Positions 1 to 64,000 of a DNA stretch of 64,000 nt are shown here, one piece after another. The stretch covers positions 1 through 64,000 of the forward strand of contig CAVXWP010000002.1 of the NCBI GenBank assembly GCA_963765495.1, read 5' to 3'. A program made the position numbers and the translations under genes. The notes beneath the pieces are model-generated. The model made no database searches. It worked only from the letters and a program-made list of their open reading frames with translations, and had not been told where the DNA came from. Source of the stretch: Blastocatellia bacterium. GTDB taxonomy: Bacteria > Acidobacteriota > Blastocatellia > UBA7656. Numbering within the stretch: position 1 is the stretch's first letter; each line of letters opens with the position of its first letter.

Positions 1-276
1 CGATAAGAGAGAAGGCAGAGAAAGGAGAGAAGGAGTGGAAGAAAGAGAGTGGGTATCACAAGAGGAGCTTGGTAGAGACACAGATGGGCAGGCTGAAGGG
101 GATATTAGGAGAGCGAATGAGCAGTAGGAAGATGGAGACACAGATGACGGAGGCAAGGATCAAGTGCATGGTGATGAATCGGATGAGCGAGTTAGGGATG
201 CCCGACACAGTAGCATTCTAAAAGAGGTCGAAGTCTGGGTGAAGTCTATCTTCATCTCGAATTGCGCAACAAAGCC
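1..276 (+). mobile_element. IS5 family (IS903-like) element, right end; transposase C-terminus <3..221
   Basis: Manual translation gives ...WKKESGYHKRSLVETQMGRLKGILG...MPDTVAF*. The end ...GCGCAACAAAGCC resembles the IS903 terminal inverted repeat. Confidence 0.85.
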
Positions 277-423
277 CTCGCCTTTGTCGTTGGCCGCGCT
301 CGGCTTTCTGGGCAATTCAATCAAGGCATATCGGGAGGCGCGGCCCCTTGTCGAGATCGTTCGTTGTTCCGGTTTTATCATCGCTACTTTGTCCTGGCTT
401 TTGGTCAGCATTTTTCCCCACGA
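277..423 (-). other. ORF-less cassette family C (copy 1, abuts IS5)
   Basis: Homologous to 3663-3843, 19253-19428 and 50187-50362; contains the GGCCGCGC...GCGCGGCC stem. Confidence 0.75.
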
Positions 424-502
424 GCCTAACGCCGAGATAACCGGCGCGCTGTGGCGTGGCTTCAACTGAGTAGTTGGCAAGCGCGTCCGGTTGATTGAGT
501 AG

Positions 503-931
503 TTAGGCTGCTTCCACTTTGGCGCTCCGTAGAGCCTCTATTAAATCATTTCTACTATAGCTTCCAAAGAAATCAGGAGATTCATCCCAGAGTTCCTGTG
601 GATTACTTATGAAGTGCTTAAGGTCGGCTGTATCAACAACATTGAGTTGGTAGCCATTGCCTCTTACCACTACGCACTTGAGCATAACCTCATCCGCTTG
701 CACGATTGCTTTGAAGCATTCTATTGCCTCGTCATCTAAACTCTAGGGAAGGTATAGGATCTGTCCCTCGCTAGCATCAGCCAAGGAATTTGCCCATTGG
801 GCGAGAATCTTCTTTAGTACAAACAGCCTGCCTTCTGCGGCCTTGTCCCACCATCGGTCGAAGTAATATGCGTAGTAAGATACGCTTTGGGTATCTAGTT
901 CTATCTTATCTTTTGTAATTCTTATATTCAT
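503..931 (-). pseudogene. Cassette gene for a hypothetical protein, interrupted by an in-frame TAG at 743-745
   Basis: ORFs 743..931 and 503..703 are in the same frame and joined by open codons (YLP*SLDDEAIECFK). The final TAA overlaps attC R''. Confidence 0.7.
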
Positions 932-1184
932 ACAAGGTACTCCGCTGACACGAAACGAAGAAATATATGCACTGAACAGTACCGATTCTAATCACAATAG
1001 GATTGAGACTCAAATCGAGTTGCTGAGATGAGAAAGAAAATAAAATCTCATAGTCTTATCCATACCAAGAACCGTGGGGCTAAAGAGGAAGCCTAACGCC
1101 GAGATAACCGGCCCGCTGTGGTTGAAGGGATAATGAAACGGTGGTATGCGGGTCCGGTTGATTGAGCAGTTAGGCTCCGTACTG

Positions 1185-1664
1185 CTATAGGTTATTTGCC
1201 CTCTCGAAATCCAACGCACTTTGAATCGAAGGAGCAATTAGATCGCAGAACTGAGTGCCATTCGTCCAAAGAACGTGGGCTGCCTGTTGCCCCTCTTTGC
1301 CGCAACAATAAATGGCGACAATTCTTCTTCCAACTCTATGTCTCTTGGCATTCAATTTAGAGGTCCGGTTGATAATTCTATACCCATCAAAACTCAATTC
1401 TTCATCCAACGCTTTATCTGCACTTCTAGCAGAAGAAAATTCATTGCAATTAAGATAGGGCTTCCAATCTGGTAAGTAATAATCATCTGGATTAGGTGAT
1501 AGTCCTCCGGAAGGTCGTGGTGTGGTTTCTTTTGTAGAGGGTCGCAGAGTATTTCGGATAGACGCTGGCTGCAAGTGGCGAGTAGACATGCAAAGGAAGG
1601 CGAGTGCCACGCCAGTTATAAAGGACAGGATTGCAATGCCTATGCGTGAAAATAAGGAGACCAT
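1185..1664 (-). CDS. Cassette hypothetical protein with N-terminal TM/signal (identical copy at 24770-25249)
   Basis: GGAGG RBS, hydrophobic N-terminus, bounded by attC sites. Confidence 0.8.
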   Translation of the reverse strand: MVSLFSRIGIAILSFITGVALAFLCMSTRHLQPASIRNTLRPSTKETTPRPSGGLSPNPDDYYLPDWKPYLNCNEFSSARSADKALDEELSFDGYRIINRTSKLNAKRHRVGRRIVAIYCCGKEGQQAAHVLWTNGTQFCDLIAPSIQSALDFERANNL

Positions 1665-1835
1665 TAAATCCTCCTATGCCCGAGAGAACGAGCTATTTAG
1701 TAGATGCTTGCAACTCAATTCAGTCTCGGTCATACCCAAGTCATTGGAGCCTAACGCCGGAGATAACCGGCGCGCTGTGGCCCCCGATGCCATCCAGAAG
1801 GTGGTATGCGCGTCCGGTTGATCGACCAGTTAGGC

Positions 1836-2096
1836 GCGTTCTGATTCGCAAGTATGTCACAGATAATTGCCTTCGTAATAGCCGCGCTGGCCCACTTTGC
1901 CTTTTAGCGAGGCTTTGACCTATCCTATTAAAGAAGCGCGGCGGAGTGTGAGGCTGACTCGACAGACGAAGAAAGGTGATCGCTGGTTGCAATCTGAGGG
2001 CCAGTGAGAGTCAAACAGCACAATTTGTAGGCAGGTAATATTGGCTGCGTTCTTGACGGCCAATGTGATTGATTCCCATCGACCAACTCCCAGCGC
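1836..2096 (-). other. ORF-less cassette family B (copy 1)
   Basis: Starts GTTAAG, ends ATCAGAACGCGCCTAAC; homologous to 13360-13620 and 48935-49198. Confidence 0.75.
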
Positions 2097-2208
2097 ACTT
2101 AACGCCGAATTCAGCGGCGCGCTGGTAGCTGGTGGAACACGAGCGGTTGGCATGCGCGTCCGCTGGAATGAGCAGTTAGGCCGGTTCCCGAGGTAAGATG
2201 TTCTCCAT

Positions 2209-2613
2209 CTATATAATTCGATAAATGTATGCGTCTTCGATAAATGTCCCATTGATAACATTGTGGCTGAATCTTATGCCAGATATTCCATCGCCCGTTC
2301 TTATGGCGACTCGTAGCAAAGATACAAGCGGATCATTTGAATCAATAACTGATACATCTTTAAGAGATATTTTAGGCTGATCCTCAGGCATTTTAGATAT
2401 AACCGATTGAACTTGCTTATAAGCTTTCTTCGGACCCTCCGTTCTTACTTCTGGACTAGCTATAATAAATCTCCAAGCATTAACTTCAGCAATATAGAGC
2501 CAAAGCGATGCAGTGACAATAAATCCTGTCTCATCAAGACGGCGAATGAGTTCGTTTCCAGCGGAAATCATTTCGCTGGACAAAGTTTCCTTTACCACCA
2601 CTTCTGTAACCAT
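2209..2613 (-). CDS. Hypothetical partner of HEPN protein (putative antitoxin)
   Basis: Overlaps the HEPN gene within a two-gene cassette. Confidence 0.7.
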   Translation of the reverse strand: MVTEVVVKETLSSEMISAGNELIRRLDETGFIVTASLWLYIAEVNAWRFIIASPEVRTEGPKKAYKQVQSVISKMPEDQPKISLKDVSVIDSNDPLVSLLRVAIRTGDGISGIRFSHNVINGTFIEDAYIYRII

Positions 2614-3017
2614 GGCAAAATACCACTCCTTCTGCTAACGACCGCCGCACGAAAATCCTTTACTTTTGCTCTACTAACCCCAGCAACATATCTCGACTGT
2701 TCTGACCAGTCTTTAACAATTGTCCAATTCACCTCGAAATTAGGGTTCCTTTTGCTTTCCTTACGATATTCAGGTTCAAGGCCTGACACACTGAGAAGTT
2801 TGTTCAAGTCATGAGTGTATATATCATTAATGAACTTCTTTTCTGGAAAATCATAACGCCTCGTTTGTTTAGCAATGTAAGCCTTAAAAGCACACTCAAC
2901 GGCATAACCCAAGAGATAATAAGCTCCCTCATAACGGCGATTATCAAATAACACTTTCGCATCCCGCAACCTTATTTTAGTAAGACGCTGCAAGTCAGTG
3001 CGATTCATATATCGCAT
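2592..3017 (-). CDS. HEPN domain protein
   Basis: RLRDAKVLFDNRRYEGAYYLLGYAVECAFKA...HDLNKL is a HEPN-like signature. Confidence 0.8.
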   Translation of the reverse strand: MRYMNRTDLQRLTKIRLRDAKVLFDNRRYEGAYYLLGYAVECAFKAYIAKQTRRYDFPEKKFINDIYTHDLNKLLSVSGLEPEYRKESKRNPNFEVNWTIVKDWSEQSRYVAGVSRAKVKDFRAAVVSRRSGILPWLQKWW

Positions 3018-3151
3018 TATGACTCATTATGATGATTTGGTCTATCGCAACGAGTGGGGACGGAGGCCTAACACCGAGTTCAGCGGCGCGCCGTGGCCTC
3101 CGCTTCAACTGAGTAGCTGGAATGCGCGTCCGCTGGAATGAGCAGTTAGGC

Positions 3152-3577
3152 GGCTCCTTTCGGGATTCATTCATTTCCTTGGGCTTTCCTGACAGGCTTC
3201 TTCCATTTCTTATCTCCTGTTTCATCTCAGTTTCTCCTCTTGCGCGCAATTCATACCTTCTCCGCTGGGGCAGGTTTTCTTGTCGGGGAAACTGCTTGAT
3301 GTGCCAAGTTCCTCCTTTCCAAACAGTCTTCTCTGGCTCTTTGCTCAACAGGTAATTGGCTGCCGGAGTATCTTTGCGAGATAGGTTTATCTTTGAGCAA
3401 GCCTGAAAAGAGAGCATCAGAAGAAAGGAGTTCAGATAAGGGAGAGTTGAGAGAAACAAACAGAGTTGAATCAGGTAAAGAGGAGCGAGAGGCGAGCAAG
3501 TAGCAGTCCTCACTATGTCTCACTCGATCATGTTTTCATATCATTGCTTGGTGAGTCGTATCGGTTGTGAGATTGAC
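3152..3577 (-). other. ORF-less cassette family A (copy 1)
   Basis: Conserved motifs CGACTCA..AAGCA, AGGAC..CTTGCTCGC, TGCTCAA, CCTGTTGAG, TTGGCACATCAAGC, AAAACCTG. Confidence 0.8.
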
Positions 3578-3662
3578 GCCTAACGCGGAGATAACCGGCC
3601 CGCCGTGGGCAAAGGGATAACGAGAGGTTGGCATGCGGGTCCGGTTGATCGACCTGTTAGGC

Positions 3663-3843
3663 CCGCCTTTGTCTTTGGCCGCGCTCGGCGCTTATTTCGA
3701 GCAAATCAGTCTGCCTCGATTGGCGCGGCCCCAACCTTAACTCCTTGCTTGGTGTTTTGACCTTTTCGTCATCATGGTCTTGTTGTCCGAAATACCTTTG
3801 CATCCAATTCGTTGCTGTTGGTCAGGTACTTTCCCGCGAGCCT
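3663..3843 (-). other. ORF-less cassette family C (copy 2)
   Basis: Homology to 50187-50362. Confidence 0.75.
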
Positions 3844-5318
3844 ACTATGAAAATGTCCGGATGTGGCTCACGCAGCAGGTTGAACCTCTTCAACAGTGAC
3901 TTTCAATCCCGTTGCTTCGAGCCGATCAATCAATCGCTTCCTTTGCCTCTCTACATTCTGTTTGTCAAGGTAATCTCCTCCCAACTCTTTATAACTCATC
4001 TGTCGTTCGATCACATGATAAACAATTACCAAAAGTGTGTGGCCGACTGCCACCAATGCCTTCTTCTTCCCCAGCCGCTTCGCTAGCCTTCTATACTGCG
4101 CTGACAGATATGTCTGCTTTGTATGACTCGCTGCCCACGCCGCTTGTACCAGCGCCTCCCGCACATAGGTATTCCCTTTCGTCGTCTTCCCGCTACGCCG
4201 CTTGCCTGCCGATTCGTTATTTCCCGGACACATCCCTGCCCAACTCGAAATATGGCTGTCTGTCGGAAAGCGATCCATATCCACTCCGATCTCTGAGACT
4301 ATTGTTTCTGCCACTCTCTCTCCTATCCCTGGTATTGTTTGTAGCAGTTCTACGGCTTTAGAGACAAAAGGGTCGGCGCTCTCTCCCACCTCCTCGTCAA
4401 TCTGTTGCTCGACTCGTTTGACGGCAACTTCTACTTCTTCATATCGGGTCAGTAACTCGCCCAGCACAAAGCGTTGAGATTTCGTCAGTCGGCCTTCAAG
4501 AGCACGTTTGAGTTGGGGACGCTTGCTTCGCATACGTCGGCGAGCAAACTCACTCAACTTCTCGGCATCGCGCTCACCTGCTGCCAGTGCTCGCAACATC
4601 TGCCTGCCACTGACTCCCAAGACGTCGGTGGCGACTTGTCCGAGCTTGATGTTGGCACTCTCGATCAACTTCTGTATGCGATTGGCAATAGTCGCATTCT
4701 CTTTAACCAACTGCTGACGATAGCGTGTCAACTCTCTCAACTCCCTTATCTCAAGCGGAGGAATGAAGCTGGGCTTTAACAGACCGTGGCGCAGCAAATC
4801 GGCCAACCATTCGCAATCTTTTACATCGGTCTTACGGCCTGGAATACCTTTGTAGTGGCGGGCATTGACAAGCAAGACTTCTACGTTGCCTTCAAGGATG
4901 TTGAAGACAGGCTTCCAGTAAACACCCGTGCTTTCTATTGCAGCAATCGTGCAGCCTTCGGCTATGAGCCAATCCGAAAGACGAAGTAAGTCATCGGTCA
5001 TAGTAGAGAAAGTGCGGACTTCTTTCTTGCCGTGCTTAATGAGGCAAGCGACAACAGTCTTGGCGTGAACATCGAGGCCGCAACAACAAGAATAGATGAT
5101 CTCCATAGCTACCTCTTTCTGGCCAGGGCGTGAGAGCCTTGTTAATGAAGAGTCTACTATGCGTGCTCGAAGCAACAGTTGGTGGTGCCAGAAAGGCTCT
5201 CAGGTCAGGCTGCTATTCGGGCTTGAGGCACCAAGGCTGTACGACCTTATCTGACGCCGCTGACCACAGAGAGTTTAGTCGAACTCGCCCATATTTTCAT
5301 CATTCGTGGCGAAGCCTC
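3844..5318 (-). mobile_element. IS110-family element type 2; left end truncated by ISAs1
   Basis: Right end ATTTTCATAGTAGGC joins a cassette start AGGCTCGCGGG. The ~210-bp upstream non-coding region is homologous to that of the type-1 IS110 but stops about 12 bp short of the end. Confidence 0.85.
3868..5106 (-). CDS. IS110 family transposase/recombinase (DEDD)
   Basis: GLDVHA, IESTGVYW, RKTDVKD, IPGIG and GNNESAGK (catalytic Ser) motifs; 412 aa. Confidence 0.95.
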   Translation of the reverse strand: MEIIYSCCCGLDVHAKTVVACLIKHGKKEVRTFSTMTDDLLRLSDWLIAEGCTIAAIESTGVYWKPVFNILEGNVEVLLVNARHYKGIPGRKTDVKDCEWLADLLRHGLLKPSFIPPLEIRELRELTRYRQQLVKENATIANRIQKLIESANIKLGQVATDVLGVSGRQMLRALAAGERDAEKLSEFARRRMRSKRPQLKRALEGRLTKSQRFVLGELLTRYEEVEVAVKRVEQQIDEEVGESADPFVSKAVELLQTIPGIGERVAETIVSEIGVDMDRFPTDSHISSWAGMCPGNNESAGKRRSGKTTKGNTYVREALVQAAWAASHTKQTYLSAQYRRLAKRLGKKKALVAVGHTLLVIVYHVIERQMSYKELGGDYLDKQNVERQRKRLIDRLEATGLKVTVEEVQPAA

Positions 5319-6623
5319 CAGGGCTGTTGCAAAGTAGGCTCAACGACGCAATATTAGATTTAGGGCCTCTTGCGGATTGGCGTTGTAGCGCCGCCTTGCT
5401 TCCGGCAGATTCTTCAAACCCTGCCTTAATACCATTGCGATTACCAGATTGTTTATCACTGCCAAGCTCTCTGCTGCATGCCCTGTCTTCAACCTACAAT
5501 AGTCCTCTTTCATTGTCTTATCTCTTCGGTAGTGTAACCCATTCTCCACTTGCCAATGCTTTCGCACCACCTGTAGCATCCTTTCAGCATCTGCTTCCTT
5601 CTTTGTCAGGCTTGTTATTCCATAGCTTGTTTCGCTTCGCTTCTTTCCTGTAGACACTATTTCAACTTCTCGCTCTATCTTGTAGACTTGTTCCAAGTAT
5701 GGCCAATCCATCTCTCCTGCCATCATTGAACTTGTTGTTATCTTTCTGTGTTCAATTCGCCCGTGATGTTTCTCTATAGAGCAGGCTGTGGCCAGATCGT
5801 TTTTCATCTCTTTGAGTTTGGTTTTACCCTCTTCTATTTCGAACAATGTTTCAATCTCTGAGCGCAGGTGGGCTTGATTGTCCTTGACTGTCCAGACGTA
5901 ATCGCCGCCAGCTTCGACGACTTGTCGAGAGAGTTCACGTTGTGCAAACATGGCATCACCAGTCACTATTTTCCCCTGTAAATCTATAGATTTAAGCAAG
6001 CGAGGGGCAGCAGATATTTCATTCTCTTTTGATCCTACTTCCATCTGCAAGAGCACAACGCCTTGATCTGGGAGATAGGCTGCAAGCAGATGCAACCCTT
6101 TAGTCTGACCTGCTGGTATAGTCCCTCTAAGAGTCTTTCCATCCATGTTCATTTCTACTGATTGTTCTGCTTTATCAGCAGAAAGCAGAAAGAGACTGAG
6201 AAGTTGTTGAAATTCATTAAGATCAAAAGCCTTGCCAAGTATACGAGAGTAAGTAGTAGGGTGAGGAGTGGAATCTCGATCAAAATCGAGAGCCTCACGA
6301 AGAAACTGCTTTCTCAAAGCAATCCAATGAGCAATGCCACGAGGCTCATCCTCGCCAGCAAGTTTAGCCAGAACGACAAAGACCAAAGCAAGTGCAAGAG
6401 GGTATCGCTTACCTTTAGCTTTGCGATGATCTTTGAGATTCCCTAGATAATGATAGAGACTCCCGACATCGAAGAAAAAGGGAGAATCCCCAGGAACAAT
6501 AGAAGCGGCAAAAGTGTTATACTCCATCAGAGACCTACCTCCGGTTTGTAAAGTGTTTGATTCAAAGAACAACCGGATAAGGTCTTTTCTCTTATCTTGT
6601 CAAGCTACTTTGCAACAGCCCTG
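5319..6623 (-). mobile_element. ISAs1 family element
   Basis: TIR CAGGGCTGTTGCAAAGTAG / CTACTTTGCAACAGCCCTG; no flanking direct repeat. Confidence 0.9.
5340..6527 (-). CDS. ISAs1 family transposase
   Basis: DGKTLRG, KENEI, TGDAMFAQ, VKDNQ, HGRIE and HWQVENGLHYRRD motifs. Confidence 0.95.
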   Translation of the reverse strand: MEYNTFAASIVPGDSPFFFDVGSLYHYLGNLKDHRKAKGKRYPLALALVFVVLAKLAGEDEPRGIAHWIALRKQFLREALDFDRDSTPHPTTYSRILGKAFDLNEFQQLLSLFLLSADKAEQSVEMNMDGKTLRGTIPAGQTKGLHLLAAYLPDQGVVLLQMEVGSKENEISAAPRLLKSIDLQGKIVTGDAMFAQRELSRQVVEAGGDYVWTVKDNQAHLRSEIETLFEIEEGKTKLKEMKNDLATACSIEKHHGRIEHRKITTSSMMAGEMDWPYLEQVYKIEREVEIVSTGKKRSETSYGITSLTKKEADAERMLQVVRKHWQVENGLHYRRDKTMKEDYCRLKTGHAAESLAVINNLVIAMVLRQGLKNLPEARRRYNANPQEALNLILRR

Positions 6624-6768
6624 GTTGGAATATTGGAATTGCTTTGGTTTATCCACACTAGGATTTTGGGTGTCATCGCGTGAGCCTAACGACGAGTTCA
6701 GCGGCGCGCCGGTAGCTGGTGGAACGCGAGTAGTTGGAAAGCGCGTCCGCTGGAATGAGCAGTTAGGC

Positions 6769-7204
6769 GGCTTCCTTCGCCGATTCATCCTTCTTGAGCT
6801 TTCCTGATCATAACCCTCCTATTCTTATCTCTCGTTTCTGCACAGTTTCTCTTCTTCCTCACAGGTCATTTCCTCTCTCGTGCGACAGGTGTTGCTCTCT
6901 TTCGTCGGGGAAGCTTTTTGATCTGCCTACTTCCTCTTTTCCAAACTCGCCTCTCTGATGCTTGTCTCAACAGGCAATCGGCTGAACAGGCTTCTTCGCC
7001 AGACAGGTTTATATGAGCAATGCTGAAAGACTGCTTTGGGAGAAAGAAGTGTCAGATGAAGGAGCAGGGATGAGAGACACAGCAGAGTAGTATGGGATAA
7101 AGAGGCAAGAGAATCGAGCAAGTAGGGGTCCTGGCGATGACTTGCCTGGACAGGTTTCAACAGCAAGGCAAACTGAGTCGTCTCCCTTTCGTCGGTGATC
7201 TGAC
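6769..7204 (-). other. ORF-less cassette family A (copy 2)
   Basis: Family A motifs between two attC. Confidence 0.8.
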
Positions 7205-7320
7205 GCCTAACGCCGAGTTCAGCGGCGCGCTGGTATTTGAGGGATAATGAATCGTTGGCAAGCGCGTCCGCTGGAATGAGCAGTTAGGCCAGACATCGAG
7301 GACTGATATTAGACCCCACA

Positions 7321-7644
7321 TCAAGCCATTTCAAAAAAGTCGAACCCATTTTCTCTTGCCCTCCGTTGGTATTCCCTTACCCTTTCCTCGTCAGCCGCGA
7401 CATCCGGCATTGTGCCACCATAGATCGTTGCCAGATTGTTAAATGAAAGTCCACATCCCTTTTTGCCTGCTTTAAGATACCACTCTATGGCTTTAAGGCC
7501 ATTTGGCTCTGTGCCCCATCCAAGCTGATACAGGCTACCTACAAGGCACTGAGCAACGATTTCTCCTTTTTCTGCAAAGGGGTACAGTAGGGCAAACGCT
7601 CTATCATAGTCACCGCTCTGATATGTCGAGAATGCCTCTTGCAT
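7321..7644 (-). CDS. Sel1-like repeat protein (cassette)
   Basis: AEKGEIVAQCLVGSLYQLGWG...AIEWYLKAGKKG is a Sel1 pattern. Confidence 0.85.
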   Translation of the reverse strand: MQEAFSTYQSGDYDRAFALLYPFAEKGEIVAQCLVGSLYQLGWGTEPNGLKAIEWYLKAGKKGCGLSFNNLATIYGGTMPDVAADEERVREYQRRARENGFDFFEMA

Positions 7645-7955
7645 TTCTGAAATTTGTCCATCCAAGAAAGGAACACAAAATGAGCAACGCAAAAGTACCT
7701 CCCCAGAAACAGGGTAGCAGAATTGAGCCTATGGGCAAGGGAAAGGATGAAATAGAAAAGCAAAATCATAAGGCATAAAAGTTTAGGCGATCTAAGGAGA
7801 GGTGATGATGGCTAAAAAGGACCTTTATATCGCTTTATCCACACCATGATTTTGGTTGGTAGCCAGAGGGGCCTAACGCCGAGTTCAGCGGCGCGCCGGT
7901 AGCAGAGGGAAAATGAGTCGTTGGAAAGCGCGTCCGCTGGAATGAGCAGTTAGGC

Positions 7956-8388
7956 GGCTTCCTTCGCCCCTCCATCCTCCTTCCTCTTGGCCGATCATTA
8001 CCTCCCATTTCTCTTCTCCTCTTTCGCCTCTGTTTCTCCTCCTCCCTACTGTTATCCTCTCTTGCGTAATAGGGTTTCTTGCTTGTTGTCGCGGAAGGTT
8101 CCTGATCTCCCAGCTTGCCTTTCCCACACTCTCTTCTCTGCTGGTTGGCTCACCAAACCATTCAACTGCGAAGCTATCTTTGCCAGACAGGTCTATCTTT
8201 GAGCAAAGTTGAATAGTTGCTATTGGAAAAGGAAATATCCAATAAAGGAGCAGAAATGATCGAATAAGCAGAGGTGCATCTGGTAAAGAGCAATGAGAAG
8301 CGAGCAAGTGGATGTCCTGGCGATGTCTTACCTAATATTGTTTTCGCCTCATTGCTTGGTAAGTCGTTTCGCTTCTGAGAGATTGACG
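7956..8388 (-). other. ORF-less cassette family A (copy 3)
   Basis: Family A motifs; its R' core is split by the intron. Confidence 0.8.
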
Positions 8389-9207
8389 GTCGGGTAAGGA
8401 GGCGATGTTATCATCGCCCCCTCCCCTCAGAACGGTACGGGCATCTTTCGACGCATACCGCTCAAGCATCTCAAAGGCTTCTTGCGAAACCCGGTCGTGC
8501 TTCTCAACACCACCTTCACGATACTCATTTGCTGCCGATTTGCCTTTCAGCCGGAAGCTGCACCAGCCAGTGTTGCCACTGCCGTCATCTGCGTTGCTTC
8601 CTGTATCGGTTCGTCAAACTCTCTCGTGACGAGACACCAGATGGAAGTCTGCACGCTTTCGCGTGAGGTGATCTTGCCATTGGCTCAACCTCTATCCAGT
8701 TCATTACAAACTGGCTTTCGCTTCCTCCATCTTCCTTTACCCGCCACTCCATCAATCGACCTTGCGGCTGATCTACCCCGCAGGGAGAGCGACGGGCTTA
8801 CCACGTTCCGCGTGCGTGCCAGAGTGGGTTAGGTCGTGCCTCTTGGCCGGTGGTTCGACATCTGCGACGGGCGAGTTAGGAGCGCCCGTGCCTGACCACT
8901 TGCCTTTTGGCCCAAGCGTCAAAGCATCTTCCGCTTGTTCCGGTTAACGACCTTTATCAGCACTTCACCTGGGTTGACCATACCACTCAATCCTAGTCCC
9001 CGACCCCTTTGATGCTAGGAGTCGCAACCGCTTCTCACGATTAAGTTGCCACTTCACAAAGGAAGTGAGGATACATTGTCCCGCAGGCTTCGCACCTCGC
9101 CGTTTGAAGCGACGCACGCTACGGTAGGATACTGATGGCAGAACATCAGGTTATATCCGGTTTCAAACAACCGTCATAACAGCCATTCACGCGACTTCGT
9201 GTCGCAC
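8389..9207 (-). ncRNA. ORF-less group II intron (IIB/CL1-like), copy 1, 819 nt
   Basis: 5' GTGCG; 34-nt domain V GAGCGGTATGCGTCGAAAGATGCCCGTACCGTTC; domain VI ending ...CCGAC; inserted at attC GTTAGG|C. Confidence 0.93.
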
Positions 9208-9299
9208 CCTAACGCCCCGGTTGACCGGCGCGCTGGTAGTTGTTGGAACCTGAGTAGTTGGATAGCGCGTCCGGTCGAACCGGCTTGTTAGACGCGTAG

Positions 9300-9740
9300 T
9301 TATTCACGACAGGCAATCTCTTTCCATCGAATCCTTGCATACCGCTCTTTGTTATCCCCGCCATTGCGCAAAATCGTAACCCGCTCGTAGTTGTCCACTC
9401 CTCCCCAGCAATTATCTAAAGGTAAGCACCTCATGTTAAGAAAGTTTCCCATGAGTTGTTTCCCACGCTGGCTTATTGGTACCAACTCATCAATTATTTC
9501 CGTTAGTTCCTTTGATCGCATAGTCTTCGTTATTGGGTAATTTAAGTCCGATGTTAACTGTTGCCGATGGATTATCATTTCGCAGACATCTCCGGTCTCA
9601 GAATATCTAAAGGTAACAAAGACATCGGGTCGGATAGTGAGTGTCTCTGAGATAGGTGAGCCATATTTCTTGAGGAGTTCTTCTCGGGATTGTGCGTTAG
9701 CAGTTATGCAGATAAACAAAATGGCGAAGAAAGCTTTCAT
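9300..9740 (-). CDS. Secreted hypothetical protein (cassette)
   Basis: Signal peptide MKAFFAILFICITANAQ; GGAGG RBS. Confidence 0.8.
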   Translation of the reverse strand: MKAFFAILFICITANAQSREELLKKYGSPISETLTIRPDVFVTFRYSETGDVCEMIIHRQQLTSDLNYPITKTMRSKELTEIIDELVPISQRGKQLMGNFLNMRCLPLDNCWGGVDNYERVTILRNGGDNKERYARIRWKEIACRE

Positions 9741-9868
9741 AATGCACCTCCGATTCCATAATACGGCCAGTCACAGGCAAGCGCTTAACGCCGGAGATAA
9801 CCGGCCCGCTGTGGGCTCAGGGATAATGAAGGGTTGGAATGCGGGTCCGGTTGATGGACCAGTTAGGC

Positions 9869-10061
9869 GCATTCCACCTTGAAGGTTCGGTAAAGATACC
9901 ACTGTCGAAATGCCAAGCCGCGCCAACAGATAGCTTCGACTCAACCGGAATTTATCGGGTAGCGCGGCGCAGTGATTGTGTCAGTACACTTTGTAGACAT
10001 GTAGTCTGATTGCTTGGTTGACGATCAGTGTAGCTCATTATCACGGATCGCTTCCCTGTGC
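9869..10061 (-). other. ORF-less cassette family B, short variant (identical to 25420-25612)
   Basis: Starts GTTAAGCGC; shares TGTCTACAA, GCCGCGC and GCGCGGCTT blocks with other family B copies. Confidence 0.7.
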
Positions 10062-10147
10062 GCTTAACGCCGGGCATCAGCGGCCCGCCGTGGTTGAAGG
10101 GATAATGAAATGGTGGTATGCGGGTCCGGTTGATTGAGCAGTTAGGC

Positions 10148-10502
10148 GGTCCCTTGCCTGTTTCATTACTTGAGCTTTGCTGGCCCTGATCCTCCAATTC
10201 TCAGCCTCACTTTCTGAGATAGGTTTTCCTGCTATTGCTTAGGAAGCAGCTTGATGTGCCAAGTTCGTCTTTTCCAATCAGGTTTGTGCTGCCGCTTACC
10301 TCAACAGGCAATTGCCATGTGAAGGTATCTTTTCGAGGTGGGTTTATCATTGAGCAATGCTGAACAATCGTTTGGAAGAAATATCATATGAAGGAGCAAG
10401 AGAAGAGAGAAGCGAGCAAGAGGCTCTCCTCGCTATGACTCGCCTGAACTGGTTTTCGTAGCGTTGCTTGATGAGTCGTTTCCCTCTCATCGACGTTCTG
10501 CC
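10148..10502 (-). other. ORF-less cassette family A (copy 4)
   Basis: Family A motifs. Confidence 0.8.
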
Positions 10503-10587
10503 GCCTAACGACGAGATAACCGGCCCGCTGTGGTTGAAGGGATAATGAAACGGTGGTATGCGGGTCCGGTTGATTGAGCAGTTAGGC

Positions 10588-10963
10588 AGCCCCTTGCCTG
10601 TTTCATTTCTTGCGCTTTGCTGGCCCTGATCCTCCTGTTTTCGTCTCACTTTCTGAGACAGGTTTTCCTACCATTGTCGGGGAAGCATCTGAATTGGCAG
10701 GTTTATCCTTCCAATCAGGTTTGACCTGCCACATTCCTTAACTGGCAATTGCCCTGCGAAGGTATCTTTTCGAGGCAGCATTGTCATTGAGCAATGCTGA
10801 ACAGACTGATTCGGGAGAAAGCAGTATCAGAGAAAGGAACAGAGATAAGCGATGCGAAGAGAGTGGAATGAGAAGCGAGCAAGCGCATTGTTCTGGCGAT
10901 GACTACCTGAACATATTATCGCATCATCGCTTGCTGAGTCGTCTCGCTTCTGAGAGACAGACG
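10588..10963 (-). other. ORF-less cassette family A (copy 5)
   Basis: Family A motifs; nearly identical to 49724-50101. Confidence 0.8.
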
Positions 10964-11782
10964 GTCGGGTAAGGAGGCGATGTTATCATCGCCCCCTCCC
11001 CTCAGAACGGTACGGGCATCTTTCGACGCATACCGCTCAAGCATCTCAAAGGCTTCTTGCGAAACCCGGTCGTGCTTCTCAACACCACCTTCACGATACT
11101 CATTTGCTGCCGATTTGCCTTTCAGCCGGAAGCTGCACCAGCCAGTGTTGCCACTGCCGTCATCTGCGTTGCTTCCTGTATCGGTTCGTCAAACTCTCTC
11201 GTGACGAGACACCAGATGGAAGTCTGCACGCTTTCGCGTGAGGTGATCTTGCCATTGGCTCAACCTCTATCCAGTTCATTACAAACTGGCTTTCGCTTCC
11301 TCCATCTTCCTTTACCCGCCACTCCATCAATCGACCTTGCGGCTGATCTACCCCGCAGGGAGAGCGACGGGCTTACCACGTTCCGCGTGCGTGCCAGAGT
11401 GGGTTAGGTCGTGCCTCTTGGCCGGTGGTTCGACATCTGCGACGGGCGAGTTAGGAGCGCCCGTGCCTGACCACTTGCCTTTTGGCCCAAGCGTCAAAGC
11501 ATCTTCCGCTTGTTCCGGTTAACGACCTTTATCAGCACTTCACCTGGGTTGACCATACCACTCAATCCTAGTCCCCGACCCCTTTGATGCTAGGAGTCGC
11601 AACCGCTTCTCACGATTAAGTTGCCACTTCACAAAGGAAGTGAGGATACATTGTCCCGCAGGCTTCGCACCTCGCCGTTTGAAGCGACGCACGCTACGGT
11701 AGGATACTGATGGCAGAACATCAGGTTATATCCGGTTTCAAACAACCGTCATAACAGCCATTCACGCGACTTCGTGTCGCAC
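10964..11782 (-). ncRNA. ORF-less group II intron, copy 2
   Basis: Same 819-nt sequence and same GTTAGG|C insertion point. Confidence 0.93.
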
Positions 11783-11929
11783 CCTAACGCCCCGGTTGAA
11801 CGGCCCGCTGTGGCCTCCCCTTCAAGCGAGTGGTTGGATTGCGGGTCCGGTCGAACCGGTTGTTAGGCATCCATGAAGCAAGGCTTCTTCACGACGGATG
11901 AAAATGTCTGAGAGTTTATGTATCCTTCC

Positions 11930-12070
11930 TTCTGGTCATTGGCTGATAGGTCGTCGGGCCTTGGTGCCTTTAGCCCGGTCGTTAGTTTGACTTGGGGAGC
12001 CTTTTCAGGCATCACAACTTGTTGCTTCGAGCACGCATAGCAGTCTCTTTTGTTTTGAGGCTCCCCGCCA
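11930..12070 (+). ncRNA. Putative bridge RNA of IS110 type 1
   Basis: Non-coding region conserved with the type-2 element. Two stem-closed domains carry GTCGTTAG (attC match) and CATAGCAG (element-end match). Boundaries approximate. Confidence 0.6.
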
Positions 12071-12090
12071 ATGCCGAAAGGAGTTCTATC

Positions 12091-13329
12091 ATGCAGATTC
12101 TTTACAACTCTTGCTGTGGTATTGATGTTCACGCTCGCACCGTTGTCGCCTGCCTCATCACTGACGGCAACAAAGAGGTTCGCACTTTCTCAACCATGAC
12201 TGATGATTTGCTTGCCCTGCTCGACTGGCTCACTTCTCAAGGCTGCACTCACGTCGCTATTGAAAGTACTGGCGTTTACTGGAAGCCTGTTTTCAATATC
12301 CTCGAATCCTCCCTGGAGGTTATTTTGGTTAATGCCCGCCACGTCAAAGCTGTTCCTGGCAGAAAGACTGATGTTAAGGATTGTGAGTGGCTTGCTGACC
12401 TGCTTCGTCACGGTCTGCTTCGTCCCAGCTTTATCCCTCCTCCTCATATCCGTGAACTCAGGGATTTGACTCGCTACCGCCAGAGCCTTATCCGTGAGCA
12501 GACTGCTCTTGCCAATCGCATTCAGAAGTTGATTGAAAGCGCCAATATCAAGCTCGCTCAAGTCGCTAGTGATGCTTTGGGGGTTAGCGGCAGGCTGATG
12601 CTGAGAGCTTTGGCTGATGGTCAAACCGATGCTGACAAGATCAGCGACCTTGCTCGTCGGAGGATGAAGCGTAAGAAGGCTGACTTGAAGCGTGCTTTGC
12701 ACGGTCGCCTCACTTCTGCCCAACGCTGGATTCTTAAAGAACTCCTCGATCAGTATGACTCGGTTGAATCCTCTATTAAGAGGGTTGAAGAGAAGATCAG
12801 CCAGGAGGTCGAAACTTCCCCAGACCCTTTTGTTAAGCAAGCTGTTGAGCTTCTCGATTCTATTCCAGGAGTCGCAAAGACCTTAGCCCAGATCATTGTC
12901 TCTGAGATTGGAGTAGATATGAGCTGCTTCCCAACAGACAAGAATCTCTCAAGTTGGGCTTCGATCTGTCCCAGTAATAATCAATCGGCAGGAAAACGAA
13001 AGAGTGGAAGAACCCAAAAGGGCAATAGCTATCTAAAAGCAGCCCTTGTGCAGGCAGCCTGGGCAGCAACGCATCAGAAGGATTGTTTCCTTGCAGCGAA
13101 GTACAAAAGGCTGGTCAAGAGAATGGGGAAGAAGAAGGCGCTGGTAGCAATAGCACATTCGATACTTGTGATTGTATATCACGTCTTAGAAGAGAGAGCC
13201 GGTTACAAAGAGTTGGGAGTAGATTATCTGGACAAAAGGAATGTAGAGAAGCAGCGGCGAAGATTAATCCGACAGCTTGAGGGGACGGGCTTGAGAGTAA
13301 CTGTTGAAGAGGTCGAGCAAGCTGCCTGA
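12091..13329 (+). CDS. IS110 family transposase/recombinase
   Basis: GIDVHA, IESTGVYW, RKTDVKD and SNNQSAGK motifs; AGGAG RBS before ATG 12091. Confidence 0.95.
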   Translation: MQILYNSCCGIDVHARTVVACLITDGNKEVRTFSTMTDDLLALLDWLTSQGCTHVAIESTGVYWKPVFNILESSLEVILVNARHVKAVPGRKTDVKDCEWLADLLRHGLLRPSFIPPPHIRELRDLTRYRQSLIREQTALANRIQKLIESANIKLAQVASDALGVSGRLMLRALADGQTDADKISDLARRRMKRKKADLKRALHGRLTSAQRWILKELLDQYDSVESSIKRVEEKISQEVETSPDPFVKQAVELLDSIPGVAKTLAQIIVSEIGVDMSCFPTDKNLSSWASICPSNNQSAGKRKSGRTQKGNSYLKAALVQAAWAATHQKDCFLAAKYKRLVKRMGKKKALVAIAHSILVIVYHVLEERAGYKELGVDYLDKRNVEKQRRRLIRQLEGTGLRVTVEEVEQAA

Positions 13330-13359
13330 TCAACACCTACTCTTATTTTCATAGCAGGC

Positions 13360-13620
13360 GCGTTCTGATTTGCAAGTGCGTCACAGATGATTGCATTGGT
13401 TCGAGCCGCGCCTGCTTTCTTTGCCTTACAGCTGGATTTTGGCTCACCCTTTTCGAGAAGCGCGGCGGAGTGTGAGGCTAACAGCTTGGCTCATAGACAG
13501 GTCTACTTCGCTGCAATCTGACGAGCGATGTGAGTTTAAAAGCATTGCTTGTAGGCAGATATTCTTCGTCGCATCCTTGGCAATCAATGCCTCTCTTTCT
13601 CACCGACCAACTCCCGGCGC
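13360..13620 (-). other. ORF-less cassette family B
   Basis: Homologous to 1836-2096 and 48935-49198. Confidence 0.75.
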
Positions 13621-13747
13621 GCTTAACGACGAGTTCAGCGGCGCGCTGTGGGCTTCGATGCAATCGAGTAGTTGGAATGCGCGTCCGCTGGAATGAGCAG
13701 TTAGGCTCACTCCCACAAAAACCTCTTGAAGAACAATGAGGAAAATC

Positions 13748-14740
13748 TTAAGCGGAAATTGACTCCACTGGACCAATTTCACATCCACATTCCACTGCTC
13801 CCATTTTTATGGTTTGAGTGTAGTTTCTACCCACGACATCCTGAAATTCTATCCTTAAAGGAAAAATGCGCCCATTTGCATGTTCCTGCTTAAGATGAAA
13901 CAGAAAATTCAGCCCAAACCCGTGTCCAGTCGGCTCATCCCCAAATCGGGATATGTGCTTGATGATCGTTGGTTCTCCAGGTCGAAGGTATGTCAATCTC
14001 TCGAATGCTATATTCGCATCAAGTGTAGAATCGAGTTGGAGGCTAACTGTCTCTATTCTAATGTTGATAGCTGAAATATTTCCAATGTTGATAATCTCAA
14101 GCTGTTCGCCTAATTGGATTAAGCGAGTAGCAAATGCAGGTAAAGAATAAATTTGCGAGATTTTCTGAGCCTTTTGCCTAGATTTGGCGCTATTTGTCCT
14201 CTTGGCTCGGGTTCCAGCCTTCTCTTTCGTCTTTCTACTAACTGAATCAGGTGTATCCAAAATGCTTGAGGAACCCACCACTTCCTTAATGAGTTCACTG
14301 ATCTGGACGAGGACTTGGTCTTGGTCAGCTTTTTTCATACGGGCTAAGGGTTTCTCAGGATTAAGTATAGCAGCTTGGTATTTTTGAATAGCAGTTTCTT
14401 TGTAAAGACTAGGTCGAATGGGTATCCACATTATCGTTAAGCCATTTTTTTGAGCGGCATTCAGCAATGGTGGGAGCTCAACATTTGCAATAAAATCAGA
14501 TGCAAGAAACTCTGGACTTACAAGGAGGACTGCAACGCGGGCACGAGTTATGGCTTCTTCGATTTCCTTTTTCCATTCTGTGCCAACCTGAATCTTAGTA
14601 TCATCCCACAATGAAACCTTGTTATCTCTAACAAGCGGTTTTAGGATGATTTGGAGCTTTTCCAACCATTTTTGATCCTTGTGACTATAGCTAATGAATA
14701 TCTGGTTGCGGATGTTTCGTGTGCGTGGCCTCTTCACCAT
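13748..14740 (-). CDS. TIR domain protein (cassette)
   Basis: IFISYSHKD...LWDDTKIQVG...VSPEFLASDFIANVELP, with the catalytic Glu position present. Confidence 0.9.
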   Translation of the reverse strand: MVKRPRTRNIRNQIFISYSHKDQKWLEKLQIILKPLVRDNKVSLWDDTKIQVGTEWKKEIEEAITRARVAVLLVSPEFLASDFIANVELPPLLNAAQKNGLTIMWIPIRPSLYKETAIQKYQAAILNPEKPLARMKKADQDQVLVQISELIKEVVGSSSILDTPDSVSRKTKEKAGTRAKRTNSAKSRQKAQKISQIYSLPAFATRLIQLGEQLEIINIGNISAINIRIETVSLQLDSTLDANIAFERLTYLRPGEPTIIKHISRFGDEPTGHGFGLNFLFHLKQEHANGRIFPLRIEFQDVVGRNYTQTIKMGAVECGCEIGPVESISA

Positions 14741-14926
14741 TGCAGGCTTTATTATATGCAAAAAGACAACATGCACAACCCAATGGTTGCCTAACTCAGA
14801 TTTAGACTCCGTAAAGTTGTTTGATACAACGAACATTAGTGATCTCGCATGAATGGAAATGCCACTAGCGAAATTGAAAGCCATCTCCTTTTTTCCAAAT
14901 CGAGAAGCATCGGGTCACCGAGAGAG

Positions 14927-15745
14927 GTCGGGTAAGGAGGCGATGTTATCATCGCCCCCTCCCCTCAGAACGGTACGGGCATCTTTCGACGCATACCGCT
15001 CAAGCATCTCAAAGGCTTCTTGCGAAACCCGGTCGTGCTTCTCAACACCACCTTCACGATACTCATTTGCTGCCGATTTGCCTTTCAGCCGGAAGCTGCA
15101 CCAGCCAGTGTTGCCACTGCCGTCATCTGCGTTGCTTCCTGTATCGGTTCGTCAAACTCTCTCGTGACGAGACACCAGATGGAAGTCTGCACGCTTTCGC
15201 GTGAGGTGATCTTGCCATTGGCTCAACCTCTATCCAGTTCATTACAAACTGGCTTTCGCTTCCTCCATCTTCCTTTACCCGCCACTCCATCAATCGACCT
15301 TGCGGCTGATCTACCCCGCAGGGAGAGCGACGGGCTTACCACGTTCCGCGTGCGTGCCAGAGTGGGTTAGGTCGTGCCTCTTGGCCGGTGGTTCGACATC
15401 TGCGACGGGCGAGTTAGGAGCGCCCGTGCCTGACCACTTGCCTTTTGGCCCAAGCGTCAAAGCATCTTCCGCTTGTTCCGGTTAACGACCTTTATCAGCA
15501 CTTCACCTGGGTTGACCATACCACTCAATCCTAGTCCCCGACCCCTTTGATGCTAGGAGTCGCAACCGCTTCTCACGATTAAGTTGCCACTTCACAAAGG
15601 AAGTGAGGATACATTGTCCCGCAGGCTTCGCACCTCGCCGTTTGAAGCGACGCACGCTACGGTAGGATACTGATGGCAGAACATCAGGTTATATCCGGTT
15701 TCAAACAACCGTCATAACAGCCATTCACGCGACTTCGTGTCGCAC
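14927..15745 (-). ncRNA. ORF-less group II intron, copy 3
   Basis: Same 819-nt sequence and same GTTAGG|C insertion point. Confidence 0.93.
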
Positions 15746-15841
15746 CCTAACGCTCCGGTTGAGCGGCCCGCTGTGGCCTTCGCTTCATCTGAATAGTTGG
15801 CATGCGGGTCCGGTCGAACCGGTTTGTTAGACCCATCCTGG

Positions 15842-16393
15842 CTATCTGAATAGCTCGTCTACAGGGAACCTCCACCCAGCAACTGCTGGTTCAGCTTCTG
15901 CTATTTCGCCGCGACGATAGATCATTGAATTGTCTGGATCATTTGAGCGGTAAACGCTTATCACGTCCTCACTTAGTAAATCAACATCCCAAACCACTAG
16001 TGTCCCGCTTCTAAAATAATCTCTGATCTTTTCCATTATGGCCTTCTCTGCCTTTGGGCCATAGTCACTTTTGCTTCTTATTTCGGCAGCAAAAACCGGA
16101 GCGCCATCTAAGAAATCCATGCTGTCAATGTTACCGATATACCAAGCTGCATCAGGGCTGAATGAATCTCGATTAGACAGGTTTACTGCAAACCCGACAT
16201 TGTCTCCAAATGCATACCCGCCTCCGTGCCTGCTCTCGTGATTATTAAGGCTTGTGACAATCTTCATCGCAGCACGGCCTGGTCGTGAACCTGTCGGACT
16301 CATCAGAACTACTTCTCCATTGATGATTTCGGCTTTCTGGTTGCCGGGCACTTCGTACAAATCTTGAATGGTTGCTTTAGCTTTAGTGGTCAT
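15842..16393 (-). CDS. Uma2 family endonuclease
   Basis: EIINGEVVLMSP, SPDAAW, AEIRS and WDVD motifs. Confidence 0.9.
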   Translation of the reverse strand: MTTKAKATIQDLYEVPGNQKAEIINGEVVLMSPTGSRPGRAAMKIVTSLNNHESRHGGGYAFGDNVGFAVNLSNRDSFSPDAAWYIGNIDSMDFLDGAPVFAAEIRSKSDYGPKAEKAIMEKIRDYFRSGTLVVWDVDLLSEDVISVYRSNDPDNSMIYRRGEIAEAEPAVAGWRFPVDELFR

Positions 16394-16602
16394 AGTTGAT
16401 TCCTCACAAGCGCATCATAGCACAGAATGGTCAGTACGTTCCCGTTCACCTGCAAGGGTCTAACGCCGAGTTCAGCGGCGCGCTGGTAGCTGTTGGAACA
16501 TGAGCAGTTGGAATGCGCGTCCGCTGGAATGAGCAGTTAGGCCGGGTCTTGACCGAACACTCTGGATGGCCTGACAGTACTGTCCTTCAATTTGAATCGA
16601 AT

Positions 16603-17163
16603 CTACTCTTCTTCTGGTACCACATCGTCAACTGGCATTGACCATCCTGGCACTGCATCACCGGCGTCGGCTATATCTCCACGACGGAAGACAATTGGAT
16701 TCTCAGGATCATCAGAATGATATGCTTTAATCACATCTGTACTCAGCACGTCCACATCCCAAACACATCTTGTTCCGGCGTTAAAGTAGTCTCGGCGTTT
16801 GTCTGCCATCTTCCGTTCTGAATGTGGGCCATAGTCTCCTTCACTTCTAACCTCTGTGGCAAAAACCGGAGCCCCTTCCAAAAATCCCATTCCTGTTGGT
16901 TTACCTGTGTACCAAGCTGCGTCAGGACTGAATGAGCTTCGGTTTGGTAGGTTTACTCCGAATCCAGCATTGTCGGGGAATGCATAGCCAGACTTTGTTT
17001 TGCGCTCATGGTCGCTGAGGCTTCTATAGATTGAGCCAGCAGCGCGACTCGGCCAGAATCCGGTTGGGGCCATCAGTATAAGTTCTCCATCGACAATTTC
17101 AGCTTTGCCATTCTCAGGCACGTGATAGAGGTCTTCAATAGTAGCTTGAATCTTTGTAATCAT
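16603..17163 (-). CDS. Uma2 family endonuclease (paralogue)
   Basis: EIVDGELILMAP, SPDAAW and TEVRS motifs. Confidence 0.9.
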   Translation of the reverse strand: MITKIQATIEDLYHVPENGKAEIVDGELILMAPTGFWPSRAAGSIYRSLSDHERKTKSGYAFPDNAGFGVNLPNRSSFSPDAAWYTGKPTGMGFLEGAPVFATEVRSEGDYGPHSERKMADKRRDYFNAGTRCVWDVDVLSTDVIKAYHSDDPENPIVFRRGDIADAGDAVPGWSMPVDDVVPEEE

Positions 17164-17337
17164 ATCTCTACCTCACAGGGAAATAGTAACATAGATGATC
17201 ATTATGCAGAATCGCCGATGAAAAAATATTGGCAAGGATGGACGAAGGCCTAACGCCGAGTTCAGCGGCGCGCTGGTAGTTGATGGAACGCGAGAGGGTG
17301 GAAAGCGCGTCCGCTGGAATGAGCAGTTAGGCGCAGC

Positions 17338-18267
17338 CTATGGGCGGCGAGAGGCTGTTGCGCCACCGCCGCCAGCCCCCGAGGCCGCAATGTTCTTAAG
17401 GTCCAGAACTAATGAGCTTCGTTGAACCGTGCCTTTTACAATATGTTCTTTAACTAATGCAATGGCGTCTGACATTAATCTCAATTGCTCATACCGGCGA
17501 TCTGATGTGTTGTCTGTTTCTTTAATCAATATTTGCTTCGTGATTAGTGCCTGTGCTGCCCTATAAAGCCGTGCCTCCAAGTAAGGGTGCTGCGGTTGAT
17601 TTGGATCCGATGGATTTGGAATTGCGAAAAACCGCAGAAATTCTTTTTCATCTTCAGATATTTTTTGTGTTAAGTGAAAGATCAGGTTATTACGGCGTTG
17701 CTCGACAAAGTAGGATTTTATAACTGCCTCGACCGCAGGATTTACTTTGTACAACGCATTTGGTGGATCGGTCTTATGAATGAGTTCAATAAATCCATAG
17801 TCTTGCAATATCCGAATACAGGTCGAGGAACTATCTAAATTGAGAGGGTTATCTTTAATGTTGGATAAAATGTATCTCTGCTCAAAAGCCAGATGTGGAA
17901 GAACCTGAAGACAAGCATCCTGCAAACTCTTTATTTGTTTTTCCCTTTGCTGCCTATTATTGGCTTTGCTGCGGTAACTTTTCCATCTCGTGTGAATTTT
18001 CTTTGCCAGCCAAATAATGAAATCGATCAGTAGATAACCGAGTCCAAATGATAGCAGGATAAGAAGAGCAAGAGTAACCTCAGCAGATAATCCAACGGTG
18101 CTACTGCTCTCGATAGCCTTTTTATGAAAGGAGAATAACACAATAAAAGCCACTGTTGAGCCTGCAACTACTTTAGCAGCGACCCTTGACGACATTAGCA
18201 ACTCAACAATTTTAATTAAGAAATCGCCCATGTTGGCATGATACCCCTTAATTGTATTTTCAAGCAA
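17338..18267 (-). CDS. Hypothetical membrane protein (2 N-terminal TM, possible wHTH; SieB-like architecture)
   Basis: Long ORF filling the cassette, with hydrophobic segments; the family call is tentative. Confidence 0.65.
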   Translation of the reverse strand: MLENTIKGYHANMGDFLIKIVELLMSSRVAAKVVAGSTVAFIVLFSFHKKAIESSSTVGLSAEVTLALLILLSFGLGYLLIDFIIWLAKKIHTRWKSYRSKANNRQQREKQIKSLQDACLQVLPHLAFEQRYILSNIKDNPLNLDSSSTCIRILQDYGFIELIHKTDPPNALYKVNPAVEAVIKSYFVEQRRNNLIFHLTQKISEDEKEFLRFFAIPNPSDPNQPQHPYLEARLYRAAQALITKQILIKETDNTSDRRYEQLRLMSDAIALVKEHIVKGTVQRSSLVLDLKNIAASGAGGGGATASRRP

Positions 18268-18396
18268 AGATGACAGTTAATAGCAGACAGTACGAAGTGC
18301 CGGACTTAATGCTGCTGCCTAACGCCGAGTTCAGCGGCGCGCTGTGGCTCACGATGCAATCGAGGGGGTGGCAAGCGCGTCCGCTGGAATGAGCAG

Positions 18397-19008
18397 TTAG
18401 GCTTCGTGTTTGCCTAGCTTTCGCGCCCATTCCAGCGCAAAATTCTCTGCGAACATCTCGTGTTGTTTTCTTGACCCACAGACCGGCTGATTCAAATGCC
18501 CTATCTCATGCAAGAATAAATGGTAAAGATAATACCTTCTGATTTCTTGTTCTTCCCATATCAAATTCCATATTGGTCCATCTTGTTCCCAACGTCTGCA
18601 CCAAGGATTATAGTGGTGCAAGACAGATTCTCTTGGCTTCCGTTGCCAACTGATTGTCCGGGACTTTGGGAAAGAGTTCATTATTACACAGAAATATCTT
18701 CTTCGTGCTTCAATTCCTAAGTTCTCATCATTCTTTGGCGCTCGACGGAGGATAATCGCATTAACACAGTCCGTAACCTCTTCTGGAAGTTGAGTAAGAA
18801 CATAGTGATAGTCCTTCTCGTTGCATGGATGATAATAATGACGCGACGGATTCTCTTTTATTACTTTCCATCGAATGTTGTCTTCTGATAGACGAGTCCA
18901 AAGGTCTTGAGTATTTCTGTGGCTCAACTTTTCCACGGCTCGGCCATCTTTTACTCTACCCCCCTGTGCTGCTCCAATTTTTCTATTTCTTTTTGTTTGG
19001 TTACGCAT
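18397..19008 (-). CDS. Zn-metallopeptidase-like protein (HEXXH)
   Basis: LHEIGH...EMFAENFA; stop codon overlaps attC R''. Confidence 0.8.
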   Translation of the reverse strand: MRNQTKRNRKIGAAQGGRVKDGRAVEKLSHRNTQDLWTRLSEDNIRWKVIKENPSRHYYHPCNEKDYHYVLTQLPEEVTDCVNAIILRRAPKNDENLGIEARRRYFCVIMNSFPKSRTISWQRKPRESVLHHYNPWCRRWEQDGPIWNLIWEEQEIRRYYLYHLFLHEIGHLNQPVCGSRKQHEMFAENFALEWARKLGKHEA

Positions 19009-19252
19009 ACAATTCGCCTCTTGAAGCCTAACCGAAAATCAGTCTCACTAAATAGGTCTGGTTCAACGAACAATCGGGATGATATGCAATAGAACTGGTC
19101 AAATACAAGTGTAAACTGAAAGACGCAATGTTTCTCCATATCAGATTGGAACGGGAGCGCGCGAGAGCCTAACGCCGGGGATCAGCGGCCCGCTGTGGCC
19201 GAAGGGATAACGAGAAGCTGGTATGCGGGTCCGTTGAATGCCCATGTTAGGC

Positions 19253-19428
19253 GCGCCTTTGTCGTTGGCCGCGCTCGGCTTTCTGGGCAATTCAATCAAG
19301 GCATATCGGGAGGCGCGGCCCCAATCTTGACTCGCTGCTTTGTGACTGCGTCGTTTAGTTACTATGACATTGTTCACTCTTTTTTCCGCCTCTGTGTCGT
19401 TGCTGTTGGTCAGGAAATTTCCCCGCGA
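19253..19428 (-). other. ORF-less cassette family C (copy 3)
   Basis: Identical (inverted) to 50187-50362. Confidence 0.75.
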
Positions 19429-19513
19429 GCCTAACGCAGGCATCAGCGGCCCGCCGTGGGCGAAGGGATAATGAATAGTTGGCATGCGGGTCCGTTGAAT
19501 GCCCCAGTTAGGC

Positions 19514-19666
19514 GCGCTTCTTCTTGAGAGTGCGTCACAGATGCATTGCCTTCGTTCGAGCCGCGCCAGCTGACTTTGCCTTTTAGCAGGACTTTGAGTA
19601 GAGAGGTCTCCTTCTGTCTTCTTGGCCAACAGTATTGTTCATTCTCACCGACCAACCCTCGCGTGC
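19514..19666 (-). other. ORF-less cassette family B, internally deleted
   Basis: Retains the TTGGTCGGTGAGAA start and GCTAAAAGGCAAAGT...ATCTGTGACGCAC end. Confidence 0.7.
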
Positions 19667-19777
19667 GCTTAATGCTCGTGTTAACCGGGCGCGGGCGACG
19701 GCTATGGCCGAAGCCGGATGAACTCGCTGCCTCCGCCCGGTCGAACACGTTGTCAGTTGGCCCCTTCATACCAATCA

Positions 19778-20509
19778 CTAATGACCCGGTGTGCTGCCTT
19801 CCGGCCATCGGGCAAAGAACCCGTCTGTCCATACAATATCTTCGTCGAAGCTGTCTGGTGGAAATCCAGCTACCGAATAGCGCGAACTCTCATACTTTCC
19901 GTCGCGGCCTGGGCTGCGGATGAACATGACCTGCGGGTCTAACACGCGTTGCCCAACTTTCAAATAGTATTCATAGGGATGCCCCCAGCCGTCTTTCTCC
20001 GGAATGTTTTGTAAGTACTGAGGCACGAGCAATTTCTTCAGGTCATCCAAAGTAATCGGCGCGTGATCTTTGAGATCCACCTCTTTGGCCTGTCCTTGCG
20101 CGACAAGATGAGTCACAAGCACGCTCCTTGGCCGTCCTGCTTGAAAGTCCAGGCTGTCGGGGCTGTTAACTGCCAGGCTCACGGGTATGGGGGAAATCCC
20201 TGGGGGATCTGGTCCTCTGTCACCTACCTGATCTGTGAGCCAGCTAAACATGGCAGTGCCAGTGTTTCTAATATCTGCAACCGTCTGCTTCTGCTTTTCC
20301 CGATCTTGTTCCAGTTGTTGCTGCTTCTGCTTCGCCTGATCCTGTTCTTGTTGTTGTTTATCCTGTTTGGCACGATCCTGTTCCTGCTGTTGTTGATCCT
20401 GCTTCACTTGATTCTGCTCTTGGAAGTACGGTCTGAGTCCAAAATAAGCTGCAACGGCAATTGCAGCAGTGACGACCAGAACTGCCAGAATCTTCCCTAA
20501 TTTCATCAA
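19778..20509 (-). CDS. Type II secretion GspG/pseudopilin-like domain protein with Q-rich linker
   Basis: N-terminal TM, TVADIRNTGTAM helix and KDGWGHPYEY...IRSPGRDG motif. Confidence 0.7.
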   Translation of the reverse strand: MMKLGKILAVLVVTAAIAVAAYFGLRPYFQEQNQVKQDQQQQEQDRAKQDKQQQEQDQAKQKQQQLEQDREKQKQTVADIRNTGTAMFSWLTDQVGDRGPDPPGISPIPVSLAVNSPDSLDFQAGRPRSVLVTHLVAQGQAKEVDLKDHAPITLDDLKKLLVPQYLQNIPEKDGWGHPYEYYLKVGQRVLDPQVMFIRSPGRDGKYESSRYSVAGFPPDSFDEDIVWTDGFFARWPEGSTPGH

Positions 20510-20760
20510 CGCCTCCTTAATTAATATTGAGGCTGTAGAGGATACAGAAAATAGGGCAGCTATTCAATTGACCTACCCAGGTTGTCAGGTGAAATCAAGT
20601 ATTCAGCCTAAATATAGAATTAAGAATTTTCGGGCAACCGAGCGAGCCTAACGCCGAGTTCAGCGGCGCGCCGGTAGCTGATGGAACGCGAGACGGTGGT
20701 ATGCGCGTCCGCTGGAATGAGCAGTTAGGCTGAGTCCATTTTCGATCTATTTCCACCTTT

Positions 20761-21252
20761 TCAAATACTCTCAGCAAAACGAATAACCCAGTCTTTCTGT
20801 TCTACAGTGTCCGGCACTTCGCAACCTCTTGCAATCTGAATTTGTTCAAAAGCATCTTCGACTTTCGCACCGTTGTTTACCAAAAGCAGAGCAGCAATCA
20901 TCGCAGAGCGACCAACACCCTGCCTGCAATGAATAACTATGTTCTTCTCTTCTGACAAAAGCCTTTCGACATCCCTGAGAAAACTCATTGTTTCTATGCG
21001 TGATGTTGGGACACCTCTGTCAGCAATAGGGAAATGGATGAAGGCAATGCCTGTTTTCTCGCAAAGTGTCTGTTCCTGCGTAAGATCGAGTTCTGAGATT
21101 TCATCATTTTCAAGAAGAGAAACGATAACATCAGCGTGAGATTGGTGAAGAGAAGCAATTTCATCTTCAAGCCAATCACCACCGCGAGGACGTGGAATGA
21201 TCCCGATGTGGCCAGAATCAGATTGATTAATCCAGAACACCTTTACATGCAT
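20761..21252 (-). CDS. Protein-tyrosine/dual-specificity phosphatase
   Basis: HCRQGVGRS (CX5R) and FPIADRGVP motifs. Confidence 0.9.
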   Translation of the reverse strand: MHVKVFWINQSDSGHIGIIPRPRGGDWLEDEIASLHQSHADVIVSLLENDEISELDLTQEQTLCEKTGIAFIHFPIADRGVPTSRIETMSFLRDVERLLSEEKNIVIHCRQGVGRSAMIAALLLVNNGAKVEDAFEQIQIARGCEVPDTVEQKDWVIRFAESI

Positions 21253-21271
21253 TTTCGATTCAAGTAGGGGA

Positions 21272-22762
21272 GCCTGCTATGAAAATAAGAGTAGGTGTTG
21301 ATCAGGCAGCTTGCTCGACCTCTTCAACAGTTACTCTCAAGCCCGTCCCCTCAAGCTGTCGGATTAATCTTCGCCGCTGCTTCTCTACATTCCTTTTGTC
21401 CAGATAATCTACTCCCAACTCTTTGTAACCGGCTCTCTCTTCTAAGACGTGATATACAATCACAAGTATCGAATGTGCTATTGCTACCAGCGCCTTCTTC
21501 TTCCCCATTCTCTTGACCAGCCTTTTGTACTTCGCTGCAAGGAAACAATCCTTCTGATGCGTTGCTGCCCAGGCTGCCTGCACAAGGGCTGCTTTTAGAT
21601 AGCTATTGCCCTTTTGGGTTCTTCCACTCTTTCGTTTTCCTGCCGATTGATTATTACTGGGACAGATCGAAGCCCAACTTGAGAGATTCTTGTCTGTTGG
21701 GAAGCAGCTCATATCTACTCCAATCTCAGAGACAATGATCTGGGCTAAGGTCTTTGCGACTCCTGGAATAGAATCGAGAAGCTCAACAGCTTGCTTAACA
21801 AAAGGGTCTGGGGAAGTTTCGACCTCCTGGCTGATCTTCTCTTCAACCCTCTTAATAGAGGATTCAACCGAGTCATACTGATCGAGGAGTTCTTTAAGAA
21901 TCCAGCGTTGGGCAGAAGTGAGGCGACCGTGCAAAGCACGCTTCAAGTCAGCCTTCTTACGCTTCATCCTCCGACGAGCAAGGTCGCTGATCTTGTCAGC
22001 ATCGGTTTGACCATCAGCCAAAGCTCTCAGCATCAGCCTGCCGCTAACCCCCAAAGCATCACTAGCGACTTGAGCGAGCTTGATATTGGCGCTTTCAATC
22101 AACTTCTGAATGCGATTGGCAAGAGCAGTCTGCTCACGGATAAGGCTCTGGCGGTAGCGAGTCAAATCCCTGAGTTCACGGATATGAGGAGGAGGGATAA
22201 AGCTGGGACGAAGCAGACCGTGACGAAGCAGGTCAGCAAGCCACTCACAATCCTTAACATCAGTCTTTCTGCCAGGAACAGCTTTGACGTGGCGGGCATT
22301 AACCAAAATAACCTCCAGGGAGGATTCGAGGATATTGAAAACAGGCTTCCAGTAAACGCCAGTACTTTCAATAGCGACGTGAGTGCAGCCTTGAGAAGTG
22401 AGCCAGTCGAGCAGGGCAAGCAAATCATCAGTCATGGTTGAGAAAGTGCGAACCTCTTTGTTGCCGTCAGTGATGAGGCAGGCGACAACGGTGCGAGCGT
22501 GAACATCAATACCACAGCAAGAGTTGTAAAGAATCTGCATGATAGAACTCCTTTCGGCATTGGCGGGGAGCCTCAAAACAAAAGAGACTGCTATGCGTGC
22601 TCGAAGCAACAAGTTGTGATGCCTGAAAAGGCTCCCCAAGTCAAACTAACGACCGGGCTAAAGGCACCAAGGCCCGACGACCTATCAGCCAATGACCAGA
22701 AGGAAGGATACATAAACTCTCAGACATTTTCATCCGTCGTGAAGAAGCCTTGCTTCATGGAT
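21272..22762 (-). mobile_element. IS110-family element type 1, second copy, in the attC R' core
   Basis: Inverted identical copy of 11869-13359; removing it restores GGAGCCTAACGAC. Confidence 0.92.
21302..22540 (-). CDS. IS110 family transposase/recombinase
   Basis: Identical protein to 12091..13329. Confidence 0.95.
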   Translation of the reverse strand: MQILYNSCCGIDVHARTVVACLITDGNKEVRTFSTMTDDLLALLDWLTSQGCTHVAIESTGVYWKPVFNILESSLEVILVNARHVKAVPGRKTDVKDCEWLADLLRHGLLRPSFIPPPHIRELRDLTRYRQSLIREQTALANRIQKLIESANIKLAQVASDALGVSGRLMLRALADGQTDADKISDLARRRMKRKKADLKRALHGRLTSAQRWILKELLDQYDSVESSIKRVEEKISQEVETSPDPFVKQAVELLDSIPGVAKTLAQIIVSEIGVDMSCFPTDKNLSSWASICPSNNQSAGKRKSGRTQKGNSYLKAALVQAAWAATHQKDCFLAAKYKRLVKRMGKKKALVAIAHSILVIVYHVLEERAGYKELGVDYLDKRNVEKQRRRLIRQLEGTGLRVTVEEVEQAA

Positions 22763-22847
22763 GCCTAACGACGAGATAACCGGCCCGCTGTGGCCAAAGG
22801 GATAATGAATCGCTGGCACGCGGGTCCGGTTGATTGAGCGGTTAGGC

Positions 22848-23177
22848 GGCTCTTTTCTCTCACTCATTTCCTCTCCCTCTTGGCTCAATTTCTTTTTCCC
22901 TTCTGCCTCATCTTTCCCATTAGCTTCTTTCTCGTTGCTTTCGTGCTATTTGATTCGCCCCGTCATTTCTCCCAAAGTTGTCTGTTTGGGCCAAGGCTGT
23001 GCAGGTACTCTCGCTTGAAGAGGCTCTCAGGATGGCAGGGCTTTTGTGCGACCAGCAGAAATCGAGGGTAAATCGAGCAATGAAAAGCGAGCAGATTGAT
23101 TGTCCTCGCGATGAGTTTGCTATCAGGTCATTGAATGATTACCTGTTGAGTCGCTTCCATTTCAACGGTGTTCTGAC
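22848..23177 (-). other. ORF-less cassette family A (copy 6, divergent)
   Basis: GCGACTCAACAGG...ATCGCGAGGACAA..CTGCTCGCTTT, followed by a purine-rich tail. Confidence 0.7.
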
Positions 23178-23262
23178 GCCTAACGACGAGATAACCGGCC
23201 CGCTGTGGGTGAAGGGATAACGAGGAGTTGGTTTGCGGGTCCGGTTGATCGACTTGTTAGGC

Positions 23263-23602
23263 GGCTCCCCTTGCTGATTTATCTCTTCGCCTTCGCTCGT
23301 TTTCATCTTCCAATCCTCTTCCTCCCTTCTCTTTGCAGTTTCTTCCTGACTGCTTAAAAGCTGTTTGCCTGGTCGAAAGCTTCCTTCCCAAGCAGGTCTG
23401 CTTTGGCCAAGGCTTATCAGGCAAACTGGCTTGAAGAGGCTCTTTGGCAAATAACCCAGAGACAGAGCATAGCTGAAAGCACTGCATTGTAGAAGTGTGA
23501 GTCTGATGAAGGCGAGAAGATTGATCGTTCTCGGCAGCGACTCCAAAGCAGGTCTTTTTGGCATTGCTTGACGAATCGTTTCCTCTCTATCGATGTCCTG
23601 AC
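23263..23602 (-). other. ORF-less cassette family A (copy 7, divergent)
   Basis: GGAAACGATTCGTCAAGCA...CTCGCCTTC, followed by a purine-rich tail. Confidence 0.7.
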
Positions 23603-23733
23603 GCCTAACGACGAGTTCAGCGGCGCGCTGTGGTGAAAGGGATAGCCAGAAGGTGGAATGCGCGTCCGCTGGAATGAGCAGTTAGGCTCGTTCCTTCTCA
23701 AGTGATAGCCTTCTCATCAGGTTTTGCAGCTCC

Positions 23734-24162
23734 TTAGGGGTTTCGTTTTCTGACCCTAATCAACTCACACCCTGATTTGTATAGCCTTTCCCAGATGCCA
23801 GTGTTTCTCACTTCTTTCCATTCGTTTTCTGCTTCCCTTTGTGCCAAATCTATTTCTTCCCCTCTGCCATCAAACATCTCCACTTTATTAACCCGGTATT
23901 GCCTCACGTCACATTTGAATTCTACAGTTTCAATTACACTTTTGTATTTGACGGCAAAGCCTTTCGACAAGGGTATTGCTTTGGAAAGTGTAATGCGGAA
24001 TCGGAGGCGTCCGCTGAAAGCAGTGCTGAAGATCACATTAGCAACATCTAGATCGACAGTAGAATCTTCATAAGTTGCTATGCGTTGCCATTTCTCTTTT
24101 ACTTGAGCTTGTGTGCACGACAATAGCATTGAGAAAAGGATCAGACTGAAAATCACTCGCAT
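23734..24162 (-). CDS. Putative lipoprotein (surface-adhesin E-like)
   Basis: LLSC lipobox-like signal; W...EFKCD...FDGRG...C pattern; GAGGAGG RBS. Confidence 0.7.
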   Translation of the reverse strand: MRVIFSLILFSMLLSCTQAQVKEKWQRIATYEDSTVDLDVANVIFSTAFSGRLRFRITLSKAIPLSKGFAVKYKSVIETVEFKCDVRQYRVNKVEMFDGRGEEIDLAQREAENEWKEVRNTGIWERLYKSGCELIRVRKRNP

Positions 24163-24320
24163 CGTAATACCTCCTCAAAGGGCGATTCTTTTCGCCTAAC
24201 ACAGTAATGAATGGCTGATATTCATTTTTTTGCTGCCTAACGACGGAGATAACCGGCCCGCAGTGGCCACAGGGATAATGAAACGGTGGTATGCGGGTCC
24301 GGTTGATTGAGCAGTTAGGC

Positions 24321-24675
24321 GGCCCCTTGAGTGCTTCATTTTCTTGAGCCTTGCTGACCCTGATCCTCCTATTTTCAGTCTCACTTTCTGAGACAGCTTT
24401 TCCTGTCATTGCCAAGGAAGCAGCTTGATGTGCAAGCTTTGTCCTTCCCAATCAGGCTTCTCTACCCCTTGCCTCAACAGGCAATTGCCCTGCGAAAGTA
24501 TCTTTTCGAGGCAGCATTATCATTGAGCCAGAGTGAATAATCCTTTGGAAGAAACATCCTATGAAGGAACAAGAGAAGAGAGAAGCGAGCAGGTGGCTGT
24601 CCTGGCGATGACTTCCCTGAGCATGTTTTCGTAGCGTTGCTTGATGAGTCGTCTCCCTCTCATCGACGTTCTGAC
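24321..24675 (-). other. ORF-less cassette family A (copy 8)
   Basis: Family A motifs. Confidence 0.8.
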
Positions 24676-24769
24676 GCCTAACGACGAGATAACCGGCCCG
24701 CTGTGGTTGAAGGGATAATGAAACGGTGGTATGCGGGTCCGGTTGATTGAGCAGTTAGGCTCCGTACTG

Positions 24770-25249
24770 CTATAGGTTATTTGCCCTCTCGAAATCCAAC
24801 GCACTTTGAATCGAAGGAGCAATTAGATCGCAGAACTGAGTGCCATTCGTCCAAAGAACGTGGGCTGCCTGTTGCCCCTCTTTGCCGCAACAATAAATGG
24901 CGACAATTCTTCTTCCAACTCTATGTCTCTTGGCATTCAATTTAGAGGTCCGGTTGATAATTCTATACCCATCAAAACTCAATTCTTCATCCAACGCTTT
25001 ATCTGCACTTCTAGCAGAAGAAAATTCATTGCAATTAAGATAGGGCTTCCAATCTGGTAAGTAATAATCATCTGGATTAGGTGATAGTCCTCCGGAAGGT
25101 CGTGGTGTGGTTTCTTTTGTAGAGGGTCGCAGAGTATTTCGGATAGACGCTGGCTGCAAGTGGCGAGTAGACATGCAAAGGAAGGCGAGTGCCACGCCAG
25201 TTATAAAGGACAGGATTGCAATGCCTATGCGTGAAAATAAGGAGACCAT
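24770..25249 (-). CDS. Duplicate of cassette gene 1185-1664
   Basis: Identical translation. Confidence 0.8.
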   Translation of the reverse strand: MVSLFSRIGIAILSFITGVALAFLCMSTRHLQPASIRNTLRPSTKETTPRPSGGLSPNPDDYYLPDWKPYLNCNEFSSARSADKALDEELSFDGYRIINRTSKLNAKRHRVGRRIVAIYCCGKEGQQAAHVLWTNGTQFCDLIAPSIQSALDFERANNL

Positions 25250-25419
25250 TAAATCCTCCTATGCCCGAGAGAACGAGCTATTTAGTAGATGCTTGCAACT
25301 CAATTCAGTCTCGGTCATACCCAAGTCATTGGAGCCTAACGCCGGAGATAACCGGCCCGCTGTGGGCTCAGGGATAATGAAGGGTTGGAATGCGGGTCCG
25401 GTTGATGGACCAGTTAGGC

Positions 25420-25612
25420 GCATTCCACCTTGAAGGTTCGGTAAAGATACCACTGTCGAAATGCCAAGCCGCGCCAACAGATAGCTTCGACTCAACCGGA
25501 ATTTATCGGGTAGCGCGGCGCAGTGATTGTGTCAGTACACTTTGTAGACATGTAGTCTGATTGCTTGGTTGACGATCAGTGTAGCTCATTATCACGGATC
25601 GCTTCCCTGTGC
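25420..25612 (-). other. ORF-less cassette family B short variant (duplicate)
   Basis: Identical to 9869-10061. Confidence 0.7.
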
Positions 25613-25698
25613 GCTTAACGACGAGTTCAGCGGCGCGCTGGTAGCAGATGGAACACGAGAAGGTGGAATGCGCGTCCGCTGGAATGAGCAGTTAGGCT

Positions 25699-27182
25699 CA
25701 ATACCTGTCAAATAAGCCACGAGACGGCATTTATGGCATACTTTCGAGTTGATAGAAACGAAAGTTGTCAAGGAGCCGCCTCGCTTGAGTTACAAAATAC
25801 GCCATATTACCGATGAACGAAAGTTCTGTGATCATCTCTCTATTGATGCCATCTCTGATGCCGTCTCTATTGAATTAATCCAAGAGGTTCTTGATCTCCA
25901 CAATGCCTCTCACAAACGACATCGCAAACTCACTATGAGCGCTGTCGTGCTCATTATCATCGCTATGAATCTGTTTTCACATTTCTCTATTGGACATGTC
26001 GTGCGGAGAGTCTTTCAGGGTTTGCGTTTCATCTGGCCTGATCCTGACTTTCCTCCTCCTAAACACAATGCAATATCTTATCGTCGTTACCAGTTGGGGC
26101 CTCGTCCTTTAGTCTCATTGTTTCATCGTGTTGCACAACCTATGGCAACAGATGAAACTCGTGGCGCTTTTGCATTTGGACTGCGATTAATGGCCCTTGA
26201 CGGCTCTATTGAAGAAGCCCCGGACACTCCGGAAAATGATGCTGCTTTTGGGCGGTTGGCTTCTGATCGCGGGAAGTGTTGCTTCGTGCAAATTCAGGCT
26301 GTCTACCTTGTAGAATGTGGCACTCATGCCATTATTGATGCAGGATTTTGGCCTGCAAAAAGCAGTGAACGAGTTGGAGGTTTTCGCCTGCTAAGAAGCC
26401 TGGGAAAAGGGATGCTTTTGATGTGGGATAGAGGCTTTCACTCCTATGATATGGTAGTTGCGACACTTGAGCGAGGGTCTCAATGTCTTGGTAGATTGCC
26501 TGACAATGTGAAACCGGAACACCTTTGCACGCTAGAAGATGGAACGTGGTTAGGCTATATCAGACCAACACAAAAAGGACGGCGAAATAAAGAAGACAAA
26601 CAGTTGGTTCGGATAATCTCTTACACTTTTACAGACCCGACCCAAGCAGGATACCAGAAGAGATACCGCATAGTCACAACACTATTGGATGAAAGGAAGT
26701 ATCCGGCCAAAGAGTTGGTGTGTTTGTATCACGAGCGATGGGAAATCGAGATAGTCATAGATGAGATAGATACACATCAACGACTAGCAGGAAGGCCATT
26801 GAGAAGCCTAAAACCAGAGGGAGTCATACAAGAGTTATACGCATTATTGATAGCGCATTATGCAGTAAGAAAACTGATACACGAAGCAGCAAATGAGGCA
26901 GAAGTAGACCCGGATCGGATAAGTTTTGTAGGAGCATTGAGGATAATCCAAGAAGCAATACCAGAATTCCAAATGGTAGAAAAGGAGCAAAAGGAGCAAT
27001 TATACAAGAGGCTATTGAGAGATATAGGAGAGCAAAGGTTACCAGAAAGGCGAGCCAGATCGAATCCGCGAGTAGTGAAGAGAAAGATGAGTGGGTTCAA
27101 TCTGAAGCGACCACAGCATTACAACTGGCCCAAGCCACAGCTACGATTTTGTGATGCTATTTTGCTTATTTGACAGGTATTG
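25699..27182 (+). mobile_element. IS4 family element inserted at attC core
   Basis: TIR CAATACCTGTCAAATAAGC; 10-bp DR CAGTTAGGCT. Confidence 0.93.
25749..27173 (+). CDS. IS4 family transposase
   Basis: ALDGS, WDRGF and YHERWEIE (Y-2-R-3-E) motifs. Confidence 0.93.
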   Translation: MIETKVVKEPPRLSYKIRHITDERKFCDHLSIDAISDAVSIELIQEVLDLHNASHKRHRKLTMSAVVLIIIAMNLFSHFSIGHVVRRVFQGLRFIWPDPDFPPPKHNAISYRRYQLGPRPLVSLFHRVAQPMATDETRGAFAFGLRLMALDGSIEEAPDTPENDAAFGRLASDRGKCCFVQIQAVYLVECGTHAIIDAGFWPAKSSERVGGFRLLRSLGKGMLLMWDRGFHSYDMVVATLERGSQCLGRLPDNVKPEHLCTLEDGTWLGYIRPTQKGRRNKEDKQLVRIISYTFTDPTQAGYQKRYRIVTTLLDERKYPAKELVCLYHERWEIEIVIDEIDTHQRLAGRPLRSLKPEGVIQELYALLIAHYAVRKLIHEAANEAEVDPDRISFVGALRIIQEAIPEFQMVEKEQKEQLYKRLLRDIGEQRLPERRARSNPRVVKRKMSGFNLKRPQHYNWPKPQLRFCDAILLI

Positions 27183-27216
27183 CAGTTAGGCTGCGTCTCA
27201 AGGCTGCAATTTCTAT

Positions 27217-27549
27217 TCAGAATAGAGTGAGAATCCCAACGGAACTATCTTTCGCGAGCGATTCTACAACCTCATAGTTAGTACGAAGTATACTTTCAAT
27301 CTCTCTTGTTGTGCAGTTGCCACGCCTGATCCATATCACTTTCGGCGGATACCCCAATAGCACATTCAAGTCACTGAAATCGGCATCCCTCGTCACAATT
27401 ATAAAATCATTGTCTTGTGCATATTGCCAAATTACAAGATCTGGAGCCGCATCTAATCCGATAAGATAAACGTGACTTGAATCTGGATATAGATCGGCAA
27501 GCCGTCGAACCAGTCTCGGAGAAAGGTTCTGATCAAATAGTAGTTTCAC
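27217..27549 (-). CDS. DUF5615 PIN-like toxin
   Basis: MKLLFDQNLS...IVTRDADF. Confidence 0.9.
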   Translation of the reverse strand: MKLLFDQNLSPRLVRRLADLYPDSSHVYLIGLDAAPDLVIWQYAQDNDFIIVTRDADFSDLNVLLGYPPKVIWIRRGNCTTREIESILRTNYEVVESLAKDSSVGILTLF

Positions 27550-27770
27550 GCTTGAATCACCATCTGCTGATGCTCACGGTCAGCAGCATAGCTGAGACAA
27601 GCAATGATGTCTTCTTTTGTCAGATAAGGAAAATCATCTAGAATTTCTTGCTCAGTCATTCCAGCCGCTAAATATGAAAGTACATCATAGACGGTGATTC
27701 GCATCCCTCTAATGCAGGGTTTTCCCCCACGCTTGTCTGGCTCAATGGTGATCCGATCTTTGTAATTCAT
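27546..27770 (-). CDS. DUF433 antitoxin
   Basis: GGKPCIRGMRITV...EILDDFPYLT; 4-bp overlap with the toxin gene. Confidence 0.92.
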   Translation of the reverse strand: MNYKDRITIEPDKRGGKPCIRGMRITVYDVLSYLAAGMTEQEILDDFPYLTKEDIIACLSYAADREHQQMVIQA

Positions 27771-27890
27771 AGTGAGATATTAGCATATACGGTTGCCGGT
27801 AAGCAGCCTAACGACGAGTTCAGCGGCGCGCTGTGGTGAAAGGGATAGCCAGAAGGTGGAATGCGCGTCCGCTGGAATGAGCAGTTAGGC

Positions 27891-28281
27891 GGCTTCCTTC
27901 GCCTCTTCTTCCTCTCTCCCTCTTCTGTCATCTTCTTACTGACCTCTTCTCTTTTTGTCTGCTCTCCTCTTCTTGCTCCGATTCTTGTCGGGTCTTCTCT
28001 CCTAGCTTTGCTGGCAAGAATCTCTCGATCAGATCGGTTTCTGTTCGGATGCAGATTCTTGCCCGCCATTGAGTCGTCAGCCTCCTCCATTCTGTTTTCG
28101 TTGATTGTCTCAAGGAGATTGTCGAGATCGTGTAATGAGGAGAGCGAGATGTCTGGAAAACAAAGAGAGTAGGAGAGGGGAACGTGAATGCAAAGGCGAG
28201 CAAGTAGCAGTCCTCGCGGTGTCTCACCTGATCAAGTTTACACATCACAGCTTGATGAGTCGTGTCGCCTTTGAGATTGAC
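27891..28281 (-). other. ORF-less cassette family A (copy 9)
   Basis: Family A 5' domain, then a pyrimidine tract, then a purine tract. Confidence 0.75.
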
Positions 28282-28473
28282 GCCTAACGACGAGTTCAGC
28301 GGCGCGCTGTGGTGAAAGGGATAGCCAGAAGGTGGAATGCGCGTCGGCTGGAATGAGCAGTTAGGCGCAGTCCTTCCCGTCTTTTCAAATAAGCAAATAT
28401 ACCTCGTCTTGGGGTTGGTTCCTCATCCCTGATCTCTTAGCTCTATGAAGAAGTGGATTGGTATGCTTACGTT

Positions 28474-29068
28474 TCAATCTTGAATCCATGGTCTTGCTGC
28501 CATAAATGCTTTATCGCTCTCCAACTCTCTAACGAAAAACCTTAGCATGCTCTCAATAGATTCAAACTGACTTGTTCCAGGGTTCCATATCATTAAGTTT
28601 CCATCGGGCTCGAGTTTATATTCATACAAGTGATAATTTCGCAAATTGAAAGGTACCTCACTCTTGTCTGCCTTTTCGCGGAATAGGATAAACCTTTTGT
28701 GCATTAGCATCATCATTCCGAGCTCTAACATAACATTCGCATTATTTCCTGTTATATCTCCAATCCCGAAATGAGATGATTTAATGCTATCCATAAGATC
28801 ATCAAGAACATATCCTCTACCTGGAGTATATACATAGTGTTCTGCCTTGATACCCTTCATCTCAAGGAACACGTTAATGTTTTCTTGAACGGAGTTGAAT
28901 TTTTCTTCAAAAGGACGAGCAACAAAACCCGTTCGAAATGTACTTAGACCCATCTGATCTTTTGTCTTTAGAATTGTCTCGCGAAATAGTCTAATGCCTT
29001 CAAATGTGTGTCTCTGGTTATGTTGTGCTGCTTCAACTTTCCAAAGAATCCTTGCGATAGATTTAGAT
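28474..29068 (-). pseudogene. 5'-truncated gene with nucleoside 2-deoxyribosyltransferase/TIR-like C-terminal domain
   Basis: FVARPF...GDITGNNANVMLELG...VPFNL; the frame stays open up to the IS end at 29069. Confidence 0.7.
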
Positions 29069-29136
29069 CTAAGTACAGGACAAAAATGATCTTTGAAAAT
29101 GCATAAAAGGCCACCGCTGCTTTATCCTTTTCAAGA

Positions 29137-30679
29137 GTAACTACTCAGCCGCTAGTCGAGATCAGAGAAGACGAGCGGAAAAAAGTTTGGTTTCGTAATT
29201 TGATTAGGCTATGAGACGTGATGAAATCCAAGCTGTGTATAGCGAAGGAGTTGATGCGGTTGTCTCCTTGGTCGAACGTCTCTTTAGCATCATCGAAACT
29301 CAGCGTCTTGATATTGAAGTTCTGAAAACTCAAGTCAAAGACCTCCAACAGCGTCTGGCGATGACCTCCTCCAATAGCAGCAAGCCGCCATCTTCTGATG
29401 GTTTCAATAAACAGACACGCTCCTTGCGAAAGAAAAGTAAGAAGAAAAGAGGGGGACAAAAAGGCCACCCTGGCTCTCGCCTGGCCTTGCGCGAGTTGCC
29501 TGATTCTACACTTTTGCATCACCCCCAAAGTTGTTCTTCTTGTGGGCGTTCGTTGGCAGAAGTCTTGCCCCGAATCCTCGATGAGCGCCGACAAGTCTTT
29601 GATTTGCCACCCTTGTCTGTGGAAGTTACAGAGCATCGGATCAGCAAGAAAAGCTGTCCCGGTTGCCGAAGCGAAACGCTTGGCGAGTTTCCTCTCGACG
29701 TGCAAAAGGGAGTCAGCTATGGCAGCCGAATTAAAGGCTTTCTCCTCTATTTGCACAAAGGCCAACTGATCCCGAGCCGACGGAGTTGTCAGATTGTCGA
29801 GGATCTGTTTTCTCAGGCGGTCTCGGAAGGCACCTTGCAGACCATCACCAGAGAAGGTTCCAAAGAGTTGGAAGAAGGTTGCGAGTTGATCAAAGCGGCA
29901 ATCACCAGGGCGGAGGTGGTGAATTTTGATGAGACCGGAATCTATGTTGAGAAGCATCGAGATTGGTTGCACAGCAGTTCGACAAATCGCCTCACCTATT
30001 ATGCTGTGGATTCTCAGCGGGGGCGAGAAGCGATAGAAAGAATCGGCATCTTGCCCCGGTTTGCTGGCATCGCTTGTCACGATGCTCTGGCTTCTTATCT
30101 GAGCTATTGGTGCCAGCACGCTTTGTGCAACGCACATCACTTGCGAGAGTTGACGTTTTTGCAAGAGGTTCAAAGTAGAATCTGGGCCGGGGAGATGAAA
30201 CGGCTGCTGGTGAGCATCAAAAGGGCTGTAGAACGGGCTCGCGCCAAGAGAAAAACGGCGTTGAGCAAGAGCACACAAACAAGATTTGTGAATGCTTATC
30301 AAGCGATTTTGCAACGCGGGTTCGAGCGCGAACAACAAGAGTTGATGCCACGGCAACCAAGAGGAAAACGCGGACGCAAAAAACAGTCGAAAGCGAAGAA
30401 CCTGTTGGACAGATTGTGCAAGTATCAAGAAGAGACGTTGCGATTCATGCGAGACTTTCGGGTGCCGTTTGACAACAACTTGGCCGAGCGCGACCTCAGA
30501 ATGATGAAAGTGCAGCAGAAAATATCGGGTTGCTTCCGCACGAAAGAAGGAGCGACGGACTTCTGCCGCATCCGCAGTTATATCTCGACGATGAAAAAGC
30601 AAGGTCATAATCTTTTAGAAGCACTCAGAAGTGTCTTCGCAGGAAATCCTATACTACCCGACACTGGCTGAGTAGTTAC
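29137..30679 (+). mobile_element. IS66 family element (single-ORF type)
   Basis: TIR GTAACTACTCAGCC; 8-bp DR TTTCAAGA. Confidence 0.93.
29211..30671 (+). CDS. IS66 family transposase
   Basis: NSSKPPSSD, GGQKGHPG, zinc finger, FDETG, CNAHHLREL and DNNLAERDLR motifs. Confidence 0.95.
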   Translation: MRRDEIQAVYSEGVDAVVSLVERLFSIIETQRLDIEVLKTQVKDLQQRLAMTSSNSSKPPSSDGFNKQTRSLRKKSKKKRGGQKGHPGSRLALRELPDSTLLHHPQSCSSCGRSLAEVLPRILDERRQVFDLPPLSVEVTEHRISKKSCPGCRSETLGEFPLDVQKGVSYGSRIKGFLLYLHKGQLIPSRRSCQIVEDLFSQAVSEGTLQTITREGSKELEEGCELIKAAITRAEVVNFDETGIYVEKHRDWLHSSSTNRLTYYAVDSQRGREAIERIGILPRFAGIACHDALASYLSYWCQHALCNAHHLRELTFLQEVQSRIWAGEMKRLLVSIKRAVERARAKRKTALSKSTQTRFVNAYQAILQRGFEREQQELMPRQPRGKRGRKKQSKAKNLLDRLCKYQEETLRFMRDFRVPFDNNLAERDLRMMKVQQKISGCFRTKEGATDFCRIRSYISTMKKQGHNLLEALRSVFAGNPILPDTG

Positions 30680-30716
30680 TTTCAAGAACTGTAAACACTT
30701 GAGAGGAGAAAGCACG

Positions 30717-31784
30717 ATGACCTCGATTCGCCCGCTTGAGCGAACCCTTGCTGAAAATATAGATTGGAACAAAGCCCGCATCAACTTCCTAGCGAAGTTT
30801 CTCATCGCTTTGATCCAAGTCTGCTCTGTTAATCTTGCTGAGATTGCTTCGGTCTTCCCTGGTCGCGCTAAAGAAGGATCGCACTACAAACGCATCCAGC
30901 GATTCTTGCGTGGCTTCCAGATCAGCTATGCAGAGATCGCCGTCTTGATCGTCTCGCTTATGGGCTTGCCCTCTCCCTGGGTGCTGACTTTGGATCGCAC
31001 CAACTGGCAACTCGGCAAAACGCCCTTGAATATTTTGGTACTCGGCATTGTCTACAAAGGAGTGGCGATACCAGTGCTGTGGACGATCCTTGAGAAAAAA
31101 GGGAACTCCAACACGGCTGAACGCATAGCGATAATGGAGGAATTCATCGGCTTGTTCGGCGCTGCTTCGATCCTCTATTTGTGTGCAGACAGGGAGTTTA
31201 TTGGCAAGACGTGGTTTGAGTGGTTGCAGCGCAATCACATTAATTTCCGCATTCGCATTCGAGAGAACACGCTTTTGCCAAACGGTCGTGGGGAGTTGGT
31301 AGCGGCGCGGCGACTGTTCCGCTCTCAGGCAATCAATAAGGCGTTGATCTTCGACAAGCCACGACTGATCTGGGGGCTGGAGTTGTTTGTGAGTGGGATG
31401 CGACTTGAAAGTGGTGAATATCTGATTTTGGTTGCGCCAGACTACTCAGTAACGGCGATAGAAGATTATGCAAAACGATGGGAAATTGAAACATTGTTTG
31501 GGTGTTTGAAGAGTCGTGGTTTCCGGCTTGAGGAAACACACGTCATTGAGCCAGAGAGGTTGAAGAAGTTGATAGCGTTGATGGCCTTGGCGTTTTGTTG
31601 GGCGCATGTAGTGGGTGAGTGGTTGAGCCGACAAAAAGCCCTCAAGATCAAAAAGCATGGGCGAATGGCAAAGAGTATATTTCGATATGGATTGAATCAT
31701 TTGCGGCGCATATTATGCAATCTTTCGGATCGCCTCCAACAGATTGCTTTTAGACAAGTTACTCAACTTTTGTCATGTACTTAG
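30717..31784 (+). CDS. IS4 family transposase
   Basis: LDRTNW, ADREF and YAKRWEIETLFGCLKSRGF motifs. Confidence 0.93.
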   Translation: MTSIRPLERTLAENIDWNKARINFLAKFLIALIQVCSVNLAEIASVFPGRAKEGSHYKRIQRFLRGFQISYAEIAVLIVSLMGLPSPWVLTLDRTNWQLGKTPLNILVLGIVYKGVAIPVLWTILEKKGNSNTAERIAIMEEFIGLFGAASILYLCADREFIGKTWFEWLQRNHINFRIRIRENTLLPNGRGELVAARRLFRSQAINKALIFDKPRLIWGLELFVSGMRLESGEYLILVAPDYSVTAIEDYAKRWEIETLFGCLKSRGFRLEETHVIEPERLKKLIALMALAFCWAHVVGEWLSRQKALKIKKHGRMAKSIFRYGLNHLRRILCNLSDRLQQIAFRQVTQLLSCT

Positions 31785-32477
31785 ATTTGGGGGAATCAAT
31801 TCATATCCGCTTTCGGCATTAGGGTTAAGCCTATAGTACTCTCCTTGTGACCACTTCATACCATCATCAAAGATAACGTATTCAATTCTGATTACGACCT
31901 GATTTAAGTCAACAAGTTGGAAATTGCGGGATGCCAGGAAATCCTTAATAATGTTCAGGTGATGAGGTGACAATGTAAAATTGAAAGTATCTCCTGATTC
32001 TAGAGCCAAAGGAGACTCAGATTTTGAACTGTTTGCTAATGCTTTTGGATGTATACCTATACCTAACTGATTGTAGACCATCATTGGGCCATTATTTATA
32101 GTTTCGGGGAAATCCAGTTCGACGCTAATATACGTCATTCGCTTTGGTGTCAAATTTTTAATACTGAATTGAAGATTCTCAATCCAATCTGCAGCTTCAC
32201 CTCCTGCCTGTTTAGCTAACGAACTGAAACTAAATTTCTTTTTGAGATCAACCCGGGTGTTCTTTACCTTTAAGTTGGCAAATTGGAAGGGTTCATTAGG
32301 AAATTCTTTTTTCTCAATGACTTTTTCATCTGATTGTCTCAATAAGGTTGATGTACTCGCTGTTACCGTAACATCACTTGGCCGCAATGCAAATCCAAAT
32401 ATTGCTGAGAGGATACAGGCTAATACAACAATGAGGATCTTTTTGAATCGATCTAAGCTAGATTTTTGCATTATCAT
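31785..32477 (-). CDS. Secreted hypothetical protein; C-terminus runs into the IS end
   Basis: N-terminal TM; YVIFDDGMKW; the stop codon lies inside the IS. Confidence 0.7.
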
Positions 32478-32590
32478 TTTGCGCCTCTCCGTTAGCAGTT
32501 ATCCGAATACCGAGAATAGGTTTCTAAGACCATCAAACAATTTAATTGTAAGATGGGTTGATTGCCATAACTATAGTGTGAGGCTAGCGA

Positions 32591-32619
32591 TTATTACCAC
32601 AATTGTTTATATCTGTCAA
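32591..32619 (-). promoter_or_regulatory. sigma70-like promoter
   Basis: TTGACA-17 bp-TAATAA(T) on the minus strand, upstream of 32477. Confidence 0.55.
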
Positions 32620-33260
32620 AGAAAAATTCAATTAGCTTTCAGTATTTTGTATTAATAAGGATATGCAGGTTCTGTATTGCGGTCAAATATTATGGAAGTT
32701 CTCTCGATTACAGGAGTATTTATTGGACTGCTGGCAGGTATTTTGTGCAGGAAGACCTATGCTGCTTAATCTTCTAATGCACCTTGCTGGTAATGAACAA
32801 TTAGGTACAATGCCAGTCAGACCAAATTGATCTAGCAAGCGAGCAGTTGCGGCGATGGGTCTGTTGTCTCGACAGGTGACTTGCCGCGATGTTCTGCCTT
32901 TCAATTCATGATCAGACCTTGAACTTCCTCGCCCCGTCAGAAGGCCTAACCTTGGCATTCAGCGGACCCGCATTCCAACATCGCATTATCCCTTTGCTGC
33001 TGGCGGGCCGCTGATGCCTGCGTTAGGCTCGCTCAGGACTAACCACGTCAGCGGTATGGATAATTCTAAGGAAATCTGATTCTTCCGTTAAAGCCTGACA
33101 ACGGACGATGCTCTGATTTATCTACCTTAGATTAGCTCTTGATCTTCCGTACATCTATTGAGCAATTAGACTATTTCCTGCAATACTACTCTCTATAATC
33201 GAATGCGCATGCAGATCATCAGTAAATTGGCTAATTTGGAGATTACCAAAGGAGAAGTCA

Positions 33261-33884
33261 ATGAACTTAGACCCAATAACGACTGCCTTAACTAAGGGTG
33301 GAGTAGAAGAAGGCGTAAAGGCCGCAAAACCTCTTTTGGAGAAGCTTTGCGGGCCAGCGTTGGAGGAACTCGGTTTGCTCCTACAGGATCGAGCACGTGT
33401 ATATCGCTTGAAGAATCAATTGCGTATTTTGAGCAAGGTACAAATTATGCTGCGAGAAGCAGGGACCACTGTGCAAGCAGTCCCACTACGTACTTTACTG
33501 CCTCTTCTTGAAGGTGCAGCTCTCGAAGATAGTAAAATGTTGTCTGACATGTGGGCCGGCCTACTTGCCAGCGCGGCTAGTTTCGGAGAGTCTGAATCCA
33601 TTCATCCAAGTTTTCCCAGAATTCTTAGCGAGCTAACACCACGTGAGGCCCATATATTGGATAAAGTCTATCAAGATGAGTTTGAGAAGATTTGGGAGCC
33701 ATTTCGCGAGGAGCTTGCAAACGAATTCGAAATCTCTCTTGATGAAGTAAATCAAGCACAAGGTAATTTATTCCGTTTAGGACTGTGCCATCTCTCAAGC
33801 AGTCCAAAGGGTACACTCCTCAAACTGAGCGCATTCGGTCGACAATTTCTCAAATCCGCATATGGTCCGATACAAAAGAGGTAA
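33261..33884 (+). CDS. Abi-alpha (DUF4393)-like protein
   Basis: LEDSKMLSDMWAGLLASA...HPSFPRILSELTPREAHIL...LSAFGRQF. Confidence 0.8.
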   Translation: MNLDPITTALTKGGVEEGVKAAKPLLEKLCGPALEELGLLLQDRARVYRLKNQLRILSKVQIMLREAGTTVQAVPLRTLLPLLEGAALEDSKMLSDMWAGLLASAASFGESESIHPSFPRILSELTPREAHILDKVYQDEFEKIWEPFREELANEFEISLDEVNQAQGNLFRLGLCHLSSSPKGTLLKLSAFGRQFLKSAYGPIQKR

Positions 33885-34018
33885 ACAAAGAGAAGTAGGA
33901 AAAGAAAACTTGGATTATTCATCCTTCAAGCGAGCCTAACTGCTCAATCAACCGGACGCGCATTCCAACTATGCAGTTTCCCTCAACCGCCAGCGCGCCG
34001 GTTATCTCGGCGTTAGGC

Positions 34019-34410
34019 GTCAATCTCAAAAGCGACACTACTCAACAAGCAGTGATGCGTAAACTTCATCAGGTCAGATATCGTGAGGACAGCTACTTGC
34101 TCGCTTCTTATCCCTCTTTACCCGATACTGCTTTCTCCCGATCCAGACATTTCAGCACTGCTCAAAGATTAACCTGCATCTCAATGATTCCTTCGCAGTT
34201 GAATTGCCTGTTGAGGAATGTGGCAGAACAAACCTGATTGGCAATGACGAACTGGCACATCAATAGGCTTCCTCGACGATAGCCAGGAAAACCTGCCACA
34301 GAAAAGAAGGTAGCAACATGGAGAAATAGGAAAACTGTGCCGAAACAGGAGATGAGAAATGGAGGAATATGGTAAGCAAACAGGAAGAAGATGAAGCGGC
34401 GAAGGAATCC
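34019..34410 (+). other. ORF-less cassette family A (copy 10)
   Basis: Family A motifs in plus orientation. Confidence 0.8.
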
Positions 34411-34710
34411 GCCTAACTGCTCATTCCAGCGGACGCGCATTCCAACGATTCATTATCCCGAGGCTACTGGCGCGCCGCTGAACTCGTCGTTAGGCTCACT
34501 CGGTCACCCGGAAAGACTTGGATTATTGAATCTGATAGTCCTTTCTTTTCCTTTGTGCTTGCAATACCTCAAAAGCCCTCGCCATTGATTACTCAGGCAA
34601 ATTTGTCTGCCTAACTCAATCTCACATCTTCCTAAAGGTCTTCCTATTCTCATTCTTCGTTTGAATTCTTATTGCGTTTTCCATTAACCTCATTCAAGGA
34701 GACTTCTTTT

Positions 34711-34953
34711 ATGAAAATTATTAGCTTCGTCTTTAATGCATCTCTCTTGATCATGGGTGTAATTCTTTTATCAATATACGGATTACGGACTCGTGATTTA
34801 TTTATTGCGTGTTTTTTGATGCTATCTGTCGCAACGCCTGTTGTCACATTGTTTGCATTATACCTTGATAAAGCCCCTTCATGGCTATCGCTTTACTTCA
34901 AACGAAAAGCAGAAGAAGAAAAACAAAGAATAAGAGAACTTGGAAGCACTTAG
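34711..34953 (+). CDS. Small membrane protein (cassette)
   Basis: AAGGAG RBS, two TM segments, ends before attC. Confidence 0.7.
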   Translation: MKIISFVFNASLLIMGVILLSIYGLRTRDLFIACFLMLSVATPVVTLFALYLDKAPSWLSLYFKRKAEEEKQRIRELGST

Positions 34954-35308
34954 AACTGGACTCAGCCTAACTGCTCATTCCAGCGGACGCGCGTGCCAAC
35001 CGCTCGCGTTCCACCAGCTACCGGCGCGCCGCTGAACTCGTCGTTAGGCTCGCGTGCGCACAGCAAGCAATCGCCTATATTCGCTCGCAATCTTCTCTGA
35101 TCTGTATTACACTGACCACCGATGTCAGGAAAGCGGGCTGATTCGGCCTACAGGCCGACAATGCCAAGATGTTTGTTTATGCAATAACCTGATGGTTTAT
35201 GGAAGAACAAACTTGTTTGTCCATAGAGAAACTTGTTTATGAATGAAAAAACTTGGCTTGTGGGTCTATTTCATGGTTGGGCCGCCTTCAATCTCTAACT
35301 AGGTACTT

Positions 35309-36091
35309 ATGACCTTCAGGATCAGACTCTTTGTGGTCTTATTGATTGCAGGCTTCACAGGCCCTCTCTCATTCCTTCTCGTCGACCTATCGGAACTCCT
35401 GGCCGTTTTGCCGGTAACGGAGAGCGCAAGAATGCCATTCTCTCCTTTATCACTAAAACTATTGAGCCTGATTCAACCCACAGTCCTTCTATCGCTCGCG
35501 GTATTTGTCGGAGTCTCACTGGCTCCGAAGGTCGGCCTATTTACGCCGGCGTTCGAAGCGTGGGCGCGACGCGATAATTTCATGACAGCCCTGAATCCGC
35601 AAATCATTCCGGGCTTGATTGGCGGTGCAGTTGGCGGCGTTGCAGTCATTTTGGGCTGGGTCCTGGCGAAACCATTTCTGCCACCGGAGTTTGTTATGCG
35701 CGCAGTGGAGTTAAACCGAGTACTCCCGGTTCCAACTCGGCTGCTTTACGGAGGCATCACCGAAGAATTACTGCTGCGGTGGGGAGTGCTGACCTTTTTG
35801 GTGTGGGCCGCGTGGCGACTCTTTCAGAAACGGCAAGGCCAGCCACGAGGCGTTTACTTCGTCAGCGCAATTGTAATCTCGTCCGTCATTTTTGGTTTAG
35901 GTCATCTACCACTTGTAGTCGCGCTCGGTAGCGACTTCACGGCGGCGATAGTCTTGTACATCGTCTCCGCGAATTCAGTATTCGGTTTGATAGCCGGATA
36001 TCTCTATTGGCGCAAAGGGCTGGAAGCCGCCATTGTGGCTCACATGATGGCTCATGTCGTGATAGTGTCGGCGAGTTATTTCGAGAGGTGA
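35309..36091 (+). CDS. CPBP family (Abi/CAAX) intramembrane protease
   Basis: EELLLR, FGLGH and AHMMAH motifs. Confidence 0.9.
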   Translation: MTFRIRLFVVLLIAGFTGPLSFLLVDLSELLAVLPVTESARMPFSPLSLKLLSLIQPTVLLSLAVFVGVSLAPKVGLFTPAFEAWARRDNFMTALNPQIIPGLIGGAVGGVAVILGWVLAKPFLPPEFVMRAVELNRVLPVPTRLLYGGITEELLLRWGVLTFLVWAAWRLFQKRQGQPRGVYFVSAIVISSVIFGLGHLPLVVALGSDFTAAIVLYIVSANSVFGLIAGYLYWRKGLEAAIVAHMMAHVVIVSASYFER

Positions 36092-36352
36092 GGAGCCGTA
36101 GTGTGGCCGGGGTTGCGGTCACTGTTGGGGTCTTCGGTTGCGAAAGCGTCGGCGGCTGGCTATCGGCGGTGACTTCAACGCGGCCCAACTCCCGCGTGGA
36201 CCGAAGCGACGCGATCCAGTTTTGACGTGAACCTTGAGCGTTACACGCGTCGCTCGGTCACGCAAACGTTAGGCTCGCTCGGTGACTACGAAAACACTGA
36301 TTGGGGCAATCCAAAGTATTTTCCGTTTTTCAATCTCCTTAAGAAATAGTGA

Positions 36353-37237
36353 TTGAATATCTGGCTTATTCTTCGTAGAATCATAGCTCTTTCGTATGCT
36401 TACAAGGCTCTTGGGCATCTGACGACCTCCAAATGCCTTGAACAGCCAGAAGAGTTTAATATGGTGGATTGGATTTGGAAACGTCTAGCAGTACATCCAC
36501 AAGACATTCTCGGCGCTGCACACACAATTGATGTAGGTTCGGGAAGATTTGTGTTTGATTTGATTCCTAATTGGACAAGTGCCGAAGCATATTTATCCTG
36601 GGCCAAGAATGCATTAATTCAAAATGATGAGTTTGGATGGGATGCAGCAGTTTGCTATGCGAAACGTGCAGCCTGCCGACAAATTGATGCTTTTATTGTT
36701 ACCAACCATTTGGGCAATTTCTCTAGGAGGCCGTACCCAGAAAAAATGGAATTACTTTCTCAGATAGGATTAGCAGTCCCCGATATACTCCATGAATTGA
36801 TAATCGAGCCACGTAATGAAATCGAGCATAGATATGAGGCAACCACTTCTGGTCAAGCCAAGCGGTCTGTAGAACTTGCAGATTTATTTCTTCGAGCATT
36901 TTCGGAAGAAATGGAGCATAAACCCATCATTTCATTCGGGTGGTCAATCAGCATTCGGGCCGAATCTATGTCTACGCCGGATATTGAATACGAACACATT
37001 GAATTCAAACTGACTCATCGAAATTCCCCCATGCTGCTGATCACCTGTTGGGAAGAGAGTCCTCAGGTAATGATAATCCATCCCAAAGATGAAGAACTAA
37101 TGATTTCACCTCTTAGACTCTTCAATAAGAATGAAGCAATAGAGTTAGCAAGTTTGTTGAGAACGCACGAGAGGTACTCAGGTTGGCAACTTAAAACAGA
37201 ATGGATTACAAAGCTCAAACAGGATTTGAGTTTATAG
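36353..37237 (+). CDS. Hypothetical protein (possible HEPN-like RNEIEH motif)
   Basis: Long ORF filling the cassette; Rx4H motif; start codon uncertain. Confidence 0.65.
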   Translation: MNIWLILRRIIALSYAYKALGHLTTSKCLEQPEEFNMVDWIWKRLAVHPQDILGAAHTIDVGSGRFVFDLIPNWTSAEAYLSWAKNALIQNDEFGWDAAVCYAKRAACRQIDAFIVTNHLGNFSRRPYPEKMELLSQIGLAVPDILHELIIEPRNEIEHRYEATTSGQAKRSVELADLFLRAFSEEMEHKPIISFGWSISIRAESMSTPDIEYEHIEFKLTHRNSPMLLITCWEESPQVMIIHPKDEELMISPLRLFNKNEAIELASLLRTHERYSGWQLKTEWITKLKQDLSL

Positions 37238-37462
37238 GAGCTGAAGACATCTCAACAAGAATCGAAAGCGTATAGGACCGAAAAGAGCAATCGTGTATTT
37301 GGATGGATTTAGAATAGACAAGGGAGGCAGCCTAACTGCTCATTCCAGCGGACGCGCATACCAACGTTTCGTGTTCCATCAACTACCAGCGCGCCGCTGA
37401 ATTCGTCGTTAGGCTCACTCAGTCGCCTCGTCATCTATTCACTATCAGTGTATTATCTTCAT

Positions 37463-38185
37463 ATGAAGCTTCCAGTCATTCAGGGCATTATTGACCGTCG
37501 TATCTTGGTTAACTATCAGGTTGAGCCAAGTATCTTGACTAGCCTTCTTCCTCCTCCCTTTCAACCCAAACTTATCAACAATGTCGGCATTGCTGGTGTT
37601 TGCCTTATTCGCCTCAAAAATATTAGGCCCCATTTCATGCCCTCCCCCTTTGGCCTGACTTCTGAAAATGCTGCCTATCGATTCGCTGTACAATGGAAAG
37701 AAGAGAATACATTTCGTGAAGGCGTCTATATTCCCCGACGAGATACTTCTTCTCGACTCAATACTGTTGCCGGAGGTCGATTATTCCCAGGTGTTTATCA
37801 CCATGCAAATTTCCTAGTCATTGAGCAACCAACCCGTTTTCAAGTTGAACTAAAAAGCGATGATGGTAAGACGCATTTGTGTGTAAAGGGGCATACCTGT
37901 TCAGACATCCCTGATTCTTCGATGTTTCGGTCACTGGCCGAGGCATCCAACTTTTTTGAGACAGGGTCATTGGGATATTCAGCAACATCACAACCCGGGA
38001 AGTATGAAGGGATGGAGTTGCGGAGTTTCAATTGGAAAGTTGAACCATTGGCAATTGAAGAAGTGAGGTCGAGTTACTTTGAAAATAGAGAAATCTTCCC
38101 AGAAGGGACAGTGAAGTTTGACTGTGCGCTATTGATGCGAGAGATTACACATGAGTGGCACACGCGAGAACCGATAAGTGTTTGA
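37463..38185 (+). CDS. DUF2071-like protein
   Basis: IDRRILVNY...AGVCLIRL...SENAAYRFAV...FDCALLM. Confidence 0.8.
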   Translation: MKLPVIQGIIDRRILVNYQVEPSILTSLLPPPFQPKLINNVGIAGVCLIRLKNIRPHFMPSPFGLTSENAAYRFAVQWKEENTFREGVYIPRRDTSSRLNTVAGGRLFPGVYHHANFLVIEQPTRFQVELKSDDGKTHLCVKGHTCSDIPDSSMFRSLAEASNFFETGSLGYSATSQPGKYEGMELRSFNWKVEPLAIEEVRSSYFENREIFPEGTVKFDCALLMREITHEWHTREPISV

Positions 38186-38540
38186 AAAGTGTGGGTAAAA
38201 TTCCCTCAATCAGATGAAGAATGTTGGCCCTGGCCAGAGCCTAACTGCTCATTCCAGCGGACGCGCTTGCCACCTCATCATTATCCCGCTGCTACCAGCG
38301 CGCCGCTGAATTCGTTGTTAGGCTCTCGCTGTGATAACCGGAACCCTGATATGGAAAATCTACAGATTATCAATTTCTTTCAGCCAGATAGAACTTGCAC
38401 ATTTGATTAGATGAACTATTCGAAGTAGAATCATCTCGCTTTCTGGTATTCCTTTGGCAAGTTGGGTGGTTATCAAAATCTTTGTTGGCCGCGCAACTTT
38501 GTCTGTGATTGTTTATGACTGCTTCAAGGAGATCTTCTTC

Positions 38541-38936
38541 ATGGCTAGAGTCTTAGGTGTTGGCGGTATCTTCTTCAAATCACCTGATCCAGAGAAACTA
38601 TATCAATGGTATGAGCGTTGGCTTGGCTTTAAGGCAGAACCACAATCAGGCTTTGGATTCCAACCGCACGACATGCCCAAGCATAGCCTAACCGTATGGA
38701 GCGCCTTTGAATCCTCAACGAAGTACTTCTCTCCTTCTGCAAAAGAGTTCATGTTCAACTTGGTTGTGGATGATTTGAGAGAGGCACTCACTCAGGTGGA
38801 GGAAGGCGGTGCCCAGATCATCGGCGTAATAGAGGAATACGAATACGGAAAATTTGGATGGTTTATGGACCCGGATGGGAACAAAGTGGAACTTTGGGAG
38901 CCACCAACTGACGAGCAAAAAACTCTTAAGCCATAG
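38541..38936 (+). CDS. VOC/glyoxalase family protein
   Basis: GVGGIFFKS...YGKFGWFMDPDGNKVELWE. Confidence 0.92.
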   Translation: MARVLGVGGIFFKSPDPEKLYQWYERWLGFKAEPQSGFGFQPHDMPKHSLTVWSAFESSTKYFSPSAKEFMFNLVVDDLREALTQVEEGGAQIIGVIEEYEYGKFGWFMDPDGNKVELWEPPTDEQKTLKP

Positions 38937-39209
38937 TCCGTGGCTAAGGCGACAGAAAAGCGGATGATTCATAATTCATGAGATGTAATCGCCCAGGGTG
39001 TAGCCTAACTGCTCATTCCAGCGGACGCGCGTGCCAACTACTCATTATCCCGAGGCTACCGGCGCGCCGCTGAACTCGTCGTTAGGCTCTTTCATAAACC
39101 ATCGTAGAATTCCTTCATTAATAAAGCCATTACTTTGTTAATTGCCTATCAAAATTCTTTCACGACTTGCAACCCATTTGGCAATATGTAAAATAAAGTT
39201 CCGGAATGA

Positions 39210-40852
39210 CAGCGATTCCCGGTGAGGAGATAGGTATCTGACTCAATAAGTCGCTCAACTTACAAAAGACAAACCCTTCTCATCGCTCCAAGTCTCTGGA
39301 CGCCTGTTTTCACTTCCTTTCCTTTCTGTTTGTTTCTTCTTTCTCCTCCTCTTCCTCTCTGTTGGATGGTTCTCTTTTGGCCGCTCCCTTGCCCCGGCCT
39401 GGGCTTCCTCTTTATCCACTATCTTCTTCCAACTCTGGATCATACTCTGCAAGCAACTGTGCCCAACTCTCTACCAAGAATCTGTGAAAACAGTATTTCA
39501 ATTCCTGCCACATCTCTCTCAATGTCCATTTCTCTCTCAGCTTACGGTAGGTTCTATCGCTTCTCTCCAACACTTTGTGCACCACGAAGGCCAGCAGATT
39601 CAGATAGTAGAAGACCTCACTCAAGCTCTTGCTTCCGTGTCCGAAGTTATGCTCCAACTCATAGCCTCCGTTTTTGTGTATGTTGAAATGCTCGTTTTCT
39701 ATCTTCCATCTCCCTCTTCCTATCCAGATTATTTCCGAAACATTCTCTGAGGTAACTTCAAGATTTGTCACCCAGGTCGAGTGATAGATTTGCCTGCCTT
39801 CTTTGTTTGTTTCCCACACTTCTATAAAGGTCACCCAATTCTTACGAGCCTGACTCATCGGCATCTCCCGTACAATTCTCCATCTGAAATACCTTCGCTT
39901 GGCTTTGGGTCCTTCCTGCCAATTACCTCGCTCGACCCACTCTCCTACAGCTTCTGCTTCTTCTACCCACTCGAAGGTCTCTTTGTGCGAGGTGGGTTTA
40001 ACTGATAGCAAAAAAGGCAGTTGCAACTCATTGAGTTGCTCGATCAAGGGTTCTGATGAAAAGATCGCATCGCCAAGGATCAACATATCGAGTTTGGGAT
40101 GCTCTCGACGCAGGCGTGCAAGCAATCGCTTTGCTGCATTGATCTCACAGTCCTGTTTGGCTTGGCCGTCAGTGTTTCTTATAGGCTCGGCATCTATTGG
40201 CAAGATAGAGTGCGTTCGGCTCTTGAAGAGAGTCGCCGCCAAGATAGAATGACGGTAGCAGACAGAGCCGTCATCCGTTGTGCGACGAAGACAGCCCGGA
40301 CAGTTGATAGCTGTTGAAGAGAAGTAATCCGTGCCATCTATAGCCACCGGGTAGAATCGTTTACCCAAAGCCAAAGACGTGCGCCAGTCCCAGACCCAGC
40401 CCGAACGGCGGTAACGCTGAAAGATCAAGGCAAGCAAGCGACGAAGAGGCTCTGTGTCAGCGCCATCGAGAATCTCGCGCAATTGAGTATCAGAGGGAAC
40501 CGCTTTAACGCCGAAGATAGTTTCGAGATTGCAGCGCCCCTTTCTTTGTTTGAGCCGATGCTGAAAATGAAGCAAGGAAGGATGATGAAAAAAGAAGATA
40601 GCAAAGGCCGAAAGTATAGAGTCGCGCAGAGAGTAGTTGATGCGCTGAGGATTACGGCGATCAGCGAGACGTTCAAAAGTGCGCGAAAGCAAAGCGACGA
40701 CAGATTCAAAAGAGAGATGAATAGGAGTACGCATAGGCAAATCTTGCCGCTAACTCGTCGGCAAGCCAAGTCAGAATGAAGGAAAAGTTCGCAATTTGAT
40801 CTTTTACAAAGTGGCAGGGTTGTTGTACTTCTCCTCAAACCGGGAATTGCTG
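39210..40852 (-). mobile_element. ISNCY-like DDE element
   Basis: TIR CAGCGATTCCCGGT / ACCGGGAATTGCTG; 9-bp DR CCGGAATGA. Confidence 0.88.
39412..40740 (-). CDS. DDE transposase (ISNCY-like)
   Basis: AIDGT, KQDCEINAAKR, LGDAIF and GRGRWKIENEHFN motifs. Confidence 0.9.
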   Translation of the reverse strand: MPMRTPIHLSFESVVALLSRTFERLADRRNPQRINYSLRDSILSAFAIFFFHHPSLLHFQHRLKQRKGRCNLETIFGVKAVPSDTQLREILDGADTEPLRRLLALIFQRYRRSGWVWDWRTSLALGKRFYPVAIDGTDYFSSTAINCPGCLRRTTDDGSVCYRHSILAATLFKSRTHSILPIDAEPIRNTDGQAKQDCEINAAKRLLARLRREHPKLDMLILGDAIFSSEPLIEQLNELQLPFLLSVKPTSHKETFEWVEEAEAVGEWVERGNWQEGPKAKRRYFRWRIVREMPMSQARKNWVTFIEVWETNKEGRQIYHSTWVTNLEVTSENVSEIIWIGRGRWKIENEHFNIHKNGGYELEHNFGHGSKSLSEVFYYLNLLAFVVHKVLERSDRTYRKLREKWTLREMWQELKYCFHRFLVESWAQLLAEYDPELEEDSG

Positions 40853-41867
40853 CCGGAATGATGGTCTACAGATAGGAGTAGAATGACTGGTATACAATGG
40901 GAAAAACTGACTCCGCGCCAATTTGAGGAGTTCGTTCACAGGCTTGTTGAGGCTATGAACTTTGAAGCGGTCACTTATTGGGGAGGTCCAGGTGATCGAG
41001 GCAGGGATATCGTTGCTTACCAGCCACCAAGTATCCCTGGTATTCGCCCAGCAAGCCGAAAATGGATTTTTCAATGCAAACGTTGTAAGCGATTAACCCA
41101 ATCCGAAATCAATAATGAGCTATCCAATTTCATCTCAGATGATATTGATACTTGGATACTTGTCACTACAGTCAGTCCTTCGCCTGGCTTAAGAAGATGG
41201 TTTGAAAAATTGGACAAATCAGTTAATTATCATTTTCATGTGGAAGCGTGGTGGAGAGAGGAAATAGAAGGTTATGCTCGGAAGTATGGGCGAGCACTCT
41301 TAAACAGCCTCCCCTCAGATGTATTGACTCTTCTGGATCTTCCCAAAGAGCTAGATTTGCTGACCCAGGTGGGGTTGATACCCTTACAGCAAGATGCCGT
41401 GACATAACGAACTCTCAAGTAGAGCGATTCGCTAAGGGGAAGTATATTCCGAAGCTTTATATTCGCAGACAACTCCAGGAAAGACTGACTCTATTTCATA
41501 GTTCGGAGGCTGAGCTAGCTAAATTGCTCAAGTCAAATAGTATACACTCAATAAAGGAGGAGATATTACAAATTGAAGATTATTTGAAATCCTTTCCATT
41601 GAAAGGTGTAGAAAAAGAAAGAGGGCACGAGCATCCGGTTATTCAAGAAGCAAGACCGCCTGATTTTAGGAGTGAAGTTGATTTTCTAAACAGTTTATTT
41701 AGTCGATCAAAAAACTGGATTAATAAACTGGTCCAGTCTGTTAATCTCCTACTTGAAACTGCGCAGGCTCTTTCGGAGTCTGTTTATTTCGATAAACAAG
41801 GCGACCATTTAAGATTATGCGAACGTATAAATGCTGTTGTATCCGTTTTGAAGTCCATGCCTAAGAC

Positions 41868-43351
41868 CAATACCTGTCAAATAAGCAAAATAGCATCACA
41901 AAATCGTAGCTGTGGCTTGGGCCAGTTGTAATGCTGTGGTCGCTTCAGATTGAACCCACTCATCTTTCTCTTCACTACTCGCGGATTCGATCTGGCTCGC
42001 CTTTCTGGTAACCTTTGCTCTCCTATATCTCTCAATAGCCTCTTGTATAATTGCTCCTTTTGCTCCTTTTCTACCATTTGGAATTCTGGTATTGCTTCTT
42101 GGATTATCCTCAATGCTCCTACAAAACTTATCCGATCCGGGTCTACTTCTGCCTCATTTGCTGCTTCGTGTATCAGTTTTCTTACTGCATAATGCGCTAT
42201 CAATAATGCGTATAACTCTTGTATGACTCCCTCTGGTTTTAGGCTTCTCAATGGCCTTCCTGCTAGTCGTTGATGTGTATCTATCTCATCTATGACTATC
42301 TCGATTTCCCATCGCTCGTGATACAAACACACCAACTCTTTGGCCGGATACTTCCTTTCATCCAATAGTGTTGTGACTATGCGGTATCTCTTCTGGTATC
42401 CTGCTTGGGTCGGGTCTGTAAAAGTGTAAGAGATTATCCGAACCAACTGTTTGTCTTCTTTATTTCGCCGTCCTTTTTGTGTTGGTCTGATATAGCCTAA
42501 CCACGTTCCATCTTCTAGCGTGCAAAGGTGTTCCGGTTTCACATTGTCAGGCAATCTACCAAGACATTGAGACCCTCGCTCAAGTGTCGCAACTACCATA
42601 TCATAGGAGTGAAAGCCTCTATCCCACATCAAAAGCATCCCTTTTCCCAGGCTTCTTAGCAGGCGAAAACCTCCAACTCGTTCACTGCTTTTTGCAGGCC
42701 AAAATCCTGCATCAATAATGGCATGAGTGCCACATTCTACAAGGTAGACAGCCTGAATTTGCACGAAGCAACACTTCCCGCGATCAGAAGCCAACCGCCC
42801 AAAAGCAGCATCATTTTCCGGAGTGTCCGGGGCTTCTTCAATAGAGCCGTCAAGGGCCATTAATCGCAGTCCAAATGCAAAAGCGCCACGAGTTTCATCT
42901 GTTGCCATAGGTTGTGCAACACGATGAAACAATGAGACTAAAGGACGAGGCCCCAACTGGTAACGACGATAAGATATTGCATTGTGTTTAGGAGGAGGAA
43001 AGTCAGGATCAGGCCAGATGAAACGCAAACCCTGAAAGACTCTCCGCACGACATGTCCAATAGAGAAATGTGAAAACAGATTCATAGCGATGATAATGAG
43101 CACGACAGCGCTCATAGTGAGTTTGCGATGTCGTTTGTGAGAGGCATTGTGGAGATCAAGAACCTCTTGGATTAATTCAATAGAGACGGCATCAGAGATG
43201 GCATCAATAGAGAGATGATCACAGAACTTTCGTTCATCGGTAATATGGCGTATTTTGTAACTCAAGCGAGGCGGCTCCTTGACAACTTTCGTTTCTATCA
43301 ACTCGAAAGTATGCCATAAATGCCGTCTCGTGGCTTATTTGACAGGTATTG
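41868..43351 (-). mobile_element. IS4 family element, second copy of 25699-27182 (CDS 41877..43301)
   Basis: Same TIR and protein; 10-bp DR TGCCTAAGAC. Confidence 0.93.
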
Positions 43352-43933
43352 TGCCTAAGACCGAACATCGGAGGAATGTTGTTGATCCACCGCATGTGAT
43401 TATGAACAATTTTGGTATTTTTCCAAATAGTCGTATCCAGCTACAAATTGAACACCTTAATTCCCTTTCGTCCTACGTTCAGGAGTTCAGGAGAAATTGT
43501 CTCTTAGTAATAGATCGAGCAGGAAGTGGAAAAACAAACCTTGTATGTGACTTTGCTCTCTCGCTGGCAACAAAACAACCTGTGCTGTTACTCTTTGGAA
43601 AAGAAAATTTTCATGGCACGGATGGGATTATCGAAAAGTTGGAAAGCCTGATATCCCACGCCTTTGACGTGCAATCATCAAGTCCTATTAGTTTGGTTGA
43701 CGAACTATTAGAAAAGGAAGGTCTCTTCCTTCATATCTTCCTAGAAGGGGTAAATGAGAATCGCAGCATTTCTGAGTTAGATGTGAATATTGCTACATTT
43801 CTTCAATGGGCCAGCAATCATAGAATTAGAGTAACTATCACTTGTAGGGATATATATTGGGTATTCTGTAGTGGTCCCCTAAAACTGGACAGTAGAAACA
43901 GACAGAACTACAGTTCAGAAATAGGAGACCACT

Positions 43934-44239
43934 ATGACGAAAAAGAGAACCTTCAAACCCCAATTGAAAGCCCAGGCTGTCTTGCAACTTCTTAGCGGTA
44001 GCAAAAGCGCTGCTCAAATCTGCCGCGATCTCAACATCAATGAAGCTCTCCTCAGCCGTTGGAAGCAGCAACTTCTCACTCACGCCCCGACGGTCTTCGA
44101 GACTGATAGTGAAGTAAACCACAAAGACCAACATATCGCTGAACTCCAACAAATGGTCGGGCGTCTTACTATGGAGTTAGAGATCGCAAAAAAAGCCTCT
44201 CAAGTTGTAATCTATCAAACCAGGAAAAACGGGAGGTGA
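43934..44239 (+). CDS. IS3 OrfA (HTH)
   Basis: FKPQLKAQAV..AQICRDLNI..LSRWKQQ; A7G slippery-like run near 44188. Confidence 0.9.
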   Translation: MTKKRTFKPQLKAQAVLQLLSGSKSAAQICRDLNINEALLSRWKQQLLTHAPTVFETDSEVNHKDQHIAELQQMVGRLTMELEIAKKASQVVIYQTRKNGR

Positions 44240-45084
44240 TCGAGATGCTTGCAAGTGACTATCCTGTGAGCGTTATCTGCAAAGTCGTTTGCCTGCCAAG
44301 AAGTTCTTATTATTACTCGAGAGTCGAGCGCGATGAGACTTCTCTGACTGCTGCAATTCAAGAGGCAGCAGCGCAGTTCCCGACCTATGGATCGCGTCGC
44401 TTGACTCATCAGGTCAAACGCGAGGTTGCTGACCTTGCACCTTTGGGCCGCAAGCGAGTGAGGCGAGTAATGAGAGAAAATGGCCTGATTTTAAGGCGAA
44501 AAAAGCAGACCAAACAGACTACAAACTCCCGGCACTCATATCCTCGGTATCCGAATCTGGTAAAGGGAGTAATAGTAACTCATCCCGAAGAGGTTTGGGT
44601 ATGTGATATTACCTACATCAAATTGGGTAAGGGCCAGTTTGTATACCTGGCGATAGTAATGGATGTCTTCACACGAGCGATACGAGGATGGGCGCTCTCT
44701 CAAGGGCTAGGAGTAGAGTTGAGCTTAGCGGCTCTAAATCGGGCGCTCGAATGTGGGAAGCCAGAAATCCATCACTCGGATCAAGGGGTGCAGTATGCTG
44801 CGACTGATTATGTGGCTATATTGAAAGCAGCCGGAACCCGAATCTCGATGGCCGAAGTAGGACACGCCGAGCAAAACGGCTATGCCGAAAGAGTGATCAG
44901 AACGATCAAGGAAGAAGAAGTCTACTTGAGCGAGTACGAAGACTCGGAAGAAGCCCTCTCTCAGATAGGCCATTTTATAGAAGATGTCTATCTGAAGAAG
45001 CGGATACACTCGTCATTGGGATATATGACCCCGGTGGAGTTCGAGGCGCAGTGGAAAATGAAGCAATCTGCGTCTATACTATAA
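44236..45084 (+). CDS. IS3 OrfB (rve integrase core)
   Basis: WVCDITY, HHSDQGVQY and NGYAERVIRTIKEE motifs. Confidence 0.93.
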   Translation: MIEMLASDYPVSVICKVVCLPRSSYYYSRVERDETSLTAAIQEAAAQFPTYGSRRLTHQVKREVADLAPLGRKRVRRVMRENGLILRRKKQTKQTTNSRHSYPRYPNLVKGVIVTHPEEVWVCDITYIKLGKGQFVYLAIVMDVFTRAIRGWALSQGLGVELSLAALNRALECGKPEIHHSDQGVQYAATDYVAILKAAGTRISMAEVGHAEQNGYAERVIRTIKEEEVYLSEYEDSEEALSQIGHFIEDVYLKKRIHSSLGYMTPVEFEAQWKMKQSASIL

Positions 45085-46283
45085 ACCGACTTTTTACTGT
45101 CCAAATTTTGGGGTCCATTACATTCTTCAATTACGATAATTGGAGACATTTTGTGAGTATGACTGTGCAGGGTGGGCTTAAGGAGTTTTCTGCCTCTGAA
45201 TACAGTTCTGCGCTACCACTTTATCTAAGCCATTTTAATATTAGGTGTGAGTTGGCTGATGAGGCTAGGAGGGCTTGTCAACACCCTCTACTGCTTCGTT
45301 TTTTCTGTGAGGCATATGGTTCTGTAGATGGGCCAGAAGTTCAGCTAGGCTTAGTACGCGATATTAGATTAAAGGAACTATTCGATGAGTATTTTACGCG
45401 GAAAGTAGCGCAAATACGACAATTCCTTCATCATGGGAACGCGGATTTAGTAATTAGCTACCTGTCTAAACTCATAGCCTATTTGTTCAACAGCTTATCA
45501 GTCTCTATCTTCTCTACGGAAATTCAAGAAGCAACAGGAGATGCAGACTTAAGTACAGAGAACTCTCTCTACCTCCGTTTATTGGACGAAGACATTATCA
45601 TAGAAGAGCAGCCTACAGAATCCATTGAGAAGCGGCGTATTGGCTTTGTATATGAAGAATTTATGGAATATCTATTGGCAAGAACTCTCATTGCGATGCC
45701 TGAACGTTTTGGTTTATGCACCGTATCTGATATTTTTCAAAAGCTTTATGAAGCAGTTAATGTCTGGGTGAATGCGCGTGGCGTTGGAGAATATGTCGGA
45801 ATCATGTTATTGGAAGGTGATTTTGGCTATTCACGCGAAGATGCAATAAATTTTATAACTCTATTAGCTCGCGGGGATTCGGTCTGGCCAACAGCCTTTT
45901 GGTCAGTAATTGGCAAATTATCAGAAGAGAATCTCAATGCAGATGTTTTTGACCTTTTTTTTGATGCAATTAAGGCATTTTCTGATATGAAGGTTATAAG
46001 AAATGCACTTGAGGCTATGTCAAGATACAGCCAAGAAGGCTGCCAATTACTCGCAGCGATTTTATTATGGTCGGCGGCTGTGCCTAAGTTTTTGAGTTGG
46101 AGTGAGTTCTACAGATTATCTCACATGTGTGAGGATGAATTAAAAGAACTGAGCTCACGATTGGTAAGTGCAACCTATTCCAAAGTAAGATTCAATCAGA
46201 TTACAAATATCTCCTACAAGGATGTTCTAAAATCGATACGACCATATATTGAGGAGGATTCCAGCAAAGGTATAGATAATGTC

Positions 46284-47820
46284 CTCGACTGTTGTGTTTT
46301 GAATTATCCAACGGGGTTATAATCCTGCTTGGGACAAGGTAACAGATTATAAGAATAGGTTGGATGATTTCCATGCAAGTACCGATTGTTGCACCATCGC
46401 CAATAGTTGAAAAGCATTCCGTGGCTTTTCGTGATTTATTTGAGAACTGTTGTCAGTACGAGCATTTTCAAAACTATCTGACAGGGTTGATTTTATTAGA
46501 CAACAAAAGCTTGAGCAACATCTCTCGGTGTGTCTTATCAAGCGCAGACAAAACCAATCTATCTCGGTTTTTCTCTCAATCGCCTTGGAGCGAGAGCCTG
46601 GTCAATGACCGTCGAGTCGAGTATCTAATTGAGCAGACACAAAAGCATCTGAGAGCGGCTAAGGATTCTTGTTTGTTGTTGGATGACACTCTGTGCGAGC
46701 ACTTTGGGAGTTTGTTTGAGTATGTTTCACGTCATTATGATCATTGCGACGGAACTTATCCGTTGGCGCACAATTTAGTGACTAGCCATTTCGTAAGTGG
46801 AGCAGTGCGTTTTCCTGTCTCGGCACGTCTTTATCGCCGTTATGAAGAGAAGACTAATTGGGAGGTTTTTGTCGGGAAATATTTTCCTGATCGCAAAATT
46901 CCAACCCGGAGCAAAGAGCGAAATAAGTTTCATAAAGAAGTTGATAAAAAGTTGCTTTCAGACCCTGAGTTCGCGCGTCTGCACACGGAGTTTGAGACTA
47001 AGATAATGTTGGGGGTGCAGCTAATCCAAGACGCAGTAGGACGCAAATTGCCTTTCAAAATACGTCTTGATGGACAGTTGGTATCTAGCTCCTCTGATTA
47101 TTGAGTGTTTGCAAAAACATGGGTTGGATTGGGTGAGTTTGCTGAAAAAGAATCGCAAAATAGAGACAGCGAGTTTCACTTTGCGCGATGCCGAGGGGAA
47201 GAAGATAGAGATAGCCGGGCCACACGTCAAAGTTGAAGAGTTAGTGAAGTTGATACCGGCAAGGGCGTTTAAGTCGGTGAAAGTTGATGAAAAAGAGTAT
47301 TGGTATTTTGCGTTGAATCTTAGCATCCCGGATTTGGGAAAAGTGCGTCTGGTCATCAGTTATTCAGATGCGAGCCTTGAGGGAACATATGCAGTGATAG
47401 TGACAAATCGAACCGATTGGTCAGCTAAGAAAATAATTGAGAGTTATCTGCAACGCTGGCCGATAGAGACGTTTTATCAGGACAGCAAAGGACATCTTGG
47501 GTTAGACGAATATCGAATGCGAGGAGCCGAAGCCGCTAAAAAACATTGGTGTCTGGTCTTCGTAGCCTACTCTCTATTACATCTGGATTGTCTGGAAGCG
47601 TCACCGAAGAAACGTCAGCCGCTGCTTCGGCCTATAAGAACTATTGGCGAAGCCTGTCGGCAACAAGGACAAGCATCGCTTGAAAACTTGATAATGAAAG
47701 CACACAACTTAATACAACAGGGGGAATCTGTGTCTGCAACTTTCGCCAGGCTTTTTGCTAAACAACATCCAATTATGGCTTGTTGATTGGTTGCTTTTCA
47801 CCTAAAACACAACAGTCGAG
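46284..47820 (+). mobile_element. IS701 family element
   Basis: TIR CTCGACTGTTGTGTTTT; 7-bp DR TAATGTC. Confidence 0.9.
46364..47786 (+). pseudogene. IS701 transposase with +1 frameshift near 47057
   Basis: LLDDT...; removing one A from TTCAAAATAC restores FKYVLMDSWY; YLQRWPIETFYQDSK. Confidence 0.85.
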
Positions 47821-48276
47821 TAATGTCATCAGACTTTATGGAGAGCCGACTAGAGCTCAATCGATTAGCCGCAATCTGGTTCGAGTGATTTGGAGATCAT
47901 TCCCCGAATTTCATCCCATGCTCATCAATGGACTCTTTAGCACAGATGAGAGCGTACGAAGGGTGTGTGCGGACAGGCTTCGATTTGCAAAGACATGTGT
48001 TAAAGAAATCATATTCCTTTGCAAGCAGATTGCAGAAGCTGAAGGCTCATCAGAAGTGGGGAAAATCCTTTTTCATACTGTAGGCTATTTAGAACAAGAA
48101 GTCATAAGGCGGTCGAAGACACGAACCGAATAACCAAAGTGCTTGGCCTAACTGCTCATTCCAGCGGACGCGCGTGCCAACTTCTCATGTTCCATCGGCC
48201 GCCAGCGCGCCGCTGAATTCGGCGTTAGGCGCGCAGAGCGGAATCCGTATTAGATGACATCTATGAATCAGGAGGA

Positions 48277-48810
48277 GTGATGATGTTGAGAGTAATTGCA
48301 GTCCTAGCATTGTTATTGTTATCTCTGACTGGCTGGTTAAGCGCGATCGAAAAATCTCCGACGCCAGTAGAAGGCTCACCAGTCGAGGTAACCTCACAGC
48401 AACTGAAAATCGGCGAGGCAAAAGGTAGCCTGATACAGAACAGGACAGTAGAATTGAAGTACGCCTATGCCCGTAAAGTAAAGGTGCAGGGTGACCCGAT
48501 GTATAGTCTTGTGCTAACCCACCGCCCCTATTCTGAAGATATCCTAAAAAAAGGCGACACCCTCAGTGATGCAGTAGGATTCAATGATATGCTCCACTTT
48601 ATGATTACACCCGAAGGCAAAATTGTCACCATGAGCTTCTTTCTCTCGCCACCGAATTTATCTAACTCGAAGGCGTATGCCTCAGCGAACAGGAAATCTG
48701 TGACGATTGGCGCCGATAGCATTGAGGGAGAGTTAGCCGAAGAGGATTCGGGTTTTGGTGGAAAATGGAGCTACAGAGTAAAATTTAAGAGCGCAATCCT
48801 GAAGGAATAA
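48277..48810 (+). CDS. Secreted hypothetical protein
   Basis: AGGAGG RBS, signal peptide, fills the cassette. Confidence 0.8.
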   Translation: MMMLRVIAVLALLLLSLTGWLSAIEKSPTPVEGSPVEVTSQQLKIGEAKGSLIQNRTVELKYAYARKVKVQGDPMYSLVLTHRPYSEDILKKGDTLSDAVGFNDMLHFMITPEGKIVTMSFFLSPPNLSNSKAYASANRKSVTIGADSIEGELAEEDSGFGGKWSYRVKFKSAILKE

Positions 48811-48934
48811 TTTCAGAAGCAGAAGCGGAGCAGACAATAGCAATCCGCCGCCTAACAGGTCGATCAACCGGACGCGCATGCCAACGTCTCATTAGCCCTC
48901 GGCTACCGGCGCGCCGGTTATCTCGTCGTTAAGC

Positions 48935-49198
48935 GCGCAGGAAATTGGTCGGTGAGAATTAACCAAACTGGTCGCCAAGATCGCAGCCAATATTATCTGT
49001 CTACAAGCTGTGCTGTTAGACTCACACTGGTCGTCAGATTGCAGGGTAGAATGACCTGTCTACGTCTGTCGAGTTAGACTCACACTTCGCCGCGCTAGTC
49101 GAAAGGGTAGAGTCAAAGTCCCGCTAAAAGGTAAAGTAAGCTTGCGCGGCTTGAACGACAGGAATCTTCATCTGTGACGAACTTACAAATCAGAACGC
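48935..49198 (+). other. ORF-less cassette family B
   Basis: Internal direct repeat GTTAGACTCACACT x2; homologous to 1836-2096. Confidence 0.78.
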
Positions 49199-49284
49199 GC
49201 CTAACCGTGGCATTCAGCGGACCCGCGTGCCACCGCCTCATTATCCCTTTGCCCACAGCGGGCCGCTGATCCCCGGCGTTAGGC

Positions 49285-49638
49285 GTTAGATCACCGATGA
49301 AAGGGAAACGACTCAACAAGCAACGCTACGAAAACCAGTTCAGGCGAGTCATAGCGAGGAGAGCCTCTTGCTCGCTTCTCTCTTCTCTTGTTCCTTCATA
49401 GGATGTTTCTTCCAAAGGATTATTCACTCTGGCTCAATGATAATGCTGCCTCGAAAAGATACCTTCGCAGCACAACCACCTGTTGAGGCAAGGGGTAGAG
49501 AAGCCTGAATGGGAAGGACAAAGCTTGCACATCAAGCTGCTTCCTTGGCAATGACAGGAAAAGCTGTCTCAGAAAGTGAGAGTGAAAATAGGAGGATCAG
49601 GGTCAGCCAAGCGCAAGAAATGAAACAGGCAAGGGACC
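49285..49638 (+). other. ORF-less cassette family A (copy 11)
   Basis: Family A motifs. Confidence 0.8.
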
Positions 49639-49723
49639 GCCTAACCGCTCAATCAACCGGACCCGCGTGCCAGCGATTCATTATCCCTCCGACCACAGCG
49701 GGCCGGTTATCTCGGTGTTAGGC

Positions 49724-50101
49724 GTCCATATCTCAATGGAAGCGAAACGACTCATAAAGCGATGATGCGAAAACATGTTCAGGTAGTCATCGCCAGGACA
49801 ATGCCCTTGCTCGCTTCTCATTCCACTCTCTTCGCATCGCTTATCTCTGTTCCTTTCTCTGATACTGCTTTCTCCCGAATCAGTCTGTTCAGCATTGCTC
49901 AATGACAATGCTGCCTCGAAAAGATACCTTCGCAGGGCAATTGCCAGTTAAGGAATGTGGCAGGTCAAACCTGATTGGAAGGATAAACCTGCCAATTCAG
50001 ATGCTTCCCCGACAATGGTAGGAAAACCTGTCTCAGAAAGTGAGACGAAAACAGGAGGATCAGGGCCAGCAAAGCGCAAGAAATGAAACAGGCAAGGGGC
50101 T
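49724..50101 (+). other. ORF-less cassette family A (copy 12)
   Basis: Family A motifs. Confidence 0.8.
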
Positions 50102-50186
50102 GCCTAACTGCTCAATCAACCGGACCCGCATACCACCGTTTCATTATCCCTTCAACCACAGCGGGCCGGTTATCTCGTCGTTAGGC

Positions 50187-50362
50187 TCGCGGGGAAATTT
50201 CCTGACCAACAGCAACGACACAGAGGCGGAAAAAAGAGTGAACAATGTCATAGTAACTAAACGACGCAGTCACAAAGCAGCGAGTCAAGATTGGGGCCGC
50301 GCCTCCCGATATGCCTTGATTGAATTGCCCAGAAAGCCGAGCGCGGCCAACGACAAAGGCGC
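50187..50362 (+). other. ORF-less cassette family C (copy 4)
   Basis: Identical to 19253-19428, inverted. Confidence 0.75.
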
Positions 50363-50617
50363 GCCTAACATGGGCATTCAACGGACCCGCATACCAGCTT
50401 CTCGTTATCCCTTCGGCCACAGCGGGCCGCTGATCCCCGGCGTTAGGCTCCCGTATTCTCCAGTAATTCTTCTTTTAAACATTTCTATTGCAATTCTTTT
50501 TCATCCTGGATTATACAGGCTTTCTATTGCGCTTATTCTCCTCATCCTTGTAGAATTCTTTTTCATTATCCATCTACTCGTTGCATCTATTTTACTTTAG
50601 ATTGGGAGGTTAGACTG

Positions 50618-51103
50618 TTGAGATCACCTTTTTTTCTTTTACTTGCAATTCTTCTTTCCCCTCTCCACGCCTTTTCGCAAAATGACTTCAATACTTATCC
50701 AATTCGCCCCCTAATTAGTATTATTGAGGACCACAATACAGTTGAGAGCAGCAAGGTGGACTTTGTTGTCTCGGCTGCCCCTTTTCCCTCTAAAACCGCC
50801 GTGGTCGTGACTGGCCAACACCGACCGATTTCCAAACCGAAAATGGATTTTATAAAGCTTTGGTTTGAAGTAAAAAATGCTCCTTTGGATCGTCTAAATG
50901 AATTCGAGAATGAATACCTCTTCAAGGAAGGCGACAAGGATTATTGGTTACCAGTTCTTAAACCAATCGAGCCCTACATGGAGAAAGAACTTAACAAAGG
51001 CGATATGACTGTATTGTACTACTTTTTTATGGGAAGTTATTCCAAGACATTGCGAGAGTGGGTGTTCGTTGTCGAAGAGTTTCACAAGGTCGAGACGAAG
51101 TAA
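50618..51103 (+). CDS. Secreted hypothetical protein
   Basis: GGAGG RBS, signal peptide, stop just before attC. Confidence 0.8.
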   Translation: MRSPFFLLLAILLSPLHAFSQNDFNTYPIRPLISIIEDHNTVESSKVDFVVSAAPFPSKTAVVVTGQHRPISKPKMDFIKLWFEVKNAPLDRLNEFENEYLFKEGDKDYWLPVLKPIEPYMEKELNKGDMTVLYYFFMGSYSKTLREWVFVVEEFHKVETK

Positions 51104-51247
51104 ACTGGCCTAACTGCTCATTCCAGCGGACGCGCTTTCCAACATCTCGCGTTCCATAGGCCCACAGCGCGCCGCTGAACTCGGCGTTAGGCCCAACAGA
51201 CGGGTGTACTCTTGCAGTCACCGTTCTATAATCGTTGAAGGTAGGAG

Positions 51248-52177
51248 GTGTTTTCCTTGTTTAATTACAGAGTAGTGCTTCTGTTTGTTCTTATGCTCAG
51301 TTTGAGCCTGGTATCATCATATAGCCAAGTTCGCCTCAGTGCCGAAGACGCGAACAAGTTATTAGTCGAGAAGGTTGAGCCGGACTATCCTTACTTTGCG
51401 AAACTAATGAAACACCAGGGAATAGTGAAGGTAGAAATCATGGTTTCCGAAGCAGGTGCGGTTGTTTCATCGAAAGTGCTAGAAGGTAATCCCACATTGA
51501 GATCAGCTGCCTTGGACGCCGTAAAGAAGTGTAAGTATAAACCATACGTTGTTGATGGCAAGGCGACACCTTTCATCACTACTGTTGACATCAGTTTCTC
51601 TCTAGGCATACCGGATGACGACATCAAGCGAGAGCAAGAGGTTAGTAAGAAGTACTTCCAGCAAGAAGACAAGTGCCGTGAGCTGCTAAGAAGCGGCAAG
51701 CTAAAAGAAGCTGAGATGGTCTGTAAGGCTGCTGCTCAGGTGGCAGAGGAATTGCCAAGTGATAGAGCATTAGAAAAGATGGGAGCTTACGAACTTGTGG
51801 GGCATACCTTAATGCAGCAGCAGCGTTATCAGGAAGCTTTAGATAGCTATTCACGCGCCCTTCAATTTGCACAGTTGAAGTTGACAGACAAAAATGCCGA
51901 ATTAGGGCAATTGTACGGCTATCTGGCCATTGCACATCATGGCATGAGCAACTTAGACAAAGCACGAGAACTATATAAGAAGGCTGAAAAGTCCCTTCAA
52001 TCAGCCTATGCAGATATGGCCTGCGACAACTGTGATGAAGAGATAGAAAAGATCAGACAAGATTATATTAAAACGCTAAGGAGGCTACTTGAATATCACT
52101 TGGTAGCCGCCCAACAAGCAGGCGCAGCATCGGAGGTCGAAGAGATCAAGAAGCTGAAGGAAAGTCTTCCCAAGTGA
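51248..52177 (+). CDS. TonB C-terminal domain + TPR protein
   Basis: VEPDYP..AK..QGIVKVEIMVSEAGAV..LRSAALDAVK..YKP, followed by TPR helices. Confidence 0.88.
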   Translation: MFSLFNYRVVLLFVLMLSLSLVSSYSQVRLSAEDANKLLVEKVEPDYPYFAKLMKHQGIVKVEIMVSEAGAVVSSKVLEGNPTLRSAALDAVKKCKYKPYVVDGKATPFITTVDISFSLGIPDDDIKREQEVSKKYFQQEDKCRELLRSGKLKEAEMVCKAAAQVAEELPSDRALEKMGAYELVGHTLMQQQRYQEALDSYSRALQFAQLKLTDKNAELGQLYGYLAIAHHGMSNLDKARELYKKAEKSLQSAYADMACDNCDEEIEKIRQDYIKTLRRLLEYHLVAAQQAGAASEVEEIKKLKESLPK

Positions 52178-52340
52178 AGTTGGGCCTAACAATGTGTTCG
52201 ACCGGAGCGCGGGCAGCGAGTTTTGCATGGTTTCTTCCAGTTGGCTTGCCCGCGCCCGGTCAACACGGGCGTTAGGCTCTCGCCGTCTATTTGTGAGATA
52301 ATAGAATCGTAAACATTTAGGGTGAACCAGAAAGGTATTC

Positions 52341-52961
52341 ATGAAATTGCACATACCCTGCTTATTCACTATCTTCTCTTTGTTTCTTCCATCCGCTGTG
52401 GTTTCTCAAGATTCACATGTTCATTCTCAATATAATAAGAATATAAAGGCCACTGTTGTTCAAACCGATTCTATGTTTCTCGTTAATTCTCTTTCTCACT
52501 TCTTGCAATTTGAATTGACCTCCAATTTGCCCGGCGAACACTTGACAAAGCCTCCAAAGAAAATAACTTTGATGATTTGGTCAAGTTCCCCGACTATCCT
52601 TTTCACAAAGGACACAGATCGGAAGATTCGCTTCAATACTGATGGCGAAAGATGGACATTATCACCGACGACCTATCTGCTCTTGAAAGGAGAAGCCAAG
52701 AATGGGAAGGAAGCATTCTATTCTGAGAAACGTCCAGACATGGGTATAACATTTTCATTGCCGCAAACTGCACTGATTAGGAACGGGAGGGACATAAATG
52801 GATTGTACCTAGAATGGATAATTGGTGAGCTGAAACCAGAGCAATTGAAAAAACTTATTGAAGCGAAGGAGGTCGCGGGAGAAATGGGAAGATCAATCTT
52901 CAACCTCACAGAAAACCAGTTGAATACAATTCGAGAGTTTGCAAATCGCATCACTCCTTAA
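52341..52961 (+). CDS. Secreted hypothetical protein
   Basis: Signal peptide; fills the cassette. Confidence 0.78.
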   Translation: MKLHIPCLFTIFSLFLPSAVVSQDSHVHSQYNKNIKATVVQTDSMFLVNSLSHFLQFELTSNLPGEHLTKPPKKITLMIWSSSPTILFTKDTDRKIRFNTDGERWTLSPTTYLLLKGEAKNGKEAFYSEKRPDMGITFSLPQTALIRNGRDINGLYLEWIIGELKPEQLKKLIEAKEVAGEMGRSIFNLTENQLNTIREFANRITP

Positions 52962-53212
52962 GAAAGGAAACCAGCCTAACTGCTCATTCCAGCGGACGCG
53001 CTTTCCAACTACTCGTGTTCCATCAACCGCCAGCGCGCCGCTGAACTCGTCGTTAGGCCCCCTCGTTTGCCCTGCGAGTCTTGATTTGGAAAAGAGAATG
53101 AGAATGTTGGCCCGCCAAGAAATTGACCGATTCAAATTGAATATCAGTCTCATTCTGCATAATATTAATGCGCATTCGCAGATTCGGTTAGAGCTTTGTC
53201 ATCTGTAATTGT

Positions 53213-54019
53213 ATGTTACAAGAACACATAGAAATACTTCAGAAGCAGATGATGCTCCGATTGGAGGAGATACGCACAACCTATCGCCATAGTGGGAACA
53301 AAGGAACCAACGCCGAACAGGTTCTTCGTGACTTCTTAAGATATTTCCTGCCACCATATAACCGTGTCGGTCACGGGGAGGTAATTGATCATAGTGGTGT
53401 TAGTAGTCGCCAACTCGACGTCATAATCACTAACGAGTACCACCCGTTCCTCAATGATCTTTCCGTGCCTAGTGTATTTATTGTAGAGGGTGTGTCCTGC
53501 GTTGCAGAGGTGAAGAGCGTGCTAACAGGAGTTGAGCTTGAACGAGCATTAGAAAACTCCCTTTCCTTCAAGCGTCTATCTGTAACTATCCAGAAAGGTG
53601 CAACCGTTTTCGGAAATCGAGAGGACATCTCGCGATTCGTCGATAAGCGGCCATCATTCCTCTTTGCATTCGAATCACAACTCTCAATAATGACGATCAA
53701 AACAAAAATTGAGGCGTGGAATCAGAAACATGGCCTTGCAGTTCCAGAGCAGATTGATGCGGTTTTCATAATGACAGGAGGTAGCATTATTAACTTTGGG
53801 ACTGGCGCGGGAACTCTACAATTCATCACGCCTGAGGGAGAATCTAAGCCTGGGTATGTTTTCCGAGACCCAAACAACGACCGCCCTCTCGTTTCGCTCC
53901 TCTCATGGATTAGTGCCTCACTTCCGCATTTCACCTTACCGTCCCCCCCTATTCTCAATTATCTTGTAAAAGATATAACAACTATCAATAGTGGACCTAA
54001 ACCAACAGAAGATGCATAA
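53213..54019 (+). CDS. DUF6602-like PD-(D/E)XK nuclease
   Basis: HSGNKGTNAEQVLRDFL..SRQLDVII..VAEVKSVL. Confidence 0.82.
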   Translation: MLQEHIEILQKQMMLRLEEIRTTYRHSGNKGTNAEQVLRDFLRYFLPPYNRVGHGEVIDHSGVSSRQLDVIITNEYHPFLNDLSVPSVFIVEGVSCVAEVKSVLTGVELERALENSLSFKRLSVTIQKGATVFGNREDISRFVDKRPSFLFAFESQLSIMTIKTKIEAWNQKHGLAVPEQIDAVFIMTGGSIINFGTGAGTLQFITPEGESKPGYVFRDPNNDRPLVSLLSWISASLPHFTLPSPPILNYLVKDITTINSGPKPTEDA

Positions 54020-54458
54020 CAATCATTTGTGATATTTGGTTAGAAGTCCGGCCTAACTGCTCATTCCAGCGGACGCGCATTCCACCTCCTCATTATCCCT
54101 TCAATACCCGCGCGCCGCTGAACTCGTCGTTATACCCCTGCGCGATGTCGCGGCACTTTCAATGCTGAGTGGAGAATGGAAACTACATTCTTGAAAAGCT
54201 GGATTTGGCGGGTTGCTCTATTCATGGCTTCTGAATCGAGGTGTCTGCGATGTAAGCATCTCTTCAACCAACTGCACAAAGTTTCACTACGGGGCATAAC
54301 AATCGGTTCGACCGGACCCGCATTCCAACTACTCGTGTTCCATCAACCCACAGCGGGCCGATCAACCGAGGCGTTAGGCGTCTTGATTAGAGTCGAAAAA
54401 TTCAGCTATCCTGAATTCAAAAGCATAAACTTGAGTTGAATAGATTCGGATCGTTGAA

Positions 54459-55640
54459 ATGCCAAGGAAGAAAACTACAAATAGAAAGCAATCCAAACAG
54501 AGGCAGCAAACAGGCTCTACTGTAAAGAAGGGGAAGATCGTTGAGAAGATTACAGCAGCATTTCATGAAAACCCTGATGTAACCGTTCGCCTTAACGTAT
54601 TCCTTCCCGTGCTTGGAACGGGGAAAAGAAGACGAGAAATAGATGTTTTAGTCGTTGGTCAGGTAGCAGGATATTCTAAGAGAATTGCTTTCGAGTGCAA
54701 AAACGAAAGATCATCTGTTGGTGTTCAAAAGATAGACGAATTTATAGGCAAGCTGAAAGATGTGGGAATCCCGCCACAAGATGGAGTTTATGTTTCTGCA
54801 AGTGGTTACACTCAAGGCGCAATCGAAAGAGCTCATAAAGAAGGTCTTAAAACGCTTACCCTTGAAGGACTTACCAAAGAAGGACTCTCGGCTATCCTTC
54901 ATGAAGCCTTCCAAGCAGTCGTTTTTCTTATGGGTGAGATTACTCAATTCACTATAGAATACGACGAGGAAACAGGTTGCTCTGACAATCCTTATATGTT
55001 TTTCAATGAAAGAGGCGAGTTCTACACCTTTCTCCATGATTTTCTTTGGGATGCATGGCTAACAGGCCAACTCCCTTTGATAATAGGAACCCATTCTTAC
55101 AATGTTAAACTGCCACAAAAGCTTTATCAGTTTGTGGATAAGAAGCTTAAATCTGTCAGGGCTGTCACAATAAAGTCGATGATTTCAGGACTTGTAATTC
55201 ATACATCGGGGAAGGGTGAACAGTTATTGCTTCGAGATGCAAGCACAAAAGCTATTGAACGAACTACGGTGAAGATCAAGTTCGATACTTCGAAGAAACA
55301 GTATCCTGCCACCTTAATTCAGAGTGAAAAAGAACTTGATTCATTTCTTGAAAGGCTAGAACCCTTTAGAATTGTAACACGTGTAAGACTTCCAAGGATT
55401 AGAACAGACCGAGGGGTTTACTGGCCGCCAAGTGATCGAATAGTTTCCGTTCTTATGCAAAGACACCGTGCCTATCAGATGGGCGAAATCTCAGAACTAT
55501 CCTTCGATGATTTAGGAGAAATCGAAGGGTCTGAGCTTAATGGTGCTTGGGAATCAATTTCAGAAAGATATATAGCGGCTCGCCAATATTGGAGAAGTAC
55601 TAGCGAATCAAAAAAGAGCGAATCAGAAAAGGATGAGTAG
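54459..55640 (+). CDS. Restriction endonuclease (Mrr-like) domain protein
   Basis: REIDVLV..IAFECKN..GVYVSASGYTQGA. Confidence 0.85.
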   Translation: MPRKKTTNRKQSKQRQQTGSTVKKGKIVEKITAAFHENPDVTVRLNVFLPVLGTGKRRREIDVLVVGQVAGYSKRIAFECKNERSSVGVQKIDEFIGKLKDVGIPPQDGVYVSASGYTQGAIERAHKEGLKTLTLEGLTKEGLSAILHEAFQAVVFLMGEITQFTIEYDEETGCSDNPYMFFNERGEFYTFLHDFLWDAWLTGQLPLIIGTHSYNVKLPQKLYQFVDKKLKSVRAVTIKSMISGLVIHTSGKGEQLLLRDASTKAIERTTVKIKFDTSKKQYPATLIQSEKELDSFLERLEPFRIVTRVRLPRIRTDRGVYWPPSDRIVSVLMQRHRAYQMGEISELSFDDLGEIEGSELNGAWESISERYIAARQYWRSTSESKKSESEKDE

Positions 55641-55947
55641 TCAATATCAGGAGATAAAACCGATGAGGTGTATGTATTGGGCTAATAAACCTTAATACTT
55701 CGAAAGCTTCGTCGATAATCCCCAAGTCTGCCGCCTAACTGCTCATTCCAGCGGACCCGCATTCCAACTTCTCATTGTTCCAGAGATGAATGGGGGCGCT
55801 CGCATCGCCCCGGCTGATTCATCCGCTTGCTTGCCCTCATTTATCATCCGTTGCTGTTTGTTCGTCACTGTCAGCCAAATGTTTTTCTATGACTTCGCGC
55901 AGAATCTCGGCCGCATTCCTTCCACCAATCACTTCATACCGGCCTGT

Positions 55948-56190
55948 CTATAACCTCAGCGCCAATCTGTAGGCTTCCGACTCCCTAAACAACAATTCAA
56001 TAAATCGGTCCAGTTCGGTTTCTACTACCTGCCAGCCGCAGCCTCCTTTCCTCATCCCTCGGCGCAATACAATAAACAGGTCAGCTAATGCTTCTCGGCT
56101 CTCTTCTGATAGTCCTTCAAGGCGTACAAGCCTGCTCTCATCATCCATAAACAGGATGGCTTGATTCTCCTGGCTCGATTCTGTTTCCAT
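55948..56190 (-). CDS. Hypothetical protein
   Basis: ORF in the leftward operon. Confidence 0.55.
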   Translation of the reverse strand: METESSQENQAILFMDDESRLVRLEGLSEESREALADLFIVLRRGMRKGGCGWQVVETELDRFIELLFRESEAYRLALRL

Positions 56191-56274
56191 GTTCTTGCCT
56201 TTCTACGCGCTGATGAGGCGCGTGGGATAGTGGGCCGTGCGGTTCTTTGTCGGAGCGCACGGCCCGTAGCCTTA

Positions 56275-56631
56275 CTATGCTGCGCGCTGTCCTAACTCGG
56301 CGCGCTCATAATCAATCAAGGCAATTCGATAATCTCGGCGCATTCGCTCAATCTCTGCGGTGAGCATAGCACCCCGGCGCTCAAGAATTCGGGCTGTCTC
56401 TCTGTCTCGGCTGTATTGAGCATCGGCTTTCAGAGTGGCGCGTGCGGCTCTCTCGCGTAGCTTGTCGTTTGTGTACATCGGCTTCCCGTCTTCGCCTCTG
56501 GCCTCGGCCGCATCACACACGGCGTCAAGCTCTCTGTCTTTGATCTGCTCTCTCACAATGGCGAGGTCTTCACTATCGGTTATCAACTCCTGTTGCTTGC
56601 TTTCGATCTGTGCGGGTATCTGATGAATCAT
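56275..56631 (-). CDS. Hypothetical coiled-coil protein
   Basis: AGGAG RBS before ATG 56631. Confidence 0.7.
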   Translation of the reverse strand: MIHQIPAQIESKQQELITDSEDLAIVREQIKDRELDAVCDAAEARGEDGKPMYTNDKLRERAARATLKADAQYSRDRETARILERRGAMLTAEIERMRRDYRIALIDYERAELGQRAA

Positions 56632-56681
56632 GGTCTTATCTCCTGAGTGGGGCAAGTCGAGCTTGCCCCGGTCTGGTGTCG

Positions 56682-57455
56682 TTAGTTTGTGGTTGCGACC
56701 TGTCCGGCCTTTATGATCTTGTCGGCTACGGCAAAGATTCGCTGTGCGCTTCGTTCGGGGATCGCCTCGCCTTTTAACCAGTTCTGTATATATCCCTTGC
56801 AATAGCTGGCCCCTTCGAGGTCGAGAGCATCGAGACAAAGCAGGGCGACCGCTTCGGCCTCAGCCTCTCGAAGTGAGCGCGGAAGCGTGGCCGCGTCGTT
56901 AAAGTCTGCCTCGGTCACATGTCCTAAAAGGATGTGGCCGCATTCGTGGAAGAGTGTCTTATGTGGGAAAGTTGCCAGCGGCGAGATTGCGATTGACCGC
57001 TTCGCTGTGGCGTAGCCCTGAACATTCCCATCTGTGTGCGCGAATTTTTCCTCTGTAATGTCGAGGGCGGTTAGTGCCTGGGCCTTATCCCATTCCGGCA
57101 TCGGCGGCATCTGGTAAGGCTCTCCATCGGTCTGACAGATGACGAACCATCGAGGCTTGTAGACGAATGCCTTTATGAAAGCCTCTTTCTCTCCATCGTC
57201 GTTTGTGCGCTTTGCCGCGAGCGGCATACACAAAGTTAAAGCTCTTTCGCCTTTGCGGACCTGACGGCCGAGTGATTGCCAGCCGGGGTATGTGTTTATG
57301 GGGCCGGGTTCAATCCCTCTGATGTTGCATTGAACCATTGCGGCAATTTGATTGCCTATCGAGTACGAGTGAAAAGCAGAGTAGGCTTTGAGAATTAATC
57401 CCGGCTCGCTCACTGCTGCTGTGAGTAAATCGCTCCATCGTGTTTGATCGTCCAT
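56682..57455 (-). CDS. ardC: ArdC-like anti-restriction/ssDNA-binding protein
   Basis: YSIGNQ..TYPGWQSLGRQVRKGERA..QTDGE, and FHECGH..EAEAEAVA metallopeptidase-like motif. Confidence 0.82.
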   Translation of the reverse strand: MDDQTRWSDLLTAAVSEPGLILKAYSAFHSYSIGNQIAAMVQCNIRGIEPGPINTYPGWQSLGRQVRKGERALTLCMPLAAKRTNDDGEKEAFIKAFVYKPRWFVICQTDGEPYQMPPMPEWDKAQALTALDITEEKFAHTDGNVQGYATAKRSIAISPLATFPHKTLFHECGHILLGHVTEADFNDAATLPRSLREAEAEAVALLCLDALDLEGASYCKGYIQNWLKGEAIPERSAQRIFAVADKIIKAGQVATTN

Positions 57456-57506
57456 AGCATCCTCCAAAGTGAAGCGGGGCAAGCATCGAGAGCTTGCCCC
57501 AACTGG

Positions 57507-57854
57507 TCAGTGAGAATAGTGCGCTGTATAAAAGGCGCGGTTCATTTCGTGAGCGGGATCGGTGCGGACGTTGAGAAGATTGAAAGCCCATCTTCGAGAT
57601 AGTGCGCTGATCTGTCCGCCGATGCGTCCGAATGCTCGAAAGTCGCCTTGTGCGATGTGGTAGGCAATGTGACAGCCTTTGTGAACCGGCTCGGTTTCGG
57701 TCCCTCCCTGGCTGCGATAAACCGGATGATGCAGGTTTGTTACATCATCCGGTTTGATTGCCTGCTCGCACAGTCCACAGATCAAATGTCTATACCGCCA
57801 ATGCGAAGGTCCGAGCGGTTGCATTTGTGAAGTGGGCATTTTGGGTGCTCGCAA
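57507..57854 (-). CDS. Small HNH-like zinc-binding protein
   Basis: CGLC..NLHHP..SQGG..VHKGCH..H. Confidence 0.65.
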   Translation of the reverse strand: MRAPKMPTSQMQPLGPSHWRYRHLICGLCEQAIKPDDVTNLHHPVYRSQGGTETEPVHKGCHIAYHIAQGDFRAFGRIGGQISALSRRWAFNLLNVRTDPAHEMNRAFYTAHYSH

Positions 57855-58090
57855 GCTTTCTTGATGAGCACTTGTGCGCCGTCATCAAGTGTGACAGGCT
57901 TTGCGCCATCCCATGCTTTTGTTTCTTCTTCTGCCAGTCGGATGGTTTCAAGGTCTTCTGACCAATCGCTGTAGCCCTCAAAGTCATCGGCTGCGGATAA
58001 CTCTTCGGCCTGTAATTGAAGGCTGTAGGCTGCGGGGTAATAATCCTGAGTGAGTGATTGAATGTCGGTCGGTGTCGTGTTAGTCTTCAT
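57782..58090 (-). CDS. Hypothetical protein
   Basis: AAGGA RBS before ATG 58090. Confidence 0.6.
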   Translation of the reverse strand: MKTNTTPTDIQSLTQDYYPAAYSLQLQAEELSAADDFEGYSDWSEDLETIRLAEEETKAWDGAKPVTLDDGAQVLIKKACEHPKCPLHKCNRSDLRIGGIDI

Positions 58091-58166
58091 CTTGATAATC
58101 CTTTCATTCTTGACGGGGTGAAAGATTTGAGAGGCTGAGAGGGTCCAATCTCTCAGCCTTTCGCTG

Positions 58167-58295
58167 TTAGAATGGGTAGTCTTGTTCGTCTTCGTGTAAC
58201 CATTCGCCAAAGTCTTCGGCGGACATTTCAAACTCAACTTGCGGAATGTTGCCTGCCTTGACTTGCTCAAGTGTGCGCGTCTCTTTTTCCTTCAT
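58167..58295 (-). CDS. 42-aa acidic small protein (not in ORF track)
   Basis: AGGAG RBS; MKEKETRTLEQVKAGNIPQVEFEMSAEDFGEWLHEDEQDYPF*. Confidence 0.55.
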   Translation of the reverse strand: MKEKETRTLEQVKAGNIPQVEFEMSAEDFGEWLHEDEQDYPF

Positions 58296-58472
58296 CGTTG
58301 TAGTCTCCTGAATTGAAGTAGTGAATTGTTTTGGGTGAGTGTTGCGTGTTGTCGGATGAGTTACTATTCTTGGCTCATCTCTGCGCCCGTCACCTAATCA
58401 GCTACGGAACCTCGCCGTAGTCCCTTTTGGCTTCGCACTAAGTTATCAAACATCAATCATTCAATGATTAAA

Positions 58473-58642
58473 TATTACGCTCTTTCGGAATTTATGTCAA
58501 GAAAATAATTACGATTCATCGTAAATTGCCTCTTGAAAAATTACCACTCTTACTGGAAAATGTTAAATAGTACTAACGAAAGAGCGTAATAAACTGACAA
58601 GCAAATATTTTCATTCTTGTAATTGATTCCGAAAGGGTGTAA
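58473..58642. promoter_or_regulatory. Divergent promoter region with operator-like repeats
   Basis: TATTACGCTCTTTCG (58473), its exact inverse (58577-58591), and a third degenerate copy (58626-58642) in an AT-rich intergenic region. Confidence 0.6.
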
Positions 58643-58675
58643 ACTGGCCTCTGAGTTTGCTAGTATGCGGAGGCT

Positions 58676-59032
58676 ATGATGAAACTATTTGTCAAAGAAG
58701 TAGCAGAAGCCAAAGGATACAAGAACGCGAAGGCTTTGACGGATGCCATGTCTGAGTCCTTCGGAGTTCGGATTTCCTATTCGACTATTTACCCTTTGTG
58801 GGATGATACAGCGCAGCAATGGTCAAGAAAGACATTTGACCGGCTGTGTAAATTCCTACAGGTTCCGGCTGGCATGCTGATCCAGTTCGTTGATGAATCG
58901 GTGCTTTCTAATCAAAATTCGACATCGAAGGAAAGCGGGAAGTCGAAACGAGCATTAGGCGCTAAGACTGAGAGCAAATCAAAGCGTGCTATACATAGGG
59001 CTGCCGGTCTGAGAGTTACGGCACTTAGCTGA
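58676..59032 (+). CDS. Xre/Cro-like HTH regulator
   Basis: ISYSTIYPLWDD..KTFDRLCKFLQVPAGMLI. Confidence 0.8.
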   Translation: MMKLFVKEVAEAKGYKNAKALTDAMSESFGVRISYSTIYPLWDDTAQQWSRKTFDRLCKFLQVPAGMLIQFVDESVLSNQNSTSKESGKSKRALGAKTESKSKRAIHRAAGLRVTALS

Positions 59033-59043
59033 TAGGATGCGCG

Positions 59044-59310
59044 ATGGCTATCACAGGCATTCCAGCATATGACGGGCGAATTGCTGTAGAGTTCTCGTTG
59101 CGTTGCTTGTGCGGCCGTCGCTTTTTTGTCTTCAACCCATCCGGCTCTGTGATCGGTGCGGCCGAAGACAGGGCAAAAGAGCGAGCCGTAAAATTGAAAG
59201 CTACCTATGTTAATGCTCGGCTCTCGCCCTGGCGGTACTGTGAAGATTGCCATCAGTTGCTCATTTTTTCGGCTGAGTGCGATATTCAAACAAGTGAGTT
59301 TGTGCAGTAG
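59044..59310 (+). CDS. Small zinc-finger-like protein
   Basis: CLCG and CEDC motifs. Confidence 0.55.
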   Translation: MAITGIPAYDGRIAVEFSLRCLCGRRFFVFNPSGSVIGAAEDRAKERAVKLKATYVNARLSPWRYCEDCHQLLIFSAECDIQTSEFVQ

Positions 59311-59335
59311 TAAACCACTTATGGAGTAGTAACCA

Positions 59336-59560
59336 ATGAAAAAAGAAGATGTTTCACCGACCTTGCCCGATACATCATCAACCTCGATGTTGCCACAATC
59401 AATGACTTCATCCGAGAAACCCGTGCCGAAGCTCAGTCAGAAAGCGTACAACGCGCTGTTTCGGATACTCAAGAAGAGAGCGAGTCAGCACAAGGCCAAC
59501 AAGATCGCGGCAGATCAAGCATTAAGAGTCGCGCCGAAAATCAGCGACGAGATAATGTAA
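59336..59560 (+). CDS. Hypothetical protein
   Basis: GGAG RBS; position within the operon. Confidence 0.5.
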   Translation: MKKEDVSPTLPDTSSTSMLPQSMTSSEKPVPKLSQKAYNALFRILKKRASQHKANKIAADQALRVAPKISDEIM

Positions 59561-59683
59561 GATCATGAAGATTTTCAATCTTCGGCTTGCCTAACGTTGG
59601 CCTCATGAACCAGCGGACAGCCGCGCGATACTTGGCATGATTAGTAAGTTAGAGTTATTGTGCTGTCTTCGGGAGGAGTACTT

Positions 59684-61114
59684 ATGGCAATCGAAATAAG
59701 CCAAGCAATTAGAGACCTTGATAATCCTCAAGGACATGATCGCCTTATCGGGGGATTCGGTCAGTGCTTCTCTGCACACGCTTGGGAAGGCCATCAGCAC
59801 TACGGCCCTGGGGCACTAGTTGTAGTCCTTTCAGATGTGAAGGAAGTTAAAAATTCGCCTGGGCACTTTGCGGTCTCACCAAAATATGCCCCGCAAGGTA
59901 GCGAATTATTAAAGAAAACGGGATTTTGGCCGCACAGTGGAATGGAAAAGATACTCGAAGAATATGATCCAGAGCGTGAAGTAATAATTATCATTGTTGG
60001 GCTGAGTAGACGAGTTGATTGTTATAGCTGGCCCACGCCTGAAAATATATTTCCTCCCAAAGCTCACAAAGAATGGAGAGCTAAACATCCTATTGGAATC
60101 CGACTCGATCCTAACAGTACTCTGGAAGAATGCCTGCAAGTCTTAATCAATTATGAATTCAGTCAAAGGGAAAAACAGATAGCAGTTCGAAAGAGGATTT
60201 TATCTGACCCTGCTCATCAAGCTAGCTACCTGAGTAGTCTTATTGAGGAGCAGAAAAGGCTGCGCGCAGAACTCGAAGCGGGTGGTATAGGGATAGATAT
60301 AAATGGCCGGGCGTATCTCATTGAAGAACCGACTCAGCCCCCTAGGAATTCATTTGAACGGCTGAATCATTCGATAAAGGTCGTGGAGTATTTGGCTACA
60401 ACCACTGCCGTAAATCGAGCGGTTCAAGTTTACGAAATGAGTAAGGCAAGCGGAGGAGATTGGCTCAAAGAAGCGGCCAGAGCCGGACTTGAAACCTATG
60501 ATGATAAATTGACCGTTTCGATGGCTTCACACTTGTCAGCGGATTTCATTTCTGAGGTTGATTTAGCAGACGATACAGAAGAAATACGTAAGATTATTCT
60601 GCTATTAACGGCAGCAAGGCTTCGTGCCAATATGAAAAGGTATCCACGTATTCAGGCAGCATTGGAGGCTGAAGCGAGAGCAGAAGGTAAATCAGTCAAT
60701 GATATATTGCTATCAAAACTTCTGAGCGGCACGGTTCTCGCTTGGGCTGCGTATGAACAAGAGACACATAGCCCTTCTTTCAATGACAGTAACATTCTCG
60801 TCAATGAACTCGCCAAACTAATTACCAATGACTCTCAGCCTGAAAGAGAGCAAAACTATCTGAGCGACCCACAAAGTCAGATAGATAAAACGGCCGATTC
60901 AAGCTCTATGGATTTTGCACGACATTTAGAAAGCATGGATGAATTGACAGCATGGTTCCGACGAGCGCGATTGACTCCTGCTGAACAGGAAGTAATTGAA
61001 TTTAAGGCGCTAGGATATACCTACGAAAAAATCGCGGAAGAGACTGGTCGCTCGGTCGGAACAGTTAAGCCGTTAGCTTCGCACGCTTTACGGAAGCTTG
61101 AGCGATCTCTCTAA
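59684..61114 (+). CDS. Protein with C-terminal sigma70 region 4/LuxR-type HTH
   Basis: LTPAEQEVI..GYTYEKIAEETGRSVGTVK..ALRKL. Confidence 0.78.
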   Translation: MAIEISQAIRDLDNPQGHDRLIGGFGQCFSAHAWEGHQHYGPGALVVVLSDVKEVKNSPGHFAVSPKYAPQGSELLKKTGFWPHSGMEKILEEYDPEREVIIIIVGLSRRVDCYSWPTPENIFPPKAHKEWRAKHPIGIRLDPNSTLEECLQVLINYEFSQREKQIAVRKRILSDPAHQASYLSSLIEEQKRLRAELEAGGIGIDINGRAYLIEEPTQPPRNSFERLNHSIKVVEYLATTTAVNRAVQVYEMSKASGGDWLKEAARAGLETYDDKLTVSMASHLSADFISEVDLADDTEEIRKIILLLTAARLRANMKRYPRIQAALEAEARAEGKSVNDILLSKLLSGTVLAWAAYEQETHSPSFNDSNILVNELAKLITNDSQPEREQNYLSDPQSQIDKTADSSSMDFARHLESMDELTAWFRRARLTPAEQEVIEFKALGYTYEKIAEETGRSVGTVKPLASHALRKLERSL

Positions 61115-61212
61115 TTACAAATTTCCTCCCTGAAAATCTTTCAAAAAAAACTTATGTGGTCGTAAACCTTTTTGCCTTCCTTGCTGCATATCTAGTGAGG
61201 GAGAAAAAGACA

Positions 61213-61440
61213 ATGACTACCTTTGTTGCTATCTATCGTGGCCAGACGGTCTCAGATTCGCGTTTGGTGGCTCTGAGTGCTGACCCCTCATTAGTCGCTG
61301 ATGTGACGGCACGAATACTTGCTGAGAGACAGGGTGAAGAGCCTGATCCGGTCGTGGCCTGTGTGGAAGAGGGTAAACGCAAGGCGCTTCGACTTATTCA
61401 AGGGGAGACTTCAAGGGATGGGCGCAACGGGCAAAGCTAA
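61213..61440 (+). CDS. Hypothetical protein
   Basis: GAGGGAG RBS; overlaps the primase start. Confidence 0.6.
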   Translation: MTTFVAIYRGQTVSDSRLVALSADPSLVADVTARILAERQGEEPDPVVACVEEGKRKALRLIQGETSRDGRNGQS

Positions 61441-63649
61441 TTCCGACCCTAGCGCCGCAGAAGTTCGAGAGGCAGCGCAACGGTATGTCGAGGCTGGTCG
61501 CTCTGTCTTTCCAATTGGCACGAACAAGCGGCCTGCCATTGCTGAGTGGAAGCCGTTTCAACAGCGACACGCAACGCATGAGGAATTATTCGACTGGTAT
61601 GGCAATGGGCGCAGACTAGGCATTGGTATTGTCTGCGGTGCGATCAGTGGCGGCGACGGCTACGGACTGGAAGTAGCCGACATTGAGGGTCGCGCGGCTC
61701 ATTTGTTCGCTCCATTGAGCGACGAAATTGATGAGCATTTACCGGGTCTATTCGAGAGAATGCCAGTCTTCCGTACGCCGAGTGGCGGCTTTCACCTTCC
61801 CTATCTAACTCCAAAAATTGAAGGGGGTCGTCGGCTCGCAGTACGTCAAAGAATAGGAGACGATGGGCAACCAATTCTCAACAAGCACAAGAAACCAGAA
61901 ACCGAACTGCTTATCGAGACTCGTGCAGAAGGTCATTACGTTGTCACCTACCCTAGCCCGGCCTGCTGTCATCCAGAGGGAAAATACTATCAACTGGTCG
62001 CTGGCGATTGGTGCGATCTGCCAATACTCACAGCCCAAGAGCGCGACAATTTGATTACCATTTGCGCGAGTTTCAATGAATACACCGAGTCTGTATATGC
62101 TCATATCAATAGCCATAACGAAACGAACGGATCAAGCACAAGGCCGGGGCATGACTTCAATATCCGTGCGACCTGGGAGGAAGTGTTAGAGCCACATGGC
62201 TGGCAAGTAGTCAAACGTCGAGGTCATGTTTTGCTCTGGCGCAAGCCGGGCGCTCGAAAGAATCCATACCATGCAACCACGAATTACGGCAGTAGTGACC
62301 TACTCTATGTATTTTCGACAAACACGGAATTTGAGTCAGAGCGCGGTTACAACAAATTTGCAGCCTACACGCTATTGAATCACGGCGACCTGACAAAAGA
62401 GTCATTCGAGACATCGGCGCGAGAGCTTGGCAAGATAGGTTATGGCGAACAAAGCGGCTTCAATGTATTTGTTGGCAGCGGAAAGCAAGATGACGATGGG
62501 TCACAGTCGGAAAAGCGCCGAAGGCTTATTCACGCCGATGAGCTTGACAGCCTGCCATCCATCGAATGGCTGATCGAGAACGAAATCCCTAAACATAGCC
62601 TGACGGTGCTATTTGGGCCGAGCGGCGCAGGCAAGTCATTTGTTGCACTCGATTATGCCTTGCGCGTGGCGCAATCCGCGCCAGTCGTTTACATCGCGGC
62701 TGAGGGTGTGAGCGGCTATTCGGCGCGAGTGAAGGCATGGTGTAACCATCACAAGCTGCCTGCGGGTCATCTGTATTTTTGGCCGGACACGGCTCAAATC
62801 ATGCACGCAAACGGTGTTAGTGATCTTTTGTTCGAGATCACCGAAGTTGAGCCAGTCCTGCTTGTAGTTGACACGCTTGCACGATGTATGGTCGGCGGTG
62901 ATGAAAACTCAGCAAAAGACATGGGACTGTTCATAGAAGGCTGTACGCGGATTATAAAAGCGACTGGCGCAACCGTTATGCCAGTGCATCATACTGGCAA
63001 GACTGCCGCAAGCGGGCCGCGTGGTAGTAGTGCGCTCTATGGAGCGGCCGATGTCATCATCGAACTGGCAAACGACAATGGCCGGATTCAATTGCGTTGC
63101 GAAAAGGCAAAGGATAGCGCGCTGTTTGAGACGCGCCGTCTTCGTCTGACTCAATGGAGTGATTCCTGTGTGCTCACCGAAGAAACTGGCCTCATAGTGA
63201 TAATTGAGCCACTTTCTACAAGACAACGCGAGCTTCTTGAAATCCTCGCATATCCAGCATTTAAGGATTCCGGCGCTAAGCTCAATGAACTTGTCAGTTT
63301 GTCAAAAATGCCTCAAAGCACGGCCTGTCACTCACTTGTTAGACTAAAAACAGGGGGCTACATCATTCAGCCCAACTCAAAAGGTCCATATTTTATCACA
63401 GACAAGGGTACTGCTTTTGTCACTCCAAACGACACCAAAGATATTGAAGTTGAGTTAAATAGTGAGGACAGTGGTAGTTACAGCCACCACTCCAAAGACT
63501 CCAATGACACTCCAATATCCCCAAATGAAGCAAAGGGCAACCCATCCTGCTCTTACTCCAACAACTCCAAAACCCCTTTAGGGGTTGGAGTTGATTGGAG
63601 TACAGCAGGAGCCGTTGAAGATGAGGACATGGATGAAGGCGAATTATGA
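61418..63649 (+). CDS. Bifunctional primase/polymerase + AAA_25 (RepA-like) helicase
   Basis: VFPI..KRP..WKPFQ, GIGIVCG, RTPSGGFH, GPSGAGKS, LVVDTLAR, DENSAKDM, HHTGK and RGSSAL motifs. Confidence 0.9.
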   Translation: MGATGKANSDPSAAEVREAAQRYVEAGRSVFPIGTNKRPAIAEWKPFQQRHATHEELFDWYGNGRRLGIGIVCGAISGGDGYGLEVADIEGRAAHLFAPLSDEIDEHLPGLFERMPVFRTPSGGFHLPYLTPKIEGGRRLAVRQRIGDDGQPILNKHKKPETELLIETRAEGHYVVTYPSPACCHPEGKYYQLVAGDWCDLPILTAQERDNLITICASFNEYTESVYAHINSHNETNGSSTRPGHDFNIRATWEEVLEPHGWQVVKRRGHVLLWRKPGARKNPYHATTNYGSSDLLYVFSTNTEFESERGYNKFAAYTLLNHGDLTKESFETSARELGKIGYGEQSGFNVFVGSGKQDDDGSQSEKRRRLIHADELDSLPSIEWLIENEIPKHSLTVLFGPSGAGKSFVALDYALRVAQSAPVVYIAAEGVSGYSARVKAWCNHHKLPAGHLYFWPDTAQIMHANGVSDLLFEITEVEPVLLVVDTLARCMVGGDENSAKDMGLFIEGCTRIIKATGATVMPVHHTGKTAASGPRGSSALYGAADVIIELANDNGRIQLRCEKAKDSALFETRRLRLTQWSDSCVLTEETGLIVIIEPLSTRQRELLEILAYPAFKDSGAKLNELVSLSKMPQSTACHSLVRLKTGGYIIQPNSKGPYFITDKGTAFVTPNDTKDIEVELNSEDSGSYSHHSKDSNDTPISPNEAKGNPSCSYSNNSKTPLGVGVDWSTAGAVEDEDMDEGEL

Positions 63650-63957
63650 CGGCGAGAGATTGCATAGAGCGGCTTACGGCAAAGAGGGTGAGGCTGTGGC
63701 TTGATGGCGACAGACTGCGCTACAACGCGCCGCGTGACGCACTCACGCGCGATTTGCGCGCAGCAATCGCGGCGAATCGGGCAGAGATAATTCACCTTCT
63801 GCGGGATGAGCCGCCCGGTATTGTGATTCCTGAGCCAGCAGAGTGGTTCAACGCCATCGAGCGATGCTTTAACGGGAACTGTAACACCATGTTGGCATTC
63901 AAGGCAGGGCGCGGCATCTGTAATCACTGCGGCGTATATCAGCGAATTGTGGAGTAA
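63646..63957 (+). CDS. TubC N-terminal-like small protein with zinc ribbon
   Basis: LWLDGDRLRYNAP..LRAAIAANRAEIIHLL; coupled to the primase gene. Confidence 0.65.
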   Translation: MTARDCIERLTAKRVRLWLDGDRLRYNAPRDALTRDLRAAIAANRAEIIHLLRDEPPGIVIPEPAEWFNAIERCFNGNCNTMLAFKAGRGICNHCGVYQRIVE

Positions 63958-64000
63958 AGAGTATATGAGCGCACAACTGATTAAACCGAAACTATGGACA

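Follow-up and report, generated by a model that had tools for sequence, protein, structure and literature searches.

Family A, a family of gene-less integron cassettes that recurs through the 64,000-nt stretch of Blastocatellia DNA analysed here (the window), is on balance probably a near-neutral passenger, multiplied by integrase copy-and-paste and reshuffled by homologous recombination. Its copies are bounded by attC sites, move singly with their own attC, are randomly placed and mosaic, and carry neither a codon nor a structure signal. The passenger reading is supported by the location of every genomic match in an array, the linkage to the own attC, random order, mosaicism, the missing codon and fold signals, mild rate heterogeneity and a polarity of base composition, all drawn from the sequences of one genome. 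What such families are, whether selfish elements, promoters or RNAs, has long been a puzzle in the study of large integrons.

The window holds 12 family A units of 330–436 bp, nine on the minus and three on the plus strand. All follow the array orientation, and each stops at the GCCTAAC of the attC that belongs to it:

3152..3577, minus strand: 426-bp body of a family A cassette, its attC at 3066–3151
6769..7204, minus strand: family A cassette body, 436 bp, of a type with seven near-identical genomic copies; own attC 6684–6768
7956..8387, minus strand: 432-bp body of a family A cassette, with a group II intron ahead of it and its attC at 7871–7955
10148..10502, minus strand: 355-bp body of a family A cassette, its attC at 10063–10147
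10588..10962, minus strand: 375-bp body of a family A cassette, with an identical copy of the intron ahead of it and its attC at 10503–10587
22848..23177, minus strand: 330-bp body of a family A cassette from the divergent clade, its attC at 22763–22847
23263..23602, minus strand: 340-bp body of a family A cassette from the divergent clade, its attC at 23178–23262
24321..24675, minus strand: 355-bp body of a family A cassette, its attC at 24235–24320
27891..28281, minus strand: family A cassette body, 391 bp; own attC 27806–27890
34019..34410, plus strand: 392-bp body of a family A cassette, its attC at 34411–34495
49285..49638, plus strand: 354-bp body of a family A cassette of mosaic type, its attC at 49639–49723
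49724..50101, plus strand: 378-bp body of a family A cassette, its attC at 50102–50186

These units fill 12 of the 46 attC–attC intervals in the window (26%), which bears out an earlier sequence-only reading in which gene-less paralogous cassettes account for roughly a quarter of the array. The 12 starts and the common orientation given there also stand, but its motifs hold as a consensus only, not as exact sequences. Pairwise identity among the 12 copies has a median of 0.62 (range 0.45–0.95).

Genome-wide, we counted 50 copies in 28 types at 95%, all 50 of them in integron arrays and one directly after an attI; these are many paralogues similar over their whole length in the sense of Boucher 2006. 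The attC bounds (GTTRRRY core, RYYYAAC inverse core) lie in array orientation, the host carries three intI genes above cut-off, and each copy moves as a unit with its own attC, as expected of an integron gene cassette. Among 38 near-identical pairs, downstream attC sites have a median identity of 0.98 (at least 97% in 20 pairs), and upstream attC sites a median of 0.76 (at least 97% in none). These pairs have three multi-cassette blocks in common against 1.6 expected by chance (p 0.22). Cassette classes follow one another at random (A then gene, 20 observed and 20.0 expected), and no preferred neighbours of family A were found in the arrays. Semi-conservative attC excision by the integrase, a copy-and-paste mechanism described in PMC8024014, would amplify such single units. 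Together with two further gene-less families, B and C, family A occupies 119 of 221 intervals, a large load for purely neutral DNA that speaks against a passenger.

Mosaicism is visible at several scales. Of 43 unique family A sequences, three are complete chimeras whose two parents both occur in the genome; in several pairs, the differences are confined to the first 85–100 nt. The copy at 27891 has a 5′ domain 93% like that of another type, with 44–60% identity to the nearest copy over the rest. The genome has recA, and RecA-type exchange between copies and between attC sites may have produced these mosaics.

The copies at 7956 and 10588 have no intact GTTAGGCG ahead of them; GTTAGG is separated from C by a group II intron of some 820 nt that carries no ORF:

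8389..9207, minus strand: ORF-less group II intron in the upstream attC, insertion GTTAGG^C (Rfam RF00029 and RF02012; junctions)
10964..11782, minus strand: second, identical ORF-less group II intron copy (Rfam matches; junctions)

Two of three introns precede a family A cassette, yet all three follow the same rare attC type; we therefore rejected a preference for family A, and the intron target looks attC-determined.

The statement that indels break every reading frame was right for the family, which has no conserved frame, but not for single copies, some of which have long stop-free frames (118 codons in copy 23263). Several copies thus exceed the strict limit of no ORF above 150 bp (Boucher 2006) with open frames that are not conserved, whereas the family-level test of non-coding status holds: variation is not codon-like, and a Pfam search of four long cassette ORFs gave no protein match. 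It is scarcely credible that family A represents a protein-coding cassette, whether decayed or antisense. The antisense frame is long and open in the family majority sequence, and two of 18 frame tests, both antisense, reach p ~0.01 uncorrected; against this, block lengths vary in all three phases, stops differ between copies, and codon periodicity is absent (p 0.36–0.52).

The sequence-only reading had favoured a selected, structured non-coding RNA, which we now consider very unlikely. Single copies can fold, and the proposed 5′ helices pair in 75% of cells compared with 39–48% when slid. That excess is expected because the helices were read off the consensus, and against shuffled sequences there is no gain (75.1% versus 74.2%). 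RNAalifold found no consensus pairs in family A. The best covariation had E ~7, with nothing above a tree-based null, in a one-genome alignment of limited per-pair power. Folding z-scores averaged −0.2 to −0.5, near zero on both strands, and the C/T and A/G tracts did not pair specifically with each other (z −0.2). An Rfam search of family A yielded only a chance snoRNA match at E 0.2. The same approach passed on 28 attC sequences of similar size (SCI 0.61/0.75; covarying pairs at E 0–0.15). Family A therefore shows no conserved, covarying fold of the kind that marks a structured RNA family, and the matched positive control illustrates that shared motifs and striking tracts need not mean structured RNA.

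The motifs themselves are loosely kept among the 12 window copies. GCGAAACGACTCA is exact in one and present in 10 with at most two mismatches; CTTGCTCGCTTC is exact in six and found in 10 on relaxed matching; TTCAGCATTGCTCA is exact in four and within three mismatches in nine; TTGGCACATCAAGC is exact in two and within three mismatches in five; AAACCTG is exact in six. Conservation is greatest at the 5′ end, as in this example:

49724..49814, plus strand: 5′ domain of about 90 nt, the block that evolves most slowly and is exchanged as a module

Its tree length is 4.0 compared with 5.5–5.9 for the rest (about 30% slower). Gamma rates improve on uniform rates (2dLL 31.7 for the 5′ domain, 32.1 for the middle block), with alpha values of 2.4–7.1 for family A that imply mild heterogeneity. 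The claim that the cassettes are motif-constrained is weak: the 5′ domain has five invariant columns against 3.3 expected under random, Poisson-like divergence, and the attC control 31 against 4.3. Common descent would explain most of the shared motifs, leaving room for no more than a weak constraint on the 5′ domain.

Some observations sit poorly with a passenger: besides its slower rate and the gamma fit, the 5′ domain is 56% purine where the polarity described below predicts pyrimidines, and GACTC lies 58–60 nt from TGCTCGC in 24 of 25 types with exact anchors. The 59-nt spacing was held by offsetting −1/+1 indels, which may represent only one or two events. The 5′ domain might be a protein-binding or recombination-anchor DNA module under weak selection, for example one that promotes the swapping of array segments among copies or among strains. 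We think this improbable. It would suit the slow rate, the fixed spacing and the clustering of swap breakpoints just 3′ of the domain, but invariance is near Poisson, multi-cassette blocks are not shared, and adjacency to attC alone would raise conversion there. We also discarded a sigma54-like TGGCAC..TGC seen by eye in the middle block (spacing off by one base and not conserved) and, on inspection, hammerhead and CsrA-site ideas.

Behind the 5′ domain, the cassettes run from pyrimidines to purines, as illustrated by the last copy:

49815..49887, plus strand: pyrimidine tract of variable length (averages for the family: A.16, C.33, G.10, T.41)
50022..50101, plus strand: 3′ end rich in purines (averages for the family: A.42, C.14, G.33, T.11)

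The second half is more purine-rich in all 38 unique A sequences. Tract lengths show an apparent 13-nt step and autocorrelation peaks, in copies that are not independent. The same polarity appears in IS elements, tuf and intI genes of the genome, with tuf polarity also in six of seven relatives from the host's family. The four-fold-site shift is 0.198 in 44 multi-copy ORF types versus 0.012 in 3485 single-copy ORFs, and the three resident intI genes shift by 0.32–0.40 versus a mean of 0.025 in 80 foreign intI (none above 0.25). Tract composition in family A matches that at four-fold sites of the 20 most polar repeats, for both C/G and T/A. The tracts thus probably stem from the polarity of the lineage's repeated DNA, not from cassette function, and would arise in family A as in other repeats. 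Two observations run against the passenger reading: polarity is unclear in families B (19/29) and C (2/7), and tree-polarised changes in the pyrimidine tract number 5 R>Y and 13 Y>R, which gives no sign of an ongoing push to pyrimidines.

One of two functional alternatives is that family A acts as an insulator, with untranslated, C-rich and G-poor 5′ tracts on each strand predicted to load Rho and damp read-through both ways; we regard this as unlikely. The best C−G excess has a median of 0.27 per 60 nt on both strands, close to the genome's 95th percentile (0.28). Rho is present, and weak antisense hairpin-plus-T sites occur at two attC junctions, such a run lying at the junction of the 50022..50101 end. 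In class 1 arrays, downstream mRNA levels are reported to be shaped by cassette translation (PMC11511950). However, the skew is equally strong in T/A, the same composition occurs at four-fold sites of repeated genes including tuf, and tracts are also found in IS elements and intI. Positional preference in the arrays is absent, and terminator-like sites number four versus 2.2 ± 1.7 in shuffles.

The other is that the cassettes are promoters for downstream genes, as in Vibrionaceae, where most of 29 gene-less Vibrio cassettes are described as having sense promoter activity (Blanco 2024, PMC11014356). Judged by sequence, this appears quite improbable for family A. The A cassette that comes first after one attI would suit it, but A is not enriched upstream of genes. 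In scans that assume E. coli-type promoters, sigma70-like sites (at least 9/12) occur in two of 28 types versus 4.4 expected, and there is one extended −10 site versus 5.2 expected.

No homologue of family A was found in the genomes and collections searched, which may leave out very close genomes. With two A copies as queries, BLAST hit a single 31-nt stretch among 60 relatives, in genome G038 and away from any attC; it lies upstream of an ORF that we take from its translation to be dnaA-like, and we judged it chance. A sequence-only model (R1) matched none of 52 genomes of the host's family, none of them of the same genus, and none of 150 genomes of the phylum; MAGs often lack arrays. A metagenome pattern (attC end plus two motifs) that fits only 14 of 28 types had no matches, the attC-end pattern hit seven loci, none family A, and 80 intI loci (978 kb) contained no match. 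Viral sequences gave five pattern matches, all judged chance, and blastn against phages and plasmids none, leaving the suggested guide or decoy library unsupported. No RNA sequencing run is listed with family A; one DNA run (X1) is, perhaps from the source sample and not independent.

The closest parallels are the paralogous non-coding cassettes of Vibrio, including a 45-copy family in V. vulnificus CMCP6, where up to 49% of cassettes are non-coding (Boucher 2006, PMC1382264). As described there, they too are gene-less, highly paralogous, lineage-restricted and a large array share; gene conversion was proposed and a selfish or regulatory role left open. Family A differs in its unrelated host, its median identity (62% versus >80%), its mosaicism and polarity, and its lack of cross-species homologues in our searches. 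It resembles the Vibrionaceae promoter cassettes (PMC11014356) in its attC bounds, lack of a conserved ORF and large sedentary integron, but its sigma70-like sites are not enriched. Like sRNA-Xcc1, a Xanthomonas integron cassette sRNA reported to travel with symE in 13 species (PMC12444791), it is non-coding sequence on a cassette, but one with no gene, fold or detected homologue. Literature searches on non-coding paralogous cassettes and on the polarity each returned no paper holding all terms.

Gene conversion drives concerted evolution of repeated genes such as tufA/tufB. As there, exchange among dispersed copies leaves them homogenised and mosaic; the repeats here differ in carrying a 5′-pyrimidine to 3′-purine gradient on each strand. 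What is new is that the tracts of family A are tied to a genome-wide polarity of repeated DNA. A tentative reading, which we hold to be possible but rather doubtful, is that family A is a near-neutral non-coding recorder of an undescribed, lineage-specific, strand-biased recombination that drives the 5′ side of each strand towards pyrimidines and the 3′ side towards purines, and would shape tracts, cassette genes and intI alike. With fifty diverged copies that are non-coding, the family is well suited to measuring such a bias free of protein constraint. If the reading is true, the cassettes of this integron, over half of which is gene-less, could gain Rho-loading sites on both strands as a by-product.

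Using an attC profile derived from the window sequence, we mapped 49 attC sites in the window, arranged on either side of a region with IS66 and a DDE transposase (28366-32944) across which array orientation inverts, which suggests an IS-linked inversion. No intI gene was found in the window.

Features in the window
424-28366, minus strand: integron array (attC profile)
32944-55795, plus strand: integron arrays (attC profile)
1836-2097, 9869-10062, 25420-25613, 48934-49198: gene-less cassettes of family B
19253-19428, 50187-50362: gene-less cassettes of family C
8389-9207, 10964-11782, 14927-15745, minus strand: group II introns without an ORF, three identical copies with insertion site GTTAGG^C
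3868-5175, 5340-6572, 11992-13329, 21302-22639, 25749-27173, 39412-40740, 41877-43301: IS110, IS4 and other DDE transposases within the arrays
13748-14884, 33261-33884, 2209-3017, 27217-27770, 40883-41407, 54459-55640: defence-like or toxin-antitoxin-like genes (TIR domain, Abi_alpha, HEPN, DUF433/DUF5615, two Mrr_cat)

All 12 family A units proposed by the sequence-only reading are present at the coordinates it gave, each 330-436 bp long, in array orientation (12/12) and terminated by its own attC, with a median pairwise identity of 0.62. They occupy 12 of the 46 window intervals (26%), in agreement with the proposed quarter of the array. The shared motifs described as ordered hold as consensus patterns but are exact in just 1 to 11 of the 12 copies. 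The genome (7.3 Mb, 17 contigs, three intI genes) contains 221 attC-attC intervals, each up to 4 kb. Two independent profiles find 50 family A matches, 50/50 inside arrays, forming 28 types at 95% identity; together with families B (54) and C (16), they account for 119 of the 221 intervals. The cassette directly after attI is gene-less at 3/3 attI sites (A once, B twice). A possible captured or relic attI lies inside the array at window 35050-35300 (+), where a cassette interval start resembles, by eye, the repeat-rich DNA upstream of the attI of the integron on contig C3.

That family A is a gene-less, paralogous cassette family is upheld by its many attC-bounded copies and its lack of codon signal. 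Block lengths differ in all three phases, conservation has no 3-nt periodicity (p 0.36-0.52), 2/18 frame tests reach p about 0.01 (uncorrected), and none of four ORFs that span a cassette matched Pfam. Some single copies exceed the 150-bp ORF cut-off of Boucher 2006, and the majority sequence contains one long open frame, antisense, possibly a coding relic.

In these tests family A does not behave as a structured RNA, contrary to the original proposal: it has neither a consensus fold nor covariation, whereas an attC control of similar divergence (28 sites) has both. RNAalifold predicts zero pairs in the 5′ domain (the first ~90 nt; 28 types) and essentially zero over the full length (26 types, two divergent types left out), and the best tree-based covariation E values are about 7 and about 6, respectively; the attC control gives SCI 0.61/0.75 and covarying pairs at E 0-0.15. 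Invariant columns number 31 against 4.3 expected in the control and 5 against 3.3 in the 5′ domain. The 12 helix pairs originally suggested are held in 75.1% of cells versus 74.2% when shuffled, a value equalled in 77/500 shuffles. Mean folding z is −0.3/−0.5 for the 5′ 100 nt (28 types) and −0.24/−0.42 at full length (14/28 types); the C/T and A/G tracts show no specific pairing, and an Rfam search matched group II introns only.

The 5′ domain nevertheless evolves more slowly than any other block (tree length 4.0 against 5.5-5.9 elsewhere; gamma alpha 2.4), and its anchors lie 58-60 nt apart in 24/25 exact-anchor types, a spacing held by offsetting indels. This pattern is compatible with weak selection or with additional conversion beside attC. 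Sigma70-like sites are not enriched in family A. Family A may act as a transcriptional insulator, a less likely reading kept alive by windows rich in C on each strand and by the presence of rho in the genome. Two rho-like genes lie at G000:C8:30238-31476 and C7:95836-96945, the second scoring below the family cut-off (G000 denotes this genome, C its contigs).

In 38 near-identical family A pairs, median identity is 0.98 for the downstream attC and 0.76 for the upstream attC (0 pairs at 97%). Recurrent neighbor pairs show no excess (3 versus 1.6 by chance), and cassette class order within arrays is random (A then gene, 20 versus 20.0 expected). Family A copies therefore travel one at a time, as true cassettes. 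They may have been produced by semi-conservative excision, a copy-and-paste duplication established for integrons (PMC8024014). The copies are also mosaic. The nearest relative differs from one block to another, in several pairs the differences are confined to the first 85-100 nt, and attC sites of near-identical copies differ in patches. Copy C3:319113 follows the 49724 type as far as position 210 or so and the 10148 type from there on. Of 43 unique sequences, 3 are complete chimeras whose two parents both occur in the genome, which encodes recA.

Two family A copies are separated from their upstream attC by the identical group II introns, which are inserted in array (top-strand) orientation, all three preceded by the same rare attC type. 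Group IIC introns that target attC insert on the bottom strand. RT-like genes are present at G000:C2:555-559 kb and on contigs C8 and C9, while C2 also carries, at 554.6 kb, an intron of 70% identity, so mobilization in trans is possible. Families B and C share a conserved CCGCGC...GCGCGG stem that encloses a variable ~35-nt loop and is reminiscent of attC arms, with no significant covariation; family B has 12 top-strand extended −10-like sites versus 4.8 expected.

Searches of 52 family and 150 phylum genomes (none of the same genus), 80 intI loci, and metagenome, viral, phage and plasmid sequences found no family A homolog. Vibrio has non-coding cassette families with many paralogs that reach 45 copies and make up as much as 49% of an array; selfish, regulatory and gene-conversion explanations are proposed for them (Boucher et al. 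2006, PMC1382264). Many Vibrio gene-less cassettes show promoter activity (Blanco et al. 2024, PMC11014356). Family A resembles the paralogous families of Boucher et al. and is a further example of that kind.

Repeated DNA in this genome shows a gradient from pyrimidines in its 5′ part to purines in its 3′ part. Among mechanically called ORFs (250 codons or more), the shift at four-fold sites is 0.198 in 44 multi-copy types (20 above 0.15, 0 below −0.15) versus 0.012 ± 0.074 in 3485 single-copy ORFs. Polarity is positive in 43/55 non-array repeats (a partly redundant set) and 47/60 cassette genes, and strong in all the in-array transposases. The three intI genes shift by 0.32-0.40, against a mean of 0.025 in 80 foreign intI; tuf shifts by 0.44 here and by 0.23-0.52 in 6/7 family relatives; outside the family, 9 genomes range from −0.17 to 0.11 (20/23 loci; three partial loci dropped). 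The gradient presumably arises from biased conversion between copies. A purine-only stretch of 443 bp in an array region (G000:C9:32828-33270) matches itself and is possibly an assembly artefact.

All 38/38 unique family A sequences are polar. In base composition, their C/T tract (A.16 C.33 G.10 T.41) matches the first third of the 20 most polar repeats (A.12 C.37 G.17 T.35), and their A/G tract (A.42 C.14 G.33 T.11) matches the last third (A.35 C.13 G.44 T.07). Against a link between tracts and polarity, families B (19/29) and C (2/7) show no clear polarity, the family A 5′ domain stays purine-rich, and polarized pyrimidine-tract changes number 5 R>Y versus 13 Y>R. Family A is worth following as a non-coding readout of repeat polarity.

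Follow-up and report, generated by a model that had tools for sequence, protein, structure and literature searches.

To date, group II introns of integrons have been treated as antisense elements of class IIC, a class with a shorter domain V, which block or re-promote cassette expression. The group IIC-attC introns are described as inserted into the bottom strand, antisense to the cassettes, where they come to lie between a gene and the attC that belongs to it (PMC3001079). The only IIB intron in an integron that we found in print is UHB.I2, a IIB1/CL1 intron known from soda-lake metagenome data (Sonbol & Siam 2021, PMC7923331). Outside integrons, trans-mobilised ORF-less IIB1 introns, as well as a twintron, have been reported from Thermosynechococcus elongatus, and the T.el4h reverse transcriptase (RT) is named IIB1/CL1 in the same report (PMC8643678). 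Here we describe three intron copies in a cassette array, which are probably recent insertions of a non-autonomous IIB1/CL1-type intron of a lineage that homes into the attC R' core (GTTRRR|Y) on the top strand, in the sense of the cassettes.

The window, i.e. the whole stretch of 64,000 nt that was analysed, contains an array (424-28366) that reads on the minus strand. The introns and the attC sites that form their 5' exons are as follows:

8389 to 9207, minus strand: intron copy 1, 819 nt, 5' GUGCG at 9207 and 3' ...GAC at 8389
10964 to 11782, minus strand: intron copy 2, identical to copy 1
14927 to 15745, minus strand: intron copy 3, identical to copy 1, with its end 42 nt before the ATG start codon of a cassette ORF
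9208 to 9293, minus strand: attC and 5' exon of copy 1, reading GTCTAAC...GCGTTAGG| on the top strand, with the intron after GTTAGG of R'
11783 to 11869, minus strand: attC, 5' exon of copy 2
15746 to 15832, minus strand: attC, 5' exon of copy 3

The initial annotation had reported 819-nt copies at 8389, 10964 and 14927, all at GTTAGG|C, and this was borne out when the junctions were re-read and the copies compared (819/819 nt identical among all three). On the minus strand each copy reads ...GCGTTAGG|GUGCGACACG...CCUUACCCGAC|C..., exactly at GTTAGG|C of the attC R' core. The identity stops 1-4 nt beyond the left end and 8-17 nt beyond the right end (plus strand), and the flanks have diverged: the 90 nt before the insertion are 76-83% identical among the 5' exons, and the 60 nt after it are 50-80% identical among the 3' exons. 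Copies 1 and 2 are followed by paralogous cassettes (80% identity in the initial 60 nt), and the cassette that follows copy 3, a TIR-domain ORF at 14884-13748, is unrelated to them. It is very unlikely that a single repeat was placed three times during assembly, given the unique flanks on both sides of each copy, a contig of run X1 (record 4, 851 nt) that extends from intron sequence into the sequences flanking copy 1, and the same architecture in related genomes and on metagenome contigs, some of which bear several intron copies; the one sign of such an artefact is the depth of the intron contig in X1, 5.4 versus about 4-4.5 for the single-copy flanks (~1.2-1.3x, with threefold expected), contig depth being a poor measure.

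The following parts of the ribozyme were delineated in copy 1:

8996 to 9150, minus strand: domain I core, Rfam RF02012 (group-II-D1D4-7)
8547 to 8588, minus strand: domain IV remnant, the first codons of a lost IEP ORF, MTAVATLAGAASG followed by a stop codon
8430 to 8463, minus strand: domain V, 34 nt, with an AGC triad, a GAAA loop and a CC bulge
8389 to 8429, minus strand: domain VI, with a bulged A at 8395 that precedes the 3' splice site by 7 nt, 3' end GAC

Comparison with Rfam, the check originally proposed for the structure, gave six matches, all on the minus strand, with two families for each of the three copies: RF02012 at 113.8 bits (gathering 34) and RF00029 (D5/D6) at 64 bits (gathering 40). 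The copies are complete group II ribozymes with domains I-VI. Both the domain V sequence (GAGCGGUAUGCGUC-GAAA-GAUGC-CC-GUACCGUUC) and the Rfam alignment agree with the 34-nt length, AGC triad and CC bulge given in the initial annotation. The group II hallmarks found are 5' GUGYG (GUGCG), 3' AY (GAC), the bulged A of domain VI, and the AGC triad and 2-nt bulge of domain V. The 13-codon ORF that had been read at 8588-8547 is present, and its start region is identical to the IEP start of a paralog over ATGACGGCAGTGGCAACACTG; this alignment of the remnant with the paralog supports loss of the ORF by deletion. It shares the features of ORF-less mobile introns: the ribozyme and the DIVa start region are retained, identical copies occupy cognate sites, and a related RT is encoded elsewhere in the genome, in a split gene.

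This paralog (G000:C2:554579-559350), the single ORF-containing relative returned by the genome search that had been called for, matches nt 1-648 of the present intron with 70% identity and has the RT ORF start in common with it. The halves of its IEP match the T.el4h RT (PDB 6me0_C) with E-values of 1e-92 and 1e-90, the N half is 63% identical to E. coli plasmid ltrA genes, and the protein carries an HNH endonuclease tail. Its gene is split by another, inner intron; no further related IEP gene and no intact uninterrupted cognate IEP were found in the assembly. The Rfam domain I family of the intron is also common to IIB1-type relatives, and its domain I aligns well with those of plasmid relatives. 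Because the paralog IEP is nearest to the T.el4h RT and has the HNH tail, and because domain V is 34 nt long, the evidence supports the earlier suggestion of an IIB1/CL1-like intron, a class read, for an element with no protein of its own, through the IEP of a 70%-identical paralog and the length of domain V.

The elements bearing on target recognition are:

8867 to 8889, minus strand: EBS1 hairpin in copy 1 (nt 319-341 of the intron), with stem ACGGGCG/CGCCCGU and loop CUCCUAACU
11442 to 11464, minus strand: the same element in copy 2
15405 to 15427, minus strand: the same element in copy 3
8861 to 8865, minus strand: alpha' (GCAGA), adjoining the EBS1 hairpin on its 3' side and pairing with the IB loop UCUGC at 9138-9142
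8828 to 8833, minus strand: second CCUAAC (nt 375-380 of the intron), which relatives retain irrespective of their exon

The hairpin ACGGGCG-CUCCUAACU-CGCCCGU (8889-8867) had been put forward as EBS1 at the outset, and its sequence was confirmed. The CCUAAC of its loop pairs with IBS1 GUUAGG, the last six nucleotides of attC, and the same loop complements exon positions -6..-1 in relatives with unrelated exons, as CAUCAU/AUGAUG (loop/exon) in a Burkholderia plasmid relative and UUGGUCA/UGACCAG in a Methylobacter plasmid relative; introns of the attC group show the pairs GTTAGA/UCUAAC and GTTGGA/UUCAAC (exon/loop). Complementarity at the EBS1 position was found in 4/11 non-attC introns, compared with 0.42 expected from 200 exon permutations. 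This covariation with the 5' exon supports the assignment of the loop as EBS1. The alpha-alpha' pairing covaries as well, in three plasmid-borne relatives. Among 40 parsed members, which display 18 distinct hairpin stems, full complementarity to the exon was seen for the hairpin alone in 9, for the second CCUAAC alone in 1, for both in 19 and for neither in 11.

The second CCUAAC, at 8833-8828, is absent from the initial annotation. It proved to be a structural motif conserved in the intron family rather than an exon-binding site. The opposite assignment, with this motif as EBS1 and the hairpin as EBS2, was considered by homology with the ORF-containing paralog and rejected, because the motif persists in relatives whose exons are unrelated, because it is the hairpin loop that covaries with exon -6..-1, and because alpha' follows the hairpin. 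The paralog departs from the EBS1 rule, as the two corresponding elements complement its own exon at -9..-1 and -15..-10. EBS2, EBS2a and EBS3 were not located: in a general complement scan no plausibly placed intron segment complemented exon -7..-22, and two EBS2 candidates, a conserved 'UCA' segment upstream of the hairpin and a GUGAA segment, gave no consistent pairing.

The strand of insertion was deduced from two properties of the array. An attC follows each of the minus-strand cassette ORFs with Pfam domains (TIR, Sel1, two Uma2 and DSP-phosphatase), and 29/29 attC sites in 424-28366 have extra bases on the 3' arm of the plus strand. Minus-strand folds (RNAfold) mostly agree, with small bulges on the 5' arm in about 21-24 of the 29 sites, the opposite in one, and about 4-7 without a clean hairpin; regular-expression and arm-alignment attC detectors used initially missed many sites, and their counts are crude. 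Because the cassette genes and the attC asymmetry both place the array on the minus strand, the introns are in cassette sense, on the top strand, as had been claimed. It is scarcely credible that the array orientation was misread and that the intron is a classical antisense, bottom-strand attC intron. Such an error is conceivable for near-palindromic attC sites, with GTTAGGC ends on both strands (146 top and 199 bottom in the genome), but the domain-bearing ORFs, the ORF-then-attC order and the bulge asymmetry, which marks the plus strand as bottom, all speak against it, and the ribozyme and the relative's protein, with its endonuclease tail, are of IIB1/CL1 type and not IIC.

Within this genome, attC sites with GTTAGG|C on the top strand number about 149, of which only three hold the intron, and at least four of the empty ones have an identical 22-nt 5' exon; the attC subfamily that the intron favours comprises roughly 17 sites. 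None of the 199 bottom-strand GTTAGGC ends is occupied, and they are usually preceded by an A that would allow 7 bp with the EBS1 loop; the hexamer alone does not, therefore, explain the choice of strand.

The intron has numerous relatives at equivalent positions. ORF-less homologs, ~70% identical, are found behind attC, at GTTAGG|, in further genera of the family, and in related genomes, in other phyla and in metagenomes the GTTRRR| junction is likewise occupied by ORF-less and ORF-containing homologs, with the exact junction on at least 120 metagenome contigs. In 36 of these the 3' end is in reach, giving 18 introns of 809-1124 nt, 17 of 2115-2471 nt and one spurious case; RF02012 and RF00029 are both found in 18/18 short introns, and the IEPs of the long introns share 50-69% identity with that of the paralog. 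Several homologs start with 5' UUGCG. RNAfold-based analysis of 104 distinct metagenome junctions revealed the top-strand bulge signature in 34, the opposite in 3, a tie in 6, and no clean hairpin in 61. As far as can be judged from these comparisons, the three copies are members of a widespread lineage of introns that specialises in the attC R' core. In a tree of the IEP N half (26 rows) the attC-homing introns were not resolved as one clade: the attC label changes 6 times, of which starred branches force at least two, against a shuffled mean of 8.2, with 32/500 shuffles as low. The rows were picked by motif scans, which biases the sampling, and monophyly is not claimed.

It could be argued that the introns are inert relics, multiplied at the DNA level by IntI-mediated cassette duplication, homologous recombination or gene conversion, so that their R' position reflects one old insertion. 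Cassettes of this genome are indeed duplicated, as seen in the 80% similarity downstream of copies 1 and 2 and in near-identical (98.7-99.7%) paralogs of both flanking cassettes elsewhere; besides, many equivalent attC sites are empty, and the assembly offers no intact uninterrupted cognate IEP. However, those near-identical paralogs lack the intron, and divergence of both flanks to 50-83% contrasts with 100% identity of the introns. The cassette that follows copy 3 is unrelated, every junction is exact at GTTAGG|C, and many genomes and metagenomes have diverged introns at this very junction. We therefore regard multiplication of relics as unlikely, and favour recent insertion. In run X1 one DNA contig joins 8388 to 9208, skipping exactly 819 nt, an empty-site joint that consists of a single contig with no more than 21 nt on one side. 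The RNA run X11 yielded just five contigs, which are all 90-95% alike, come from relatives and continue unlike the window.

Under recent insertion, the EBS1 loop CCUAAC would recognise the attC end GUUAGG, and domain IV has lost the RT gene but kept the start-codon region, the usual binding place of such proteins. As the intron and the cassettes have the same sense, its removal by splicing from array transcripts is expected, which would restore GUUAGG|C in ligated exons ...GCGUUAGG|C.... Spread to further attC sites would proceed by reverse splicing and reverse transcription, with a related CL1-type protein acting in trans. The IntI crossover takes place at G|TT, and because the introns lie 5 nt beyond this point they would be moved with cassettes, travelling with the downstream one; yet a 99.65% paralog of the downstream cassette is found elsewhere in the genome without the intron.

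We incline slightly towards a broader view, according to which environmental integron arrays carry a cross-phylum, cassette-sense IIB1/CL1 lineage, a mirror image of the antisense IIC-attC introns, with an EBS loop tuned to the R' core. Its ORF-less derivatives would be long-lived, spliceable riders at cassette boundaries, and their identical direct repeats would give IntI-independent deletion, duplication and reshuffling of cassette blocks, and might even join attC to new genes. A sense-oriented, splicing-competent IIB lineage, if true, changes the antisense-IIC picture: such introns could be nearly neutral for cassette expression, could hitch-hike with cassettes, and would supply long identical repeats within arrays. 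The lineage is abundant, in autonomous and ORF-less forms, and provides a natural case of a IIB1 intron with a structured recombination site as its 5' exon, in which EBS1 pairing alone cannot explain the strand choice.

Like the group IIC-attC introns (e.g. S.ma.I2), the present lineage is specialised on the attC core and adjoins the attC hairpin. Those introns, however, are of class IIC and have their own RT, whereas here the intron is of IIB1/CL1 type and ORF-less, and is placed behind R', where the next cassette begins; instead of bottom-strand insertion, intron and cassette ORFs are both on the minus strand (top strand), and instead of a class IIC ribozyme with an En-minus RT, the relative's IEP is T.el4h-like with an HNH tail. 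UHB.I2, compared by its description, is likewise a IIB1/CL1 intron in cassette orientation, immediately downstream of attC, and its unusual 5' UUGCG start recurs in the homologs mentioned above, but it has an ORF and is a single case; the accessible part of that description deals neither with R'-core/EBS1 logic nor with ORF-less derivatives or a wider distribution. With the T. elongatus introns, as they are described, the present ones share the character of non-autonomous IIB1 derivatives with a full ribozyme, and a twintron occurs in both systems. The ORF-less T. elongatus introns proliferate by using the RT of ORF-containing relatives, and T.el4h, the closest solved RT, is from T. elongatus; their target, however, is not attC, and trans-mobilisation was shown there experimentally, whereas here it is inferred. 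Finally, the paralog IEP (63% identical to E. coli plasmid ltrA, T.el4h E 1e-92) relates the present intron to the IIB1-CL1 models EcI5 and T.el4h, which use EBS1, EBS2, EBS2a and EBS3 on ordinary genes, whereas here EBS1 alone is assigned and the 5' exon is the hairpin of a recombination site.

The 819-nt elements proposed in the initial annotation, which lie directly 3' of attC sequences, are real group II introns, and their interpretation there was essentially right:

8389-9207, minus strand: intron copy 1, 819 nt, Rfam match
10964-11782, minus strand: intron copy 2, 819 nt, Rfam match
14927-15745, minus strand: intron copy 3, 819 nt, Rfam match

Every base is the same across the three copies, as had been claimed, and the likeness stops 1-4 nt beyond one side and 8-17 nt beyond the other. 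On the minus strand of each copy, the Rfam covariance models RF02012 (domain I core; 113.8 bits, gathering score 34) and RF00029 (domains V/VI; 64 bits, gathering score 40) both exceed gathering, and each copy reads ...GCGTTAGG|GUGCGACACG...CCUUACCCGAC|C.... The hairpin ACGGGCG-CUCCUAACU-CGCCCGU (8889-8867), the 13-codon ORF (8588-8547) and a domain V of 34 nt (AGC triad, CC bulge, GAAA loop) were all recovered at the coordinates given.

The orientation of the introns relative to the cassettes was deduced from attC asymmetry and from the ORFs. A crude scan of the window yielded 48 attC-like sites, of which one duplicates an overlapping site and another, 60 nt long, is doubtful. From 424 to 28366, each of the 29 sites has its extra unpaired bases on the plus-strand 3' arm; from 32944 to 53058 the asymmetry of the 19 entries is reversed, which indicates two oppositely oriented arrays with IS elements between them. 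When the 29 sites were folded in the minus-strand reading, small bulges fell on the 5' arm in 21 and on the opposite arm in one, while seven gave no clean hairpin; in the plus-strand reading they fell on the 3' arm in 24. The extra bases of attC reside on the R''/L'' arm, which is the 5' one when the top strand is read. Extrahelical bases determine which strand is chosen (PMC8946536). The second line of evidence comes from minus-strand ORFs with Pfam domains (TIR from one search; Sel1, two Uma2 and a DSP-type phosphatase from another, in which 4 of 10 ORFs exceeded the cut-off), each with a minus-strand attC downstream. The two lines agree that the minus strand is the cassette-sense, top strand at 424-28366, and the introns are therefore cassette-sense and inserted inside R' at GTTAGG|C, as initially annotated. 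Among the cassette ORFs at 13748-14884, 15842-16393, 16603-17163 and 20761-21252 (minus strand) are those encoding the TIR, the two Uma2 and the phosphatase proteins, the Uma2-family ones being putative endonucleases. Genes close to the introns or inside the attC array include:

13748-14884, minus strand: TIR-domain cassette ORF, start codon 42 nt downstream of intron copy 3
3868-5175, minus strand: IS110-family transposase ORF (DEDD_Tnp_IS110 + Transposase_20), inside the attC array
11992-13329, plus strand: IS110-family transposase ORF (same domains), inside the attC array
21302-22639, minus strand: IS110-family transposase ORF (same domains), inside the attC array

One of the three IS110-family ORFs adjoins the attC of intron copy 2; a subgroup of IS1111 is known to target attC sites. 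The minus-sense (424-28366) and plus-sense (32944-53058) arrays diverge from an IS block at 28400-32900 containing IS4-like, IS66-like and DDE transposases. An NCBIfam search of the genome placed three integron integrases above cut-off, on contigs C6, C17 and C3, and none in the 64-kb window, which, together with the divergence, suggests either that IS elements mediated an inversion or that this is an attC cluster lacking an integrase.

A genome search for an ORF-containing relative revealed one related intron, at 554579-559350 of contig C2, which is 70% identical to the 819-nt element over nt 1-648 and 76% over nt 741-819, and which is hosted by an IS3-like transposase gene (...KYEEV|YIKGY...). 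Its RT ORF and the 13-codon remnant both begin with ATGACGGCAGTGGCAACACTG, which marks the 819-nt element as a deletion derivative with the start region retained. The locus is a twintron: at the conserved ...TPQGG|..SPTL... motif the RT ORF is interrupted by another intron, which is unrelated and carries its own intact 558-aa RT (29% identical). Contigs C8 and C9 begin with 3' halves of copies similar to the twintron. The two halves of the outer intron-encoded protein (IEP), which has an HNH tail, match the T.el4h RT (6me0_C) with E-values of 1e-92 and 1e-90, and its N half is 63% identical to E. coli plasmid ltrA genes. Since T.el4h/Th.e.I3, like EcI5, is described as a IIB1 intron with a CL1 RT (PMC8643678), the suggested IIB/CL1-like class is supported, and the 819-nt intron may be labelled IIB1/CL1-like on the strength of its paralog rather than of a class-resolved phylogeny.

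EBS1, the intron loop that pairs with the 5' exon end, had been assigned to the hairpin loop CCUAAC. This motif occurs twice, in the loop (nt 326-334) and at nt 375-380, and the second occurrence was first favoured from the paralog, where the element at that position, GACCUCUUC, complements the paralog's own exon -9..-1 and the hairpin loop complements -15..-10. There the normally conserved CCUAAC reads CCUCUU (L016, the paralog locus, 2850-2925 versus 5' exon 2560-2579), and the pairing resembles canonical EBS2 and EBS1 contacts made by the "wrong" elements. Wider comparison overturned this candidate: the second motif, CCUAACCC, is conserved among relatives irrespective of the exon, and the hairpin loop covaries with exon -6..-1. 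The loop CAUCAU of a Burkholderia plasmid intron complements AUGAUG at -6..-1, UUGGUCA of a Methylobacter plasmid intron complements the exon end UGACCAG (-6..-1), and in the attC group GTTAGA is matched by UCUAAC and GTTGGA by UUCAAC. In 4 of 11 anchorable non-attC relatives, the hairpin position offers a 6-nt complement (0.42 expected from 200 permutations). Among 40 parsed members, full complementarity was seen for the hairpin alone in nine, the second motif alone in one, both in 19 and neither in 11, and the hairpin stem exists in 18 compensated versions. The assignment to the hairpin loop thus stands. GCAGA, directly 3' of the hairpin, pairs with UCUGC of the IB loop, and the pair, which covaries in three plasmid relatives, corresponds to the expected alpha-alpha' interaction.

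Flanking sequences agree at only 50-83% of positions among the three copies. Both cassettes that border copy 1 recur elsewhere in the genome as 98.7-99.7% identical paralogs with intron-free junctions. One contig of the DNA run X1 joins 8388 to 9208, skipping exactly 819 nt, and with a single contig and 21 nt on the short side it gives only a hint of an intron-free site. The intron would be expected to splice, to be mobilised in trans and to travel with cassettes. Genome-wide, about 231 attC were found by the crude scan (125 on contig C2); GTTAGGC ends number 146 plus the three occupied on the top strand, and 199 on the bottom strand. Further arrays lie at C2:560000-605000, C9:5000-30000, C6:265000-277000, C3:317000-325000 and C17:1-4000, and duplicates of many cassettes recur from array to array at 98-99.7% identity. 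The three occupied sites all fall in one attC subfamily, characterised by GCCGNTCAACCGGRGC ahead of GTTAGG; 14 other members, within 4 mismatches, are unoccupied, and four of these are identical over 22 nt. By our own arithmetic, (17/149)^3 is ~0.0015. Target reading seems to go beyond the GTTAGG hexamer, and a search for an intron RNA segment reading the exon further found none. Bottom-strand attC ends are mostly AGTTAGG|C and would pair over 7 bp with the EBS1 loop, so EBS1 pairing does not account for the use of the top strand.

The 819-nt element belongs, as an ORF-less form, to a widespread, barely described IIB1/CL1-like lineage that would home into attC R'. Of 53 genomes from the organism's taxonomic family, 19 (this one included) contain matches. 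Homologs that are ORF-less, near full length and ~70% identical immediately follow attC hairpins at GTTAGG| or the variants GTTAGC, GTTATG and GTCAGG, with C starting the 3' exon and, in several, a UUGCG 5' start; they have the short domain IV layout in common, so ORF loss is old and not a private deletion. A scan with the intron 5' motif (one genome per species) gave 80 loci, with attC-type junctions in Acidobacteriota/Blastocatellia and Chloroflexota MAGs (two with 2.4-kb ORF-containing introns), unrelated targets in Actinobacteria and others, and a sister group after GTTA| in Gammaproteobacteria MAGs (loci L054, L063, L070, L115 and L078/L096/L097). The sister-group sites are attC-like hairpins, ...CGTTA|, two bases earlier than in the window, and the introns, starting with CUGCG or UUGCG, are ~820 nt when ORF-less and at least 2.3 kb when ORF-containing. 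A metagenome scan for GTTRRR|KTGCGACACGARGTCGC returned at least 120 contigs. Among the matches listed, a D5/D6 match was in reach for 36 of 120 junctions, giving 18 introns of 809-1124 nt, 17 of 2115-2471 nt and one spurious call, some being duplicate records; all 18 short introns match both Rfam families. IEPs of the long ones are 50-69% identical to the paralog IEP, with clear HNH motifs in several and the tail absent in some. The 104 distinct junctions among the matches listed with 140 nt of upstream sequence comprise 34 with the top-strand signature, three with the opposite, six ties and 61 without a clean hairpin. The IEP tree did not resolve the attC-type introns as a single clade. Members of the wider family use further attC positions, among them G|TTAGG of the opposite strand, so several attC-targeting modes exist within it. 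Three such loci, in attC-like sites, are L085 (215), L188 (~7735, minus) and L261 (~9442, plus); one sits at ...GAATAGATG|TTAGGT, which is where IntI crosses over, on the strand whose L box is bottom-strand-like, and the others at ...GGTGT|.

Classical IIC-attC introns run antisense to the cassettes, having inserted into the bottom strand so as to lie between the gene and its recombination site (PMC3001079), whereas the 819-nt introns are the opposite, occupying the top strand in cassette sense inside R'. IIC-attC introns are the only group II introns mentioned in the part of a 2022 integron review covered here (PMC8876359), and within full-text literature outside subscription journals the only IIB intron found in an integron was that of Sonbol & Siam 2021 (PMC7923331). 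Their intron, UHB.I2, resembles those of the window in being cassette-sense and located just after attC, and shares its 5' UUGCG start with several family homologs, but it contains an ORF, whereas the window introns are ORF-less.

Follow-up and report, generated by a model that had tools for sequence, protein, structure and literature searches.

An IS110-family element at attC ends of a Blastocatellia integron array, with an upstream leader that probably encodes a two-loop bridge RNA

Type 1, a mobile element found in a large integron cassette array of a Blastocatellia bacterium, is with high probability an autonomous insertion sequence of the IS110 family whose leader encodes a bridge RNA aimed at the ends of attC repeats. 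Because both the variable words and the stems of the leader covary across the family, it behaves like an RNA with a target-binding and a donor-binding part. The bridge RNA mechanism has been known since 2024, and attC targeting is known from the sister group IS1111; what makes it a variant that merits specialist attention is the upstream RNA with reversed guide order, the strand that carries the core, and the existence of RNA-only mini-elements.

The window analysed is a 64,000-nt stretch, positions 1–64,000 of contig CAVXWP010000002.1 (forward strand). Its first ∼29 kb are a large integron cassette array with dozens of direct attC repeats, which have GCCTAAC...GTTAGGC ends, are spaced a few hundred bases apart and fold as imperfect hairpins. 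Three integron integrase genes scored above the curated cut-off in the genome, all of them on other contigs. The elements and attC repeats considered here are the following (window coordinates).

3842–5323, minus strand: type-2 element, with recombinase 5106–3868 and RNA 5254–5127
5217–5210, 5161–5154 and 3849–3842, minus strand: type-2 words, that is loop-1 word AATAGCAG, loop-2 word CATAGTAG and right end CATAGTAG
11783–11868, plus strand: attC repeat of direct-repeat family D10, its GTTAG|GC end interrupted by copy A
11859–11866, plus strand: left target of copy A in the flank sequence, GTTGTT plus core AG
11867–13357, plus strand: type-1 copy A, identical to copy B
11875–11905, plus strand: left-end module recurring in homologues, with hairpin GAAGC-AAG-GCTTC (11875–11887) and motif ATGAAAAT (11898–11905)
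12091–13329, plus strand: recombinase gene, 412 aa, with the likely ribosome-binding site AAAGGAG at 12077–12083
13345–13357, plus strand: right end, with ATTTT (conserved) and then donor word CATAGCAG, whose last two bases are core AG (in homologues, ATTTTC plus a variable word)
21274–22764, minus strand: type-1 copy B, with RNA 22690–22561, loop-1 word 22653–22646, loop-2 word 22595–22588 and gene 22540–21302
22763–22850, plus strand: attC repeat with copy B at its other end (family D3/D10 repeats), reading GTCGTTAG|GC in element orientation, 8/8

The type-1 element measures 1491 bp, and its two copies in the window are 100% identical and inverted; with flanks, the inverted repeat amounts to 1501 nt (11859–13359 / 21272–22772). 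The non-coding ends are 224 nt (left) and 28 nt (right). The genome holds five type-1 copies and one 86-nt mini derivative. The site GT(C/T)GTTAG|GC of attC repeats is occupied, in one orientation, by four of the five copies and also by the mini derivative. The left flanks of these six type-1-derived insertions match the loop-1 word of the leader at 8/8 in four cases and at 7/8 in two, and one of the 7/8 sites (contig C16) is not attC. A reading of the window from its sequence only had proposed that the leader is programmed for attC, with target matches of 8/8 and 7/8, and that the two copies hit opposite ends of attC. Both matches were recovered (GTCGTTAG|GC, 8/8, at 22763–22772; GTTGTTAG|GC, 7/8, at 11858–11868), and the copies do occupy opposite ends, the GTTAGGC ends of attC 11783–11868 and attC 22763–22850, because the attC repeats are direct and the elements inverted. 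Most potential attC target sites are empty, since the genome has 74 occurrences of GTCGTTAGGC, of which 15 fall in the window.

The flanks of the five type-1 copies have in common only AG(GC), which is also present in the target, and there is no target duplication. One soil-metagenome contig has the empty-site form: in it 11864 is followed directly by 13356, so that exactly 1491 nt are missing, with 4 letters (AGGC) ambiguous; its shorter side is only 25 nt, and it may derive from the sample behind the assembly. The boundary of copy A is ambiguous within the shared AGGC as well (11865–11868 and 13356–13359). At the left end, the arrangement ..CATG-hairpin..ATGAAAAT was found in most homologues, and this module stays at the left end even in relatives that have the RNA downstream of the gene. 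The type-2 recombinase, likewise of 412 aa, is 69.4% identical to that of type 1 (amino acids) and has the same IS110-family domains; the window copy of type 2 has a left end 8 nt shorter than that of the other two copies in the genome.

By its sequence, the type-1 recombinase is a clear IS110-family protein. A profile search yielded both domains of the family, the RuvC-like DEDD domain (PF01548, 1e-34) and the Tnp domain (PF02371, 8e-21), and NF033542, 'IS110 family RNA-guided transposase', scored 311 bits against a cut-off of 140. The alignment with the IS621 transposase (8wt6) spans both domains (E 6.5e-15), the similarity being distant. Among the 40 of 561 plasmid records listed, the closest named relative was ISArsp3 (42% identity, H4), the others being labelled only 'IS110 family'.

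The sequence-only reading had placed a long non-coding region with two parallel domains upstream of the gene. The 224-nt left end indeed precedes the gene, and it most likely encodes a bridge RNA of ∼130 nt with the following predicted parts.

11941–12070, plus strand: predicted bridge RNA (covariance model R1, 116.3 bits)
11948–11993, plus strand: domain 1, predicted target-binding loop, with outer stem AGGTC 11948–11952 / GACTT 11989–11993
11956–11961, plus strand: short guide GGGCCT on the 5' side of loop 1, antisense to core AG plus right flank GCCC
11963–11967 / 11973–11976, plus strand: hairpin of domain 1, GG.GC / GCCC (RNAalifold and covariation)
11978–11985, plus strand: loop-1 word GTCGTTAG on the 3' side of loop 1, in the sense of left flank plus core, AG being 11984–11985
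11986–11987, plus strand: handshake-guide position TT, which in relatives equals the element's first two bases
11994–12066, plus strand: domain 2, predicted donor-binding loop, with outer stem GGGGAGCC 11994–12001 / GGCTCCCC 12059–12066
12021–12025 / 12031–12034, plus strand: hairpin of domain 2, GT.GC / GCAC
12036–12043, plus strand: loop-2 word CATAGCAG on the 3' side of loop 2, in the sense of right end plus core, identical to 13350–13357

Each domain has three parts: outer stem, internal loop and terminal hairpin, the last with a bulged U. The structure was assessed in homologues (80 loci, fetched from 117 confirmed matches with 42–74% amino acid identity). Covariance model R1 was built from 6 seed sequences and a hand-drawn structure; a 15-sequence alignment (A2) was mis-registered in domain 2. 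The model gave 64 matches in 59 of the 66 sources, the remaining 7 having no match at E≤0.01. In alignment A4, which was fitted to the model structure so that pairing is favoured, 95.1% of the cells were paired and 18 of 20 stem pairs had changed on both sides, including 5/5 pairs of the domain 1 outer stem, 3/4 of its hairpin and 7/7 of the domain 2 outer stem. The covariation score was 0.488, versus 0.153 after shuffling (0/500) and at most 0.091 with the partners slid. Two checks were independent of the model. RNAalifold on a plain 60-sequence MAFFT alignment recovered both helices of domain 1, and domain 1 only; an anchor-based search found a domain 2 outer stem of at least 7 bp in 61 of 61 distinct sequences, the helix being formed by a wide variety of sequences. 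Over 19 pairs there were 48 G-U wobbles versus 6 A-C combinations, which fits folding of the sense strand.

The scaffold shared by the homologues reads AGGTCG - N5-8 - TTGGTGC - x - GAGCCCG - [8 variable nt] - NN - TGACC - stem in its first part and ..AGGCACC - N5-6 - TGTTGC - hairpin - GAGCACG - [8 variable nt] - ACTC.. - stem in its second. A two-loop structured RNA region with flanking stems, as in bridge RNAs and seekRNAs, is present as modelled, and the two parallel domains of the sequence-only reading are real. The leader had no match in Rfam, at gathering scores or at E≤10. A scan of the integrated copy (11780–12120) for sigma-70-like promoters and terminators found none.

The four 8-mers of the earlier reading were all confirmed in place, the words GTCGTTAG and CATAGCAG in type 1 (the latter also at its right end) and both copies of CATAGTAG in type 2; the family-wide comparison that it had called for was then carried out. 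The word tests covered 68 of the 80 loci together with types 1 and 2 (T1, T2). Twelve loci were omitted by hand (L033, L036, L065–L067, L072, L083, L087, L088, L090, L091, L096) as partial matches or extra copies in the sampled records, L083 and L091 without strong reason; seven more, in which no upstream leader could be recognised or which were too short (L022, L058, L059, L074, L089, L094, L100), also dropped out, which left an aligned set of 63 sequences. A locus's own loop-1 word was found with at least 7/8 identity between −350 and −150 of the start codon in 39 of 52 loci (75%), versus 166 of 2508 trials (6.6%) with the words of other loci. For the loop-2 word, searched within 120 nt after the stop codon, the numbers were 40 of 44 (91%) versus 51 of 1634 (3.1%). 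The loci below this threshold were 13/52 on the left and 4/44 on the right. Exact matches (8/8) occurred in 8/52 and 19/44 loci, with 0.2% and 0.3% in the controls. In the homologues the left match is followed by NN(N)TCATG and the right match preceded by ATTTT(C).

These controls bear on the reading that the words match by chance, or only because of the way in which the ends were defined, for instance through microhomology at the junctions. The 8-mers are short, and GTTAG-like words are common in a genome so rich in attC, as the count of GTCGTTAGGC illustrates; yet the excess over the permuted words, in exact as in near matches, and the fixed places of the words in a conserved scaffold leave this reading a next to negligible probability. 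It is also very improbable that the conserved leader acts as DNA or as a 5' UTR, the 8-mers being subterminal protein-binding repeats or elements of translation control and the protein picking the target. There is some DNA-level symmetry of the ends, since the left-end motif ATGAAAAT and the right-end ATTTTCAT are reverse complements. However, the loop-1 word finds its match in host DNA beyond the element and varies with the insertion site, unlike an internal protein-binding repeat; the stems covary and tolerate G-U but avoid A-C; and related recombinases have, according to the published accounts, been shown by experiment to need such RNAs. The interpretation of the leader as bridge-RNA-like is thus supported by the modelled structure together with the words.

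Two further signals, both independent of where the junctions were placed, came from the surroundings of the loop-1 word. The guide on the 5' side of loop 1 was antisense to the right flank (RT+1 to +4) at 63 of 128 positions, versus 34.6±4.8 after permutation (0/2000), and its columns covary with RT+1 and RT+3. This right-flank guide is weak: the complement of the core matches at 41/64 positions only, and the register varies between subclades. For type 1, GGGC-CT predicts AG|GCCC, and the actual sites are AG|GCGC, GCTC (three times) and GTCC; attC sites read AG|GC(T/G)C. Of the two bases that follow the loop-1 word, each agrees with the corresponding base at the start of the element in 27 of 37 loci (z 4.9 and 4.4), type 1 being an exception (TT versus an element start of GC). 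The LT and LD z-scores of the same column-covariation test are circular, because the junctions were chosen by word match.

A right-donor guide, for the element's left end, was found neither by column covariation nor by eye, and besides the handshake columns no RNA column had a z above 3.0. Type 1 does contain AGGCATC (12007–12013), equal in sense to its own AG|GCATC; this was treated as chance because the relatives do not follow. As a candidate right-target guide, GGAGCCT (11997–12003) was rejected, since it forms the 5' strand of domain 2's outer stem, which covaries.

Within the genome, word and right end change together in three types (CATAGCAG, CATAGTAG and (T/C)AGAGCAG), so that the covariation first seen between types 1 and 2 recurs in a third type, which lacks a recombinase. 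The loop-1 word of type 2 fits its three left flanks poorly (4/8, 6/8 and 4/8); the right flanks are alike, GCT(C/T)GCG, and the 5'-side guide fits them at 3/4 positions.

The place of the core was a point at which the sequence-only reading had to be corrected. It had put the exchange at GC (GTCGTTAG|GC), with the 8-mers stopping just before the core. GC does follow both junctions in three uninterrupted attC insertions, and the empty-site contig leaves all four letters of AGGC open. Against this, the composite on C16 has CTCGTTAG|GC... on its left and ...CAGAGCAG|GT on its right, with only AG(G) in common; the tandem junctions read CATAGCAG|TT and CAGAGCAG|CC; and a type-3 element that stands alone in attC reads CTCGTTAG|TT. 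In the composite, the tandem junctions and the lone type 3, donor and target share only AG, which places the core at the AG that closes both words and not at GC. Across the family these two bases covary as well (AG/AG 34, AA/AA 23, AC/AC 2, other 4; n=63), and in IS621 both guides include the core (Durrant 2024, as published). We therefore regard exchange at GC as decidedly unlikely.

In the mechanism that we propose, the 3' side of the domain 1 loop, GTCGTT-AG, would have the sense of left flank plus core and pair with the bottom strand; two 'handshake' bases would come after it. The 5' side, GGGC-CT, would be antisense to the core and to the bases with which the right flank begins, so that both sides jointly specify GTCGTT-AG-GC(C)C, the R'/R'' end that attC sites have in this genome. 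In the domain 2 loop, CATAGC-AG on the 3' side would read the donor, namely the element's right end plus core. The 412-aa DEDD/Ser recombinase and the RNA would then recombine the junction of right and left end in a circular form, CATAGC-AG-GCATCC (CATAGCAG directly joined to GCATCCATG), with the target. Exchange would take place at the AG common to both (CT on the strand antisense to the gene), and insertion would proceed without target duplication. We infer here the production of the RNA, its binding by the recombinase and the chemistry, the last taken from IS621. The predicted sequence of the circle junction is the same with AG as with GC as core.

The background of the earlier reading agrees with the literature as published: IS621 uses a bispecific bridge RNA with target and donor loops, the guides of which include the core (Durrant 2024), and IS1111 relatives target attC (Siddiquee 2024). 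Type 1 shares with IS621 and with ISEc21, an IS110-type element, a recombinase with DEDD and Tnp domains, a long non-coding region upstream of the gene, and a single RNA (predicted here) in which the target loop precedes the donor loop. Around a 2-nt core that forms part of the guides, each loop would read both DNA strands, as theirs do, except that a donor left-end guide was not found in type 1. The handshake bases lie 3' of the core, as in IS621, where the handshake guide is next to the core, 3' in the target loop (Hiraizumi 2024), and long terminal or subterminal inverted repeats are absent. Type 1 differs in that its core is AG on the coding strand and CT on the other, in that its protein has 412 aa versus 328 (IS621) and 341 (ISCro4) in the PDB chains, and in that no Rfam family covers its RNA.

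A further difference lies in the order of the guides. In ISEc21 this order is that of IS621, and it is the reverse in four IS1111 members, including the attC-targeting ISKpn4 and ISPst6 (Siddiquee 2024, as published). The 8-nt left-sense words of type 1 are on the 3' sides of the loops, the reverse of the order published for IS621 and ISEc21; because the short antisense guide for the right flank is on the 5' side of loop 1, the order is opposite to theirs. It is unlikely that the order is really that of IS621 and the assignment of the words, to the 3' side or to a strand, wrong. The comparison with IS621 and ISEc21 rests on published text; but the 8-mer stands after the terminal hairpin and before the 3' strand of the outer stem in every aligned sequence, has the sense of the flank beside the RNA-bearing end, and is followed by the handshake position, as is, by the published description, the right target guide of IS621. 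When the DNA strands are swapped, core CT, long right guide and handshake bases all map onto IS621, so the mechanism is most likely the same. Going by the published text, the gene and RNA most likely lie, with respect to the core, on the opposite strand from those of IS621. In Durrant 2024, Fig. 6d as well as Extended Data Fig. 10c may already include this geometry for some elements.

The attC-targeting group of IS1111 includes ISKpn4, ISPst6, ISPa25 and ISPa21 (Siddiquee 2024). As type 1 does, they target one end of attC in one orientation, with the target chosen by an RNA of the non-coding region (predicted in our case), and the match complementary to the top strand lies 5' of that complementary to the bottom strand. 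Type 1 has the IS1111 guide order, because its long left-sense words come after the terminal hairpins. In the published description, however, their non-coding region is downstream of the gene, whereas the RNA of type 1 is upstream; their subterminal inverted repeats are usually 11–13 bp, whereas type 1 has only a 5-bp imperfect ATGAA/TTCAT, seen by eye; and their recombinases have 330–350 aa, versus 412 aa in type 1, a size within the range given for the IS110 subgroup (Siddiquee 2024). The resemblance is one of behaviour, and type 1 falls outside IS1111 by its repeats and the position of its RNA. Exceptions in the position of the non-coding region are already mentioned in Siddiquee 2024.

Among the homologues, four (L058, L059, L089 and L094) have the same RNA downstream of the gene, with words that still match the left flank and the right end. 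A quick tree, made from 53 proteins without L089 and L094 because of their short reading frames, has L058 and L059 as one clade nested among the upstream types. The genome itself contains 15 matches to the RNA model versus seven intact recombinase genes and one interrupted. Six of the 15 come from type 3, a 311-nt element that lacks a recombinase gene and has its own ends and its own two-loop RNA. The loop-2 word of type 3, TAGAGCAG, fits its right end CAGAGCAG; the loop-1 word, TATAGCAG, fits the sequence immediately 5' of the element, which is CATAGCAG (the type-1 right end) in three cases, CAGAGCAG in two and an attC end in one.

A partial precedent for type 3 is ssr9 of ISPpu9 in Pseudomonas putida, an RNA-gene-only module that occurs with and without a recombinase gene and has been proposed, in the published account, to be selfish and to use the recombinase of the IS. 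The two are alike as RNA-only modules. By the same account, ssr9 lies downstream of the gene and is dispensable for transposition, whereas type 3 has its own ends and two-loop RNA and a target word that fits the type-1 right end.

These observations can be joined into one reading, which we put forward tentatively, at slightly less than an even chance. A clade of IS110-proper-like elements with recombinases of ∼410 aa would use a bridge RNA inverted relative to the IS621 geometry, with a CT core antisense to the gene. The long guide and handshake bases would be 3' in both loops, the order of IS1111 seekRNAs, with the RNA upstream. Within this clade the RNA module would have changed ends at least once (L058/L059) and been captured by recombinase-less mini-elements, and attC targeting would have arisen independently of the attC-targeting IS1111 group. 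On the same tentative reading, the mini-elements pile up in tandem behind the autonomous element because their target loop is programmed to its right end.

If type 1 is merely another IS110 member with a bridge RNA, it is an ordinary one. Bridge RNAs are under development as programmable recombination tools, and detailed knowledge of them comes almost entirely from IS621. If true, a reversed order of the guides, a core on the other strand and a guide of 6+2 nt placed 3' would widen the known design space, and some 60 naturally reprogrammed guide–target pairs are on offer for study. Type 1 and its relatives would also represent a second DEDD lineage landing on attC, besides the IS1111 group. 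We take the type-1 insertion to lie, on the textbook model of attC, four bases from the integrase cut point; insertion so near the cut may prevent or alter the exchange of cassettes in a large chromosomal array. Group IIC-attC introns are another class of mobile elements that home to attC; they are ribozyme retroelements with an unrelated mechanism. The same array also holds three ORF-less group II introns, which may or may not belong to that class.

Type 3 is an apparent case of a guide RNA retargeted to the end of a sibling element. It is mostly found directly behind the right ends of related elements, and at one locus the tandem order is attC – mini-type-1 – type 3 – type 2. Several homologues elsewhere also stand behind a TTTTC plus word sequence that resembles the right end of another element.

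Copies of a 311-nt element lacking a recombinase gene (type 3), which carries its own ends and a predicted two-loop RNA of its own, were located on contigs C2, C9 and C16 of the same genome:

C2:561273-561583, type-3 copy
C9:30255-30565, type-3 copy
C9:38962-39272, type-3 copy
C9:~45520-45823, type-3 copy
C9:45824-46133, type-3 copy
C16:239086-239396, type-3 copy (1190-1500, minus strand, in the fetched locus L003)

Five of the six copies follow immediately on another element (type-1, mini or type-3), abutting its right end; the remaining copy has an attC to itself and occupies the position of type-1 insertion. At C9:30168-32055 a single attC holds a tandem pile, in which a type-1 mini derivative of 86 nt is followed by type 3 and then by a full type 2; the preceding element ends in AG and the next begins immediately after. 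In five fetched loci encoding recombinase relatives (L041, L051, L057, L060 and L062) the host DNA bordering the left end has the form TTT(T/A)C plus 7 nt, a sequence resembling a right end that belongs to a further related element. Since these five left flanks resemble right ends of related elements, tandem 'element behind element' insertion seems to be common in the type-1 clade.

Two loci each contain two matches to the RNA covariance model:

L039, 1336-1475 and 1777-1911
L064, 1308-1471 and 3995-4158

In L039 the second match lies within the broken gene of the first element and points to a nested insertion; the two L064 matches are identical copies, 2.7 kb apart. In four relatives (47–50% amino acid identity) the RNA family was found downstream of the recombinase gene, not upstream, and on the same strand as the gene:

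L058:2487-2619, downstream match
L059:2745-2877, downstream match
L089:1734-1869, downstream match
L094:2692-2820, downstream match

Despite the downstream RNA, neither the left-end CATG-hairpin-ATGAAAAT module nor the right end, ATTTTC plus word, has moved in these four loci.

The type-2 copy of the window misses 8 nt of its left end (region 5318-5340, minus) compared with the two other genomic copies, and the TCATG motif is thereby lost. This copy lies just past the stop codon of the ISAs1-like transposase gene listed below. The type-1 copy at C9:39273-41857 holds ~1.1 kb of extra DNA, which interrupts the element at its position 350. Further features of the window are:

5340-6572, minus, ISAs1-like transposase gene (PF01609 and PF13808)
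8389-9150, minus, group II intron 1
10964-11725, minus, group II intron 2
14927-15688, minus, group II intron 3
13748-14884, minus, TIR-domain protein (378 aa), adjoining type-1 copy A
33261-33884, plus, Abi_alpha protein gene

The three introns (~760 nt; each 113.8 bits with Rfam RF02012 and 64 bits with RF00029) lie within the cassette array, are near-identical and lack a reverse transcriptase reading frame; they are possible members of the attC-homing group IIC lineage. One of them ends 58 nt ahead of the attC bearing copy A. Attc-like GTTAGGC/GCCTAAC sites form a second series (~33000-55000), opposite in orientation to the first array (1-29000), GTCGTTAGGC being on the plus strand in the former and on the minus strand in the latter; the stretch separating them contains IS66-, IS4- and DDE_Tnp_1-type transposase genes. 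The TIR-domain and Abi_alpha genes are both cassette-borne and defence-like.
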